This document shows, one piece after another, positions 1 to 64,000 of a stretch of DNA of 64,000 nt. This DNA is from Asterias rubens (lineage: Eukaryota). Made by a program: the position numbers and the translations under genes. Each line of letters opens with the position of its first letter. The first letter of the stretch is position 1. The notes below the pieces were generated by a model. The model had not been told where the DNA came from. It searched no databases and worked only from the letters and a program-made list of their open reading frames with translations. The stretch lies in contig NC_047070.1 of assembly GCF_902459465.1 (NCBI RefSeq), forward strand, positions 13,516,001 to 13,580,000. The letters are read 5' to 3'.

Positions 1-83
1 ACAAGTAAACATGTAATGGTAGTTCTATTGTTTTTGCCTTGTAGGTAACAATGGATTTGACTATGGTGGTTCGTATAATAATA

Positions 84-1137
84 AACTGCTCACAAAAAGT
101 AAGGAAACTTTTTTCAATCCAGTATATTTGTTATTATTTATTACTCTCTTTGTATATGGTATATATCAATGCAAAGCTGAACTGTTCCTCTTTAAGATGA
201 TACCACAGTTGCAATGATTACATGTTGCTGGACTTGACCACGTTAATGAGAATGAGACAACGTCACAAATCAAATGTGCCAAAACTAGCAATTTTGTGTT
301 ATTGTAATTCAAACAAGCAAGACAACATACTGATCTTAATCCACTTTATTGAGACAAGAAGTTTGGTATAGAGCAAGACAACTTACTGATCTTAATACAC
401 TTTATTGATACAAAAAGTTCAGTAACAAGTGAATGATCCGAAGGCGTTGACGACAGCCTGGCACCTTCTTCTCATGCTGCACACAGGTCTTGTGATGCGC
501 TGATGATGAGGGATCGCGCCAGAACCACCAACACATCAACTGTGGCTGACCTAACCAGGTTCCTTAATAAAGAATGGAACGCCAAACTGGTCCCACAGAT
601 GTTCCATGGGATTCAGGTCTGGACTGTTAGAAGGCCAATCCATCCGGTGCACCACAACATTTTTCAGGTAGTCACCAGTCGGGCTTGATTGGGGCGAGCG
701 TTGTCATCTTGAAAGATGGCATTTGGTCCAAGAGTCTGCAAGTATGGGACTGCATTCGGCTGTAGAATATCGGTTTGCAAATACCCATCAAACAAGGTGT
801 TTTTCGTTAGATGAGGGTTAATTGTGTCCGATGAGCTCACTGGTGCAAATCATTGTGTAAACCATTGGTGGTTCTGAAAAGCTTGATCGATTCGATTATT
901 GAGCATTACCTATTGACCATTCACAGACAACGGTAATTTTGGCACATTTGATTTGTGACTTTGCCTCATTGTTATTCGTGTAGCCAAGTTCAGCAACATG
1001 TAATCATTGCAAATATGGTATCATTTTAAAAAGGAACAGTTCAGCTTTACATTGATATATACCATATACAAAGAGAGTATTAAATAATAACAAATATACT
1101 GGATTGAAAAAAGTTTCCTTACTTTTTGTGAGCAGTT
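84..1137 (-). mobile_element. Internally deleted Tc1-family DNA transposon with ~200 bp terminal inverted repeats
   Basis: Left TIR 84-284 (AACTGCTCACAAAAAGTAAGGAAAC...) mirrors right TIR 937-1137 (...GTTTCCTTACTTTTTGTGAGCAGTT). TA flanks both ends (82-83, 1138-1139), and a transposase remnant lies inside. Confidence 0.9.
419..789 (-). pseudogene. Tc1 transposase C-terminal DDE fragment, frameshifted
   Basis: The minus strand translates to GYLQTDILQPNAVPYLQTLGPNAIFQDDNARP, then after a frameshift YLKNVVVHRMDWPSNSPDLNPMEHLWDQ, and finally SMRRRCQAVVNAFGSFTCY*. These are typical Tc1 motifs. Confidence 0.9.
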
Positions 1138-1704
1138 TAGTAGTCGTTTGGAAATGGTAAATTCAGAAAATCAACCTCCCAAACGTCCGCAGTGTGTGAT
1201 TACTACCAGAATGATCAAGGTGCATTAGCTATAAATTATGGACATTGCGTCACGTGCATTTTATGCCTAGACTAAAATTGGTTATATGCCATTGGCTGCA
1301 AAGTAATTGACCGTTAAAATGCCCATTTCTACCAAATGGTCACATTGAGTTAGAATTTCCCCAAGAGAATTAGACCCATTCGAATGTGTACAGGGGCCTA
1401 TTAGTCAGTAACTTGAATTTATTAATTATTTTTGAAAAATAAAATCGATGAATCTGCACAAAAGCGTAAGACAAGACTGAAACCTCAGCGTTTCGGTGGA
1501 ACTTCAGGCAGGCAGACTGAGCCTAAATCGGAGCATAAGCTTAAGCCTAGGTATAAGTCGGGGCCCGAGCCGTAGCCTAAGACGGAGTAGGCATAGTGTT
1601 ATAGAAAAAGGGCATTACGGGACCAGTGGTATCCACTAGCTTGTGTAATAATAACGGAGATCATAATACACTATACATTGCAGTGTTAAAACAATACAGG
1701 TTAA

Positions 1705-2080
1705 AGGCAGTGGACACTATTGGTAATTACTTAAAATAATTATTAGCATAAAACCTTTCTTGATTACGAGCAATGGGGCGAGGTTGATGGTATAAAACAC
1801 TGTGAGAAACGGCTCCCTCTGAAGTGACATAGTTTTCGAGAAAGAAGTAATTTTCCATGAATTTGATTTCGAGACCTGAAGTTTAGAACTTGAGTTCTCG
1901 AAATCAACCATCTAAACACACACAACTTCGTGTGACAAGGTTATTTTTCTTTCATTATTATCTCGCAAGTTCGATGACCGATTGAGCTAAAATTTTCACA
2001 GGTGTGTTTTTTATGCATATGTCGAGGTACACCAACTGTGAAGGCTAGTCTTTGACAATGACCAATAGTGTTGACTGCCT
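1705..2080. mobile_element. TTAA-flanked MITE, family A (Kolobok-type)
   Basis: TTAA|AGGCAGTGGACACTATTGG...CCAATAGTGTTGACTGCCT|TTAA. One of 11 copies in the window. Confidence 0.85.
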
Positions 2081-3124
2081 TTAACGTTGAGTGGTGACAC
2101 GGGGAGGCACACTACGCCCCTGTGCCTGGAATGGCTACATGGTCGTACTAACACCATTGGTTGTCAAGTTAGAATACGTAACATTGTCAGTAACAAGAGA
2201 ATCATTCTTATCAACGTTTTTTTTTAATCTGAAAGGTTAATTTTTAAAGAAAAACTTGGATTTGCTTTACTGAAAAATGTTCAGTTTGAATTACCGTGAT
2301 AGGTGCTTCTAAAATTGCCATTTGATTTTCGATTGTGACTGTTTTTTTTATTTGAATTATTGTCAAATCGATTACTAGTTGAACATTTTTTGCGTCAAAA
2401 AACGCGTCAAACACGAACTAAGAATTGCATAAAATCTACATTTTAAAATGATGACATTTGTCTTAAAGGTTATGTGATTAGTTACAACAAAAATTCTTAA
2501 CTCTCTGAAGAACTGAGATATGTCTTTCTTTTTCTCAGAGGAGAATTTTGGAAAAAATATAATTAAATAATTTCGTTTCCAGCAAAAAAAAAATGTTGCG
2601 TCAAGATCTTCACCTTAACTTTTAGAAGTTTCAAAGCAATCATTTGGAATCTGATATTTGTGGTATTAGTGTTGATAACAGATGGCTTAAATTATTGCCT
2701 CAGGAAATGGGAAATGCACGGGGTTCAATTTAAGACCTATCTAAAGAGAAATGCCACTGACTGATAGGGTTGTGACATCACCGATGTCTAAGTGAAATCA
2801 GATACCACTTCACCTCTCCTGAACTTAGTGTTTATAAACGTGTAACGGTCGTTTGCGCTGGTAATTGCTTCCTCTTGGCGCTCTGTATAGATGATTTAAG
2901 TTACGGCGATTTATGTTGGAATGGAAAATGACGTATTGAGCGAAGGCTAAAGGGAAACAAACGCTGCGAGTATCATCCACGCCGACTGTGTGCTTCTCTG
3001 CATTTAGCTCAGACTTCCACTGCAACCCGTTCATTTTCGTCTTGAAGTTATGAGCGTATAGCATACATTCTGGTTTATAATTCAGAAATTTAATAGAAAT
3101 TATGGTTGTTTCTTGTTTGCCTAG

Positions 3125-3158
3125 GATAAAGTACTTTGAATATTGTGTATACGGGTTG
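3125..3158 (+). other. Candidate non-coding 5' UTR micro-exon of the main gene
   Basis: Acceptor tttcttgtttgcctag| and donor TTG|gtaaga. Supported by splice signals only. Confidence 0.3.
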
Positions 3159-3606
3159 GTAAGATTTAAACGGTATTAGGATTGGAAAAAATGATGTGAG
3201 AAGAACCTCATAGTTACCCCTCCAGAAACCGTCTGCACTTAACCACTCAGTAACACTGCAAGGTCATGTTGGACAAATTCCATTCCACTCTCGCGGCTCG
3301 AGTGTTAAGCTAACCTTTCTGAGAGTGCGTTTTTCCCGAAACAGTGACAGTCCACTCCAAGACTCAACTACTTTCATAATTCCAACCTATCTTACTCGAT
3401 GGCCTTTTTCTTCATGTATTTTGAGTTTTAGTGAGGTGACTGCGGAATTTTTATTTAAAGCAAATAGAGAGTCTTCAAGTATTGAATATAATACAGTCCT
3501 TGTGATTGTTTCCACAGGTGCTTTCACCATTCGATTACGATGAGAGGAAGCTGACTACATCTTTGGGTAGCAACGGGACCTCAAACTGAGGTACTGCTAG
3601 AACATC

Positions 3607-4002
3607 ATGGGGGACCCCAATACAGTAGCGTTGTACTACGTGGGGTGCGGTGAGGTGTGTAGTTCACTACCCGGCAGGCACATCGAGGGCCTCATTCATC
3701 TACTACTCCTTCGGCACCTCAGAGACGAGATACAATCCTCAGATGGTATTGAAGCATTTTCTCCGACCAGACCCCTCGGTGAGGCTATCGGGAGGCGGGT
3801 GGACTTCCTCCAGAGCGGGGACTTCAGCGGCCTGCGAGCCGTCGACCATGAGACAGGGGTGCTGTTCCTGGGGTCGAAGTGGTATGCTGTCGGTCAGTGC
3901 TCTGCTAGCACCACGCTAAGGCAGTGGTTCTCTATCACGGTGGGCTACACGGATGATAAAGAGTGGACTTGCTATGTCTTCAGTGCTCCTTCCAGGCGAC
4001 AG
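3607..4002 (+). CDS. Coding exon 1 (exon likely starts at 3518): N-terminal PTB/PID domain
   Basis: ATG in atcATGG context with an in-frame TAG at 3598-3600 upstream; acceptor ttgtttccacag| at 3517; donor CAG|gtaagt in phase 0. The translation has the PTB pattern YYVGCGEV...SGLRAVDHETGVLF...WFSITV...WTCYVF. Confidence 0.8.
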
Positions 4003-4249
4003 GTAAGTCCTCAAATTTATATTAGGAAATGTTAGAAATGATACAATAGAAATGTGTACGTTCTCATATTGGTCTCCAATCTTGTGGAGTACATCAGAAT
4101 TTAAGTTGTGTTATACTTCGGCTCCATATTTAGCTAGTACGATTGTTCAGGGTGTCAGTAATAATCAACCTGTGTATAGGTTTATAGGCTTATGACAGTT
4201 AAAATTCGGTTGACGAATAGAATATGACTGGCACCGCAAAGATAGATAT

Positions 4250-5085
4250 TAGGGAGCTTTCGATTCGGGACGGTAGGCCCACATGACGGAAGGTAGCACA
4301 ACGCAGTGGTCCGGATGCTCACGCTCGAGCACTCCCGTCGAGTATGTTGGTGTCATAGAATTGACTCAAGTCTCAGTGCAGTGCGGATCTTTTTTCACTG
4401 TCCCATCGCCTAAACATCAGACAACTTTTGCGCGGCTGGCATCCCCCAACCTGTGCCTGGTCATTCTCGGGACCACGATAGCTACATTCTGACGTCGGAT
4501 ATGATTAGGAACCTCTCTTACGAGGACGGGATTAGAATCAAGTCTAACGGTGACACGGCCCACTTGATAACTGTGCAGTGCTTAAAAACCATAAAAAAAC
4601 GTGTTCAAAATTACACCACTCGGTCATGCGTACAGACCGGACGTTGTTTCACCCCGAAATAGTTCTCAAACTATGATGGCACATGCGCCGATCGATTTTT
4701 CCGCTCACTTACACTGATCTCTAGTATAATCAGTAATCCCTTATCGCCTATCGTTTTCCCAGGAAAGACCACTTATCAATTATCATAAATGAGCGTATTT
4801 TCCTTCTTTCTCACATGGGCGCAACCAACCAAGCGCTACAGTACCCTCTACTTGTATTGCATACAAGTACGTGTACTGTGTTACCAGGTCAGCTCCACGC
4901 GTTCCGTCTTCCGTCTTTGTTCAGGCAACCACTGAGTGCATGATCGGTTGGAATTGCACCACGTGGGAAAGTAGGTAAAACAGGCCAATACTGATGCTAA
5001 ATGGCGTCATCTTCCCTGGAAAAAAATACGCTTAGAATTTGTTACCGTCCCCTCGCTCCTCCCCTCCCGAATCGAAAGCTCCCTA
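4250..5085. mobile_element. Non-autonomous DNA element with a perfect 21 bp TIR (PIF/Harbinger-like)
   Basis: TAGGGAGCTTTCGATTCGGGA at 4250-4270 and its exact reverse complement at 5065-5085. The interior is CpG-rich and has no transposase. The superfamily is inferred from the GGG-type termini. Confidence 0.6.
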
Positions 5086-5114
5086 GTGACAAACCATGGA
5101 GACCGCCAACGTTG

Positions 5115-5345
5115 GGGCTAGATGCCTCAGTTTAGTTGGTAGAGCGCCGTCATTTTAATCCGTATTTCGCAGGTTCAAATCCCGCTCTGGTGATTGTTTT
5201 CTTCTTCAACCCCCCTCTAAAAAATATACTAATGCATTAGATAAGATTGTAAGCAACAGGGGTCGCTGGTTCAAATCCCGCCCTTGTAATGTTTCTTTGT
5301 TCAACACCAATTAACTAAAATTTACCTCTACAAACAATTTAGTTC
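5115..5345 (+). mobile_element. Degenerate tRNA-derived SINE head(s)
   Basis: A-box-like TAGTTGGTAG. B-box GGTTCAAATCCCG occurs at 5172 and again at 5268, each followed by a similar tail (ttcttcaacccc / ttgttcaacacc). Confidence 0.55.
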
Positions 5346-7136
5346 TCATTGTGGTTTATTTCCGAATATTATTATACTTTTAGTCTTAAGTTGTATGAGT
5401 AGAGGCCCTCTACCTTTGTAGACAATGCACATAATCATCTCAAAATAAATCAGTAACATTGTCAAACACGGAGTGAATATTGAGAGGGTGTACATAATGT
5501 TATTATAACTAAAGCTGAACTTTTAATTCGTAACTTTTACAATTAAAATATTAATTTGGGGGCAAAATTGGCCAAATCCCAGAAGTATCGTCATTATTAT
5601 TATACTTTCCATACAAATCTTATTTACCCTACGTATTGTGTAGAGTGTAGTAACGTCCGTACTAGGTCTTCCCTGCGCTACCTGCCACTGCGTTGAGATC
5701 ACGTACTTCGACCCACCGCGAAACCTTTAAAACCAACAAGCATTGGCAAATCGTACTTCAATTAATCAGAATTAACGCGGCGCATTGATGACACTTGGCC
5801 GGCGGTGCTGTGCTTGTCGGGGCCGCTAATTCGCTAGATTTGTCTGCGGGCAGTAAGGAGCCCTGACACGGTATACTTGGATTCAGCAGACCCGGCTACT
5901 GATAATTAGTCAAGTGTTTGCAAATGTGTGTGAAGTATGCCGTAAGGTGAAGCTGGCGGGGACAAACATTTTAAAGGGGATATTGTTCACAAATGGGTAG
6001 TTTTACTCATTATATTTCTCATATTTTATGGTGATGGAGCCTTGCGGGTTGGAATGTTATCTATGAAAGGACAATGATGAAGAAAGTCAATGTCAATTAA
6101 GACTGTTAAGGGAAAAAAACACATTAATGGCGAGGGAGGGGAAACCCCATAATCCAGTTTGGAATGTAAACCTAATTCCACATCCGAGGTTTGTAGGGGT
6201 CTGAGATTGAAATGAAGCAAGGGTTGAGATAAGCTAGACCACCGTGCTAACCGATTCCCATGTACTGGCAGACATTATGGCTCAAGAATTAGTGTATGCG
6301 TCGTGATTATAGTTGAGACTTTGGACCGGTAAATGAATATTCGTTAGGTGTCATTTCAATGTCTGCATAATGTAACAAAACACACACATCACGATTTCAA
6401 TAAATATCCACCAGATTGCCAAAGGCTAATCTTGAAGCACACACCCCATGGGTAATATTATTGAATACAGAACACGATGAGAGAAACACGTTCAAGGCAA
6501 CAAACACCTTTTACTTATTACAAGCTTTTACTTTTTTTAACCACAGCTACAACTTGTAAATTATAGATTAGTTATTTTTTTAAGGTTTGTGTACCACCAT
6601 TTTTTCACTGACAGACATTGTCTCATGAGGAATTTTATGTGAATGTGTGTGTGGACAGCTAGAACAAAATTGGCTCTGTTTACCGTCGAATAACGATCAC
6701 CAGTCCTAATTTGAGAATCCCCAAACTGGAAACGGGGTTAGTAGTAGCTTTTTGAAGAAAAAGACAAACCCAGGTACATGTATTTAGTTTATTTTGTCTC
6801 TCCCTCCACCCTTTCTCTCCTTTTCTCTCCTTTTCTCTCTCCTTTGTTTCTCTTCCCCTAACCCCTCTTTCCGGACGGAAAGGAGGGGTGTGCGCCCCAC
6901 GCTCCCCCCCCCTGGACCCGCGCCTGCTTTTTGCTTAACATACATTCACCACGATTATCTACTTTCGGCCCTATAAAATCGACACTCCTGTTTAATAAGC
7001 GCACGCCTATTACACCTTATATGACGATCCTGCTATACGTACCGTAAGACCCGCAGTATATAGTTACGTGACAATACTGCCACGTAATACTCGATACCAT
7101 GTAATACTGTCTACTGGATATATCGGGGTTTTTAAG

Positions 7137-7420
7137 GTTTTTTTATGCAAGTTCGCCCAAAACAAGGCTAAAAGCCACTCTAGGTAAAGGGCTACAATGA
7201 AGAAAACATAATGCAGAAACTCAGTGGAGCTGAAGGTAGGAATTGACATTCCTCTTAAAAGATGGCAGATCATAGGATGAAGGGAAACATGCACCAGGCA
7301 AGGAGTTCCAAAGAGATGCAGTACGAGGGAAAAAGCTACTGGAGTAGTTCTTTGTTCTACATCTCGGCACAGCCACAGTATAAGGATGAGAACAAGCAGA
7401 AAGCCTGGTCTTTGTTTCAA
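7137..7420 (-). mobile_element. 3' end of a non-LTR retrotransposon (Jockey/CR1-group ORF2 C-terminus, 3' UTR and A-tail)
   Basis: The minus strand translates to HPYTVAVPRCRTKNYSSSFFPRTASLWNSLPGACFPSSYDLPSFKRNVNSYL*, followed by a short UTR ending gcataaaaaaa. Confidence 0.75.
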
Positions 7421-7999
7421 TTGTATCAGTTGCAATATCCCTTCCAAGAACTTGAAATTGTGCTAAAATTGTGGTGTGATCTTCATTGTAGAGCGACCGA
7501 TTGTGGTTGGTGGACAAAATTCATGTTATTTACGTTTATTGTGAAAGTTTCACAGCTGCTCGCGTTTGAGAACTTACGGCCTGATAGTTTTAAACACTAT
7601 TTGTCCATTCTTGAGTGTAATTTTGAACTAGATTATCAATATTATTTCACTTCAGTTATTCACTCAATACAAAGTTTTATCTGGAAGCGAGGTTGCCCTG
7701 CAAACATACAAAGCACGCACGCTTTGCAAAGAATTTCAATAAATTATTGGCTAGCTTTGTTTTGCATTTTACTCCGACCGTGCGGATCAATCTTTATCTT
7801 ATGATGAACACATTGGGGTGCGTTGATTCAGTACGGCTGATCACACACACGGTTCCGTGTTGTGGCACGGACATTATGTAGTTCTTTACTCAGAGACTAT
7901 GACTTGAGTTTAGTTCCAAATGCCAAGAAACGTGTATAGTTCATTTTAACTTGAGTTGGGATAAAATATACGAAAAGAAAAAAACAAAAGAAGACTTAA

Positions 8000-8330
8000 A
8001 GACCCTGGACACTATTGGTAAATTATTGTCAAAGACCAGTTTTCTCCCTTGGTGTATCTCAACATATGCATAAAATAACAAACACATGTAAAAAAACACC
8101 TTGTCACACGAAGTTGTGTGCTTTCAGAGGCTTGATTTCGTGACCTCAAACTCTAAATCTGAGGTCTCGAAATTAAAATCGCGGAAAGTTAATTCTTTCT
8201 CGAAGACTACGTCATCAGAGGGAACCGTTTCTCACAATGTTTTATACTTTCAACCTCTCCCCATTTCTCCTTACCGAGTAAGGTTTTATGCAAATAATTA
8301 TTTTGAGTAATTACCAATAGTGTCCACTGC
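8000..8330. mobile_element. TTAA MITE family A, opposite orientation, internal deletion
   Basis: TTAA at 7996-7999 and 8331-8334; termini GGACACTATTGG / CCAATAGTGTCCACTGC. Confidence 0.85.
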
Positions 8331-9885
8331 TTAAAAGTGGTGTCAAAGAGAAGGGCTTTTATCATACGGCTATAGATAGCTTTTGACCCACGTAAGGCTT
8401 AAAGTTCTAACCAATGGCCATATTCGCAACCGAGGTTTTTAAACTTAGCCGCGTTGTGTAAGGATATACGCAAGTAGTTTGGTTTTCGATGACCTATTGT
8501 TCCATTGCCAGACATTGATATCATGAACGTCTCCCTTTACAATTGAAATGGGTGTTTTCCCGGGTGTTTTCCCGGTTATTTATTGGCAAAGAAACGATTT
8601 GGCGGGAGAAGCAAACAGTTTATGAAACGCGCGTGCTTATGTGGCTTTGTTAGGATTCCATTCCAAATGGCTAGAGCCGGCCTCGCACGGCATGAAACAT
8701 GGATTGAAATATGGGATGAAGTGATGCCTGCAATTACAAATCGAGAAAATGATTGGCTGGATTGGTGTTCAAGATCCTACAGACCAAGTACTTGGGCCTT
8801 ATGCAATGCATAATGTAAAAAGGTAATAAGCCGGCAAAACACGGCGCTTTCGCCAACTACATCGAGTATACCTCACTTCATTCGAAGAAAAGGATTAACT
8901 ACGGAGGCCCTGAGGTGCAATTGAATTCATTTCCAGATTGCTACCGAGACGGTTTGAGTAGTAATTCGAGGAGAAAATGTGCTTGATAAATATAAGTGGT
9001 TCACGTTGGCATGAGTTCAGGGATGGGATTTATTATACGATAGAAAAGACGATTCGAGGTTTTTTTTTTGTCAGCCAGGGTACCTTATTGTGTATGTCCT
9101 AAAATGTCCATGAATAGAAACTAACCTCAAACTATAACCTGTGAACATTTCAACAAAGAGTTGCTCTTATGTATATATTGGGATGTTTTTATTTTTTAGA
9201 AAAAGCGTTAGCCTCTAAGATTTGCTGAACAAACATTGTTCGATTTTTTCAATTAATATTTTGACAACAGTTTTAATATACGTTTTTAATAATACTAAAC
9301 TTTCTTTATGAAGTAACTGACTGTATAGTGATCAGCGAGCTCGGCTCGCGCACACCGACGAGACGTATAGCCCCGTGGTCAGATTTCCCGTCGTCGCCGC
9401 AATCATTTTAAGTGTTGTTAATTTAAAAGAGCCTGACTTATTTAGACGCGCTGATTTTGCCTTTGGAGAAAACGAAAGTAAACGAGATCGCGGCATGTTG
9501 ATAAAGGTCATTACCCTGAGCATAGAGCACCGACTCCTCATATCATACTCTAAGAGTTTCCCCAAACTGCGAAGTCCAAATCATATCAAAGACGAATCAA
9601 ATCCAATCTGCTTGCTTCCTTTTCCCCCTTGGTGACTTAGTTCTGCGAAGCCAGTCCTTTCTAGATACACTAAATACAAGATACCTAATCAAGATGAATA
9701 CCAGTCAATGCAAGAACTACGAGTAGCAAACTTTTGTTTCATGACTGCAATCGTTCCTGGTTTGGGTGCATCATCTGTGTGAGGCCGCTAAGCATAGATG
9801 CAAACTAAGCGGGCAGAAGCATAATGGACGACTGCAGAGAGTTTTACTTTACTCCTTTCATTTCAAAGTTGGAAACAAACGCAAA

Positions 9886-10151
9886 GATTGTTAGTATAAT
9901 ATGGTGTGAGAATTGGCTCCCTCTGAAATGACGTAGTTTACGATAAAGAAGTAATTTTCCACGAATTTGATTTCGAGACCTCAGATTTAGAATTTGAGGT
10001 CTTGAAAGGGTGTTTTTTCTTTCATTATTATCTCGCAACTTCGACGACCAATTGAGCTAAAGTTTTCACAGGTTTGTTATTTTATGCATATGTTGAGATA
10101 CACCAAGTGAGGAGACTGGTCTTTGAAAATTACCAACAGTGTCCAGTGTCT
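9886..10151. mobile_element. TTAA MITE family A, truncated at the left end
   Basis: Matches the internal sequence and right end of the 1705-2080 copy; ends GTGTCCAGTGTCT|TTAA. Confidence 0.8.
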
Positions 10152-12476
10152 TTAACGCGACAGTCCTCTTTACATGAGGAAAAGAGGGCACATGATTATT
10201 AATTTTTAGTTTAAGCACCATGTATATAAAAACATAGCCAAATTTTGAGCTGCCTATGCTCAAAGAGCAACTATCGCATCAAACAGAGTAAAGTGACAAC
10301 TTGGAATGTCTTACGACCCCGTACAGTTTCTGATTTCCTGCATTTTTTTGTTAGACAGAAATTGTTAATCGTTTTTGTCTGCTTCAGAAGCTTAATAAAT
10401 AGGTCATGTTATGAAATTGGAAGGCTATTTAAAAGTACCTGTTATTCTGTTAATAGGTTTGGTTGTGAAGCCCAAATCTGACAAACAATTCCATGATTCA
10501 ATGCTTGCGAGGTTCTAGCTTTATGATAAAGTTCAAGTTCAAAATTTTGCATATTGTCCACTTCGTCCGCTGTTTCGTCTGTTACAAGTGGGGATTTTGT
10601 CCCTGGATTTTCCCATTAGAAGCTCAAGTTATGCTCAGACAGCGTCGAGTGCTCGATTCTTACTAAAGAAGTGAGCTCGACACGCTGCCGTGGCAATGGG
10701 GATGGGGCGAACTCGACTCTACCGCAACGCGAAGCCTATTGATCGTGAAGCAATCAATACCGATAGTCAAATATGTATTAATCAATCAATCCAACTAGCA
10801 TAGATCATGGTTAGAATCGATCGCTCTTCATATAATCTCACATCCTCGTGTAACACCCCACTCCCTACAATTCACCACTTCGTATAATGAAGCTCTCACA
10901 TGACAGGTATATGATTTACATCCTGGTATTTTTGTCGATACCCTCTGACGTCATTATCTAGTACAAAACACTTGAGACGCCTTCTTCATGGATGACGTGC
11001 GAAGATGTACATCCTCCATTTCAGGCAGGTGATCTTAGCTCGCACACATGCTTCACAATATTCTATGAAGAGAAGCTGAATAAATGATTTGCGATATGTC
11101 ATAATTTAGTTGTTTTATTTATTGAATGAAGCATTATTAGCCAAAATGATACATTAAAATGATCAATTAAACTTTGACACCTTTATTCCCAGCCTCAAAA
11201 CTGTTTGACACCATTGATACTGAATATCTGTACATGCCTATCTGACACATTACTGTCAACCCCTAATCTACCAAATCTGTTTGCGAAATAAACATTGAAG
11301 TATGAGAACAAATCACAAAACATATTCAACAAACAATTCCTTATTCAAAATAAATGGTTTCAAACTGTCAGCAAGTTTCAAAAAGTGAACATTATCATCA
11401 GAACATGTGTTTAAAAATTAACCGCTGTAAAATGTTCACATTGACCAGCTTTCCAATCGTCATCGTTTCAATAACTATATGCTTTCTGCCTTCTGTACCA
11501 ATACGCCCTTACACACAATAATAAACACTCTTTGCGTTCATACATGTTGCCTTGGTAACCCAAAAGTGCTACATATAGACGAACTTTGCAAAATGTGTAG
11601 CTGAATTTGTACGAGTTGTTCTGCCTTGGCCAGAAGGGCATTGGAACTTGGAGTAGTTACATTCTCACTTCGGCTCCATACTTGTTCCCTATTTGCCAGA
11701 ATGACAACTATGCTGTGATGTATCTTTACACGAGGCGTCTTGTACTTTGTAGCGTAGCAAACCCAGGCGTCTTCTGTCTATTGATTCCGAGGCAGGTGGT
11801 TTAAAGTAGCCGGAAATCTATCCCTTCGGACTCCTGCCACGGGGAATAGACGCATCTTTTTTTCATTCACAGGCTCGTGTATCAATCAGCTTTAGTTCAA
11901 GACCTACGAACACGGAGTTCAAACTAACACATTAATATCACCCTGGTGTCTTCATATATCTTGTTGGGGTCGAAACATAATGTACAATTGTTTCTCACTA
12001 TATACCTTTCTTTTGCAACGTCACAACCCAAGTTTTTGCCAACCCAGATTGGAAAGCTATGGAAAGCCGTAAATACAAATTAAAAAAAGATCGCTAATGT
12101 TTCTAACAATGTTACAAAATTATTCAAAAAAATGTGTGGTTCTATTTATGAGAGGTGTTTTATTTAACTGAAACTGCTGAATTTGGTTAAAACATCTTTC
12201 AATACGATTGAGTGTTTTACTAACATTCGGCCGACCATGCCAACCAAGGCGGTTTGTTTATCAACAAAAGAAAGGTCTATGCTTTCTGTCCACAATTCAG
12301 CTGTTTGACTGACATGGTCGGTTGATAGTTCACAGTATCAAATCAAATCAAATCAAACGAAAACAAAGTACATATTTATCAAGTGAAAAGCAGATAACGG
12401 ATCAGTATGTTCGGAACTCTTTCTGTATTTTGCTATCATTGCAAACGTGATGCATTGATGACGTTTTGGCTCTATA

Positions 12477-12600
12477 TTCTCTTCACCCAGGGGTATAAAT
12501 GGGTACCTGCGAGGGTAGAGGTTGACATTGTGTATGAAAAAACCTTTGGAGCGCTACGGTTGCCCAAGTTGTACTCCCAAGGGAGCTGAGAAAGATTAAA
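12477..12600 (+). mobile_element. SINE body fragment (same family as 58146-58485)
   Basis: TTCTCTTCACCCAGGGGTATAAATGGGTACCTGCGAGGGTAGAG...GGGAGCTGAGAAA matches the reverse complement of 58240-58360. Confidence 0.75.
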
Positions 12601-15600
12601 GTCGCCTCGAATAAGAGAACAATGAGTTGTAAAAAACATGTAGTTATTGTTCTGATTTGTATTGATTTATATGATGTGTTTGTAACTATAGAATTATAAC
12701 GCTTTTGGTTTCCCTCTCTCTAAAAACAAAAGTCAATTATATATAAACCTATATAGCTATATGCCTCTGATAGGCAGGCCTATACATGAAATTGTTTGCA
12801 GACGGATTCCTCCATAGAGCAAATTGCCCGTAGCTTGCGTGTGCAGATTTTACGCACATTATGCTTGACGAGGTAGTCGCCTAGGCAGGAAGAGCGGGAA
12901 TGTTTATCTTGAAATATTGATGATTTCTGGAATTAAATTTTGTTGCCGTGAACGAAACAACCTTTAGCATGGTCTTCTCGCACGTTGTACACAGGAAATT
13001 GCCCCTGAGTACTGAAATGAGTTCCATTCATCGTTATCAGAACAAAGTCATGAGCGTGCATCGACGTCCCGTTGTCGCGTCAACGTAGGCGAATCATTCC
13101 TTAACGGTTGCACGTTTGTTCACTGGTTGAAACAGACAGGAAATTGGCTTACGGCCGGGCTACTCTTCTAGCTTGCAACTTTGTCCTGGTCGGTCACGCT
13201 TGCGCTGTTATGGAGAGAAGACAAATAGCGTCTCGTTTCTAATATTAGAACGGCATGGAAACTCTAACTGATCATTCCATTTACAGTAAACCTACAACAT
13301 AACAAATGCTGCCAATATATTTGTTTTTAAGTACCTGGAGTGACGTAAACTATTAATGAATGACCCGATTCACCTAGGGCGCCCTCTGTTCTATATACAT
13401 TGCCAAGTCACGTATGCTCTATACAGAAACACGTTTTAGCTAAATCAGAACACTACATCTTGTAAACTACTTGTGACTGGTTCCTGTTTTTAGTTTTTGT
13501 AAGGCAGATCATTGTAACTTCATGGGCTTGTTAAGCTTATACTTGGGCACGTTATCAGTATGGTCACGTGACAGAATTGGTATATGCGGCTCAAGAACAA
13601 TGCCTTTCAAACTAAAACCTCATCCATAATCCTATTGAACTTTAACGTATAAATATAATTCAGTATACATGATACAAACGCTGAATGTTTATGAGTGCAA
13701 TGGTGAGGTTATTTCCATATGGAACGAGATCAGACCATCTTTCAACGAATGAAAATAATGCCCCATTAGGCGAAATTAAAAGCTCTCCATAAAATGCAAG
13801 TTCAGATCTTTGACATTTTGGAAGGCTGATCAATTAATAATTGCATCATGGCCTGCTCTGCGAGGGCGTTATTAATGCTTTGTATAACTTGTGGCGTGGT
13901 GTGCAATAAATCGAAATGGGATTGGATGTCAATATGGGCTGAATAGAACCAAAGTGCATGGTTTATGACGTACGCAACGTAATAGTTTGAAACCCTAAAT
14001 GAATGAGGCGTGACCTAGTCCTCAAATCAAACGACAATGATCGGTCTACTTTGATCGGGTGTTCTTGTTATATGTTGTTGAAATCGGTTCACAAAATTGT
14101 ATCATGCAAATGCTATTAACATATTTGCATAAATGTATCTTTTATAAATATTATCTTTAAAAAACTATGTTTTTTTCAGATGGAAAATCGTCAACTCGTT
14201 TTTTTTAACAGACTACAGGTACCACACTCGATATCAATTTTACATTAAACTATTCCTTGTAACGTTAATTTATGCAGGCTTTCTAGAAAAATTAGTCATA
14301 AATCAGGACTGGAGCAGTAGTTATAGCCGCTGACAGATCAGATGCGACTTCACTAACGTTTCCCAACCTCCTAACAGCCCACACTAAACATGCCTCGTTT
14401 GTATCTCGTCAACTAACCTTTACTGAAAATAATGTGAATGTTCAACCCAATGGGACATCGAATAACAACCCAGCTTTGAACTGAAAGTCACCTTTTTATT
14501 TTAAACAAAATCAGCAGCAGCTTTATTGACACTTACTTCAAAAACAACGCCAAGAAACACGACGTCTCTTTCCTCCTTGCGAAAATCTGGCGCGGAAATC
14601 TTAACCGATTGGCATTAAACGGACGAAGGAGAGGGATATCAATATAACATAGGAAACGTATCCCACGGCACATGAAGTGACTAGGGAACGACAATGGTGT
14701 AGTCAAAGGCGATATATGCGGATTTTATGAATCGTCAGTGGTCAAGGAGAACGGATATCTTGTCAAATATCTTATTTTGGCTTCTCAGTTTATTTAAACA
14801 TTCCATACAAATAGTAGGACTGCAACGACGCGTCGCGACGACAGAAAATCAATTTTTCAATGTCATCCTTTAGTCGAAATTATTAGAAAGTAACTAATTT
14901 CTGAATCATTGACAAGAATGTTACTTTAAGTTACAAAATCACACAATGAATGAAGCAAAGAACACAAACAGGAGCGTTGTTTTACAAAAGCTACACTCAA
15001 TGTTTTGTGGTTTTGTTTGTTCGTATTTTATTTCTTTTTCTTGTTTTGCTTTTTACACCCACGGGCCCATCCCTACAATAATGTAGCATTAAGTGAACGA
15101 TACACTGTATCAATATCAGATAAATTTCTATTTGGAAACCAATAATCCGCAAAAGACGAGTTGGCCCCTCAAGGCATCCATGAATATTCATAATGGAGGG
15201 CCAATTATCCTAGTTGAGAACACTTGATTCCTCAGGCAAACAGGATAGAATGGCTTCATTTTCAGAAACTTATTCTATTGTGGAGTCTTTCAAACACACA
15301 AATAGGGCAGACAAATCTTGTTTAACCAAAAATAATAGGATCCCAAAACAAAATGCCATGCTTTTGCTGCATGGGCCCCGTATAAACTATGTTAAATGGT
15401 CAGTCATTGATGGTGGAAGTGGGGCATGTGCACCAAGAACGAGTCCTTCGGGTTGGAAGTAAAGTTGTAAGTGCATCGGTGCAGAACATAAACATTCCAC
15501 TTTACCATTGCAAGAAAACAATTAATAAGATTAATGGTAATTATTGTTAAAGAGAAACTTTATGGTTTAGAACCTTTCATTTTACATCTTGTATAACTTA

Positions 15601-16060
15601 CCTATTCCTGTCTAGGGCAGCTACCCTTTTTGAAATTCTACAACCGATTATTGGCTTTTAAGATAAACTGGTAACTTTAACGTCTCTTTGGGGAAATATC
15701 TGCCATCGTTCTCTTGATTGTGGCCATAATTACTAGTTTGACAATATCCTCATTTAATGGGTTTCGAAAGAGTGCATGGTACTCTCCAAAGGGCTGTATC
15801 CAAACTTCCTTTATTGCCTACAATTTTCTGGATGGTCTACGTGATCTTTATGATGGTTCCGTTGAGCGGGGTACAACCAAGAGTCATCAATCTTCATTTG
15901 TAATAAATGATTTGTTACTTTTAGAGTCAGCCATGGTTTAAACAATCTGTCGTCAGCGTAGTCGGGAGAGCGAGTCGGTGGTTTTTTATTAATCTTGTAT
16001 GTGCATTACTAAAGCCCAATGGTGTCACAATTTGTTCTTTCCCTGATGTTTTTTCTTATT

Positions 16061-16302
16061 AGTTTTGAATTTTATCCATACACCGATGTGTGTTAGCACT
16101 GTTTACTCAGTACTTTCCCAAGTCTTGTGAAAAAAATATCACAGGCATGAAACTCGGGTGGGATTCGAACCCTCGACCCTGCAATTCTATAGAGCAGTGT
16201 CTTACCAACTAGACTACCGAGGTTGCCCGGTAGCTAGAGGCAGTTCGAATCCTATGTTTTGGCATCGGTGTCGCAACGATATAAGAGATGTTAAATTTGC
16301 AT
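16061..16302 (-). repeat. Monomer of the ~256 bp repeat containing a tRNA-like unit
   Basis: Homologous to 50095-50290 and 57480-57820. The minus strand carries GTAGTCTAGTTGGTAAGACAC and GGTTCGAATCCC. Confidence 0.8.
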
Positions 16303-19024
16303 TGTTGTTTTTTTATTCTGCATTTATTTATGCATTTGTAAACCCATATACTTGTAAAAACATTGATAGTTTTAATCCTGCTGGGCACAAACGAAGCATC
16401 TCCTTAAAACCAAAATTAATCCGCGATGAAAAAAATTCAGTAGCCTCAAAAAATGTGCATGCCCATGATCTGCGCATGCACCGCGTAGCCCACGGACAAT
16501 CGCCCGAGGGGTTTAAGTTGTCATCACGATGCGGACATGGGAGGTTTGAGTTACCAGGGAGCCCCGATTGCACCACTGTCATCCGTCACGTAAAGCCCCC
16601 CAATTATTCGGCGTCACGAACCGCCCACTCGGTGTTTTATGTCCCGTCTCATCCCGGAGGTCGCCTTGGTATCACGAGGCACGTTATAGATGAACACGAG
16701 ACGGTAAACTACTACCCCCTTGGATGGTTAGATGACCAGTTCGAGCGTTAAGGAGGAATATGTTTACCGGTGTGAATACCGGCTTGCTTCTTATTATTAT
16801 GCGTGCAATGCACAGAGAGATGTTCCTAGTATTCCGAATTTAGATCAGCAAAGATACTTTGGTAAATAATGCTGTGGATGAGGCCAATTTAAAGAAGCTG
16901 TTTGGCTCAAAATGCAGGAATGGTTTGTCAACAAGAGTGTCACATACACACTACTCTATGTGAAATATGTCATGCCAAATCATGTTTGAGAAATCACCTC
17001 GCATGCCAGCCTCCTTAATGTGAGGAAGAAAACCAGACCTAATATTTATTAGCAGATATTCTTCTCTCAAATTAATTTAAATCAACGAGGAAATATTTGT
17101 TTACATTATCTTTTTAGAGCCTTATGTGGGACAAAGAAAATTAAATGTTTCAAACTTTTATAAAACACGAAGAGATGATGCAAAATTAATTGATTTGTAT
17201 TTATAAGACGCAGTTATGATAACGTCATTTTATTTTATTTTAAGAATACAGTAGAGCATTTAGCGACCACAATCTTTTTTTGATTACGTTCCCCTTATTT
17301 TAGCATAGTAATGTTTGTATCTTTCTCTTTAAAACGATACACGGCAAGAACAACTGAGGTAATGAATTGTATAACTGATTTGCTTTCACCGGCTTTTGAA
17401 CGTCGAGTTTGACTTCGATTTGGACCCCCCCCGTTTAAAATGAATACAAAATGTAATACAGCGTTTACCAATGCTCCCCCTTCTCCGCATTTGAAGCGCT
17501 TCGTACCTCATTTTATGAAATTTCACAACTTAATTAAATTTCGCGCTTATTGAAAACTCGAGGGTTGAAATTACTCTTAAAAAAACCAATGTACCTACCT
17601 TTAATGTTATCTTTTCTATGATATGAGGTTCTGGGAGTCTATGGAGCAGCCAGGCAGGTAAGATAGTTTGCGTGGGTGAGGCAGTGTATCCACTTAATAA
17701 TGCTTCACAACCATAAGCTACCTGCAACTCAATCAAAACTGAAAACCGTCAAAGTGCAGAAGGCACGAATCGCAGTCGATTAAAACATCAACCCTTCAAA
17801 CAATATTATCACAGTATACTTTTCCACATCCAATATTACTTTTTTCATTTTGTTGTAATAGTCTTGACTTTATACGTGCGGTTGGAATGGGCTACCATTG
17901 CAGCCTGATCGTTTGATCTCGGATGCGCTCACAGCCGTGAGTTCCGTTCCCTAAGGCTATTGACTATGGGAGTGCATAAGGCATACATCTCTGTGCAATT
18001 TTTTGAAGATATGCGTAAGCTGTAAAACATAAGCAAAGCAACCATCGACTTGTGTTTTTATTTTGAAAAAGTAGTTTCAGTGTTTGAACACGGATGTTCA
18101 TTTCATCAGAGTGAGTTTAGCTTGTTGAACTTTACAATCCATATTCTGTCGGGGAACTCCACTGATGAGTCCAAAGGGAAACCTAGTCAACACCTGAGAC
18201 CCAATTGGACCAAGTAGCTGTCCCAGTGACGACAGCTTAGTATCAGGGAGGGACCTTATGGTGAAGTCGGTGACGCAATTTGACGGTGAAACTGTTGTGT
18301 GTTTTGTGTTGCCATTTGCAGACAGACATATAATTGTTAGCAAAAAGTCAACACAAATATTTTGTTTAGTGGCGAAATGCAGATCTTTGCGATCCATAGG
18401 CACCGTTTTTGTACATTTGTTAGATGCACAAATATTTACGACCAGTTGAGCAGAGTAACTTGGCTATATAGCGTAGGATTACATGGCATTTGGGTAGTCA
18501 ACAGAGCGATATGTTTTTTAAAGCACATTTCTGAGCTTCACCATTTGTTGAAAAATTCTGGGTCATCTCGGATAAACCACTTATTTTGTGCACAATCCTC
18601 TACTTTCATTTCACGGGAACACAAATTTGCCCTTTTTGATTTAAACATTTTAAGTGTAAAATGTTAAGTGTTGTTAGTAAGTATATAAAATAGTACCGCA
18701 GGGGACAATATCAGCTAAGATTGGCATTGGAGGATAGTGTATATTCACACCCAGGTTTGTATCACTGTCATTTATAATACAACAATGAATTGTTCAATTT
18801 GTGGTCAATAATTGGAAAAGAACTAAACCTCACCTAATGGTTTGATATATATTTTTTCAAAAATCGTCTGAAATTCCCCACCCAGTTCTCATTCAGTTCC
18901 TCCTTATTTTAGGGAGAATAAATTGCCATCCAAGAAGTTATAGAATAATAGGTTGTCAAGTAGTTAACAACGAGGAAATTAAGATTGCATGAGCAGTGAG
19001 TTCACTGTAGTTGATGATGGTTAA

Positions 19025-19391
19025 AGCCATTATACACTTTCGGCACAGAAAAGAAGAAAAAAAGTTCACAGATTTACAAATAACTTACAGGGTTTACAGA
19101 AGGAAATGGTGAAAGACTTCTCTTTAAATTTTATTCCATGAAATGCTTTACTTTTCGAGAAAACATTAAAACAATTACCAATTCTCGTTGTCGAGAACTA
19201 CGGATTTAGTTTAAACACACATGACACGGCGAGACGTGCGGAAACAAGGGTGGATTTTCCCTGTTGTTTTCTCCCGACTCCGATGACCAATTGTGCCTAA
19301 ATGTTCACAGGTTTGTTATTTTATACATAAGTTGTGATACACGAAGTGTGGGCCTTTGGACAATACTGTTTACCGAAAGTGTCCAATGGCT
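19025..19391. mobile_element. TTAA MITE family C (Kolobok-type)
   Basis: TTAA|AGCCATTATACACTTTCGG...CCGAAAGTGTCCAATGGCT|TTAA. Further copies at 49412 and 61776. Confidence 0.85.
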
Positions 19392-21090
19392 TTAAGTATG
19401 GAACTGCGAGTAAACCATGACAACTTGTCAAATTGTGTTGACATTGTCAGTTTATCAGGTTTTAAATTGCTTTTCAATGACAGAGTCAATTCGTTGGGAA
19501 CATCCATCATGTACAGGGGGAAGCTAAAAAACGATTAAGGCTGTAAAATAACTAGAACATATTTAACTATTTACGTCATCAGAAACGGCCTGCGTAAATC
19601 TAAAACTAAGTGACTACTTTGCACTTGAAACTAAACGAACGTATGCGGCAGAGAAAATGCTTCATCTTGTTTCGCTGAGGGATGCGAAATTGCATTACCA
19701 AAGTCACACAAATCTTGAAAAAAAAGCCGGCAAGGTTAAACATTAAAGTTTATAGCATCTGCAATCACATTTGATTATGGTAACAATAATTATGGTCATC
19801 AGAGCATTAGTTGTTTGCTTACAAATGAGGCCACCATCCTCATTGAACAGGACGAACAATTTGTAACCCATTTTCAATGTTTTCCCTCATACAGTGAAAG
19901 TATATAAAAATCACAACTAACCTGTGTCAATTTTACGTTGCACTGTTAACACATCATTTTTTTTTTGGAGGACACTCATGGGGGCAGGAATAGATTAAGG
20001 GTGTACAAAGTGATACCTGTGTAAACATAGGCCTACATCGCAAGATTCATTTACGTTTTTGCGATTTTGATATACTGCTCGCCATTAAAAAATCATAATT
20101 TCAAAAAGACTTAGTTAGATCTTACAATAGTTTATTTGCATCAAAGAACAAGTTATTAGTCTAGTCACGTCTGGAATTTTGCCCATCGTTTTGGATTGCT
20201 CATCCGCGAACGTATAATTTAAGTCGAACATTGTTTTTTTTTCTTTCTTTCTGAAAGATAGTGTCACTCCCTTAATCGCCATATTATAACTTATATCATC
20301 AACAGCATTCTCCGATTCAATGCTTTTACGAGCTTCGGTCTATTGGTCTACTTACTAAGTGTTTTTCGGAGCACTGGCTGCTCCCTTAAAGCATAATTGC
20401 AGATGTTCCTTAAACACCGCATGTTCTTACCGACCGAGACTTCATGTCCATTTACTCGAGTAAACCACATCTCACATGAGAACACTCTTCCCATTTTACC
20501 CGCCCTTGTAAAGCAACATCAAACATAACCAGACAGCAAAAAGAGCACGAGGAAAGAGGAAAAGAGAAAAGGCGGGAAATATTGACATTTTCTGAACCTC
20601 TCGTCCGCTACAAGCTCCTGGGATGAGATACGCGGAGGTTTCTGGCCGAGTAATGGGCGCTTGACTAAAGAGCACGTGTGGAAGTCCCTGGGCGGTTTGT
20701 CCCTTTCCCCCTATTCTATTCCCTCTGCCCTTCTCTACTCTTCTTAACAAATTCGTCTTCTTATAAAATACCTTCAACCGCTGGAATGATTACGGCCGTC
20801 GAATATTTTGGAATAAGAACTGATCACACAATTACTGATACAGTGTGGGGACTTGTGGCGAGTCAAATGGGTTTAAGTTTAATCTAATCTCAAGTGATTT
20901 TAGCCGAGTAGATTCGTTGGGGGCAGATTAAATTTGGATTGATTGTTGTGAATGATTAGATTCTGCGTGAGTTACTGGATTTGTGCATTTCCAAATCGCG
21001 CTGTACAATTCTGCATATTATACTAGTACCGTGGTGAATACATACGCGAATAGCGACAATACATCTAGCTGTTATCTGTATCATACAAAA

Positions 21091-21234
21091 ACAAACAACA
21101 ACAACAACAATTGCAAAAACATCAACAATAGCAGAAACAACAACAACAAACCAACAAAACAGCTACTTATAATGGAACACGTACAACTTGACATTATTCT
21201 GTGCATCTATATTTATTTATTTATTTATTTATTT
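21091..21234. repeat. Imperfect (AAC)n followed by (ATTT)n microsatellites
   Basis: Directly visible: AAC runs at 21091-21150 and ATTT repeats at 21211-21234. Confidence 0.85.
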
Positions 21235-23269
21235 TAAATCTTGAGACATATACAATAGTTACAAGTTGTACAGGGGCTGTCAAGGTTAAAACAAATAAAA
21301 CTGTCATCAAAAGATGTGTAAAACCAGACTCCTGCCAACGATAAAAATATAATTATACAATATAAAAAGGTGATTGCACTGAAACATTTTAAAATCACAC
21401 AAAATAAATCATTAAAACTCAAGCAAAACCAGACTTTTGAAAACAAAAAACTACACCCACAACAAAACACCGCAGCGATAAGAGGAAGGGACAACAATTA
21501 AAAATAAAAAACCCATAGAATGGACTAAAAACCCTAAAAAAAAATTTTTTTTAAATGGCACAGAATGCACCCTCACAGATTCATGCCAAACCCACATTTT
21601 AAAACACACAAGCTTAACATTTCGCATATTATTTAGACAAACAAGCCAAACAGTGGATTGTTAACTCCCTGAATGTTTTTTTCAAAAAGGGAGCACAACA
21701 AATCAGCTTATTATTTTAAAACAAAACAATCGGGATCCGTAAACTGACATTTTGGGGGACAGTCCTCGGTTTGTTTCGGTATAAAACCAGTGGGGACGTC
21801 GCTAAAAAAGGTCATGGTATGTCCTCGGTTTAAACCATTTTCTGACAGTGTGTGTACGGTAGAGGCGGGGAGGGGGGGGGGTTGCCCATGTATAAACCAC
21901 TCACGTAAATTAACCAGCCGTCTCTTCGCGCTGCACAGTTTGTTTACAAGAATCTTGTGTAAGACTTTTGACTAAAACGCCGTGTCCATGTTTATCTGGC
22001 GCTTTGTGCTGATTACACAATCAATGACGTCAGAGCAGGGTGTTGCTATGGCGGCGTAATATTTTGTTCCAATTTGCAGTGTCGTTATTAATTATTGGTG
22101 AGCGATTTACTGCCGTGCTGGAAATCTTGCACAAAGATTTGTTGACAATGAGGGATTCGAGGAAGGTTGAACCTGGGAGAAAATTTCAATACATAGTTAG
22201 TTGACGACGGGCATGCACGCCTCATTAAATAAAATGAGATTTCATTTTTCAAATGGAGTTTTAGTTCCATTGCTGTTGTCATATTTTCAGTGCAGGGAAA
22301 TATGTAGAGGTCTATTTGAGCGTAGCCAAGCAATCGGTTTGGGACTGTATTTATAAGTTGGGAAGATATTTTGAAAGATAATATCTGAAATGTCAGTCAT
22401 TTTGTAACTGCTGAATGTGCTGAGCGTTTGATTTATACCGTGGAAATAATAAGCATCACTGCATCTGACATTGCAATGTATGCGATATCAATCTGTTTAT
22501 TATTCATAATTCAATATGTTAAGCCCATAGCCAAAGAACAAACAATTTATATAATCAGAGATTAACTAGAGAAACACGAAAACGGATCTTATCTGAAATG
22601 TCACTAGAGGGCGCTTTTGGTTTTATAGATACGCAAAAGTCCCGTATTCTGTGTTGAGAAGGCTCGACAGTGTTGTCCACACACTTAGCAATGGGTCTGG
22701 GGAGTTGGGCTTACCAGGTGGTATTGACTGACTTTAAATAGCCACTTCCGTTGCTGTGGTATCCTGTTATAATGTGTATGGTGGTGCTTTCGACCACCAA
22801 GAAAGGATAAATCAACTTTAAAAAATGCAACAATTAAATATTTTGTCTCATTTTTTTTTCTTGAAAAGCAGCATTGTTGGGATAGAAAAATCGCATTCTG
22901 CCCAGCCTGAAACCCTACTGCCATGTACAATGTATTCACTTGATTTTTTTGTCGAAATGACATGCATTTTGAATCGATGGAACTTTTCGTTTTCAAATTA
23001 ACCAACAACATATGGGCCATTTCCGAATTGGTTGGTTCACGGTCGTTCATGCCATCGCCTAGAGCAACAGATGTAGCCAAAGCCGTCAATTCGGTTACGG
23101 CCTATAAGCAAAGTTCTTGCTCGAATAAAAAGGTGTGGGACCCTGCTAAATGTGTCCCCCCATAAACCCATAAAGTTTCTCAAGGAAACTTAAAACGTAT
23201 AAACATGTATTCACAAGGCCAATAGTGATGACATTTTAAAAATGAATGTAATCATCTTGTTTCACTTAA

Positions 23270-23635
23270 AGCGGTGGACACTATATTTGGTAATTACTCA
23301 AAATAATTATTAGCATAAAAACCTTACTTGGTAACGAGTATGGGGAGAGGTTGGTAGTATAAAACATTGTGGGAAACGGCTCCCTCTAAAGTAAAGTAGT
23401 TTTCGAGAAAAAGTAATTTTCCACGAATTTTATTTCGAGAATCTGAGGTCTCGAAATCAAGCATCTGAAAGCACACAGCTTCGTGTGACAAGGTCGTTTT
23501 TTCTTTCATTATTATCTCGCAACTTCGATGACTGAGTGAGCTCAAATTGTCACAGGTTTGTTAATTTATGCATATGTTGAGATACAATAAGTGAGAAGAC
23601 TGGTCTTTGACAATTACCAATAGTGTCCAGTGTTT
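23270..23635. mobile_element. TTAA MITE family A
   Basis: TTAA at 23266-23269 and 23636-23639, with family A internal sequence. Confidence 0.85.
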
Positions 23636-23639
23636 TTAA

Positions 23640-23820
23640 AACAATGTACCTCTTATCTGGCTGGTCTCGTCCGTCAGTCTGTCATTGTCTAGTCCTAGTC
23701 TTGTCTGTCCCAGGGTAAATTTTAAAAAGCAATATGCTTCAAATGTTCCCTGCATGTTGGTAGTAACTGAACGGAGTATCTTTTGCCATGTTATAATATT
23801 GTGTTTCAATTGATGCTTGT
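23640..23820. repeat. ~185 bp segment duplicated at 47455-47640, in both places directly after a family A MITE
   Basis: ACAATGTACC...CTTATCTGGCTGGTCTCGTCCGTC...GTGTTTCAATTGATGC is present at both loci in the same orientation. Confidence 0.85.
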
Positions 23821-26800
23821 ATTGCATTTTATGCTTTTGTTTGTTGATACCAAAAAAAGGAAAAAAAGAAAAAGAAATAGTCTACATACAACAAATAATA
23901 TTATCAAGAAACTAAATAATTCTCAGCTGTCCGCTGCAAAATACCTTCTTCATTCAACACAGAGGGCGCTTTTTCCTTATGCCATAATCTGTCGGCAAAC
24001 CACGTTTATCATTGTGGAAATATTTAAACTCGTTAATACCGTTTAATAATAAACATTCATCATATAAGTGTGAATGTTAATTATATTCATGGATAAGTTA
24101 GTTGATAGAGTGATGCTCTTCTTATTGAGGTACCGCGTGTTTGTTGTGTCACGTTAACCACACCAACAAGAATTTCACGAATGGCGAGAATCTAGAATTA
24201 ATCGTCTGCTCTGAGGCAGGGGATGACCCCAGTGCAATCTTTACCAATGGCTTAATTGGTAATTTACACACAAGTGTAAAGGAAAATGACAAGTATGTCT
24301 TATACCTAATATTTATTTTGCCACTGCCTTAGTTTGCTACGGAATTAAAGACGTTTTATTATTTTATGCAGAGGCGTTTGAGGGATGCAATTCATTTTTT
24401 TTGTGGATGATTTGTATGACACTTTCGTAAAACCCATTCATGAAAGCTACAACAGAGACACATTCTCAACTATTTGTTTTTCTCATAATGGCTTGTTGAT
24501 TGTTCCTGTGTATTACGTCATCACATTGACTTCGTTGCTTTTGAGTACTTTTATTGTGATGTCACTGCGAGGACGTAACTAACCTTCACTTTGTGATATG
24601 AAGTGAGATTCTAGTGTCCCGTTTGTAACCATGGCTTGAATGTCTCTCAGTGGGGCACGCGTGCATTCTGAGTTAGACGTGTGGATGAGGTGGATTGGCT
24701 CAAGCCGGTCACGTTATAGGAACCATAAATCAAATACCTCTATAACCGCACACACCCGGGCTAGATATAGACTAGGAACATATATAGGCATACTATTATG
24801 CTGCAATTATAACGGTCATTATACTAAATACCATTATGTAGTACAGGGTCAATAGCGAAACGGTTTTCCTTAAAAAAGCAAAATAATTGATTCATTCACG
24901 TTAGCGATGAGTTTCATATTGGAGGGAAAAAATTACAATACATTCAATAAAGATGGTATGAAATTAAAATTAAAATATGTCGCTTTTAGAAAAAAAACTG
25001 GAAGTTGATTGATAAATTCTTGGTGGGTATAAGCTTCGAAACTGTGAGCAGTAGGACCATACGTTTACTTTTAAGGCCTATTGTCTCCTTACTTATAATT
25101 TTATAAGCAAAGGTGCATTTTTAGAGACATGGTTGGTACCCTTAGTCCTTTTCACCCACCAGATGTAACCCAATTCAACCCAATATCTAACCCATCACCC
25201 AAATTTAACCCACGTTAACCCGAATCCAACATTACACTGTGTACTATATGCACCCAGCCCCTCTGATCAGCAACCCATTGTAACCTAAACTATACCGAGG
25301 GGCTGTTTCTCAGACAAACCCTAATGTATTACGACACATATAAGACGAAGTCAGAATTGATATAAACTGCTGAACAGATTGATTACATTCAATCTGAAAG
25401 CTCTCTGTAACAGAACCAAGCTTCTTAAAAGAACTAGGCCTACCTGAAATGCTTATAGCACATGAAAAAAACAAAAACGCAAACCCCGTAGTTTATTTTT
25501 TAACTGCAATACTAATTAAACCTAAAATGATCAAAGGCAAAAAATCCCCAAAGCATTTTATTATTATTCTCTAACATTAGGCCTAACAAAGTTTGTGATG
25601 TAAACAGTGAGGCTGGTTGTCTTTATTGCAAACTAGAGAATGGAAAATAATTATATTTTATTCTCTAACAACTTAGCTTTTCCTTTTAGAAAGGTAAACG
25701 TCAAGACCAAATCTATTCTGATGTCAAAACAGATTATTGAAGATTAACATGAAAGTTCACCACCCCAGCAAAATAACATGCCATCCGCTTGACATTACAT
25801 ATACCCACACTATTATAAAAAGTCTGTTGCCAGGAAATCCGATCGTCAAACGTTACAGCAAAAACAAAATTACTTCTATTTAGGAAATTATTTTTGTCGC
25901 AAGATCGGTTTCGACTCGGATGCCACGAGACCAAACACAAAAATAAGAAGCAATAATTGAATGGTCTCGATTTATACAGAAAGTAACTACTCCATACTGA
26001 CTGTATTAAAACAAAAAATCAAATTTTACATAATAATACGTAAAGGTTTTAACATTATTATTGATTCAAAAGCCTGCCAAGTGTTTCACAGTCCCTTTAA
26101 TTCTATTTTTATACATGAATGAAATTTATTTTCATATTTCCCCACACAATAATAACCTAGCCACGATGACATCATCTTTCCCCCAGCTGTCAACTCCAAT
26201 CTGTTCTGAAATCTCCCTGAAGTCCCACCGACTGTTCCCGTCTCGGGAATTTCGGTGACAAATAAGCCGCCCAGCGAGAGAGCAAACATTTTTTTTCCTG
26301 CCCACTGTATGTACCATAAGACCCAAAATTCCTGCACTCCCCACATCATGTGCGAGCCAATTTGTTGTGTGCATACGTGTATTCTTATGCCCGTGGTTTT
26401 CTCTCTGTTGTGTATATGCAATGCCGCTGGTGTTTGGTCAGATAATTAGTTGAGGGCGCTCGTTATTTGACCAAATAGATCGATAGTAGAAGTGGACACG
26501 GGTGCGATACTTCATAACCTGGACGAATTATTTACCTTTTGGTTTCTGCGAGGTGATAGTTTCCTTCCGGGGATGGATTGATTGTACAATTTCTACGATG
26601 GCCTAGAGACACTACCACCCATTACGTATGTCTTTCACTGGTGCCTTAATCTGGCCGGCCGGTATGTATACTGTGTCTACTACACCCTCATAGCTTTAAG
26701 CCCTCTGCCTCCATTGACAAACTTCAGTAGGCACTAGACGTACGGAAAAGTTCTGGTTCGTTCAGGATCAATATTACTCTACGCCATGGGCTCTACATAC

Positions 26801-28034
26801 AACGAAAATGGCAGCACGGTAGTCAGATATCTGGGTTACTGGTCGATCGAACTTTCCTCTTTGACTGACAAGCAGAATGTATCCTTATTTCGGGGTTTTG
26901 TCTTATTTCACATTGTCCTGAAGCTACTAACTCTCAGTATATACGTCAAAAACACTCCTTTAAAACACTTCGAAAAGTAGGGTATTAAGAATAAAGTGTT
27001 TATCTTCGTCAAAAGTATCTTTACTGATTGTAGAGCCGTGCGATTCCTTCTTTAACTTCCTACTACAGAAGGTAACATTTCAATTAAGATGTGTTGCAGA
27101 CTAAACCAAAAAATTAATACGCGCATGAAGTAAATCCCGCTACCTTTAAACCTAACAACATGTTGTCGTATGGCTCATGTCGTCTAAACTATACTGCCAC
27201 CGGTACTGTCTTTGAATCAAGAAAATGTGCAGCATTGGTCATGTTGACAAAACGCTGCTATTGGCAATGAACCGGATAATAAACCTAAACTTTAACAATA
27301 AATTGACTAAAATGCCACTATTAATGATAATACTTAATCCCAATGTCATGAGGTAAGGCCTACAACTTTTGTAGTGTTGGACCAAGCTTATAATATGTGA
27401 GCCAAGATGAAGTTCAGCATTGGTAAAGTTAACAAAACTATTGCTTTTTTGATTGGCGTATGTTGAATGAAGATAGTGCACGGTTTGACATTTGGAAAAC
27501 TGTCACTGCTAGTTAACTTTGACTCTGTAAATCAAAACAACATGAGTATAAGCAATTTCTTTAGGAAGGTTGTGTATTTTCCTTCATTCATACATACTGT
27601 TTCTGTATTTATAACATTCATTATCAATTTAATGCTCTTGAAAGTAGCAATCCTAGCTTATCTATACGGTGTACAAACACTCTTAATACAACAGTATGAT
27701 ATATCTGCATTGTGTATACATTTGATTACCAAAATCATCCCATCCATCTAAACTTGAAGAGACAGGTCTAAAGGTCCATCTCAATGCATTATTGATGCGG
27801 CTAAGGAAACGCTGTTCAAATCAAACACTTTTTTTTGTCTTTTTGTTGTGCGTACACGGCAAATACTTGAGCTATTTGACTGATAAATGAAACCCATGCC
27901 CACTCTCTGCCACTTGAAATGCTATCAGTCAAGCCACCGACCCCTCAAGACACAGAGACGGGGTCTCCGTCCATGTATCTACGAAGGGTTGCCCGGAAGA
28001 TCGTCTCTTGTTGTTGCTCACTGTCCATTATTAA

Positions 28035-28326
28035 AGGCACTGGACACTTATGCTAATTACTCAAAACAATTGTTAGCATTTGAGAAAGAGGTTTTAATTC
28101 CTCACTTAAATTATAAAAGATTCCAGCTGAAGCCATTTCTTGAATGTGCATCTGAAAGCATACAAAGTAATATAACAGGGGTGTTTTTTCTTTCATTATT
28201 CTCTTGGAAATTCGAAGACACATTAGTCCCATTAATTTTCACAAAATTGTTATTTATGCACCTGTTGGGATACACCAGTTGAGAATATACTGGTCTTTGA
28301 CAATTTGCCAAACGTGTCCAGTGCCT
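28035..28326. mobile_element. TTAA MITE family A, internally deleted
   Basis: TTAA|AGGCACTGGACAC...GTGTCCAGTGCCT|TTAA. Confidence 0.85.
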
Positions 28327-28398
28327 TTAAAGACAACTTTTCTTTGATTCGTGATGTACTTCTTGTATATGGAACTAAGGTGTCTACAGAGTGGCCCT

Positions 28399-28695
28399 AT
28401 CCTCATCATTATCATCATGTAGGCTGTGTTCATCCAGTGTAAGATGTAGCCCTCCTCATGTTGACTCCATTCGTTTCTATTTCTTGCAAATTATTGTCCA
28501 TGTTGCTCCTTCGTAAACCCTGATGTCATCTCTCCTTCTTCTTCTCTGTCTACCTCTTTTCCTTATCCCTGGCCTTGTTGCCAATCCATTATTCTGTATG
28601 TCCATCTATTGTCATTTATTCGGGCAGTGTTTGCAGCCCATCTCCATTTAGCTAGTCTTAATGTCTTTATGATGTCTCTTACTCCATTCACCTTA
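28399..28695 (-). mobile_element. 3' end of an RTE-clade LINE
   Basis: The minus strand translates to VRDIIKTLRLAKWRWAANTARINDNRWTYRIMDW, then after a frameshift GIRKRGRQRRRRRDDIRVYEGATW, followed by a (TGA)n-like tail. This is the typical RTE C-terminus. Confidence 0.8.
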
Positions 28696-29485
28696 TAGTG
28701 GAAGTCAAATTATTAGTTCCCTTTTCACATGTGAATAAGTAACTCTGCTCTCAATTTTTTTACACAACCTCATAAAGGTCATCTTTGAAGCGAAACTATC
28801 ACGTGTTTATCGTAAATAGTTGCGACATAAGGCCTTGATTGCAAGAAGACTTCTACGTCTACTGCCCTAATAGTAGGCCTCACACCGTCTTCATGAACCT
28901 ATAAGGTCATTAGTTAACTTGTATGGGTATCATCAATTGCTTATGTACACTGTGGAGTTCTTAAGTGGGGTTATCAATAATGAGTGGCGAAGAGAAATAT
29001 TCATCCTCTATTTTAATTTAATTCGACATTTTGGTAGCTACGAACATGAAATTGCAAATAATGACCTTTATAGCAAAAAACAGACGACAGTTATCTCTGA
29101 TTGGATGGTTGAACTCATACATTAGTCCTCGTTTCCTTTGTAGTTGTGTTTCAGTAGGTCCCGTTATTTATAGTACATGCAATTCAATTACTAGTTCAAC
29201 ATTATGAGTGACAAAAGTCATGCTCAAAATACCCAATACACGATGAAGTCAAGTCGACTTGATCCGTTTGATTACTATGTGCCTATAAATGCCATTGTGT
29301 TGTTAGCCATTAGTGCTATCATGTAGCCACCATTCTTGTTTGGCAAAACTACAAATCTGGATCAATTTTGTACACCATGGAATGTTCGATGCATTTTATT
29401 GTGACGTCATCATGAAACCGTGCAAATACATGAGGCATTATGGGTAGATCTCTCTCTCGCTCTTTACTATACAACTGTCTATTAA

Positions 29486-29828
29486 AGGCACTGTACACGT
29501 TTGGTAATTGTCAAAGACCAGTGTTCTCACTTGGTGTATCCCATCATAAGCATAAAATAACGAGTCTGTGAAAAGTTGGGCTCAATTGTTCATCGAAGTT
29601 GCGAGAAAATGATGACAAAAAAACCACCCTTGTTGGATGAAAGACTTCTAGCTAGAAGTCTTGTATTTTTTTATAGTGAGAAATTATTATTTCTCAAAAA
29701 CTACGTTACTTCAGAGGGAGTCGTTTCCCACAACGTTTTATACGATCAACAGCTCTTCAATGCTCGTTACAAAGTCAGTTTTCAAATTAATATTTGTTTT
29801 GAGTAATTACCAAACGTATACCTTCCCT
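29486..29828. mobile_element. TTAA MITE family A variant, opposite orientation
   Basis: TTAA|AGGCACTGTACACGTTTGG...CCAAACGTATACCTTCCCT|TTAA. Confidence 0.85.
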
Positions 29829-30006
29829 TTAATAGTGTAGATTCGAGTTTATATAAGAGCCTAAGTTTTCGCAAGGCGCTTTACAAAGTATATTCAATAA
29901 ACTTCAACTATTATTATTATTATTTAGTTGGCGTTCCATTAACACATGTGTTTCAACTTTTATTTGTCCTTCTGTTGACGTTGTCCTTGTTTCATTTTCT
30001 GACCAG

Positions 30007-31528
30007 GCCAGGCGGATGGTGGATGTCATTACCATGAGAATGGACGGAGTTGACCCACATGCTAAGGATCTACCATGTCGACGTGCCTCCTTACAACCAA
30101 CCCTACTCAGTCATCGACGCTCAACAACCCTTGCACCAAAAGCTCTGCTCTCGGCAGACGGCAATAGTAGAGTTGAACTCCGAAGCCCACTCCTTAGTTC
30201 CAGACATCTCCCTTCTCGACTCCGGAAAGCTTCCTTGTCCAACCTTAGAACTATACCGTGTATCACGGCACTGTCCATTAATATGTCGCTGCTGGTCAGA
30301 CAGTTTCAGTCTGTGACGGGTAACCCTGAATTTGATGCAGACGTGTTGCGATTGGCAATCCTCTTTAACGATGTGGGTACCGTCTCACGTATACTACACA
30401 CCCACTTCAGCTTATTCAATGTTAATTATGATGTTGTAGCCGGTCCAAGTACGAAGAATGTCCGACCTCGAAGCGATAGCCTTACTGTTCAGGTGTTGCT
30501 CAACCAGAGTACGGCACTCATCAGCAATTGGGAGAGGAGTCTTGAGGATTCACCTGATCACGATAAACCCAAACCCTCTGTGTTTACCAATGCATTACAT
30601 CTGGCCATTGCCTGTGGCTCTACGGAGGTTGTGCGTCTGCTAGTTAAGTGCGGAGTGGATCCCAACTGCGAAGGAGTGGATCCACCAACGGACCTAGAGC
30701 TGTCAGCTAATCAACAGAACAACGGCACTGATCACGACGGCTTCCAGTACTTCGCAAATCAGATCAACCAGGTCCGGGAGTGGTTTTTAAAACCAGCAAT
30801 TCATCTCGCGACACGGATGGCCAACTGCCTGATTGTCAAGACCTTACTCCGATACGGTGCAGACCCTGAGGCCGAGGACAGTCAAGGATCAACGCCTCTC
30901 CACGTTGCCGCCCAAGCACCTCTGGAGAGGTGGGAATGTGCTTCTATTTTCATTGAACACGGTGCAAGGATATTCAAAGAAGATCAGAATGGAGAACGAC
31001 CTGTTGACATTGCTCCTGGGTTAGAAGTCCTTCAACAGAAAGTTCTACACGAGACTCTGGAAGTGTTTTACCCCGACAAGGGTCCAAATGACCCAGAAGA
31101 GGATGTACTGCAGCAGAGAATCAATTCAGTACGTGACAGTCGGAAGGTCTCACTTGGCTTGCTAGCTCTACCGCGCTTTGTAGCCAAAGTAGCCCGTTCC
31201 CGTTCTCCAAACTCTAGAGATCGCTGCGCCACAGTGTGCATCCCACAGGAGACCAACTCGGAGAGAGAGTCACCAGATCAGATATCCGTAGATAAACGGA
31301 ACCGTAAGATGAGTCTTGGTCTGTGGCACTGGTTGGATAGACGCCGTAGATCAAGGGAAGATCCTGTCAAGATCGACACGGAACATTCTGACTCAACCCC
31401 GGCTCAAGTCACTCAGCAAGAGAAAGCATCTGAGCCTGCTCCCTTGAGTCTACCGAGCGTATTGCCAGGAAGTGCAGAACCCAGACCCAGTCGATCGAGA
31501 ACGCACACCATGGAGAATATAGATGAAG
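30007..31528 (+). CDS. Coding exon 2: end of the PTB helix, ankyrin repeats, basic/Ser-rich regions
   Basis: Acceptor ttttctgaccag| (phase 0) and donor GAAG|gtaagt (phase 1). Ankyrin motifs ALHLAIACGSTEVVRLLVKCGVDPN, AIHLATRMANCLIVKTLLRYGADPEAEDSQG and STPLHVAA...IEHGARIFKEDQNGERPVD. Confidence 0.93.
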
Positions 31529-31772
31529 GTAAGTCTAGTTTCCTTGTCTATGAAAAAAACTCCTTCAGTTCAAATTGTTGATATACCTATTTTAGATAAT
31601 TAATAATAATATAATAATAATAAGAAGAAATCAACAAATACAATCCTGTCAGATACGGAACGGTTCACAAACAGAGAATTGTTTTGTACAAGTGCCCTTA
31701 ATCCTAAACAGGCTAATATTGAATTTCTCGAACTCGCATTTAAATGTTGTATCCCGAGTGTATAGCTATCAG

Positions 31773-32000
31773 ATCTACATATAAACGTGTCAAAGCCTTT
31801 TCAGGATCTAGACAAGGTGAGAAGACAATGAAGAAGTTTTCAGTTTAGAACTGGGAGGAAAACTCCAGAGATGTGTTCCTGCGAAAACCCACGAAGTCAA
31901 GTAGGGACTGAAAAACCCAATCCACATAGTGCCCCCGGTATAATTCGAACCGGGGTCCCCAGAGTTGGAAGGCGAGGCAAAACACCACTGCGCCAACCTG
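31773..32000 (-). mobile_element. tRNA-derived SINE with a V/Meta-like central motif
   Basis: The minus strand has the head GTTGGCGCAGTGGT...GGTTCGAATT and the body GTGGGTTTT...GTTTTCCTCCCAG. Copies at 50796-51027 and 52129-52320. The domain name is an inference. Confidence 0.75.
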
Positions 32001-32350
32001 CGCGCAACCATGAATATGCAGACGTTTACATACGCCAACGCATTCACCATGTAATAATCTTGCATAATGATGAAAACCAACCTGCGCTGATAATTGATTT
32101 TTGCTGAGCTGAGAACATTTGAATAATTATTAAATCAAGTTGACCCAAAATAAAGAACCGAAAGAGTACAACCAGCCCTTGCTCTTTCATGTCAGTGAAG
32201 ATTAATTATTTGTTATGTTTTCTCTATGGAAATGCTACACTTCAAGTGAAAATCTTATAAATAAATTACAAAGTATAAACAATTTTTTTTTTTTTTTTAA
32301 TATTATTTTTACAAAAAACTGTGATCAGGACTACTGCTCATTCAAATTAA

Positions 32351-32753
32351 AGGGAAGGTACATGTTTGGTAGTTACTCAAAACAAAAATTAACTTAAAAA
32401 CTGACTTGGTAACAAGCATTGGAGAGCTGTTGATAGTATAAAACATTGTGGAAAACGACTCCCTCTGAAGTAATGTAGTTAAAAAAAAAAAGAAGTAATT
32501 TCTCACCAAAATATTAAAAGACTTCTTGTTAGAAGTCTTGCTAGAAGTCTTTTATTCCTATCTTAAAGCAAACAAATTCGTCCAACAATGGTGTTTTTTC
32601 TTTCATCATTTTCTCCCAACTCCGATGACCAATTTTGCAACTTCGATGACCAACTGAGCTCAAATTTTCACAGGTTTGTTATTTTATGCATATGTTGAGA
32701 TACGCCAAGTGAGACCACTGGTCTTTGACAATTACCAATAGTGTACCTTCCCT
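32351..32753. mobile_element. TTAA MITE family A variant
   Basis: TTAA|AGGGAAGGTACATG...GTGTACCTTCCCT|TTAA. Confidence 0.85.
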
Positions 32754-33544
32754 TTAAAAGACCCGAAGCTGGTTCCAATGTACCCCAGCACCAAATCCAA
32801 CACGGCTGATAAAAGCTAAACTCTTTCGCGACTGATGGAGTCCGTATTTGTCAAAATAATTTACCTGTACCATGCATTTATAAATTATCTTGCAGGTGTG
32901 GAAGTCTTCATGAATGAAGTCATTGTATCTATTGTAAATTCAAATTACAGCCCGAAATGTAATCGTTATTGTTCAGTTGCTTAGAGTAAAACTGTTTTAT
33001 GGTTTGCCTCATTTTACTATAATATTTGACCCTGTCCAAAGTGACGTAAGTACGGGTCGAGGCACGTGCCGCACCGGATGGTCACGTCACTTGAAACATT
33101 GGAAATCTGTGGACATGTGGCATTTTGAAAATTCCCGGGGAATATAATGCTTATCAGCTGTCATTCGGTGTTACTCAATGTTTAAAGAGTTAATATATTT
33201 GTGTTTACATCTACGTCAGATGATCGTCTAAAAACAGTAAACTGCTGCTTTAGGAGTGCGCCATAAAAGTGCATAACATTCTTGTATACCTAAATAAAGA
33301 TACTTCAAATGTATACTTAATCTTCAGTGTTAATGCTCAGAGTGATCCCCTTTACAAACTGGAACAGCCTCTTGGTCCACTAAATATCTATAAACAAAAA
33401 TCTCCCCCAAAAATAAACCTTTTTTTTCGTCGCTGCTTGTGTGCATATAGAGTGCTTACATAGCCCCAGCCCAAGTCTAACAAAAGCACCCCTATCATGT
33501 TCTACTCGAACCATCCCATGATTTGTCATCTTCCTTGTCTCCAG

Positions 33545-33735
33545 ATATCTGCAGCGAGACGTTTGCAGCGGAGAGGAGCATCCAGGTCCTACAGCGTCTT
33601 TCTTCCAACACGGAATGTCTTCCATTACTTCTTGAGCGCCTACCATCGTGCCTTCCTAAACTCCAGCCCCTCACTGCAAGCCTCGGTGGTCAAATAGGCA
33701 TGGGTGTCGGTAAATTGCTACGAAATATCCTCCAG
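33545..33735 (+). CDS. Coding exon 3 (ARM/HEAT-like helical segment)
   Basis: Acceptor tcttccttgtctccag| (phase 1; G+AT gives D) and donor CAG|gtaaga (phase 0). Translation DICSETFAAERSIQVLQRLSSNTECLPLLL...GKLLRNILQ. Confidence 0.85.
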
Positions 33736-34094
33736 GTAAGACTCATATCACAAAATATTTGCACTGTCATGTTTTAAGGTATGAAGAGTGACGTAAACTT
33801 GACATTCGTCCAAAGTTTCCTTGAATGACGAAAAACCTTGCTTCAAGACTTCTGATAATGACAAACTGCTCAATAGGGTCACTGACCTTGAGTACATTCC
33901 CGCCATTTTCAGGGTCCAGGTTAGATACTTAACAAGACATCTTACTTGAAAAATTGTTTTTCTTCTGAATCCGACTCGATCAATTTCCCACAGGGGCTTA
34001 CTCCCCAAAATCAGCAATAAATTTACTCCTTTATTGTTATGCATGCTATACACCAACCAGGAAAATGTAACAGATATATGAGTAAGGACGTATT

Positions 34095-34424
34095 ATATAG
34101 AAAGGTTTCCGGTAACACCATGTAATGACTATCTCTAATGAGTTGGGGTGGTTCTGAAAAGAACCGTTGGTTTCAACTCGACGTTTCGATCAGTATGCTC
34201 TGATCGTCTTTTCTCCAGAAGACGATCAGAGCATACTGATCGAAACGTTGAGTTGAAACCAACGGTTCTTTTCAGAAGACGATCAGAGCATACTGATCGA
34301 AACGTCGAGTTGAAACCAACGGTTCTTTTCAGAACCCCCCAACTCATTAGAGATAGTCATTACATGGTGTTACCGCAAACCTTTCTATATCGTATTTCCA
34401 CCATGCAAAGTTTCAAATCCTACT
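34095..34424. mobile_element. Penelope-like (PLE) palindromic pLTR insertion with a 12 bp TSD and three hammerhead-like units
   Basis: TSD TAAGGACGTATT at 34083-34094 and 34425-34436. The left arm is an inverted copy of the right arm, which contains a 57 bp direct repeat (34218, 34275) carrying GAAGACGATCAG-AGCATA-CTGATCGAAACGTYGAG. Confidence 0.7.
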
Positions 34425-34672
34425 TAAGGACGTATTGTTCTTTATTATAATAACACTTTTTATACTAACCGAGTACGTAACAGAATACGTCATGTGCTTG
34501 ATTAAAACATGCAGATAAACCACATTAAGCAATTAATCAACTTCTTCTATTAATCAACTTTGGATCTGACTTGAAGTGAGATGTTTTGTTCTTCTATGTG
34601 ATATAAAACGATGACCCTTTGTTATCGCCATTTGTTGTTTTGGTCTTAACCGAGGTCTTCCTATTTTATTAA

Positions 34673-35030
34673 AGACAGTGGACACTATTGGTAAATGTCA
34701 AAGACCAGCCTTCTTACTTGGTGTATCTCAACATAGGCATAAAATAACTAACCTGTGAAAATTTGAGCTCGATTGGTCGTCGGAGTTGCGAGATAAATAT
34801 GAAAGAAAAACACCTTTGTCACACGAAGTTGTGTGCTTTCAGATGCTTGATTTCGAGACCTCGAATTCTCAACTTGAGGTCTCGAAATCAAATTCGTGGA
34901 AAAATACTTCTCTCTCAAAAAACTACGTCACTTCAGAGGGAGCCGTTTCTCACGATGTTTTATACTATCAACCTCTCCCCATTTTTTGCTAATAATTATT
35001 TTGAGTAATTACCAATAGTGTCCACTGCCT
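34673..35030. mobile_element. TTAA MITE family A, opposite orientation
   Basis: TTAA|AGACAGTGGACAC...GTGTCCACTGCCT|TTAA. Confidence 0.88.
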
Positions 35031-36547
35031 TTAAGAGATTCGATTTTAATCGGAAGCTAACTATAAACATCTTCAATGCTCAGATTATTTTCAGGCCACT
35101 TAAACCTTCACAAATTTCAAATAAGATTAGACAATAAGACCATAATAGGGACAGTTATGGTTTGGGCTCAACACAACTAGAACCTACTTCCCTTCTATGC
35201 CAGACATCTATCTGTAAAAGGTCAGCTATAGAATAGAATAGAAATGCCTTGATCATTTATGTGGGGCTGAGACCTCATTAGTAAAAACAAGGTAATAGCT
35301 CTAACGTCATAACCCCCCACTAATTCAATTTCTGCACGGGGTCATGCAATTGAGAACAGTAGCTTATATCGTGTGCATTAAGTTGTGCAAAATGAGCATA
35401 TGTTACATGTTATTTTAATAATAATGTCCGTATTATGTTTGTAAACAAGTTTTGATGAAAGAATTTGCTTGCCGTCCCAATTTCTTCCTCCCCTCTTTAA
35501 ACACAAGGTGACAAAGGGAAACACACCGAGTTTGTTTGTTGTCCGCTTCCGTTATGTGCTTTTTATAGAAACTGCAGGTCTTCCTCCATTAACCTTTTCA
35601 AATAACAAAATGTATCTGAAAATAAGATAACAATCATTCTAGCAGACCTAATTGATGGAATGTCCTTGGCTGTATTCAAGTTATGGCCAACATTCCCTCA
35701 GATAATTACTTCTTATGTTTTCCCAAACCTAGTCAAATTGTTTCTCCAAAGCCTGCCTTCACCACACACTGCAACTTCCACTAACGAGAAGGATGTTTTC
35801 CTATTGTCCAAATAAATTTCTTTCAGTCAAAGTGTTTTCCCTTTTGTTTACATCTCTTTGGTCATCGCAATTGCGCAAACACTTTGTTATTAAAATGATT
35901 CAGATAAAAATATATAACGTAATAACGTCTTTGGATTGCTTGGACCCTTTAAAGCCGATATAATTAGTCTTATATCCTATCCCTGATGATTTGTTAGATA
36001 TTATATTCCACAATACATCTCTCGAATGGCGACTGTTCAAATATAGGTTGGTCACCGTGATCTCTCCCAGCCAGTGAAAGTAGTTCTCAAGGACACGATT
36101 GCACGCATCAACTATCCCCTAAACTGCTCATGTAATGATAGTGGTTGGAGTGCTGGAATATTAGTACGGTTGCTTGGTGATGGAGCAGTGTAATGGAGGT
36201 AATGAAGCGGGTAAAATAGCTGGAGTGGACCATAGGTTAAGTTATATATCACGGCGATTTATTATCCCACAGTGATTTGTAGTTTGATGTTCTTTGATAA
36301 TGCTAAAGGGCTGAGAAGAGTGGTTACCAACATTTATTGATATTGGAGCGCAGAAATGTTGTATTTATTGGTAACAAAATGTATAATAATATGTTAACAA
36401 GAATTGTAATTTGTAATTCAGTTTGTTTACATGACTTCCTTGCGGGTAGATTACCTTGTGAATCACTGTTACAAACATAATTTCTCCTTCTAAACCGAGA
36501 TGCTAATTGCATGCACCGCACTCGGTTGTTTCCATCTTGCATTTTAA

Positions 36548-36927
36548 AGGCAGTGGACACTATTGGTAATTACTCAAAATAATTATCAGCATAAAACCTC
36601 ACTTGGTAACAAGTTATGGGGAGAGGTTGATAGTATAAAACATTGTGAGAAACGGCTCCCTCTGAAGTGGAATGGTTTTTCAAGAAAGAAGTAATTTTCC
36701 ACGAATTTGATTTCGAGACCTCAAGTTTAGAATTTGAGGTCTCGAAATCAAGCATCTGAAAGCACATAACTTCGTGTGACAAGTGTGTTTTTTCTTTCAT
36801 TATTATCTCGCAACTTTGACGACCAATTGAGCTCAAATTTGCACATGTTTGTTATTGTATGCATATGATGAGATACACCAAGTGAGAATTACTGGTCTTT
36901 GACAATTACCAATAGTGTCCAGTGTAT
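36548..36927. mobile_element. TTAA MITE family A
   Basis: TTAA|AGGCAGTGGACAC...GTGTCCAGTGTAT|TTAA. Confidence 0.88.
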
Positions 36928-38075
36928 TTAAATCTACCATTACCGCTGATACATTTTGTATTTTATATAAAAACATTGGCTCCAATACGCTAAGATTTCC
37001 CGGTATTTAAAAACAATTGAACTTAAATTGTCAATTTAAGGTCGACTCGAGATACAATAAGCAATGTTCAGCCATTAGTATTATTTCAGTCGCAAAACCA
37101 GCCATCCAAAATAACTGTTATTGGAGTTAACCGTATTCAATTGCATGGTCGACAATTTGATTCCGTTTTATATCAGAGTCGAGTATTGGAAGTAATGTGA
37201 TCTTATTACGTCTTGTACGGGACCGTACATTTTGTAGTTTATGTTTTTCAAAAATAAATATATACTGGAAGGACTGACTCTTCGACCCATAAACCCGTTC
37301 CTTAAATAAAACATTAAAAATGTAGAACATTTGAGTGAATACTGCCCTAAAAGTAGAAAACTGCAGAATGTAAGCCTTTTCTCTTAATATATGGTCTAAC
37401 CAAGGGTGAATCAGCCCTTCATAAAAAAACGGAATCAGCTTGTCAGCCCATTTAATATTGTGGCGAGCCTTGTACATGAGAGTCTCGCCTTTAATCATTA
37501 AGCAGGTGATGGCGTGTGGTTTCTCATAGTGAAAATCAAACATTGTAGACGTCGGTTGCTCTCTTCCGTTTGACGGAACAAATACCCTTAAATTAAAAGT
37601 CACTGCTACGGGAGTTTTTCTTTTTAATAACGCAGAAGATCGACTGAGTTTAGCCATAGTCGGTGCAATGTTTATTTTAGGGGTTATTTATGTGGACGGA
37701 TATCTTTAACATTGGTGTTTAAACACAATGATTTCTGCACGCGCGCAGTTTGAGCTACCTTTGAGATTGGCAAGGGCAGGCACCTATTCGGTCTGGACGC
37801 TATTGTTTAATACGTGTGTGGTGTTGAATGATGATGTGCTTTACTGTGTTATAACAATTGGATCACGCAGTTGCTAAGATATGAACATTGAATGTCTTCA
37901 TAATTATGCGTACATGGAGTGCGATCAAAACAATGTGTGTCAAATCTTTGTATGGTTCCAAGCAACGATCGATCGATTTTCTTTACAAACTCAATGCTTG
38001 ATATCTTAGAATTTCTAATTGGAAGAGCTGTTTTTAATAACCAAAACCTCTCCCTATACCCCCTTTGACCGTTAG

Positions 38076-38981
38076 GCGTGCACGGCGCCATCTGGAACTG
38101 ACGGGACCATCGAGGGAACGGAGACGGGTGGAAATCACCATGGTGCCGGCGATTTGGAGGGCATCCGAGGCGAGAGGCTCGGCAAACTGTTCCGTATTGC
38201 CCTTCATTTCGTCAGGTGTGGGGAGTGCGTCCGTGATGCGGCTCTGGGCGTTGTTAACACGGTGCTAAAGCTTCACTTGAAGATGGAGAATCGGACTTCG
38301 TATTGCGCTTGCAGCCCCAAGAAGGTCCGTCCAGGATCAGATATGAACACCTCCCCAAGACGTGCCTTAAGGCAACAAACTGAAAGTACATGCAACAAGA
38401 CGGGAGCAACACTGGGAGTGGTTTGCAACCATCACCCCAACTCAAAAGGGGGCGAATCTCTTTCGGTCCCCTCAAGTCCAAATATGGAAAACTTTAGGCT
38501 TAAGATGGATGCAATTCAACCCAAGACATCTTCTCCTGGATTGTCCAGAAAGCATAGCTTCCGATACAGTTCAAACTCATTCTATGCTAAGAGATTGGTC
38601 CTTCGTAAAAGTGTCCATTCCAAGTTGGGTAAGTTTGCCCGGAGTATTGGCCGGGGTGCCAAGACGAAGCAGACCGCCCAGCAGACGGCAACTCCGAGTG
38701 CGGTCCGGCTTCTCACTACGGTGGACGTAGAGATGCTTTTAGATTGCCTCCATAGTGTCTCCAAACCAGATTCTTCAAGTGAGGATTCTTCCAGTGATAA
38801 CGCACCTTCTTCGACCGGATCGAGATCCGAGGAGTCCGGCCCTACACAGGTCAAGCAGGCCCAGCGGCTCGCCGCTAGGGCCCTGTTGACAATCGCTAGC
38901 TTACCGTCCACCCGGAGAGCTCTTATGCGACCGGAATACCTGTGGAAACTCTTATCTGTGCTTGAGCCTTCATGTGATCAG
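38076..38981 (+). CDS. Coding exon 4 (helical segments interrupted by Ser/Arg-rich low-complexity sequence)
   Basis: Acceptor ctttgaccgttag| (phase 0), 906 nt open frame, donor CAG|gtaagg (phase 0). ARM-like segment QRLAARALLTIASLPSTRRALMRPEYLWKLLSVL. Confidence 0.9.
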
Positions 38982-41204
38982 GTAAGGATGGGTTTAATTC
39001 TAATCTTGAAAAGTTAACAAAATAATAATTGGCTAAGAAATATGTGAATTTACATCTTTGTTCCTAACAAAGATATATTGAAACAAACGCCCAGTCAGCC
39101 AGGCCAATCATACATTCAGAACAACCGTATCATTATACGTTTTGCTCGCATTTTATTATAATTTGAAATAATGTTTTCTTTTTTTAATTATGTTACATAC
39201 CGAAAACCAACAGAGAACAGGCAAACTGGTATCTTTTTTTCATTTTGTAAGTTACGTAATGGAGCAACACGACACAGGCAGTCCAACAGTCCATTGTTTG
39301 AAGAACAATGATTAATAATAATAGGAAACAATGGTCGATGTTTAATTTACACCATGTACAAACACACACGGTCTTACCCCGTGTAGATTGTTGGGCCGTT
39401 ATTGATATTGCTCAGAATTGAAAATAGTAGTTGCTGAAGGAACTGGTATTCCCAATAATGTCCCTTTTACTTAGCAAATCTGTAAGTTTCAATGAAAACA
39501 AATTCTGTATTTGTGTGTGTACTGAATTGAATTGCAATGACTAGAGCTTTATTTATGAACTGTCCTCAAAAACTCCTCCTCACAAACCCCAAATCTCCCA
39601 TGAGATTTCCAGCTCAAGATTCCCGCGATTCAATGTTGTTTCTCTGGACCTTTTCTCTACAAAGGAATTTGAAGCTTGACGTAAACCCCGAATGCGACAG
39701 GATAACGAATTGAGCCCTGTGTGTTATGCAAGCATAACATTACTCCGGGGCTGGGTAGGGATAACTTATAACGCGATTACGAGATATCCGAATAATGCCC
39801 GTCTCGTGGCTTCGTGTCCGTCAGTAACGTCTCATAGTCCAGGCCTAAGGGTGCGCGCTATTTTTATCAATTGCCTCATGTGTTTGTCTAGCAAGGTTTG
39901 TTCGGCCCATGTTGGTACACAAGATTTAGCTTACAGGCACAAGTAAACATTATTTTGCTCAGACTTTGTGAAAACATACCTCGCTATATAGTACTCACTC
40001 ACCCGGTCGCCCACAGTAGAAGCTTGCAAATCGTTTATCAGTAAGCATTTAATCAAGTTAACTTCCTATCTATCTCCGTCGTAATTTTGATCAAGGGAAA
40101 TATAGGCTTATTGGAAAATAATTCGCGATCAGGAACATGGATTGATTAATGGGGGAAATGTAGCCTATATCAACACACGGAGTTGAAGGATATGAATTAT
40201 TTTCAATATGTCTAGGCCCGAAATAAAAATGTCGTGTAATATTCAATTTGTCAGATTGAGAAATATTTATCGCTGATCAGACTTGTGCAATATCAGTTAA
40301 AATGAATACTCCTAAATGACATTTTATCGTCAGGTTATAGCAAAATCAAATTGAACGAAAATTGTTGATCCAGTGCAGAATTTAATATGATCACCGGAGC
40401 CAAAACGTGATCTATTGAAATGTTGACTGGCTCATAATGGACATCGTAGATTGATTGATTCAAGTCATAAACCATAAATCACAGATGTACAATATTCAGG
40501 TGTTTTAGTTGTGTTTGGGGGGTGTAAAATATGCTCCGAGTGTCGAGTTGCAATCCCTGATGTTGAAAATGAAATCAAAATGTAAGAAAAGGCTTTGTTG
40601 ACAAAAGATACATAAAACAACTCTGTGTAGTCAACATTGTTTAGAGGGTTTCCAATAATGGCAGAGGCGCGGCGAAAACGGCAGGAATTACAGATCAAAG
40701 GTCGATCAAATTGACGGGAAGATGTTGTTTGAACTGAGTGTCAAATTGGTGTTTTTAATAGAAGATGCAATCGTGCAAATGTTACACTGCTCCCGGTGAA
40801 AGATGCTGTGTTCTTGTGACGTATAAACTCAGCCTAAGAGCCACTTGAAATCTGACAATAAAGGTCATTCATATTGCACATATTTAGCAACATGAAGCAG
40901 AAATCTTTAATATTTTGTATGTAAAGTCAAATCCAATAAAGGTTTGAAGTCAAACAAATCTCCCTCCCTCTCAACAGTAGTTCGGGCAAATTGTAGCTTG
41001 GACAAGTAAATTTCTTTGAGTCAAACTTGTAACTCCGTATAGTTTGGTGTACACTAAAAAAATTATGTTAGACCAACTTTTTGTTATTAAGGTTTGATAA
41101 ATATAGCGTGCGGCATATCAACAATTTCACCTAAATGTCTTGCAACATTGGATATTGCGCTTTCATTGCAAGAATGTGAATACGTTATTCCAGGAAAGTT
41201 TTAA

Positions 41205-41579
41205 AGGCAGTGGACACTATTGGTAATTACTCAAAAATAATTATTAGCATGAAAACTAACTTGGTAACGAACAATGGGAGAGGTTGACGGTATAAAACAT
41301 TGTGAGAAACGGCTCCCTCTGAAGTGACATAGTTTTCGGAAAGAAGTAATTTTCCGCGAATTTGATTTCAAGACCTCAGGTTTAGAATTTGAGATCTCGA
41401 AATCAAGCATCTGAAAACACACAACTTCGTGCGACATGGGTGTTTTTTCCTTTTATCATCTCGCAACTTCGACGACCAATTGAGCTCAAATTTTCACAGG
41501 TGTGTTATTTTATGCGTATTAAGATACACCAAGTGAGAAGACTGGTATTTGACAATATTACAAATAGTGTCCATGGTCT
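41205..41579. mobile_element. TTAA MITE family A
   Basis: TTAA at 41201-41204 and 41580-41583, with family A internal sequence. Confidence 0.88.
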
Positions 41580-42794
41580 TTAAGAGGACGATGAGGCCCC
41601 TATCCACGGAGACTTCATCCCTCCGCGAGTCTTACAAGAAAGAGGGCACTTTGATCTGTCATCAAAATGCACGTTCTATTATCGGACCCTGTCAGTTCCA
41701 AGTGAAAGTTATAAATTCATGTCCCAGTTCTGTCTATTGATTTCTTGACCCAAGTTCCGATTTCAATTCCTCTCCATGCTTTGAACCAAAGTAATCGATT
41801 CAATGTGCGCTGCTCATCGAGTTAAAAATCACTTGTCTGCAGTGATACTTCGTCATAATTACCAAAATATTTCGTTTGTGAGGTTGAAATTATTTAGCGA
41901 TACTTTCGGTTAAACATTTTATGCTAAAGCCATATTAAGAAACGACGCTGACTGAAAACAAACGATACCTGAGTAATAAATAATTAAGTAAGTTAAATAA
42001 AACCCCAAATTATGCCTAAACTTAATTGTACCATTACAAATTAATATTCAAAATTGACCCATAAAAAGTTATGCAAGTTTCTCAGACAGCTTAACGAAAC
42101 GAAATGAACATCACCGCCTCAAAACACAACCATGATTATGATAGCTTGATGGCTTTTATATTTCCTTCCATTTTCACACTGGTATCGTGAGAGAAGTCTT
42201 TCCACTAATGCTGTTTCCCAGTTCTACTTTCAAGAGCCATTTATGATATGATCATGCGCATAACGTGTTGATATCCAAAATGGGTTACTTTAACTTAACT
42301 CATGTATAATTTCTATTCACTTATCTTGTTTTTGTATTAGATAGCAAATTTTCTTAAAGATGTTTTCAAAATATTAAAAATCACTGTTTTTCTTCACTGA
42401 AATTGCTGAAAGAATGAAGAAAAAACAGAGGTATAAACCCAGCCAGCAAAGAGGAGAAAACAGTCCGTTATTATGCGTACGCCTCACAAACCAAGCCGAA
42501 TAGAAGAGGGGATATAATGTATTTGTTATCAAGTCCTAAAATGACTCGTCTCCTTCTGAAATGTTGCTTGTGCTATTGCTAGAAAAATAACTTCTTATAA
42601 TTTATTCATACATTTAAACTATCAGCCTTGCAAAATGAGACGTATTTTTGAAATTTGCCGCATTGTTTCCCAACTTGGGGAGAAAATAGTACACGATAAA
42701 AAATAATGTGTTGCTTTAAAGTCCTGTTTCTGTAGCAAAATTGGGACTATAATGATAATTTTAATATCGTGTGTTTCTCTTATTTTTGTTAAAG

Positions 42795-43050
42795 GAGTTT
42801 TTGTGCCTCGTCCTGCAAGTCGTTCAAGTGCTCGTGCTCGATCCGACCAATCACGTGGCCTTAGTCGCGGCAGGTCTCGCTCAAAGAATCGACAAGATTT
42901 CCCGCCAGTATTTCGATCGACCATGCACAGAGGAGCGATCTACTCAGACGGGATCCCCTCTGGCTCTCCATGTCACAAGAATTCAGGTGTACTTGGGGCT
43001 TCTAGACCACAACGACCAAAGGATGTCTCAAAGCCTTCTGAGCAGTGAAG
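42795..43050 (+). CDS. Coding exon 5 (ARM-like)
   Basis: Acceptor tttttgttaaag| (phase 0). Translation EFLCLVLQVVQVLVLDPTNHVALVAAGLAQRI... The donor GAAG|gtgttt is weak, but its phase 1 matches the next exon. Confidence 0.8.
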
Positions 43051-43261
43051 GTGTTTGCCCATTAAAAGTAGTTCATTTCAATTTAGTGTGAATATTTACC
43101 TGGGAAATTCAACAGTATATGCACAATTCCTATTTGTCTTGATGAAGATGTCCTCTCTCATAATGCTTTTGACTTTGAACCCAACTTTTTTCATCCGCTT
43201 ATTTGGGACCGTAATTCAATAAGGCACAACATGCAAACAAACGTCAACGAAACAACAACCA

Positions 43262-43298
43262 TGCATTGTCGCTGTTTAATGACAACGACAATAACAAA

Positions 43299-43387
<89 letters not shown>

Positions 43388-43585
43388 ATATTTAGCAAAC
43401 AGCATCAGCAGCAGTAGCAGTAGCATATTTGTTGTTGAATGACAACGACAAGAACAAAAATAACAATTCAAGAGCAAACAGCATATACGCATCAGCAACA
43501 GCTGCAGCAGCAGCAACAACAACAACAACACAAATCAAAAACAACATTAACACAAACAACAACAAAGGCATCAACAACAAAAGCT
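43262..43585. repeat. Compound (CAA)n/(CAG)n microsatellite with a perfect (CAA)27 core at 43307-43387
   Basis: Directly visible. Confidence 0.95.
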
Positions 43586-44689
43586 ACAAAATGTATAATC
43601 CCTAAAACACCCCTAACTATTGAAAATAAATGAAACATCCGCGGGTTGTCTCTGTGTATTGAATCTTGATCCCTTTAAAACTGATGTGCGATGTAGTATT
43701 GTTGGGATGAAGCACCATTCTGAAAAGCCATGCCTCCAAGATAACAACAGTCATAATATTACATTCTGTTTTGTTTCTGCTGATTGGATTACTAAGGCTT
43801 TCCCATTGTTACTGATATTGATTCTGTCTGTGGTAATTTTAATTATTCCTTACCCTCTCAGCCAAGGCCTTTTCTTGACTTGAGTTTTTTCTATCCACAC
43901 ACCAATTATGTTTCAACAATTACATTGAATGTATAACACGTTGATGTGTTATCGCCATACATGAAGTTATTGGCGTTGACTTTCTAGTTCAATCAATAAA
44001 GTTTCTGTATTTTTACAGGGAATGGCAAAAGTCCTATGTCCATAGTGACTGTGTATTCAGGCACATATTTGAGCAATGAGACCCGCAACTAACAATGTAT
44101 TCGTAACTTACACATAAGATAAATTACCCTGTACGTTCCTAGCGTGTACCTTGACAACCAAATCTCTCATCACGGGAAATGTAATATCGCCTGCAGCACT
44201 CTGGTACTTATCGAATTTAAAAATGTTAAAGTGGAATTACTTACAAGCTTGCTGACTCGCTGAAATTTACGTTGGAAGTACCAATCGTCTTGCAAAAAGT
44301 ATACTTACGGCCTAGATCGGATGGATCTTTTGGAATACTATGTAATCAAATTAGTGTGGATTGTTTTGAACAAAAATTTACCGGGAAATTCCATGGAAAC
44401 ATAAACATTTAAGCCTGCATACTTATCAAACAATTGCTTTTGTCATTTCCTGTCCTAATTTAAGTCTGTCGTTTCAAGCTATCTAAACCTGAGGTCCTTT
44501 ACCACTATGTTCATTTAACAAATTTATTTTAAAGTTATCTTGACGACAAAACTTATTGTTTAATTTGAGACGGGTTGTGTTTTGTCTGCCCATACTTTTA
44601 CAGTTTCCTATTAAGAATGGGCTAATCGTCTCTGTTTCGTGTTTACCTGTTCATTTATTATTATTTTTTCCCTGGGGTGGGGGACTTAC

Positions 44690-44800
44690 CAACCAAAAGG
44701 ACCTGCCTGTGGTATATAGTGCAAAAAAAGTTAACGCCCTAACGTTTCGACCCATAGCCTTCGAGAAAGACTTTGCTAGGGTCGAACCGTCAAGCCCGGA
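44690..44800. mobile_element. Second PLE-like pLTR remnant (small inverted pair)
   Basis: Minus strand GGGTCGAAACGTTAGG and plus strand GAGAAAGACTTTGCTAGGGTCGAACCGTC. Shares AGGTCCWTTTGGTTGGTAAG with 52960-52980. Confidence 0.45.
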
Positions 44801-44876
44801 ACTATTTTTGTTTTAAATTAATACTAATGTAGAATACCAAATAATGATTCCTATATAGGCCATTCCTGAAACGATA

Positions 44877-45258
44877 AATAATAATAATTGTGGCTTCTTA
44901 TAAAGCGCACATGTCCGTCACCCAGTGACACTCCTGGCGCTGTACATTCAGTATTTCCTGCCAGATTGTGGGACTACGTTTGAATTATGAGACCTAATTC
45001 TGATGCACCATGTAATGCTTTACAAGATGCTGTGACGCAATTTGCTGCCGATCGGACCAGGAACACCGGGGCGAACCCCTTCTCTTTTCGATAAGTGCAC
45101 TGGGTTATTTTACATGCGTTACATAACACATGGGACCAATGGCTTAACGTCCCATCCGAAGGACGAAGCAATGGTTAAGTGTCTTGCTTAATGACACAAG
45201 TGTCACGGCTGGGGATTCGAACCCACACTCTGCTAATCAGAAACACCAGAGTTTGAAC
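44877..45258 (-). mobile_element. tRNA-derived SINE with a Deu-domain-like core
   Basis: Minus strand: B-box GGTTCGAATCCC, core GTCCTTCGGATGGGACGTTAAGCC...GTAAAATAACCCAGTGCACTTATCGAAAAGAGAAGGGGTTCGCCCCGGTGTTCCTGG, and an (ATT)n tail. The resemblance to the Deu domain is from memory of that family. Confidence 0.75.
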
Positions 45259-45360
45259 GATGTTATACAGTGGGTGAGGCTTCACGGGTAACCCGAGTTT
45301 GAAACTCGTCTTGTGAAAAATTGTGACTGTGAGCACTTCCTCAATCTCCCGACGAAGCAA

Positions 45361-45670
45361 TAAGCAAGACACTTCACCATTGCTTCGTCCTTCGGATGGG
45401 ACGTAAAGCCATTGGTACCATGTGTTGTGTAACGCATGTAAAATAACCCCGTTCACTTATCGGAAAGAGAAGGGGTTCGCCCTGGTGTTCCTAGTTGTGG
45501 CTGCTATATGCGCCGCAGCACCTTGTAAACCCTTAAAATATGGTAAATAATTGGGTCTCAGAATTCATCACTGCAATAACCTGTCTTACTGAAGTTTGTA
45601 TATATTCAGCGCCTTGAGTACCTTGTTTGGTAGAAACGCGCGCTATTAGACTTCGATGTTATCATATATT
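45361..45670 (+). mobile_element. Headless copy of the same Deu-like SINE, inverted relative to 44877-45258
   Basis: The first ~135 bp are nearly identical to the reverse complement of ~45055-45190. Confidence 0.75.
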
Positions 45671-45893
45671 ACTACGGATGAACTGGGATGAAAGCAATTT
45701 ACATCGATGGTAAATCCAAACAATGTGTAACAAGTCGGACGGGTCCAGACGTAGGCTAAGTTCAGAACCAATAATGGACTCCTGCTTTCTTTGCTCATAT
45801 TTTCAACTCCTGCATCACCTGCAAGCTCCAATGCTATCAGCGTTAATCATTAGTTTGTCTAATGGAGTGGTATCTATGTTTTTTATGTCACAG

Positions 45894-46132
45894 TAGCCGA
45901 CGCTCATGCTGCTGATCAGGCTTCCGATCAGGCTTCCGATCAGACCACTGAAGACCATTCTTCCAACCCGGGACTGACTACCAGTCGCAGTCGGTATGAC
46001 GACAGGGATTCACAGATCCATGACGGCTTACTACTCAAGATATCACACGCCACTCTTGAGATGCTTGTCTCTATGGCAATCGGTCATCCAGGGACAGAGG
46101 GAGCTAATGGTGCAGCTTGCCAATGCAGTCCG
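45894..46132 (+). CDS. Coding exon 6 (start of the REM/RasGEF_N-like domain); absent from the ORF track
   Basis: Acceptor ttttatgtcacag| (phase 1; G+TA gives V). Open frame ADAHAADQASDQASDQ...LLLKISHATLEMLVSMAIGH...CQCSP. Donor CCG|gtgagt (phase 0). Confidence 0.85.
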
Positions 46133-46802
46133 GTGAGTATAATTACACGGACGATTACCACATACAGCCAACAGGCCGTATCATGAAACCAGACTAAAAG
46201 GGAACATTGTCTCAAGTAGGGTAGGTTGACCGCTCTCTCACCCTGGTATTGGATCGTATGCAAATTCAAATAGTCTTGCTACTTTTCGAAATTCACATCT
46301 TCGTCATAAACTTGTAGTACGGTACCAGATTGAATAGCTTGTTTGTACATTGCTGGTTGCCGGCGGCTGGCTGTACCTTCAACTATGAATATGGAACATA
46401 TTCTAATAATTGTAAAGTCATTGTCCAATCAGGGTCCAAGTAAGGAGTTTCCATCACAGGGTTTACTATTGTAAACATGGTTAAAAATAAAGTAAACCAT
46501 GGGGACGAGGTTGGGTCCTTCATGTCAGAAAGAAGAAACGGTCCGTAGCTACGCTGGTACACCCCTTTCATCATCTTACCTGATTAGCTTGTGTTTATTT
46601 TTTATATAATTGAGAAAATGTGGAAAATATCAAGTTTTTTGGAAGTGCGGGTTGTCCTAACTACATGTGCGTGCGCAGTGGAATTTAATCCGCGTACAAA
46701 TTATTGTGCATCGATCCGCCCCAGTTCCCCCATTATTTGGAATGTTACAGCTTGTAGTACCAAAGCAACATACTATGGGCACCAATAGGTATATATTCGG
46801 TG

Positions 46803-46953
46803 CACTGTAAAATGGGGTGTTCAAATTTACACCAGGGTGAACAACGCAAATGTCTACCAACAAAAAAATACATTTGCGGTATTTTAATAGCCTTTGATGT
46901 TAATTGATTATTTCCTCTACGATTGTGGGGGCAACACCCAGTTTTTTGCAGTG
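46803..46953. mobile_element. Small MITE with CACTG...CAGTG termini (CMC/EnSpm-like)
   Basis: CACTGTAAAATGGGGTGTT on the left and AACACCCAGTTTTTTGCAGTG on the right form an imperfect TIR. Confidence 0.4.
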
Positions 46954-47054
46954 TTGGAAAGGGCATTAAGATAAGATGAGGACAGTGTATTGCTCATATA
47001 CGGAGGCCCTCCACCCCATTTTTCGTAAATTTGCAAAGACATTTTGTAACTTTG

Positions 47055-47450
47055 AGGCACTGTGCACATTATTTGGTAATTAGGCTACTCGAAATTTAAA
47101 TTAGCATAAAACTATTACTTATTTGGTAGCAACGGAGAGCTGTTGATAGTATAAAACTGTGTGAGAAACGGCTCCCTCTGAGGTGAAGGTAGTTTTCGAT
47201 AAAGAAGTAATTTTCCACGAATTTGATTTCTAGACCTCAGATTTAGAATTTGAGGTCTCGAAATCAAGCATCTGAAAGCACACAACTTTGGGTGACAAGG
47301 GTGTTTTTTCTTTCATTATTATCTCGCAACTTCGTTGACCGAGTGTGCTCAAATTTTCACAGGTTTGTTATTGTATGCCTATGTTGAGATACACCAAGTG
47401 AGAAGACATGGTCTTTGACAATTACCAATAGTGTCCAGTGTCCAGTGTCT
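47055..47450. mobile_element. TTAA MITE family A
   Basis: Family A internal sequence; ends GTGTCCAGTGTCT|TTAA; the left end is degenerate. Confidence 0.85.
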
Positions 47451-47878
47451 TTAAAACAATGTACCTATTTACTTATCTGGCTGGTCTCGTCCGTCTGTAT
47501 GTCCTTGTCTAGTCCTAGTCTTGTTTGTCCCAGTGTAATTTTTTTTTTAAAGTTCTATGCTTCAACATTTCCCTTCATGTTGGTAGTTACTTAACGGAGT
47601 ATCTTTAGCCATGTTATAATTGTGTTTCAATTGATGCATGGTTGGGATACAACAAGTGAGAATAGTTTGAGCCGCTAGAAGCCTTCTATGCGATAAGTTA
47701 ATGCCACACCCCACATTTAGGCCCTACATGTCGTTGCAAGCTACTGTGTAAACCATTATCAAATTGTTTCGGGCTATCCCATTTTTCTAAATATCCGGGG
47801 ATAACAGGAAAAGAAAAGAAACCCCGAAAACAAATCATATTCAGGCATTCCAACCTAGGTAGCTGCATCGATACCAAA

Positions 47879-48557
47879 ACAGTTTGCTTATTTGATGTAA
47901 TCAGCAGGTACCGACTGATTTATTTTTATCTAAGCAAAGGCAATAGGGGGCGGGCCATAACTTCTTAAAGCCCAAGCACCCCCCCCCTCCCCCCCCCCCA
48001 CAAATGACACTAGACTGGTGACCAGTGAGGAAGTTCTATCGAAATGCCCCTATACGTTAACGACTGTAAGTACGTACGACGTCAGGGGAACATGCCAGCA
48101 CATCAAGCCAAGTTTTTGTTGTAAACAAATCCAGTTGGCGCTTCGGTTGAATGTGTTCTCTCTTACTCTTCGCAAACCCGTGAGTTTATTAAAAATGACA
48201 AAACATTATGAAATTACAGTTTGCTTATTTGATGTAATCAGCAGGTACCGACTGATTTATTTTTATCTAAGCAAAGGCAATAGGGGGCGGGCCATAACTT
48301 CTTAAAGCCCAAGCACCCCCCCCCCCCCCCCCCCCCCACAAATGACACTAGACTGGTGACCAGTGAGGAAGTTCTATCGAAATGCCCCTATACGTTAACG
48401 ACTGTAAGTACGTACGACGTCAGGGGAACATGCCAGCACATCAAGCCAAGTTTTTGTTGTAAACAAATCCAGTTGGCGCTTCGGTTGAATGTGTTCTCTC
48501 TTACTCTTCGCAAACCCGTGAGTTTATTAAAAATGACAAAACATTATGAAATTACAG
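47879..48557. repeat. Near-perfect tandem duplication with 337/338 bp units
   Basis: Units start at 47879 and 48216 and appear to differ only in the poly-C tract. ACAG occurs at all three junctions. Confidence 0.95.
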
Positions 48558-48779
48558 CTTGGCCCAAGGCTTTTGCAGCGTTCTTTTTTGTTCTCTGTAC
48601 TTCGGCTTGGGCTGGTCACTGCACAGCGAACTGAATCACTGACACTGTGGGCCACACACTGACTGTGTTGTTTTTGATACCGTTACTGTACACCGGGTAT
48701 GGATGGTCAAACACACGTGGACTCGCGGCACCTATTCATGTGTGTACAGTCGATGCGAAATGGCACTCAGCATTCTCAG

Positions 48780-49132
48780 GGAAAAGTTTCCGTATGGCGC
48801 CACCATTTTTTCACTCGATATGAAATAATATACTAATTTACCTCAATGACATATCCCTTTTTATAAAAATGAGTGAAAAAGTGGTGGCGCCATACGGAAA
48901 GTTATCCAAACTGCCGAATTAAACCTTGACTTTTCAACTTTGCTCACTCACTCACATCACAAAAAATGTTATAATGGTTTATATTGAATGGTAGGATATC
49001 TCTCCGTATGGTGCCACCACTTTGTCACTAATTTTTACAAAAAAGGATATCTCATTGAGGTAAATAAGATACTATATTATTATTATTTCATAATCAAATG
49101 AAAAAGTGGTGGCGCCATACGGAAACTTTTCC
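48780..49132. mobile_element. Two ~130 bp mini-MITEs (48780-48907 and 48994-49132, opposite orientations)
   Basis: TIR GGAWAASTTTCCGTATGGCGCCACCACTTTTTCA, shared with 49912-50043. Confidence 0.8.
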
Positions 49133-49411
49133 TTTGTTTATTTGCATTCAGCGAGGTAGATATTTGTGATGATGCTGATGCTGCTTACAAAAAAATTTGA
49201 TTATTTTTCATGGTTTTGATACTTTATATAACAATTATTATTATCATAGGCCTTTTTCGTCAGTTTGAGCGGTAATCTTATTCTTAAGCCTCCCTGTTGA
49301 TGATAATTGGTTTGAAAGCAAACTTGCCGGTGGCTTGCTTTTACTTCTAGAAACTATATAAGGCTCTCTCATGAACCTTATAAAGGGGTCGAACATTTCG
49401 GGCTGCCTTAA

Positions 49412-49775
49412 AGCCATTGGATACTTTCGGAACAGAAACCAACAAAAGTTCACAGATTTACAAATAACCCACATGGTTTACAGAAGGTATTGGTGAAAGA
49501 CTTCTCTTAAAATATTATTCCATGAAATGCTTTACTTTTTGAGAAAACATTAAAGCAGATCAATTCTCAATATCAAGAATTACGGATTTATTTTGAACAC
49601 ATGTCATGACATGGCCAAACGTACGGAACCAAGGGTGGGTTTTCCCGTTATTTTCTCCCGACTCCGATGACAGATTGAGCCTAAATTTTCACAGGTTTGT
49701 TATTTTACATATAAGTTGTGGTACACGAAGTGTGGGCCTTTGGACAATACTGTTTACCAAAAGTGTCCAATGGCT
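49412..49775. mobile_element. TTAA MITE family C
   Basis: TTAA|AGCCATTGGATACTTTCGG...GTGTCCAATGGCT|TTAA. Confidence 0.85.
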
Positions 49776-49911
49776 TTAACGCTATGTTTTCAAAATCATC
49801 GTTGATAGGTGAACATGTGTTGATCGTTTTCCATCAATAACTTCAGTTCCTTTCAACCAAAACTTCCAGCACACTCAATATACATGAGATACATTTAGGA
49901 GAAGAATGCTC

Positions 49912-50043
49912 GGAAAAGTTTCCGTATGGCGCCACCACTTTTTCATTCGAAATAAAATAATATAGTATCTAATTTACCTGGTTGATATATCCTTTTTTGT
50001 AAAAATGAGTGAAAAAGTGGTGGCGCCATACGGAAAGTTATCC
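49912..50043. mobile_element. 132 bp mini-MITE with an 8 bp TSD (hAT-like)
   Basis: TSD GAATGCTC at 49904-49911 and 50044-50051, with a ~34 bp imperfect TIR. Confidence 0.85.
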
Positions 50044-50094
50044 GAATGCTCTATTACCTTTAACTATTTAAGCTGCTGAGTTTGGCAATGTTTA

Positions 50095-50290
50095 ATCTAT
50101 GTTAAATTTGCATCGGGGATAGAATATTTATTTTAGATTTACCCATATACACCGATGTGTGCTAGCACTGTACACTCTTACTTTCCCGAATTCTGTTCAA
50201 AAAAATCACAGGCATATTACTCGGGTGGGATTCGCACCCATGACCTTTGCAATTCCAGAGCAGTGTCATACACTAGAACTAGACTAGACT
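50095..50290 (-). repeat. Partial monomer of the ~256 bp repeat containing a tRNA-like unit
   Basis: Homologous to 16061-16302 but broken at a different point of the unit. Confidence 0.75.
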
Positions 50291-50478
50291 TTAAAATGTT
50301 ATTTTAAAAATAAAGCTGAAAATTCGAATTTTACACTTCAATCTCATCACATTTATATCACTCAACATTAACTGCCTTGATATTCTTGCCATGCAGTGGA
50401 GATTGCTTTGGTATGTTTATTGAGTTATATCGTTACGAACTTAATGATCTAATTACTGAGGTATGATTCCATCCTTAG

Positions 50479-50733
50479 ATTACTGAGTCTCATCCTCCAC
50501 ACTCAAGACGCTCATTGAAGACGCCAAAATGCAAGCTGACGGACCGTTGTCGATTTTGTTGCTTCCAAGACACACTCCTGGAGACGCTACCAGTAAGCGT
50601 ACACCCTATCATCCTGCTGAGGTTGTTGGAGCACACACTACTCACCACGCTGCGATGTGTTCAGAATTTGACACGGGCTGATGAAGCAGACTCCAAGGCT
50701 GAGTGGGAATCTAACACAAGACTACAGACAAAG
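50479..50733 (+). CDS. Coding exon 7 (REM-like core)
   Basis: Acceptor ttccatccttag| (phase 0). FQDTLLETLPVSVHPIILLRLL resembles the REM F-x2-T-F/L-L-x-T...P-x2-LL motif. Donor AAG|gtttga (phase 0). Confidence 0.85.
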
Positions 50734-50795
50734 GTTTGATCTTCAATCTTCACAATTTTGAAAGCTTAAAGGAAACAATGTCAAACCTGTACAAA

Positions 50796-51027
50796 ATCTA
50801 CATCTATGATATTTCTTGTCAAAGCCTTTTCAGCATCTAGACAAGATGAGAAGGATGAAGAAATTTCAGTTTTATAAGTGGGAGGAAAACCCCAGAGAAT
50901 TGTTCCAGGGAAACCCCACACAGTCAAGTAGGGACTGTAAAACCCAATCCACATAGTGCCCCCTGTAGGATTCGAACCGGAGTCCCCAGAGGTGGAAGGC
51001 AAGGCTAGACATGACTGCGCCAACCTG
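50796..51027 (-). mobile_element. tRNA-derived SINE (same family as 31773-32000)
   Basis: Aligns with 31773-32000; B-box GGTTCGAATCC on the minus strand. Confidence 0.8.
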
Positions 51028-51103
51028 ACTTTCCTGTATTGAGCCTGTTTCACTCAAGACTGCGCCAACCTGACTTTCCTGTATTGAGCCTGTTTCACTC
51101 AAG
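51013..51103. repeat. 45 bp tandem duplication spanning the SINE 5' end and its flank
   Basis: GACTGCGCCAACCTGACTTTCCTGTATTGAGCCTGTTTCACTCAA occurs twice. Confidence 0.9.
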
Positions 51104-51222
51104 GTCTCTAAATGGTGGTCGTTGGCAATAAAATTGCATCGGTGTAAAAAAATCACAAATTTGCGCTGAATGAATCCGTGATCGTTTGTGATTCTAGGGT
51201 TACTAAAACAATTAGGCCTTAA

Positions 51223-51567
51223 AGGAACACGTTGCCTTGGATTGTTAAAAAATGCATCGGTTAGAAATATGCTTCTCCAAAGCAGAATACAATGATCCGC
51301 ACACATTTGCCTCGAAAATGCGTGGTTTTCCTTTTACTTTTCTTTCCTTTTAACTAACATGGTCGGCCATTTATGATTTGTCTCCCATAAATGGCCGACA
51401 GTGTTTGTCGAAGAGGTAAAAGGAAAACCACGCGATTTTGAGTGATACTTGTGTGGATCATTATATTCTACTTTAGAGTATCTTTCTAACCATGGATGCA
51501 TTTTATAAAAAACGGTTACAAACGCTTATCAAAGATCAACTCAACCAATCAAAGGCAGCGTGTTCCT
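51223..51567. mobile_element. Fold-back TTAA MITE, family D
   Basis: TTAA|AGGAACACGTTGCCTTGG...AAGGCAGCGTGTTCCT, palindromic body; second copy at 54962. Confidence 0.8.
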
Positions 51568-51746
51568 GTAATAATTATAATTAAATGTATATTTGCATCT
51601 TTGTGGTTCAATAGTGACACTGTTTCATTTGGAAAAGTGATGAGAAATAGTATTCAGTTTTAGTTTGCAGGGTGTAACGAGCAAGCAGTTCATAACATCC
51701 TATAGTTAATGACCTGACTTTTTGACCCTAGCAGAGTGGGTTTTAA

Positions 51747-52054
51747 GGAACACTACATACTTGGTTTATGTAATCCACATCATTTATAAACTGACACACC
51801 TGTAGAAGTTTGGAAACGATCGGCCATCGAGGTCACAAGAGAATAGTGAAAAACCAATTACAAATTTTGCATTGCATCGATGCCTAAACAACAATTAATA
51901 AATTGCTCAAAGAGCGATAAACTCCAAATCCGAAATTAGATCATTTATTTCTCATAGGGAAGTTTTCTACTATCATCATCACTGGACCGTGTAAGTTTTA
52001 TGTAAATCTGTGATCTCCACGATTTTTGTTTCTGACCAATTCTGTAACGTTCCT
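51747..52054. mobile_element. TTAA MITE, further family
   Basis: TTAAGGAACACTACATACTTGGT on the left and ACCAATTCTGTAACGTTCCT|TTAA on the right form an imperfect TIR. Confidence 0.6.
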
Positions 52055-52128
52055 TTAACAAAGAGATCTGTGGTAAAGCCATTACCTGTCTTTTTCATTT
52101 AATTTAATTTCATTTCATTTAAGTGGTC

Positions 52129-52320
52129 GGGTTTGCGTAGTGATATCTTTCCTTACCTTCCCCCTCTTGAACACTGGTTTAAATTATGCCAAGGGCACAA
52201 AGGCGGATTGGGTTTTCAGTCCCTACTTGATTGCGTGGGTTTTTCATGGAATAATTCTCAAGGGTTTTCCTCCAACATCAAAAGCTGAAACTTCCTTCAA
52301 TTTCTTTTCCTCATTGGGTT
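52129..52320 (+). mobile_element. Degenerate SINE (same family as 31773-32000)
   Basis: GGATTGGGTTTTCAGTCCCTACTTGATTGCGTGGGTTTT...GGTTTTCCTCC. Confidence 0.7.
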
Positions 52321-53026
52321 CTTGGTGCAGTGATTAATTTTGCTTTTCAAAGAACCCTTGGCTTCTTAACCCCAATAAATAAACTGAAATGAAACATCCA
52401 TCTTTACAACCCTGACATTCGGAGAATGGGTATCTTGGGTTGAGTATTCACTCGTGATTTCATGGTCCTGGAAGCAATTTATGTGGTCTTAAATTAGTTC
52501 TGTGAGGCTTGCTTCATCACTGGGTACAGATAAAAAAAGATGTCATGAATGGATACATTACAATGTAGCACCACCAGACCCAGAAATGGCAAGGGACAGA
52601 TACCTGATGCCAACATGTACGCTGTTCAAGTTTGCTCATGATTAGGCAACCATTCATAATGATGCCATACATTTACCATTTTAGTGTAATGTATCCTACA
52701 TGTCCTGCATGTACATGTGTCCTAGTAGAAATATTTTACCCACGAACGAAAAATTAGTTTTAGTTTTCCGACCTCTTTTGGTCGACCCAGCCCCTGCCCT
52801 CTAACCCCCTTGCGTTTTCTGTGCGCTTTTAGCCTTTCTCTCACTCTACGGACTGCTTATGTTACACCAGTATACCTGTTTATGTTTTCATTGTGTCATG
52901 TGGCATTTGAGAAACACTCGAAATGTCAGTCCTTTTTTGCATTTATACTTTTACACTAAAGGTCCATTTGGTTGGTAAGCAGTTTGCAAAAGCTAATTTA
53001 ATTTTTTCTTTTATAAACTCCTTTAG

Positions 53027-53521
53027 ATTTGTTTGATGCTGATGAGATGGTTGGATACAATTCCAGAGGATTTCTACTACAATGCCTTCCTACGCCAGGA
53101 AGCATCCCTTCTCATCAGACGCCTACCACCCCTCAATGAAAACTTCCAACCTTTGATTAAGAAGATCCAGAATGTCTTGACGACCCCATCAGAGACGACC
53201 CTCCTGCAGAAGAAGACACCAGACAGACCCTACCCTCTCCAACACAACCCAAGTATCTCCTCCACAGGGAGCCTTCGCTTTGCATCACCTGACCTGGAGG
53301 ATGTGGCCTCGGTTGGCTCGTGCTCTTCTAGAACTGGGAGTCGTTCTGCTGCAGTGCCGTCAGGACCCATGAATAAGTTCAAGAGGAATGCCTCATTGAT
53401 ATCACAGGTGTCCAGTAACTCATCCATTAGTGCGTTGCAGAGTATTGCGTGCCTACCGGCGATGATTGTTAAGAAGTCTTGTGTTCTGTACGGAGAGGAT
53501 CTAGATCAACTGTATCAAAAG
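53027..53521 (+). CDS. Coding exon 8 (end of REM, Ser-rich linker, start of FERM F2)
   Basis: Acceptor aactcctttag| (phase 0). ICLMLMRWLDTIPEDF matches the REM V/L-x2-W-x5-DF motif. Ends GEDLDQLYQK with donor AAG|gtaaga (phase 0). Confidence 0.9.
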
Positions 53522-53788
53522 GTAAGATAAACATTAACTAAATAATAATAACCAATGATTATCTGTTAAAAATTAACATCCATAACACCACAAAACACAA
53601 CAATTAGTGATGAAAATTTATAAGAAAAAGAAAAAAGTTTGAAGCAAGTCCTGTATCTTTTTAAGAAACTTTTGAATTCACTGATTGTTGACAATAATAC
53701 AATGACATCACGATTTATCTGCGGCCATGTCATAATTGGTGTTTTTAAAAACTTGTGTGAGCAATGCAATTTCTTCTTTTGAAGATCA

Positions 53789-53821
53789 ATAAAGTTTTCT
53801 TATGTCTTATGTCTTATGTCT
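53789..53821 (+). repeat. AATAAA followed by a (TCTTATG)3 tail, probably an old retroelement 3' end
   Basis: The repeat is directly visible; the origin is inferred. Confidence 0.45.
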
Positions 53822-54456
53822 AATAATACAAATTGTGAGCTATTGTTGTCGGCTGTGTAATGTTTACAATGTATGGTTGATAACAAGTGCTATGGTACAT
53901 TTAAGATGTCATATTTATTTGTCTTTTTCAAAACAAATTTGACAGTTGTGCTGTATCGTCTCACACACCATGTATACTTTGTACATATAGCTGACTTGCA
54001 GCTTGCAAACAAAACTAAGAGGATTCCATGTAGCTCAATGACTATGAACCAATGTATAATCACATTGAAAATGGAAAATGCAAACCTGGGAATGTGTAGT
54101 GAGCATGCATGCGATTCACAACAAGTACCAGGGAGGGGGATTACTCTAACATGGCCAACTCGTGAATAAGTAAAACAGACAACATAAAATACCCTGTTAA
54201 AATAGAATCGCATGAAAATTGAGCCTTGTCAACTCGTTGATGAGTTGAAGATGTTGTTGTCTGGATGCTTCATGGATCCACTCAGATCCAGTAATAGTAG
54301 TAATTGTACAGTGGCTCCAGCTAACTGTACTTGATACTCAATGAGCCATGGCTCAAGCGTTTACAGTCAACCCATTCATTTGCATAGGTTATATCATGCG
54401 TTAAACTTCACTTTGTAATGGAACTCTATGGAGACTGCTCAACAAATCCACCAGCA

Positions 54457-54626
54457 GCCGATTTCACGAAACTTTACGCAACTGCGTAAGTCCACTTGCG
54501 CAACGTTTATGGCGCAAATTAAAGATGGCAGAAGCAACGTATGTGGCGATTATAACCTCGTGCAACGTTTATGGCGCAAATTTCACCATAAATGTTGCCC
54601 AAGTGGACTTGCGTAAAAGTTTGTGA
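54457..54626. mobile_element. Small imperfect fold-back element
   Basis: GCGTAAGTCCACTTGCGCAACGTTTATGG and CCATAAATGTTGCCCAAGTGGACTTGCGT form inverted arms. Confidence 0.45.
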
Positions 54627-54961
54627 TGGAGTTTTTGAGCATTTTTGTAAAGGTCTGTTATCTATAGTAACGCTAACCTTTCCATTCCTGTTTTCTTAGC
54701 TTTATTCATTAACAATGTCAGACATAAATGATTTTAACATTTTGCTTTGTAAAAGCTGATCGTTCTGTAGGCATTTGGGATAGTCATACAGCCGGGTTAT
54801 AATCAGTTGAAGAAATAAACAATTTGAAATGATAACAAAACATATTTTTGAAAGATAAATACACAGACAGTTTAATGAATTAGAACATTGGCAAGATAAT
54901 GTTCATCAATTTGATCATGTTTTGGCTATTTGTCCTAATGATCCATCAAATTTGAGATTAA

Positions 54962-55330
54962 AGGAACATGTTGCCTTGGATCGGTCGAGCTGGTCTTTTG
55001 AAAAGCGTTTGTAACCGGTTTTTTTGTAAAATGCATGGGCAGAAAGATGTTGTAAAAGTAGAATACAATGATCCACACAAACATGCCTCGAAATTTCGTG
55101 GTTTTTGTTTTACCTCGTCGACTAACACGGTCGGCCATTTATGGGAGTCAAATTTTTGACTCCCATAAATGGCCGACCGTGTTAGTTCGCAAAGTGAAAG
55201 GAAAACCACGCAATTTCGAGGCAAACTTGTGTGGATCATTGTATTATACTTTTAAAACATCTTTCCAACCATATACATTTTGTAAAAAACGGTTACAAAC
55301 ACTTTTTATAGACCAACTCGTCCGATCCAA
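54962..55330. mobile_element. Fold-back TTAA MITE, family D (right end clipped)
   Basis: Central palindrome CACGGTCGGCCATTTATGGGAGTCAAA-TT-TTTGACTCCCATAAATGGCCGACCGTG. Confidence 0.85.
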
Positions 55331-57479
55331 CTCATTACTGTTTGCTCTGATTATTACTTGCAAAGGAGTGAATTATTATTATTTTTTTCATTTATTTTTT
55401 ATTTATTTTTTTAGGGGGGGGGATATTACAAGTAAGACAGTTTTTTTGGGACCATTGCAATGGGGGCAATGGCTTCAGTTTCCTATGCCAATCCCAGATT
55501 TAATTCTTGATGCAAGCCAGTCACAAGAGGGCAGTATTCAGATTTAATGTACTTCAAGTTCAACTCTGTTTCCTACAACCAATAAGATTAGAATGGTACC
55601 AGTGCAAGCTGTATTTTTTTCATATTCCTTGTCTTCCATGATGATGGGGGCAACTGTTGGACTAGGTGTATGTCTTTATAATGAGTTGTGTCAAAGTGGT
55701 TTACATTATGTGGTTTAAGGCATTCAGAGACTCAAGTTTAGATATTGCCAGAGATGGGCTCAGGTCCTTGAGCAAGACTTTTAAACTATAATTGCTTTGT
55801 CCTTTCAAATTTGGGGGAGGGGGATGGGGGTGGGAGCGATGGTGAGGGCATGATCATTGGCAGAATTAAAGGGACCCATGCAGAGGGTAGCATGTTCGTA
55901 CACTACATACGTAGTAAAGACCTCTGTCACCTGTGTCACAATTTATGTCAACTGTCAAATGCCCCTCTTCTGTGGAAGCAATAATCAAATCATGCAAACA
56001 AATAAAAAAATAAAAAATAAACCAAGTTATTTCCCCTTAAGCCTCAGTTTGAACACATTTAAATAAGAAAGACAAAGATGGTTGCACAATGGAAATGATG
56101 CAGTAAAGTTGCTGTCAACTGAGACTGCTAGTTGTTTGAGACAAGGCACTCCGGGGTTACTAGAGATATCACGCTCAGCTGGCTGGTCAGGAATCTGGGT
56201 CACCTTCCAGTAAGTTAATGAGGTAGGGTATAATAATAATTCCTGGAGTATAAGCCAGAGGGCTGTGGGACTAGGGGCATCTTGTGGACACCATGTTTTT
56301 AATTCGGTTGTGCTGCTTTGATTTATTCTAGAAATTAACAAATTTGACAACTTTCATTGGATAGGCCTAAGAAAACAGAAATGACTTGTTTTTATGGGTC
56401 CCAAATAAAAATGCATTTTTATGGGATTAAAATGCTAGCTCGTAGTGTGGCTTTTGTTTTGGTTCAGTCTATCATTTGTCTACATGCAGGTGAAAACCCC
56501 AGTGACACTCATTGTCTATTATTTAAGTCCATTGCCATCCATCATCACTTACATGTAGTATAATTCCCTTAAGTTGTTAATTCCCAGACGAAATGGTCGG
56601 AAGAAAATGTCCATTTGAGAATGTACTCAAATATACATGATAAATGAATTTGTGTAACATGATAAGATGACCTAATTTCGGAACCCAGTCATCTGAGGAA
56701 AACGCTATGAATTGGGGGGGGGGGGGGGGGGGGGAGTGAAGGGGAATTACCCCCAGCAACTTGTGGCATTTAAATCAAAGCTGTTTAGTTAGAAGCCATA
56801 CTCAGATTTCAACAGAAAAGAAAATACATTTTTGATTTAATGGTTTTGGAAATGCTGGCTTGGCAATGTAAGCAGGCGTTGGAAAGGTTACGACGCTTCC
56901 TGCGTCAGAAACAACTCTCTAGTAATTCTCTCATTAACCCAAGTGGTGTTGGGTTGCAAAGTGAAGTCAACAGTTTGGCTAGGGGAAATTGTGCGATAGA
57001 ATGCTGGCTATGAAGTTCACTAATCATTGAAGTTACGCTGAAAGTGATTGCGGGAATATGCGTGTTGTCAGCCAGGCTAGTTTTACAGAGCCTGTTTCAC
57101 GGGAAGCAGTCGTGTTTAGATAGTATGCTGGATTTGCTCATCGTTGAATGGTGGTTCTTTGTTTTGTGGTGGCCAAGTGAAGAAACAAGTATGTCATATT
57201 TTGTTTGATTTAACATTTAAATTGATTGTTTTATTTTATTTTGGTATCCTAATGCAGTTTTAAAACAAACCAAGTTTGAAAAGTCATGATTATTTTTGCG
57301 GGAAAACAAATCTCACCCTGTAAAAGTTTGTGACCCTTTAGATGTGATTAATTTTTTTGCAAGTTTTTTGTTTTAGGCAAATGATGTCTGTAATCTTATT
57401 TGAATGAAAGATAGTGAGATTCAGTTTTAAAAATGTTGGTCCATGTCTATGTCATGATGAAGGGCCTATAAAAATATAT

Positions 57480-57820
57480 ATATTTTTTTTCACAGGAATC
57501 AGGAAAGTACTGAGTATACAGTGCTAACACATTGGTGTATGGGTAAAAACCAGAGTTAATAATCTTTATCCGTGATCCAATATTAACATCTATTATATCA
57601 TTGCGGTACCCGCTGCCAAAACATAGAATTCAAACTGCCTCTAGCCATCGGGCAATCTCGGTAGTCTAGTTGGTAAGACACTGCTCTAGAGTTGCAAGGG
57701 TCGTGGGTTCGAATCCCAGCCGAGTTATATGCCTGTGATATTTTTTCACAGGACTCGGGAAAGTACTGAGTATACAGTGCTCACACACATCGGTGTATAT
57801 TGGTAAAACCAAAATTAATA
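57480..57820 (+). repeat. 1.3 tandem units (256 bp period) of the repeat containing a tRNA-like unit
   Basis: CACAGG..TC.GGAAAGTACTGAGTATACAGTGCT occurs at 57491 and 57747; the tRNA-like segment is 57657-57724. Confidence 0.85.
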
Positions 57821-58145
57821 TCATATGGCATATATGATCAATTTAGGAAAGTAAACATTTTATAGATCACAATGGTACAATTAACTTGAACTTAAAAACA
57901 TGACTTTTGTTGTTTTGGGGGTTCCCACTCATTCATTGACGTTGTTGACACAGGAATCAAAAATAGGTTTTTATTTCTTGATATGTTAATGCTTTGTTCT
58001 TGTAGCAAATATTAACATGATCCAGATCAACATCTTTCAGACAATGATAGTTCCAGTTCCTGTAGACTTGACTCAAGTCCCAATCCCGTGCCATGCATCC
58101 CCAGGAAACTACTGTTTAGTAATGCTCTGCATTCCAAAACCTGTT

Positions 58146-58485
58146 AATAATAACAAATTCTTATATAGCGCATTTCACAATAACCGTATCAATGCTCTTT
58201 ACATTAGTGCCCTGGTCATGGGGCCAATAACATCCCTGTAATGTTTCTCAGCTCCCTAGGGAGTATACAGCCCTGAGCTGCCTGTAAGGCGCTTTTGGCT
58301 TTTTCATACACAATAACAATCTCTACCCTCGCAGGTACCCATTTATACCCCTGGGTGAAGAGAAGCAATTATAGTAAAGTGTCTTGCTCAAGGACACAAG
58401 TGTCACGACCGGGATTCGAACCCACACTCCGGTGAATCAGCACCAGAACTTGAATTCGATGCTCTTAACCACTCGGCCATGACAC
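58146..58485 (-). mobile_element. Full-length tRNA-derived SINE with an L2-like 3' tail
   Basis: Minus strand: A-box TGGCCGAGTGG, B-box GGTTCGAATCC, body CTTCACCCAGGGGTATAAATGGGTACC, tail GCGCTATATAAGAATTTGTTATTATTA. Confidence 0.85.
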
Positions 58486-59782
58486 TATGCGGGACAGGGA
58501 CTTGACGATGTCGCAGTTGCCTGATATGTAAATGTATTCACTTATGAATATGTAGAATTGCTGCGTGATACGTGTTTACCAATCAAATGCACTCAAAAAG
58601 AAGACTAAAAATATATTTTATAATAATTTTAAATAACCAATTAATTATAAAAAGAAAGCACTAGAATTAATGTTCATTTGAATTTGAGTTGATTCGTTGT
58701 AACATACATGTACGTTGGGTCGGTTTTGTTTGAAAAATTTGAATTTTGGGAAGTGCAATTCAACTACTTATAATACCGCCACCCCCTTGCCTGCTGATGA
58801 GTTTGCCCGCCCCACGCGCGCGCCATGTCTAGACGCATGCCTTACAATGTCTTGCACTGTGATGTAACAGAGTGTGAATATTTTACCTGCTTCCACGCTC
58901 CCATTGGTTTTGTACATCTCCCCATTTGGGGAGATTTTCAAATAACAGCGTGCAGAGTAAGAAACGACTTCATCAAGTCCCATTCTCAGGACCACATTTT
59001 GACGGCGAGCGCGCACTGTACTGTATGCTATGGTTTGTTTGATAGTAAGTTGCCGTGTTATGCTTAGAGACCTCTCACACGAGAATGGGACTTGAATCAA
59101 GTCTACAGTTCCTGTGGTCAGTGTCTCCATGAGTAATCATGGAATTGCTTTTTTTGACAGAATGAGACTGAAAGTTATGTAATTTGCAGTAGCACCTTAG
59201 TTGTCTGTTAGGAGTTGTTGTGGTTAGGGTTTTAAAAAACTCAGTGGTGCCAAAACACTGATCAGTAAGTGGGAACATACGTAAGCATACTGATTAAAAT
59301 ACTTATAGAAAACACAGTGTAAGATTATATTTCATACTACTATCATGACATGACTGTTTCACGAATTATAGTCCGTGGTTAAGTTTCATCTTCAAGCTTC
59401 AAACAAACATACAGGGGTTTTGTCAGAGATTGGAAATAGGGTGTCAAACTTGCTATGTGTAAATTGAAGAATACATTGTAGGGCATCCAATTTTTGACTG
59501 ACAATACTTTGACTGACAATTATGAACTATTTTGAAGGGTGTTCAGACATGTCAGAAGATACACAGAAAAGACACTGGGACATCCTTGCAACAAACATTA
59601 TTAATCAAAGATCAACTGATGCAACCTGTCTGAAAATGACACGTATGTTGCCCAATTTAACAAATTTTGTCTTCCAACAGCTGTTCAGTGGTGACTAAAC
59701 CTGTCAAAAGTATTGTGTGGGTTGGTTTTGAAAGCTGTAAACACTCTTTCAAAATTTTGTTTTGTTTTGTTTCTAATCTCAG

Positions 59783-60508
59783 TTGAACAGAGAGATTATT
59801 GAGGAGCATCTCCCATGCAGTCAGGAGGATGCAGTGAAACTAGCTGCTCTGCAGCTGCTCTCTGACTCACCAGGCCAAGCCTCGTCTAGCCAAACCCATC
59901 ATCAACACCACCAGCAACAGATGATGGCTCTGACTACCCAGCAGACTGTCATGGGTCTCCCGACCGTTACATTGGATCTCCCTGCTGAGGACGTTGAAAC
60001 ACCCATTATTGATGATTTTCTTGAGGATGCAACATTTAGCCGTCAGGGTTCCTCCACCACAGATGGCACGCTTCACCTTGGTCATCATCATCCTCATCCG
60101 GGCCTTAGCTCAGATGACAGATATGGAATCTTGAAGACCTCTGGGCCATGTAAAGTCCCCAATACTGAGGACAGTCCATTACGGACCGGAGTTGTCTTAT
60201 CTGGAGGTGGCCCAACTGCTATCTCCTCACACTCCACAGCCGGCATTCCTGAGGAGACAGCGGAGAAACTCTGCCTGGATAGGGTGAAGAGATGCCTTCC
60301 CCGCGGGTATACTAACATCCGGGCTGTACAGAAGTCTGCTAAGAGGTGTTTTCAGTGTTACTCCAGCGCTCTGGTGGATGTACATGATCCCTCGGAGCGG
60401 AGTTCAAGGGCAAAGCAGATGTACGTTGAGTTTTGCAAACAGTTGCCTCTCTATGGGAGTGGGATGTTTCATGTGAAGGAACTGGCCGGGAGTCGCCTTC
60501 GAAAAAAG
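59783..60508 (+). CDS. Coding exon 9: FERM central (F2) lobe with a long insert, running into F3
   Basis: Acceptor ttctaatctcag| (phase 0). The spliced junction reads LDQLYQK|LNREIIEEHLPCSQEDAVKLAALQL, and the exon contains MYVEFCKQLPLYGSGMFHV; both are FERM hallmarks. Donor AAG|gtaatt. Confidence 0.92.
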
Positions 60509-61775
60509 GTAATTAATCTTTTATCAGATTTCATTTCCCCATCTCCCTTTACTTCCCCCTCCTGTGACCCATCACAAAAGTTCATTTACTTTAGACACAA
60601 TAAATTCACAAGTTTTCAAAATGTGTTTCTGGAATCAGAATCAAAGAATTTAGTATATAGGCCTTTATTAGGTCTTTCCTATTTGATTGTAAAGCAGTCA
60701 CCGCAGATCAGTGTAAAATATTCTGTGAGTGTGTGAGGTTATCGCAAAAATCTACAATTTAACAGTTTTAAAAGGTGCTTATGATGTGGCCAAGGTAAAA
60801 ATAAATTAAGTTTATGTATGTTTAATTTGACGATTTGGAAGGTAAGATATGTTATACTTTTGATTTACATTTCTGTTTACTCTAATACTGAATCTTACTA
60901 CTCCACCCCGGATGATACACGCCAATTTTTTTCTGGACTGGCCTGTAGCGGAACATTTTCTACACCTGGAACAACATCAGAGCACCCTAATTGTTTGTAT
61001 TTACGTCCTTTGGACGACTGTCGTAGGTTCCTCTTTAGCATTCTCCTTAAATGCTATGCTTCGTTCCACTTGCACAAAGAGGCATACATGGTTCTGGAAA
61101 CTATGCTCTTACTATCCCTTTTTCCTGAGAGTTATTGCATGTACCCAAATGTTAGACCTTTTGTATTAAATGCGGCATACAAGAAGAACAGGCGTACCAG
61201 AAAGGACAGGCATCCACCATTGGTATCATTGTATTCAGCTCAATGGGAGGTAAGTCTGAGCATTCCAAGATTCCAGCTTACCATGGAAGATTATCGGCCC
61301 ATGGCTCATGGCCGAGGTTCTGCGATGCATAGTGATGAGTGCCTACTTATTCTTTATATTTCCTCACAAGACAATAACAAATCTCAGTGTTAATTATGAG
61401 ACCCTCTGTTGTCTTTCCTTCGGGGTTTTAATGTGGCAACGATATTTTCAGTGGAAAACAAGTATTTCATAAGCTCCAAATCTTACATCAACAAAAATCG
61501 ATGCAGGGCACTGAAATTTGTCCAGAATACCAACATGAAGTGGTTAGGTATGTAAAAGAGAGCTTGGCTTTAGGATTTAGTGACAACATTAAAACATACT
61601 CTCACAGGAAATTCCATTCTGGGCACACTTAACAGAGTTTTATTGTCAGTTTCTTAACTTGGGTTATAAATTTAGCAGTCTTGATATAGACCAGACCATC
61701 TGGTTAAACCTGTCAATTTTCCAAGATGAGACTTCCTGCAGTAATTTAACATACATTATGTATTGTGGTGATTAA

Positions 61776-62129
61776 AGCCATTATACACTTTCGGAACAGA
61801 AAAAAAAAAGTTCACAGATTTACAAATAGGGTTTACAGAAGGTAATGGTGAAAGACTTCTCTTGAAATATTATTCCATGAAATGCTTTACTTTTTGAGAA
61901 AACATTAAAACAATTATCAATACTCATTGTCGAGAATTTCGAATTTATTTTGAACACATGTCATTACACGGTGAAACGTGCAGAAACAAGGGTGGGTTTT
62001 CCCGTTATTTTCTCCTGACTCCGATGACCGATTAAGCCTAAATTTTCACAGGTTTGTTATTTTATATAAGTTGTGATACACGAAGTGTGGGACTTGGACA
62101 ATACTGTTTACCGAAAGTGTATAATGGCT
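61776..62129. mobile_element. TTAA MITE family C
   Basis: TTAA|AGCCATTATACACTTTCGG...CCGAAAGTGTATAATGGCT|TTAA. Confidence 0.88.
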
Positions 62130-62417
62130 TTAAACGGTTGATAAAGACACAGCTGAAGCTGTTTAAGACTGGCTGGCTTCGCATGTTGGGCACGCAAGCT
62201 AATGTACGCCAATTTAAATTACCCGGAACGCAATTCATAGCTATTAGTAACAGCACGTAATATGTGTGTATAGCGCGTATACACACAGACTGACGCGCAC
62301 AAAACATTTTTCAAAAGTTTTTTAAAATTCGCAAACTTAAAAAAATTCGCAAAAGAAACAGTGTAACATTGTCTATAACGTGAGATTATTTTGCTTTTAA
62401 CAAGGGCATTTATGAAT

Positions 62418-62513
62418 GGGAATAAAAGAGTAGAGACTCGTTCTTAAACGGCCGTTTAAAACCTTGCAGGTTAAATGGCCGTTAAATAACTTGTCCCCTT
62501 CTCTTTTATTCCC
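62418..62513. repeat. ~95 bp fold-back (tiny MITE-like element)
   Basis: GGGAATAAAAGAG...CTCTTTTATTCCC arms enclosing two AAYGGCCGTT motifs. Confidence 0.6.
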
Positions 62514-64000
62514 TTAATAGTTAACTTGCTGGTACACCCAAGTGTAAAATTTCTTTTTGGGAGGAGTGTTGGCTCTGATTGAGCTGCTTTTGGTTTACCT
62601 GAAATAGTTTACTGCTCGTCTTCCGGAGAATACGTTTTAATCTTTTAATGGAATATCAATGTAAAAGTTGATGAAGTTAACCTACTTTGATGATACATTT
62701 GTAGACCAATAACTATACCAAATCATGTAAAACTAAACTGAAAAGTAAATCCTTGTAGAAGTGAGTTTTATGTTTTGGTGGGATTTCTGTTAACAGAACT
62801 GTTTAAAGGGGCACCAAGGCTAATAAAGCACATCTGCCATGATCTTGGTCAATGCTTATTTCTAAGCCTGTCTCTGACTATCCTAAATTTGTTTGTAAAT
62901 GTTTCGTCAAGAACATACATGACAGATGTGAAGACAAACTTTGGGTTGAAATCTTCAACACAAACAAAACGCAGGCGAGACCTGTAAAACTAAACTATTG
63001 ATGGCACCTGATTCAAAGGCCAATTGGTACTTGCAAGAAATATCTGTCGCCACCAGCAACTAATAATTCCAATAGAGTGTGAATTTGCACACAGATAATG
63101 AATAGTAAGTCAGTCAAGCAAGCTTGATGTTAAACCTAATGACAGTTTACAAGAATTACCTGTCGCCTCAAGCAGCACAATATTTGTACAACAGCAACAA
63201 ACAGTTTGTGGGGAAAGACCACAGCCCTGTGGTCTTGTTGCGGTTAGATTTCCATTTTTGAGTGGGAGATTGTTGAAGGTGACCACAGTGTATTTGATTT
63301 GATTATTTTGATTTCATATCCGCCTTTGTCTATCTGGTCTGTGCCTACTTGGTATAACTTGCTGCGAGGTGTGAAGGAAACTGATGACAGAGATGGTCTG
63401 ATTTGGGTCAACATGTTAATTCATCCTAATTGTCTAGTTTAAACAATGCAATACATGTTAATAATTGTCACACTTGCCATTGGATAAAAGTGCACAATTT
63501 AAAACAAATTTTCTAGGCTACTTGGCCCTTAATTATGCCCACTTAATGAATTTAATGAAATGGTGAAAGGAAATAATTTAATCAAAACAGGAAACAATGC
63601 AAGTTGCCATATGCTTGCATTACCACCTGATAAATATACACAGACACAAGGATTTGTTGTTGTAGTGAACTCTGCCAAGAGTTAATTTATTCCGTACTCT
63701 GAATTCAGTGGTAAAACGCCAATTAATAAAAAGGGATTTCCCTTTATTTAATTCCATCCAGTGATATCCACTCATAAAGAAGTATACCAATTCCAATTAT
63801 AAATACACTTTGCGGCCAATCCGCAAAGGTTCCCAATTCCTCACTTTGCGAACGGTAAATTTCCAATCCGCAAAGGTTCCCACTTCTCAGCGATTTGCCA
63901 AAGAAGGTACCAGACCATTTACAATTATTATAATTATAAATGCACTCATTGACTGGAGAAAACTCCGGGTCAATGAGGTTCCCACTTCCAGCGAGTTGCC

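What the first reader, a model, noticed from the sequence alone, without database searches (positions are those of the whole stretch)
3607..60508. Unassigned large signalling scaffold: PTB - ankyrin - ARM-like - REM (RasGEF_N) - FERM in one polypeptide
Seen in sequence: nine exons join with matching phases (0,1,0,0,1,0,0,0) into 1662 open codons. Domain motifs run across the junctions (PTB helix at exon 1/2, FERM F2 helix at exon 8/9), which independently supports the chain. Established knowledge: KRIT1/CCM1 has ANK+FERM and binds the PTB of CCM2; ANKS1 has ANK-SAM-PTB with the PTB at the C-terminus; REM normally accompanies a CDC25 domain in Ras/Rap GEFs. I know of no named protein with this order. 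Inference: an uncharacterised membrane-cytoskeleton adaptor that combines receptor-tail binding (PTB, FERM) with small-GTPase-related modules, placing CCM1-like and CCM2-like domain types in one chain, possibly an invertebrate family absent from vertebrates.
Basis: partly seen in the sequence, partly recalled or inferred. Interest (0 to 1): 0.85.

Follow-up and report, generated by a model that had tools for sequence, protein, structure and literature searches.

The report
Front half of giant starfish PLC-epsilon
The nine exons are real and transcribed, but they are the front 45% of a starfish phospholipase C-epsilon gene, not a stand-alone scaffold. This long invertebrate form carries ankyrin, armadillo-like, REM and talin-like FERM modules that vertebrate PLC-epsilon lacks.

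Summary
**Observation: confirmed.** Nine GT-AG exons (3607-60508, + strand) join in phases 0,1,0,0,1,0,0,0 into 1662 open codons. Exons 2-9 equal residues 1-1521 of an Asterias rubens RefSeq protein of 3526 aa. RNA contigs join exon 1 to exon 2.

**Interpretation: only partly right.**
- The chain has no stop. The RefSeq model continues past the window with FERM F3, a CDC25 RasGEF domain, EF-hand, PLC-X/Y, C2 and two RA domains, which is the PLC-epsilon architecture.
- So the "orphan" REM has its CDC25 partner, and the gene is an orthologue of a named gene (PLCE1).
- Ankyrin repeats and FERM_M score significantly in Pfam.
- REM scores only below threshold, but its two motifs are conserved in four phyla.
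- The ARM-like call rests on AlphaFold helix repeats and protein language-model (Atlas) features.
- The PTB-like call is weak and is seen only in sea stars.
- No F1 lobe was found. F2-F3 resembles talin most (E 4e-12), with KRIT1 far weaker (4e-4).

**Distribution.** The same collinear long form occurs in echinoderms, hemichordates, molluscs and arthropods. Vertebrate PLCE1 N-termini show no detectable homology to it.

**Literature.** I found no paper describing this extension. A 2026 review calls the mammalian N-terminus homology-free.

**Verdict.** An undescribed variant of a known enzyme family, of moderate interest.

The parts
3516..3606 (+). 5' untranslated part of the first coding exon. 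RNA contigs enter at about 3516 from a further upstream exon that is not in the window.
   Evidence: contigs of runs X1 and X2 lie on 3516-4003, with a loose end before 3516; that loose-end sequence is not found in the window.
3607..4002 (+). Coding exon 1 (132 codons, ends in phase 0). PTB-like domain candidate; found in sea-star orthologues only.
   Evidence: Searches give the boundaries. Identity to the Patiria and Acanthaster N-termini is 77% and 73%. Atlas features: all ten best families are PID/PTB/ICAP-1, score 0.89. Pfam gives no hit. AF2 mean pLDDT is 38.6. Foldseek's top hit is the ICAP1 PTB domain, but at E 0.05 and TM 0.26-0.35.
30007..31528 (+). Exon 2. It holds the helix that continues the PTB-like domain, a basic/Ser-rich linker, about 4-5 ankyrin repeats and a disordered tail. 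It ends in phase 1.
   Evidence: Pfam Ank E 2.9e-16 and Ank_2 E 1e-13. Junctions. The join to exon 1 is seen in RNA contigs.
33545..33735 (+). Exon 3: first helices of the ARM-like region.
   Evidence: Conserved across phyla (block ARM1).
38076..38981 (+). Exon 4: helical segment, a long Ser/Pro-rich stretch that is low-complexity by eye (its structure was not predicted), then the start of the high-confidence ARM-like repeats.
   Evidence: Atlas features point to ARM/HEAT-type families at 0.90-0.92. In AF2 model 2, residues 31-170 have pLDDT 84-95.
42795..43050 (+). Exon 5: ARM-like three-helix repeats.
   Evidence: AF2 helices H32-48/51-57/60-68, H76-90/93-101/104-116 and H129-143/151-154/157-170. 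Atlas: all ten best families are of the ARM clan, 0.92-0.95.
45894..46132 (+). Exon 6: end of the ARM-like repeats and a low-complexity linker.
50479..50733 (+). Exon 7: first REM motif (LP..VHP...LRLL.H.L).
   Evidence: The motif is found in 8 of the 10 long orthologues scanned, from four phyla. AF2 helices 262-333 have pLDDT 71-89.
53027..53521 (+). Exon 8: second REM motif (..RWLDTIPEDF..), a disordered linker of about 80 aa where an F1 lobe would be expected, and the start of the first F2 helix.
   Evidence: Pfam RasGEF_N is below threshold in 5 of 6 echinoderm sequences (best E 9e-4), and also in a scorpion and Saccoglossus. The top PDB profile hit is the RasGRP2 REM at E 0.2. AF2 model residues 378-456 have pLDDT below 50.
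59783..60508 (+). Exon 9: FERM F2 lobe with a disordered insert of about 150 aa, plus the first strand of F3. It ends at a GTAATT donor in phase 0, and the gene continues outside the window.
   Evidence: Pfam FERM_M E 3.1e-9. The family F2-F3 profile matches talin at E 4e-12. The A. rubens single sequence matches talin-2 at E 0.004. Donor position.

Best explanation
The window lies wholly inside one very large Asterias rubens gene, the orthologue of phospholipase C-epsilon. The nine exons encode its N-terminal ~1,660 residues.

**Domain order of the full protein (~3,660 aa with exon 1)**
- PTB-like domain (sea stars only; weak call)
- ankyrin repeats
- ARM-like solenoid interrupted by stretches that are disordered in the model or low-complexity
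- REM
- talin-like FERM F2-F3 with no F1 found
- CDC25 RasGEF, a region without a Pfam hit (where vertebrate PLC-epsilon has its PH domain), EF-hand, PLC-X/Y, C2, RA1 and RA2

**Shown**
- the exon chain
- the transcribed exon 1/2 junction
- identity of exons 2-9 with the RefSeq model
- the Ank, FERM_M, RasGEF, PLC-X/Y, C2 and RA domains
- collinearity of the whole arrangement in four phyla

**Inferred mechanism**
- REM and CDC25 form the Ras/Rap exchange module. The FERM F2-F3 is inserted between them, in the position where, from my recollection of those proteins, Epac2 and PDZ-GEF carry an RA domain.
- By analogy with talin, the F2-F3 pair probably places the enzyme on PIP2-rich membrane or on NPxY-type receptor tails. 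That would bring both the exchange factor and the lipase to their membrane-bound substrates.
- The ankyrin and ARM-like modules, and the echinoderm PTB-like domain, probably add protein docking sites.
For: - **Exon chain.** It equals P0001 residues 1-1521.
- **Rest of P0001.** It carries FERM_M, RasGEF (E 1.5e-18), EF-hand_like, PI-PLC-X (E 1e-61), PI-PLC-Y, C2 and 2 RA stretches.
- **Orthologues.** The closest relatives by the lipase core are proteins named PLC epsilon-1, from sea urchins through to vertebrates.
- **Long forms elsewhere.** Forms with Ank + FERM_M + RasGEF + PLC occur in Diadema, Saccoglossus, a scallop, an oyster, a mayfly and a scorpion. Their ANK, ARM, F2, F3 and CDC25 blocks are collinear.
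- **Exon 1.** The join to exon 2 is seen in RNA contigs and in three other sea-star gene models.
- **Structure model.** AF2 gives ARM-like repeats, a helical REM-like domain, F2, F3 and a confident CDC25 domain. CDC25 structures match at Z 14-17.
- **REM.** Sub-threshold RasGEF_N hits in seven sequences from three phyla. Both REM motifs are visible across phyla.
- **FERM type.** The F2-F3 profile hits talin at E 4e-12, myosin VII at 1e-5 and KRIT1 at 4e-4.
Against: - I have no read-level evidence in A. rubens for a transcript joining exon 9 to the PLC exons. That link rests on RefSeq models and on the same architecture in other species.
- The three A. rubens RefSeq isoforms start in exon 2 and omit exon 1.
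- Shorter PLC-epsilon models starting at F2 exist in several invertebrates. The long N-terminus may therefore belong to only some isoforms, or those models may be truncated.
- RasGEF_N and PID/PTB never reach Pfam thresholds.
- In the AF2 model the REM-containing alignments have rmsd 17-21 Å, so REM-CDC25 packing is not shown.
- The membrane and tail-binding role of F2-F3 is analogy only.
Confidence: 0.88

Rival explanations
1. One reading: the nine exons make a stand-alone membrane-cytoskeleton adaptor (PTB-ANK-ARM-REM-FERM) that is separate from any enzyme.
For: The chain is open and domain-rich within the window. No enzyme domain lies inside the window.
Against: - There is no stop codon, and exon 9 ends at a phase-0 donor inside F3.
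- F3 and the CDC25 partner of the REM lie in the next exons of the RefSeq model.
- The same continuous architecture is predicted independently in four phyla.
Confidence: 0.03
2. Gene-model fusion artefact: an upstream ANK/ARM scaffold gene and a downstream FERM-CDC25-PLC gene were merged by automatic annotation, with the true boundary somewhere before exon 9.
For: - Short PLC-epsilon models in a hemichordate, a millipede, spiders and a scorpion begin at F2.
- The long models are mostly labelled 'uncharacterized'.
- All of the full-length evidence consists of predicted models.
Against: - REM motifs upstream of F2 are conserved in four phyla and belong functionally with the CDC25 domain.
- All exon phases are compatible and the frame is open across all nine exons.
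- One RNA contig of 3547 nt starts in exon 1 and runs on past it for 2880 nt, far into the coding chain.
- Independent annotations in more than ten species give the same join.
Confidence: 0.06
3. The extension is real, but the long form is a minor, tissue-restricted isoform. The main product would start from an internal promoter near the FERM/CDC25 region and resemble vertebrate PLC-epsilon in size.
For: - Short models starting at F2 coexist with long ones in Saccoglossus and Centruroides.
- Raw-read depth on exon 1 is very low in run X9 (5 reads).
Against: - All A. rubens, A. amurensis, Patiria and Acanthaster RefSeq isoforms seen here are long.
- The extension is under clear sequence constraint across phyla.
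Confidence: 0.2

Closest known systems
Vertebrate phospholipase C-epsilon (PLCE1)
   Same: Orthologous C-terminal ~2,000 residues: CDC25 RasGEF, EF-hand, PLC-X/Y, C2 and two RA domains. Identity over EF to C2 is 44-46%. The CDC25 start (..FPEEVA..LTE) aligns by hhalign.
   Different: Vertebrate proteins are about 2,300 aa with no Ank or FERM_M hit. Their N-terminal ~500 residues show no detectable homology to the starfish F2-F3 (hhalign probability 0.6%) or to ANK-ARM-REM (0.1%). A 2026 review states that the mammalian N-terminus shares no homology with other proteins (PMC13022664).
Talin head, F2-F3 lobes
   Same: Best solved-structure match of the F2-F3 profile. E is 4e-12 over about 105 residues, running from the end of F2 through the first strands of F3 and including the basic loop after the first F3 strand. 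The single starfish sequence also hits talin-2 best.
   Different: No F0 or F1 lobes and no rod. F2 carries a disordered insert of about 150 aa. The pair sits between a REM and a CDC25 domain. Integrin or lipid binding is untested.
KRIT1/CCM1 (ANK + FERM)
   Same: Ankyrin repeats N-terminal to a FERM. The KRIT1 FERM is a significant but weaker match (E 4e-4). A KRIT1/FRMD8 C-lobe profile hits the oyster orthologue at E 0.004.
   Different: About 900 residues of ARM-like and REM sequence separate ANK from FERM. No F1 lobe was found, whereas KRIT1 has a full F1-F3 FERM (my background knowledge). Talin is the closer FERM. Not an orthologue.
REM-[insert]-CDC25 exchange factors (Epac2, PDZ-GEF/RAPGEF2, RalGDS, SOS, RasGRP)
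   Same: The CDC25 fold matches at Z 14-17. There is a REM-like helical domain upstream, with another domain inserted between REM and CDC25. From my recollection, Epac2 and PDZ-GEF carry an RA domain in that position. The top sequence hit of the REM profile is the RasGRP2 REM.
   Different: The insert is a FERM F2-F3 pair rather than an RA domain. REM scores below Pfam's threshold. The exchange module is fused to a phospholipase.
ICAP1 / Dab-type PTB domains
   Same: Language-model features and a low-confidence fold search both put PTB domains first, ICAP1 above all. The secondary-structure order (helix, five strands, C-terminal helix) fits a minimal PTB.
   Different: No Pfam or PDB sequence match. 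The model has pLDDT 38.6. The domain is seen only in sea-star gene models.

Membership tests
Phospholipase C-epsilon (PLCE1 orthologue) | PLC X and Y catalytic boxes with EF-hand and C2 | tested here: met
   P0001: PI-PLC-X E 1.3e-61, PI-PLC-Y E 6.9e-35, EF-hand_like E 2.2e-11, C2 E 1.1e-9. All lie outside the window, in the same RefSeq protein whose residues 1-1521 are encoded here.
Phospholipase C-epsilon (PLCE1 orthologue) | CDC25-type RasGEF domain N-terminal to the lipase core | tested here: met
   Pfam RasGEF E 1.5e-18 at P0001 1656-1836. AF2 pLDDT 80-95, with matches to RasGRP, Epac2 and RasGRF CDC25 domains at Z 14-17.
Phospholipase C-epsilon (PLCE1 orthologue) | Two C-terminal RA domains | tested here: met
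   Pfam RA E 1.6e-15, two stretches.
Phospholipase C-epsilon (PLCE1 orthologue) | Closest relatives are named PLC-epsilon proteins | tested here: met
   after the sea stars, the best hits are S. purpuratus and Lytechinus 'PLC epsilon-1' (57%), hemichordate PLC epsilon-1-like (51%) and vertebrate PLCE1 (44-46%).
Phospholipase C-epsilon (PLCE1 orthologue) | One transcript links the window's exons to the lipase exons | not testable with these tools
   The downstream exons lie outside the window and read laying was limited to one stretch. Support comes only from RefSeq models in at least five echinoderms and from the same architecture in other phyla.
FERM domain | F1 ubiquitin-like lobe | tested here: not met
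   There is no FERM_N, RA or ubiquitin hit upstream of F2 in eight orthologues. The ~80 residues before F2 are disordered in AF2, with pLDDT below 50.
FERM domain | F2 acyl-CoA-binding-like lobe (FERM_M) | tested here: met
   FERM_M E 3.1e-9 on exon 9 alone, 37.6 bits against a 23.8-bit cut-off. Significant in all eight orthologues scanned.
FERM domain | F3 PTB/PH-like lobe following F2 | tested here: met
   The profile hits talin F2-F3 at E 4e-12. AF2 gives five strands plus a C-terminal helix. Sub-threshold IRS, PH_SLA1 and KRIT1_FRMD8_FERM_C hits also occur. Only the first strand is inside the window.
RasGEF REM (RasGEF_N) | Pfam RasGEF_N at the gathering score | tested here: not met
   Starfish score 16.3 bits against a cut-off of 28.3. 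E is 9e-4 to 0.012 in five echinoderm sequences, 0.005 in a scorpion and 0.001 in Saccoglossus.
RasGEF REM (RasGEF_N) | Lies N-terminal to a CDC25 domain in the same chain, with both characteristic motifs | tested here: met
   Both motifs are conserved upstream of F2-F3-CDC25 across four phyla. The top PDB hit is RasGRP2 REM residues 65-103.
RasGEF REM (RasGEF_N) | Helical domain packing against the CDC25 helical hairpin | tested here: inconclusive
   VIA alignments to REM+CDC25 chains gain about 110-130 residues when the REM region is included, but at rmsd 17-21 Å. I had no access to model coordinates.
PTB/PID domain | Sequence profile match | tested here: not met
   No Pfam hit at E up to 10 for three sea-star N-termini. 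No PTB chain appears in the PDB profile search.
PTB/PID domain | PH-like beta-sandwich capped by a C-terminal helix | tested here: inconclusive
   AF2 pLDDT is 38.6, from only 4 sequences, but the element order fits a PTB. Foldseek's top hit is the ICAP1 PTB at E 0.05 and TM 0.26-0.35. Atlas features are all PTB families at 0.89.
Ankyrin repeats | Pfam Ank / Ank_2 above threshold | tested here: met
   Ank 59.1 bits (cut-off 21.1) and Ank_2 52.1 bits (cut-off 27.3) on exon 2.
Armadillo-type repeats | Tandem three-helix repeats of about 40 residues; Pfam Arm | tested here: inconclusive
   No Pfam Arm hit. AF2 gives three consecutive three-helix units at pLDDT 84-95. All ten best Atlas families are ARM-clan, at 0.92-0.95.

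The most novel reading that the evidence does not exclude
The ancestral bilaterian PLC-epsilon was a ~3,500-aa enzyme-scaffold whose Ras/Rap exchange module was REM-(talin-like F2-F3)-CDC25. The talin-like lobes tether it directly to integrin-type NPxY tails or PIP2 patches. Adhesion receptors, Rap activation and PIP2 hydrolysis would then be coupled in one polypeptide. Vertebrates replaced this front end with the enigmatic, homology-free N-terminus, and echinoderms added a second, PTB-like tail reader.
Probability: 0.25. Interest if true: 0.7.

Novelty: new variant of a known kind. Interest (0 to 1): 0.45.

Why it matters
PLC-epsilon is a much-studied node linking Ras, Rap and Rho GTPases to phosphoinositide hydrolysis, with roles in the heart, the kidney and cancer. 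The structure and role of its N-terminus are an acknowledged open question (PMC13022664).

This analysis shows that invertebrate orthologues from four phyla carry a structured front end of about 1,500 residues: ANK, ARM-like, REM and talin-like F2-F3. That has three consequences.
- It supplies a REM partner for the CDC25 domain.
- It suggests a concrete membrane or receptor-tail targeting mechanism that can be tested.
- It frames the vertebrate N-terminus as a lineage-specific replacement.

For genome annotation, LOC117294412 and its "uncharacterized" relatives can be named as long-form PLC-epsilon.

Tried and rejected
- **Pfam on the N-terminus.** PID/PTB profiles gave nothing.
- **PTB-like profile against PDB sequences.** Only chance ribosomal hits appeared.
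- **AF2 of the PTB-like region.** With only 4 sequences it gave pLDDT 38.6, so its fold search is only a lead.
- **Word-based homologue searches on the N-terminal part.** Residues 1-1530 drew ankyrin proteins, and residues 840-1640 returned only sea stars. Orthologues in other phyla appeared only when I searched with the lipase core.
- **Single-sequence phmmer of exon 9 against the PDB.** Nothing relevant.
- **Retention in vertebrates.** An apparent 89% hhalign match was driven entirely by the CDC25 start. With that anchor removed, probability fell to 0.6%. For ANK-ARM-REM it was 0.1%. I rejected the idea that vertebrate PLCE1 keeps a recognisable remnant.
- **KRIT1/CCM2 kinship.** Rejected, because talin is the far better FERM match.
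- **Intronic ORFs.** Ten ORFs of 116-197 aa (nine intronic, one just upstream of exon 1) had no Pfam family.
- **Fragments P0004 and P0007.** Both are single-exon ANK fragments: P0004's cluster lies on marine-metagenome contigs and P0007 on unidentified sequencing-run contigs. They gave no architectural information.
- **Literature.** Three searches found no description of a FERM- or ANK-bearing PLC-epsilon.
- **Earlier notes of this scan.** Nothing relevant.

Full report

Yes. Stop-free stretches on the + strand and tblastn of a database protein located the coding blocks. A script then found the unique GT-AG boundaries that reproduce that protein.

| Exon | Coordinates |
|---|---|
| 1 | 3607-4002 |
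| 2 | 30007-31528 |
| 3 | 33545-33735 |
| 4 | 38076-38981 |
| 5 | 42795-43050 |
| 6 | 45894-46132 |
| 7 | 50479-50733 |
| 8 | 53027-53521 |
| 9 | 59783-60508 |

The phases are 0,1,0,0,1,0,0,0, and the total is 1662 codons with no stop.

Exons 2-9 translate identically to residues 1-1521 of P0001. P0001 is XP_033632686.1, "uncharacterized protein LOC117294412 isoform X1" of Asterias rubens.

Exon 1 is missing from the three A. rubens isoforms but is supported in two ways:
- It is present at the N-terminus of the A. amurensis (P0210), Patiria miniata (P0151; 77% identity) and Acanthaster planci (P0152; 73%) models.
- Contigs from two RNA runs of one sample cover 3516-4003. They continue with the first 30 bases of exon 2 from 30008, with one SNP.

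The same contigs enter at about 3516 from an upstream exon that is not in the window. The gene therefore begins before the window.

**2. What the chain really is**

Position 60508 is a donor (GTAATT), not an end. P0001 has 3526 residues. After the part encoded in the window, Pfam finds these domains:
- the rest of a FERM central domain
- RasGEF/CDC25 (E 1.5e-18)
- EF-hand_like
- PI-PLC-X (E 1e-61)
- PI-PLC-Y (E 7e-35)
- C2
- two RA stretches

A CDC25 domain in front of a PLC core, with two RA domains behind it, is the architecture of PLC-epsilon.

A search with the lipase core gave these hits in order: the sea stars, then sea-urchin proteins named PLC epsilon-1 (57% identity), then hemichordate, mollusc and arthropod PLC epsilon-1-like proteins, then hundreds of vertebrate PLCE1 sequences (44-46%).

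**3. The long form is not a starfish oddity or a one-off annotation error**

In one search, precomputed Pfam lists show Ank + FERM_M + RasGEF + PLC-X/Y + C2 + RA in the following species:

| Species | Group | Length (aa) |
|---|---|---|
| Diadema antillarum | sea urchin | 3611 |
| Saccoglossus kowalevskii | hemichordate | 3249 |
| Ylistrum balloti | scallop | 3699 |
| Saccostrea cucullata | oyster | 3565 |
| Neocloeon triangulifer | mayfly | 3977 |
| Centruroides sculpturatus | scorpion | 3477 |

Other invertebrate models carry FERM_M but no Ank. Some of these start at F2, so they may be truncated models or short isoforms.

BLAST of starfish segments shows that the ANK, ARM1, ARM2, F2, F3 and CDC25 blocks occur in the same order in all the long forms. 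A nine-species alignment of the extension has invariant columns throughout.

Vertebrate PLCE1 proteins (about 2,300 aa) carry neither Ank nor FERM_M.

**4. Domain by domain**

*Ankyrin.* Significant: Ank E 2.9e-16 and Ank_2 E 1e-13 on exon 2.

*ARM-like.*
- There is no Pfam Arm hit.
- AF2 on a 26-sequence alignment gives three consecutive three-helix units of about 40 residues at pLDDT 84-95. These correspond to the end of exon 4, exon 5 and the start of exon 6.
- The ten nearest language-model (Atlas) families are all ARM-clan, at 0.92-0.95 (weaker).

I accept "ARM-like solenoid" as probable.

*REM.*
- Pfam RasGEF_N never reaches its 28.3-bit cut-off. It is nevertheless the only recurring family on this segment. 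E runs from 9e-4 to 0.012 in five of six echinoderm sequences, 0.005 in the scorpion and 0.001 in Saccoglossus.
- The top PDB hit of the echinoderm profile is the REM of RasGRP2, residues 65-103, at E 0.2.
- Both classical REM motifs can be seen in orthologues from four phyla. The first is LP..VHP...LRLL.H.L in exon 7. The second is ..W......DF.......FL in exon 8. In protostomes they are separated by a variable low-complexity insert.
- AF2 gives a helical domain here at pLDDT 71-89.
- VIA-align alignments to REM+CDC25 structures (Epac2, SOS, Rlf, yeast Cdc25) grow from about 190 to about 300-325 residues when this region is included. The rmsd is 17-21 Å, so packing on CDC25 is not shown.

I read this as a divergent but real REM. 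Its CDC25 partner lies about 500 residues downstream, outside the window.

*FERM.*
- F2 is significant: FERM_M E 3.1e-9 on exon 9 alone. It carries a disordered insert of about 150 aa.
- F3 follows in the next exons. AF2 shows five strands and a helix.
- An 18-sequence F2-F3 profile gives the following matches:

| PDB match | E-value |
|---|---|
| talin-1/2 F2-F3 | about 4e-12 |
| myosin VIIa | 1e-5 |
| KRIT1 | 4e-4 |
| kindlin-2 | 0.05 |

- The single starfish sequence also hits talin-2 best, at E 0.004.
- No F1 lobe is present. No FERM_N, RA or ubiquitin hit occurs upstream of F2 in eight orthologues. The ~80 residues between REM and F2 are disordered in the model.

So this is a talin-like F2-F3 pair, not a complete FERM, and it is not KRIT1-like.

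*PTB-like exon 1.* This is the weakest call.
- There is no Pfam hit at E up to 10 and no PTB chain in a PDB profile search.
- AF2 with four sequences gives pLDDT 38.6. The element order (helix, five strands, C-terminal helix across the exon 1/2 junction) does fit a minimal PTB.
- Foldseek's top hit is the ICAP1 PTB domain, at E 0.05 and TM 0.26-0.35.
- Atlas features are all PID/PTB/ICAP-1 families at 0.89.

This is a lead, not a demonstration.

The peptide is found only in sea-star models. Sea-urchin models start at the helix that opens exon 2. The upstream exon may therefore simply be unannotated in sea urchins.

**5. Vertebrates**

An initial hhalign match between the invertebrate REM-to-CDC25 profile and vertebrate PLCE1 residues 1-560 (probability 89%) was driven by the shared CDC25 start. 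With that anchor removed, probability fell to 0.6% for F2-F3. For ANK-ARM-REM it was 0.1%.

The vertebrate N-terminus is therefore not detectably related to the invertebrate extension.

A 2026 review (PMC13022664) says the following about mammalian PLC-epsilon:
- AlphaFold3 predicts no secondary structure for it.
- Its function is an open question.

That review mentions neither FERM nor invertebrate forms. Three full-text searches found no paper describing a FERM- or ANK-bearing PLC-epsilon. The searchable library is limited, so absence there is not proof of novelty.

**6. How it most likely works**

*Shown:* the domain content and order, and their conservation.

*Inferred:*
- REM and CDC25 form the Ras/Rap exchange module. 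From my recollection of those proteins, Epac2 and PDZ-GEF carry an RA domain between the two; here the inserted unit is a talin-like F2-F3.
- Talin F2-F3 binds acidic phosphoinositide membranes and NPxY-type tails (established knowledge about talin).
- In the profile alignment, the basic loop after the first F3 strand is retained. The starfish sequence there is ..KELAGSRLRKK.. and the family consensus is ..KELLRGKTKKK...
- I therefore propose that F2-F3 positions the enzyme on PIP2-rich membrane or on receptor tails. PIP2 is also the lipase's substrate, and Rap/Ras are membrane-bound. Such positioning would serve both catalytic activities.
- The ANK and ARM-like modules, separated by long disordered or low-complexity Ser/Pro-rich linkers, probably add protein docking and regulatory sites.

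None of this was tested.

**7. Rivals**

*Stand-alone scaffold.* Excluded by the open phase-0 donor inside F3 and by the downstream partner domains.

*Annotation fusion of two genes.* Unlikely, for three reasons:
- The REM belongs with the CDC25.
- Independent models in more than ten species agree.
- A 3.5-kb RNA contig runs from exon 1 well into the chain.

It is still not excluded at read level for the exon 9 to CDC25 link.

*Minor isoform.* The long form may be a minor isoform alongside a short one that starts near F2. This is compatible with the data and remains open.

**8. Verdict**

The headline interpretation is wrong. This is long-form PLC-epsilon, a known enzyme family, with a conserved and, as far as I could find, undescribed invertebrate N-terminal extension.

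Noticed in passing
window 3640-3660: Four raw RNA reads of run X9 leave exon 1 at about 3653, next to a GTGAGG donor-like site. They continue into a 30-base sequence that occurs nowhere in the window. Possible explanations are an alternative donor to a distant exon, another allele or locus, or a chimera.
   Followed up: partly
upstream of window 3516: RNA contigs carry about 180-190 further bases 5' of position 3516 that are absent from the window. The gene's first (untranslated) exon therefore lies more than 3.5 kb upstream, outside the window.
   Followed up: partly
window 16149-16223 (-) and 57655-57727 (+): ARAGORN calls a tRNA-Leu(TAG) and a tRNA-Ser(AGA) inside introns 1 and 8. They could be real tRNA genes or tRNA-derived SINE heads.
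   Followed up: no
window 31811-32134, 50784-51333, 52077-52334: The translated frames share a peptide (..LWG.RFE.YRGHYVDWV.QSLLD.VGF..) in three different introns, which suggests an interspersed repeat family. A second family (..CE.LSSIGR.SCE..) recurs at 29561-29803, 34748-35005 and 36573-36851 (-).
   Followed up: no
window 47961-48631: Two adjacent stretches of about 340 bases translate to nearly the same peptide. This looks like a tandem duplication inside intron 6.
   Followed up: no
window 43250-43400: A long ACN/poly-Thr-type microsatellite lies just downstream of exon 5, in intron 5.
   Followed up: no
P0207 (UPI000222AE20, in the cluster of P0007): This 591-aa fragment is 46% identical to exon 2 and its sequence is very close to Diadema P0213. 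It begins exactly at the helix that opens exon 2 (..ARRLVEAVGRRME..). This hints that an unannotated PTB-like upstream exon also exists outside sea stars.
   Followed up: no
P0216 vs P0218 (Saccoglossus); P0321 vs P0219 (Centruroides): Long and short PLC-epsilon models coexist in the same species. In Saccoglossus the two are identical where they overlap, which suggests isoforms or differing annotations. In the scorpion they differ in sequence, which suggests paralogues.
   Followed up: partly
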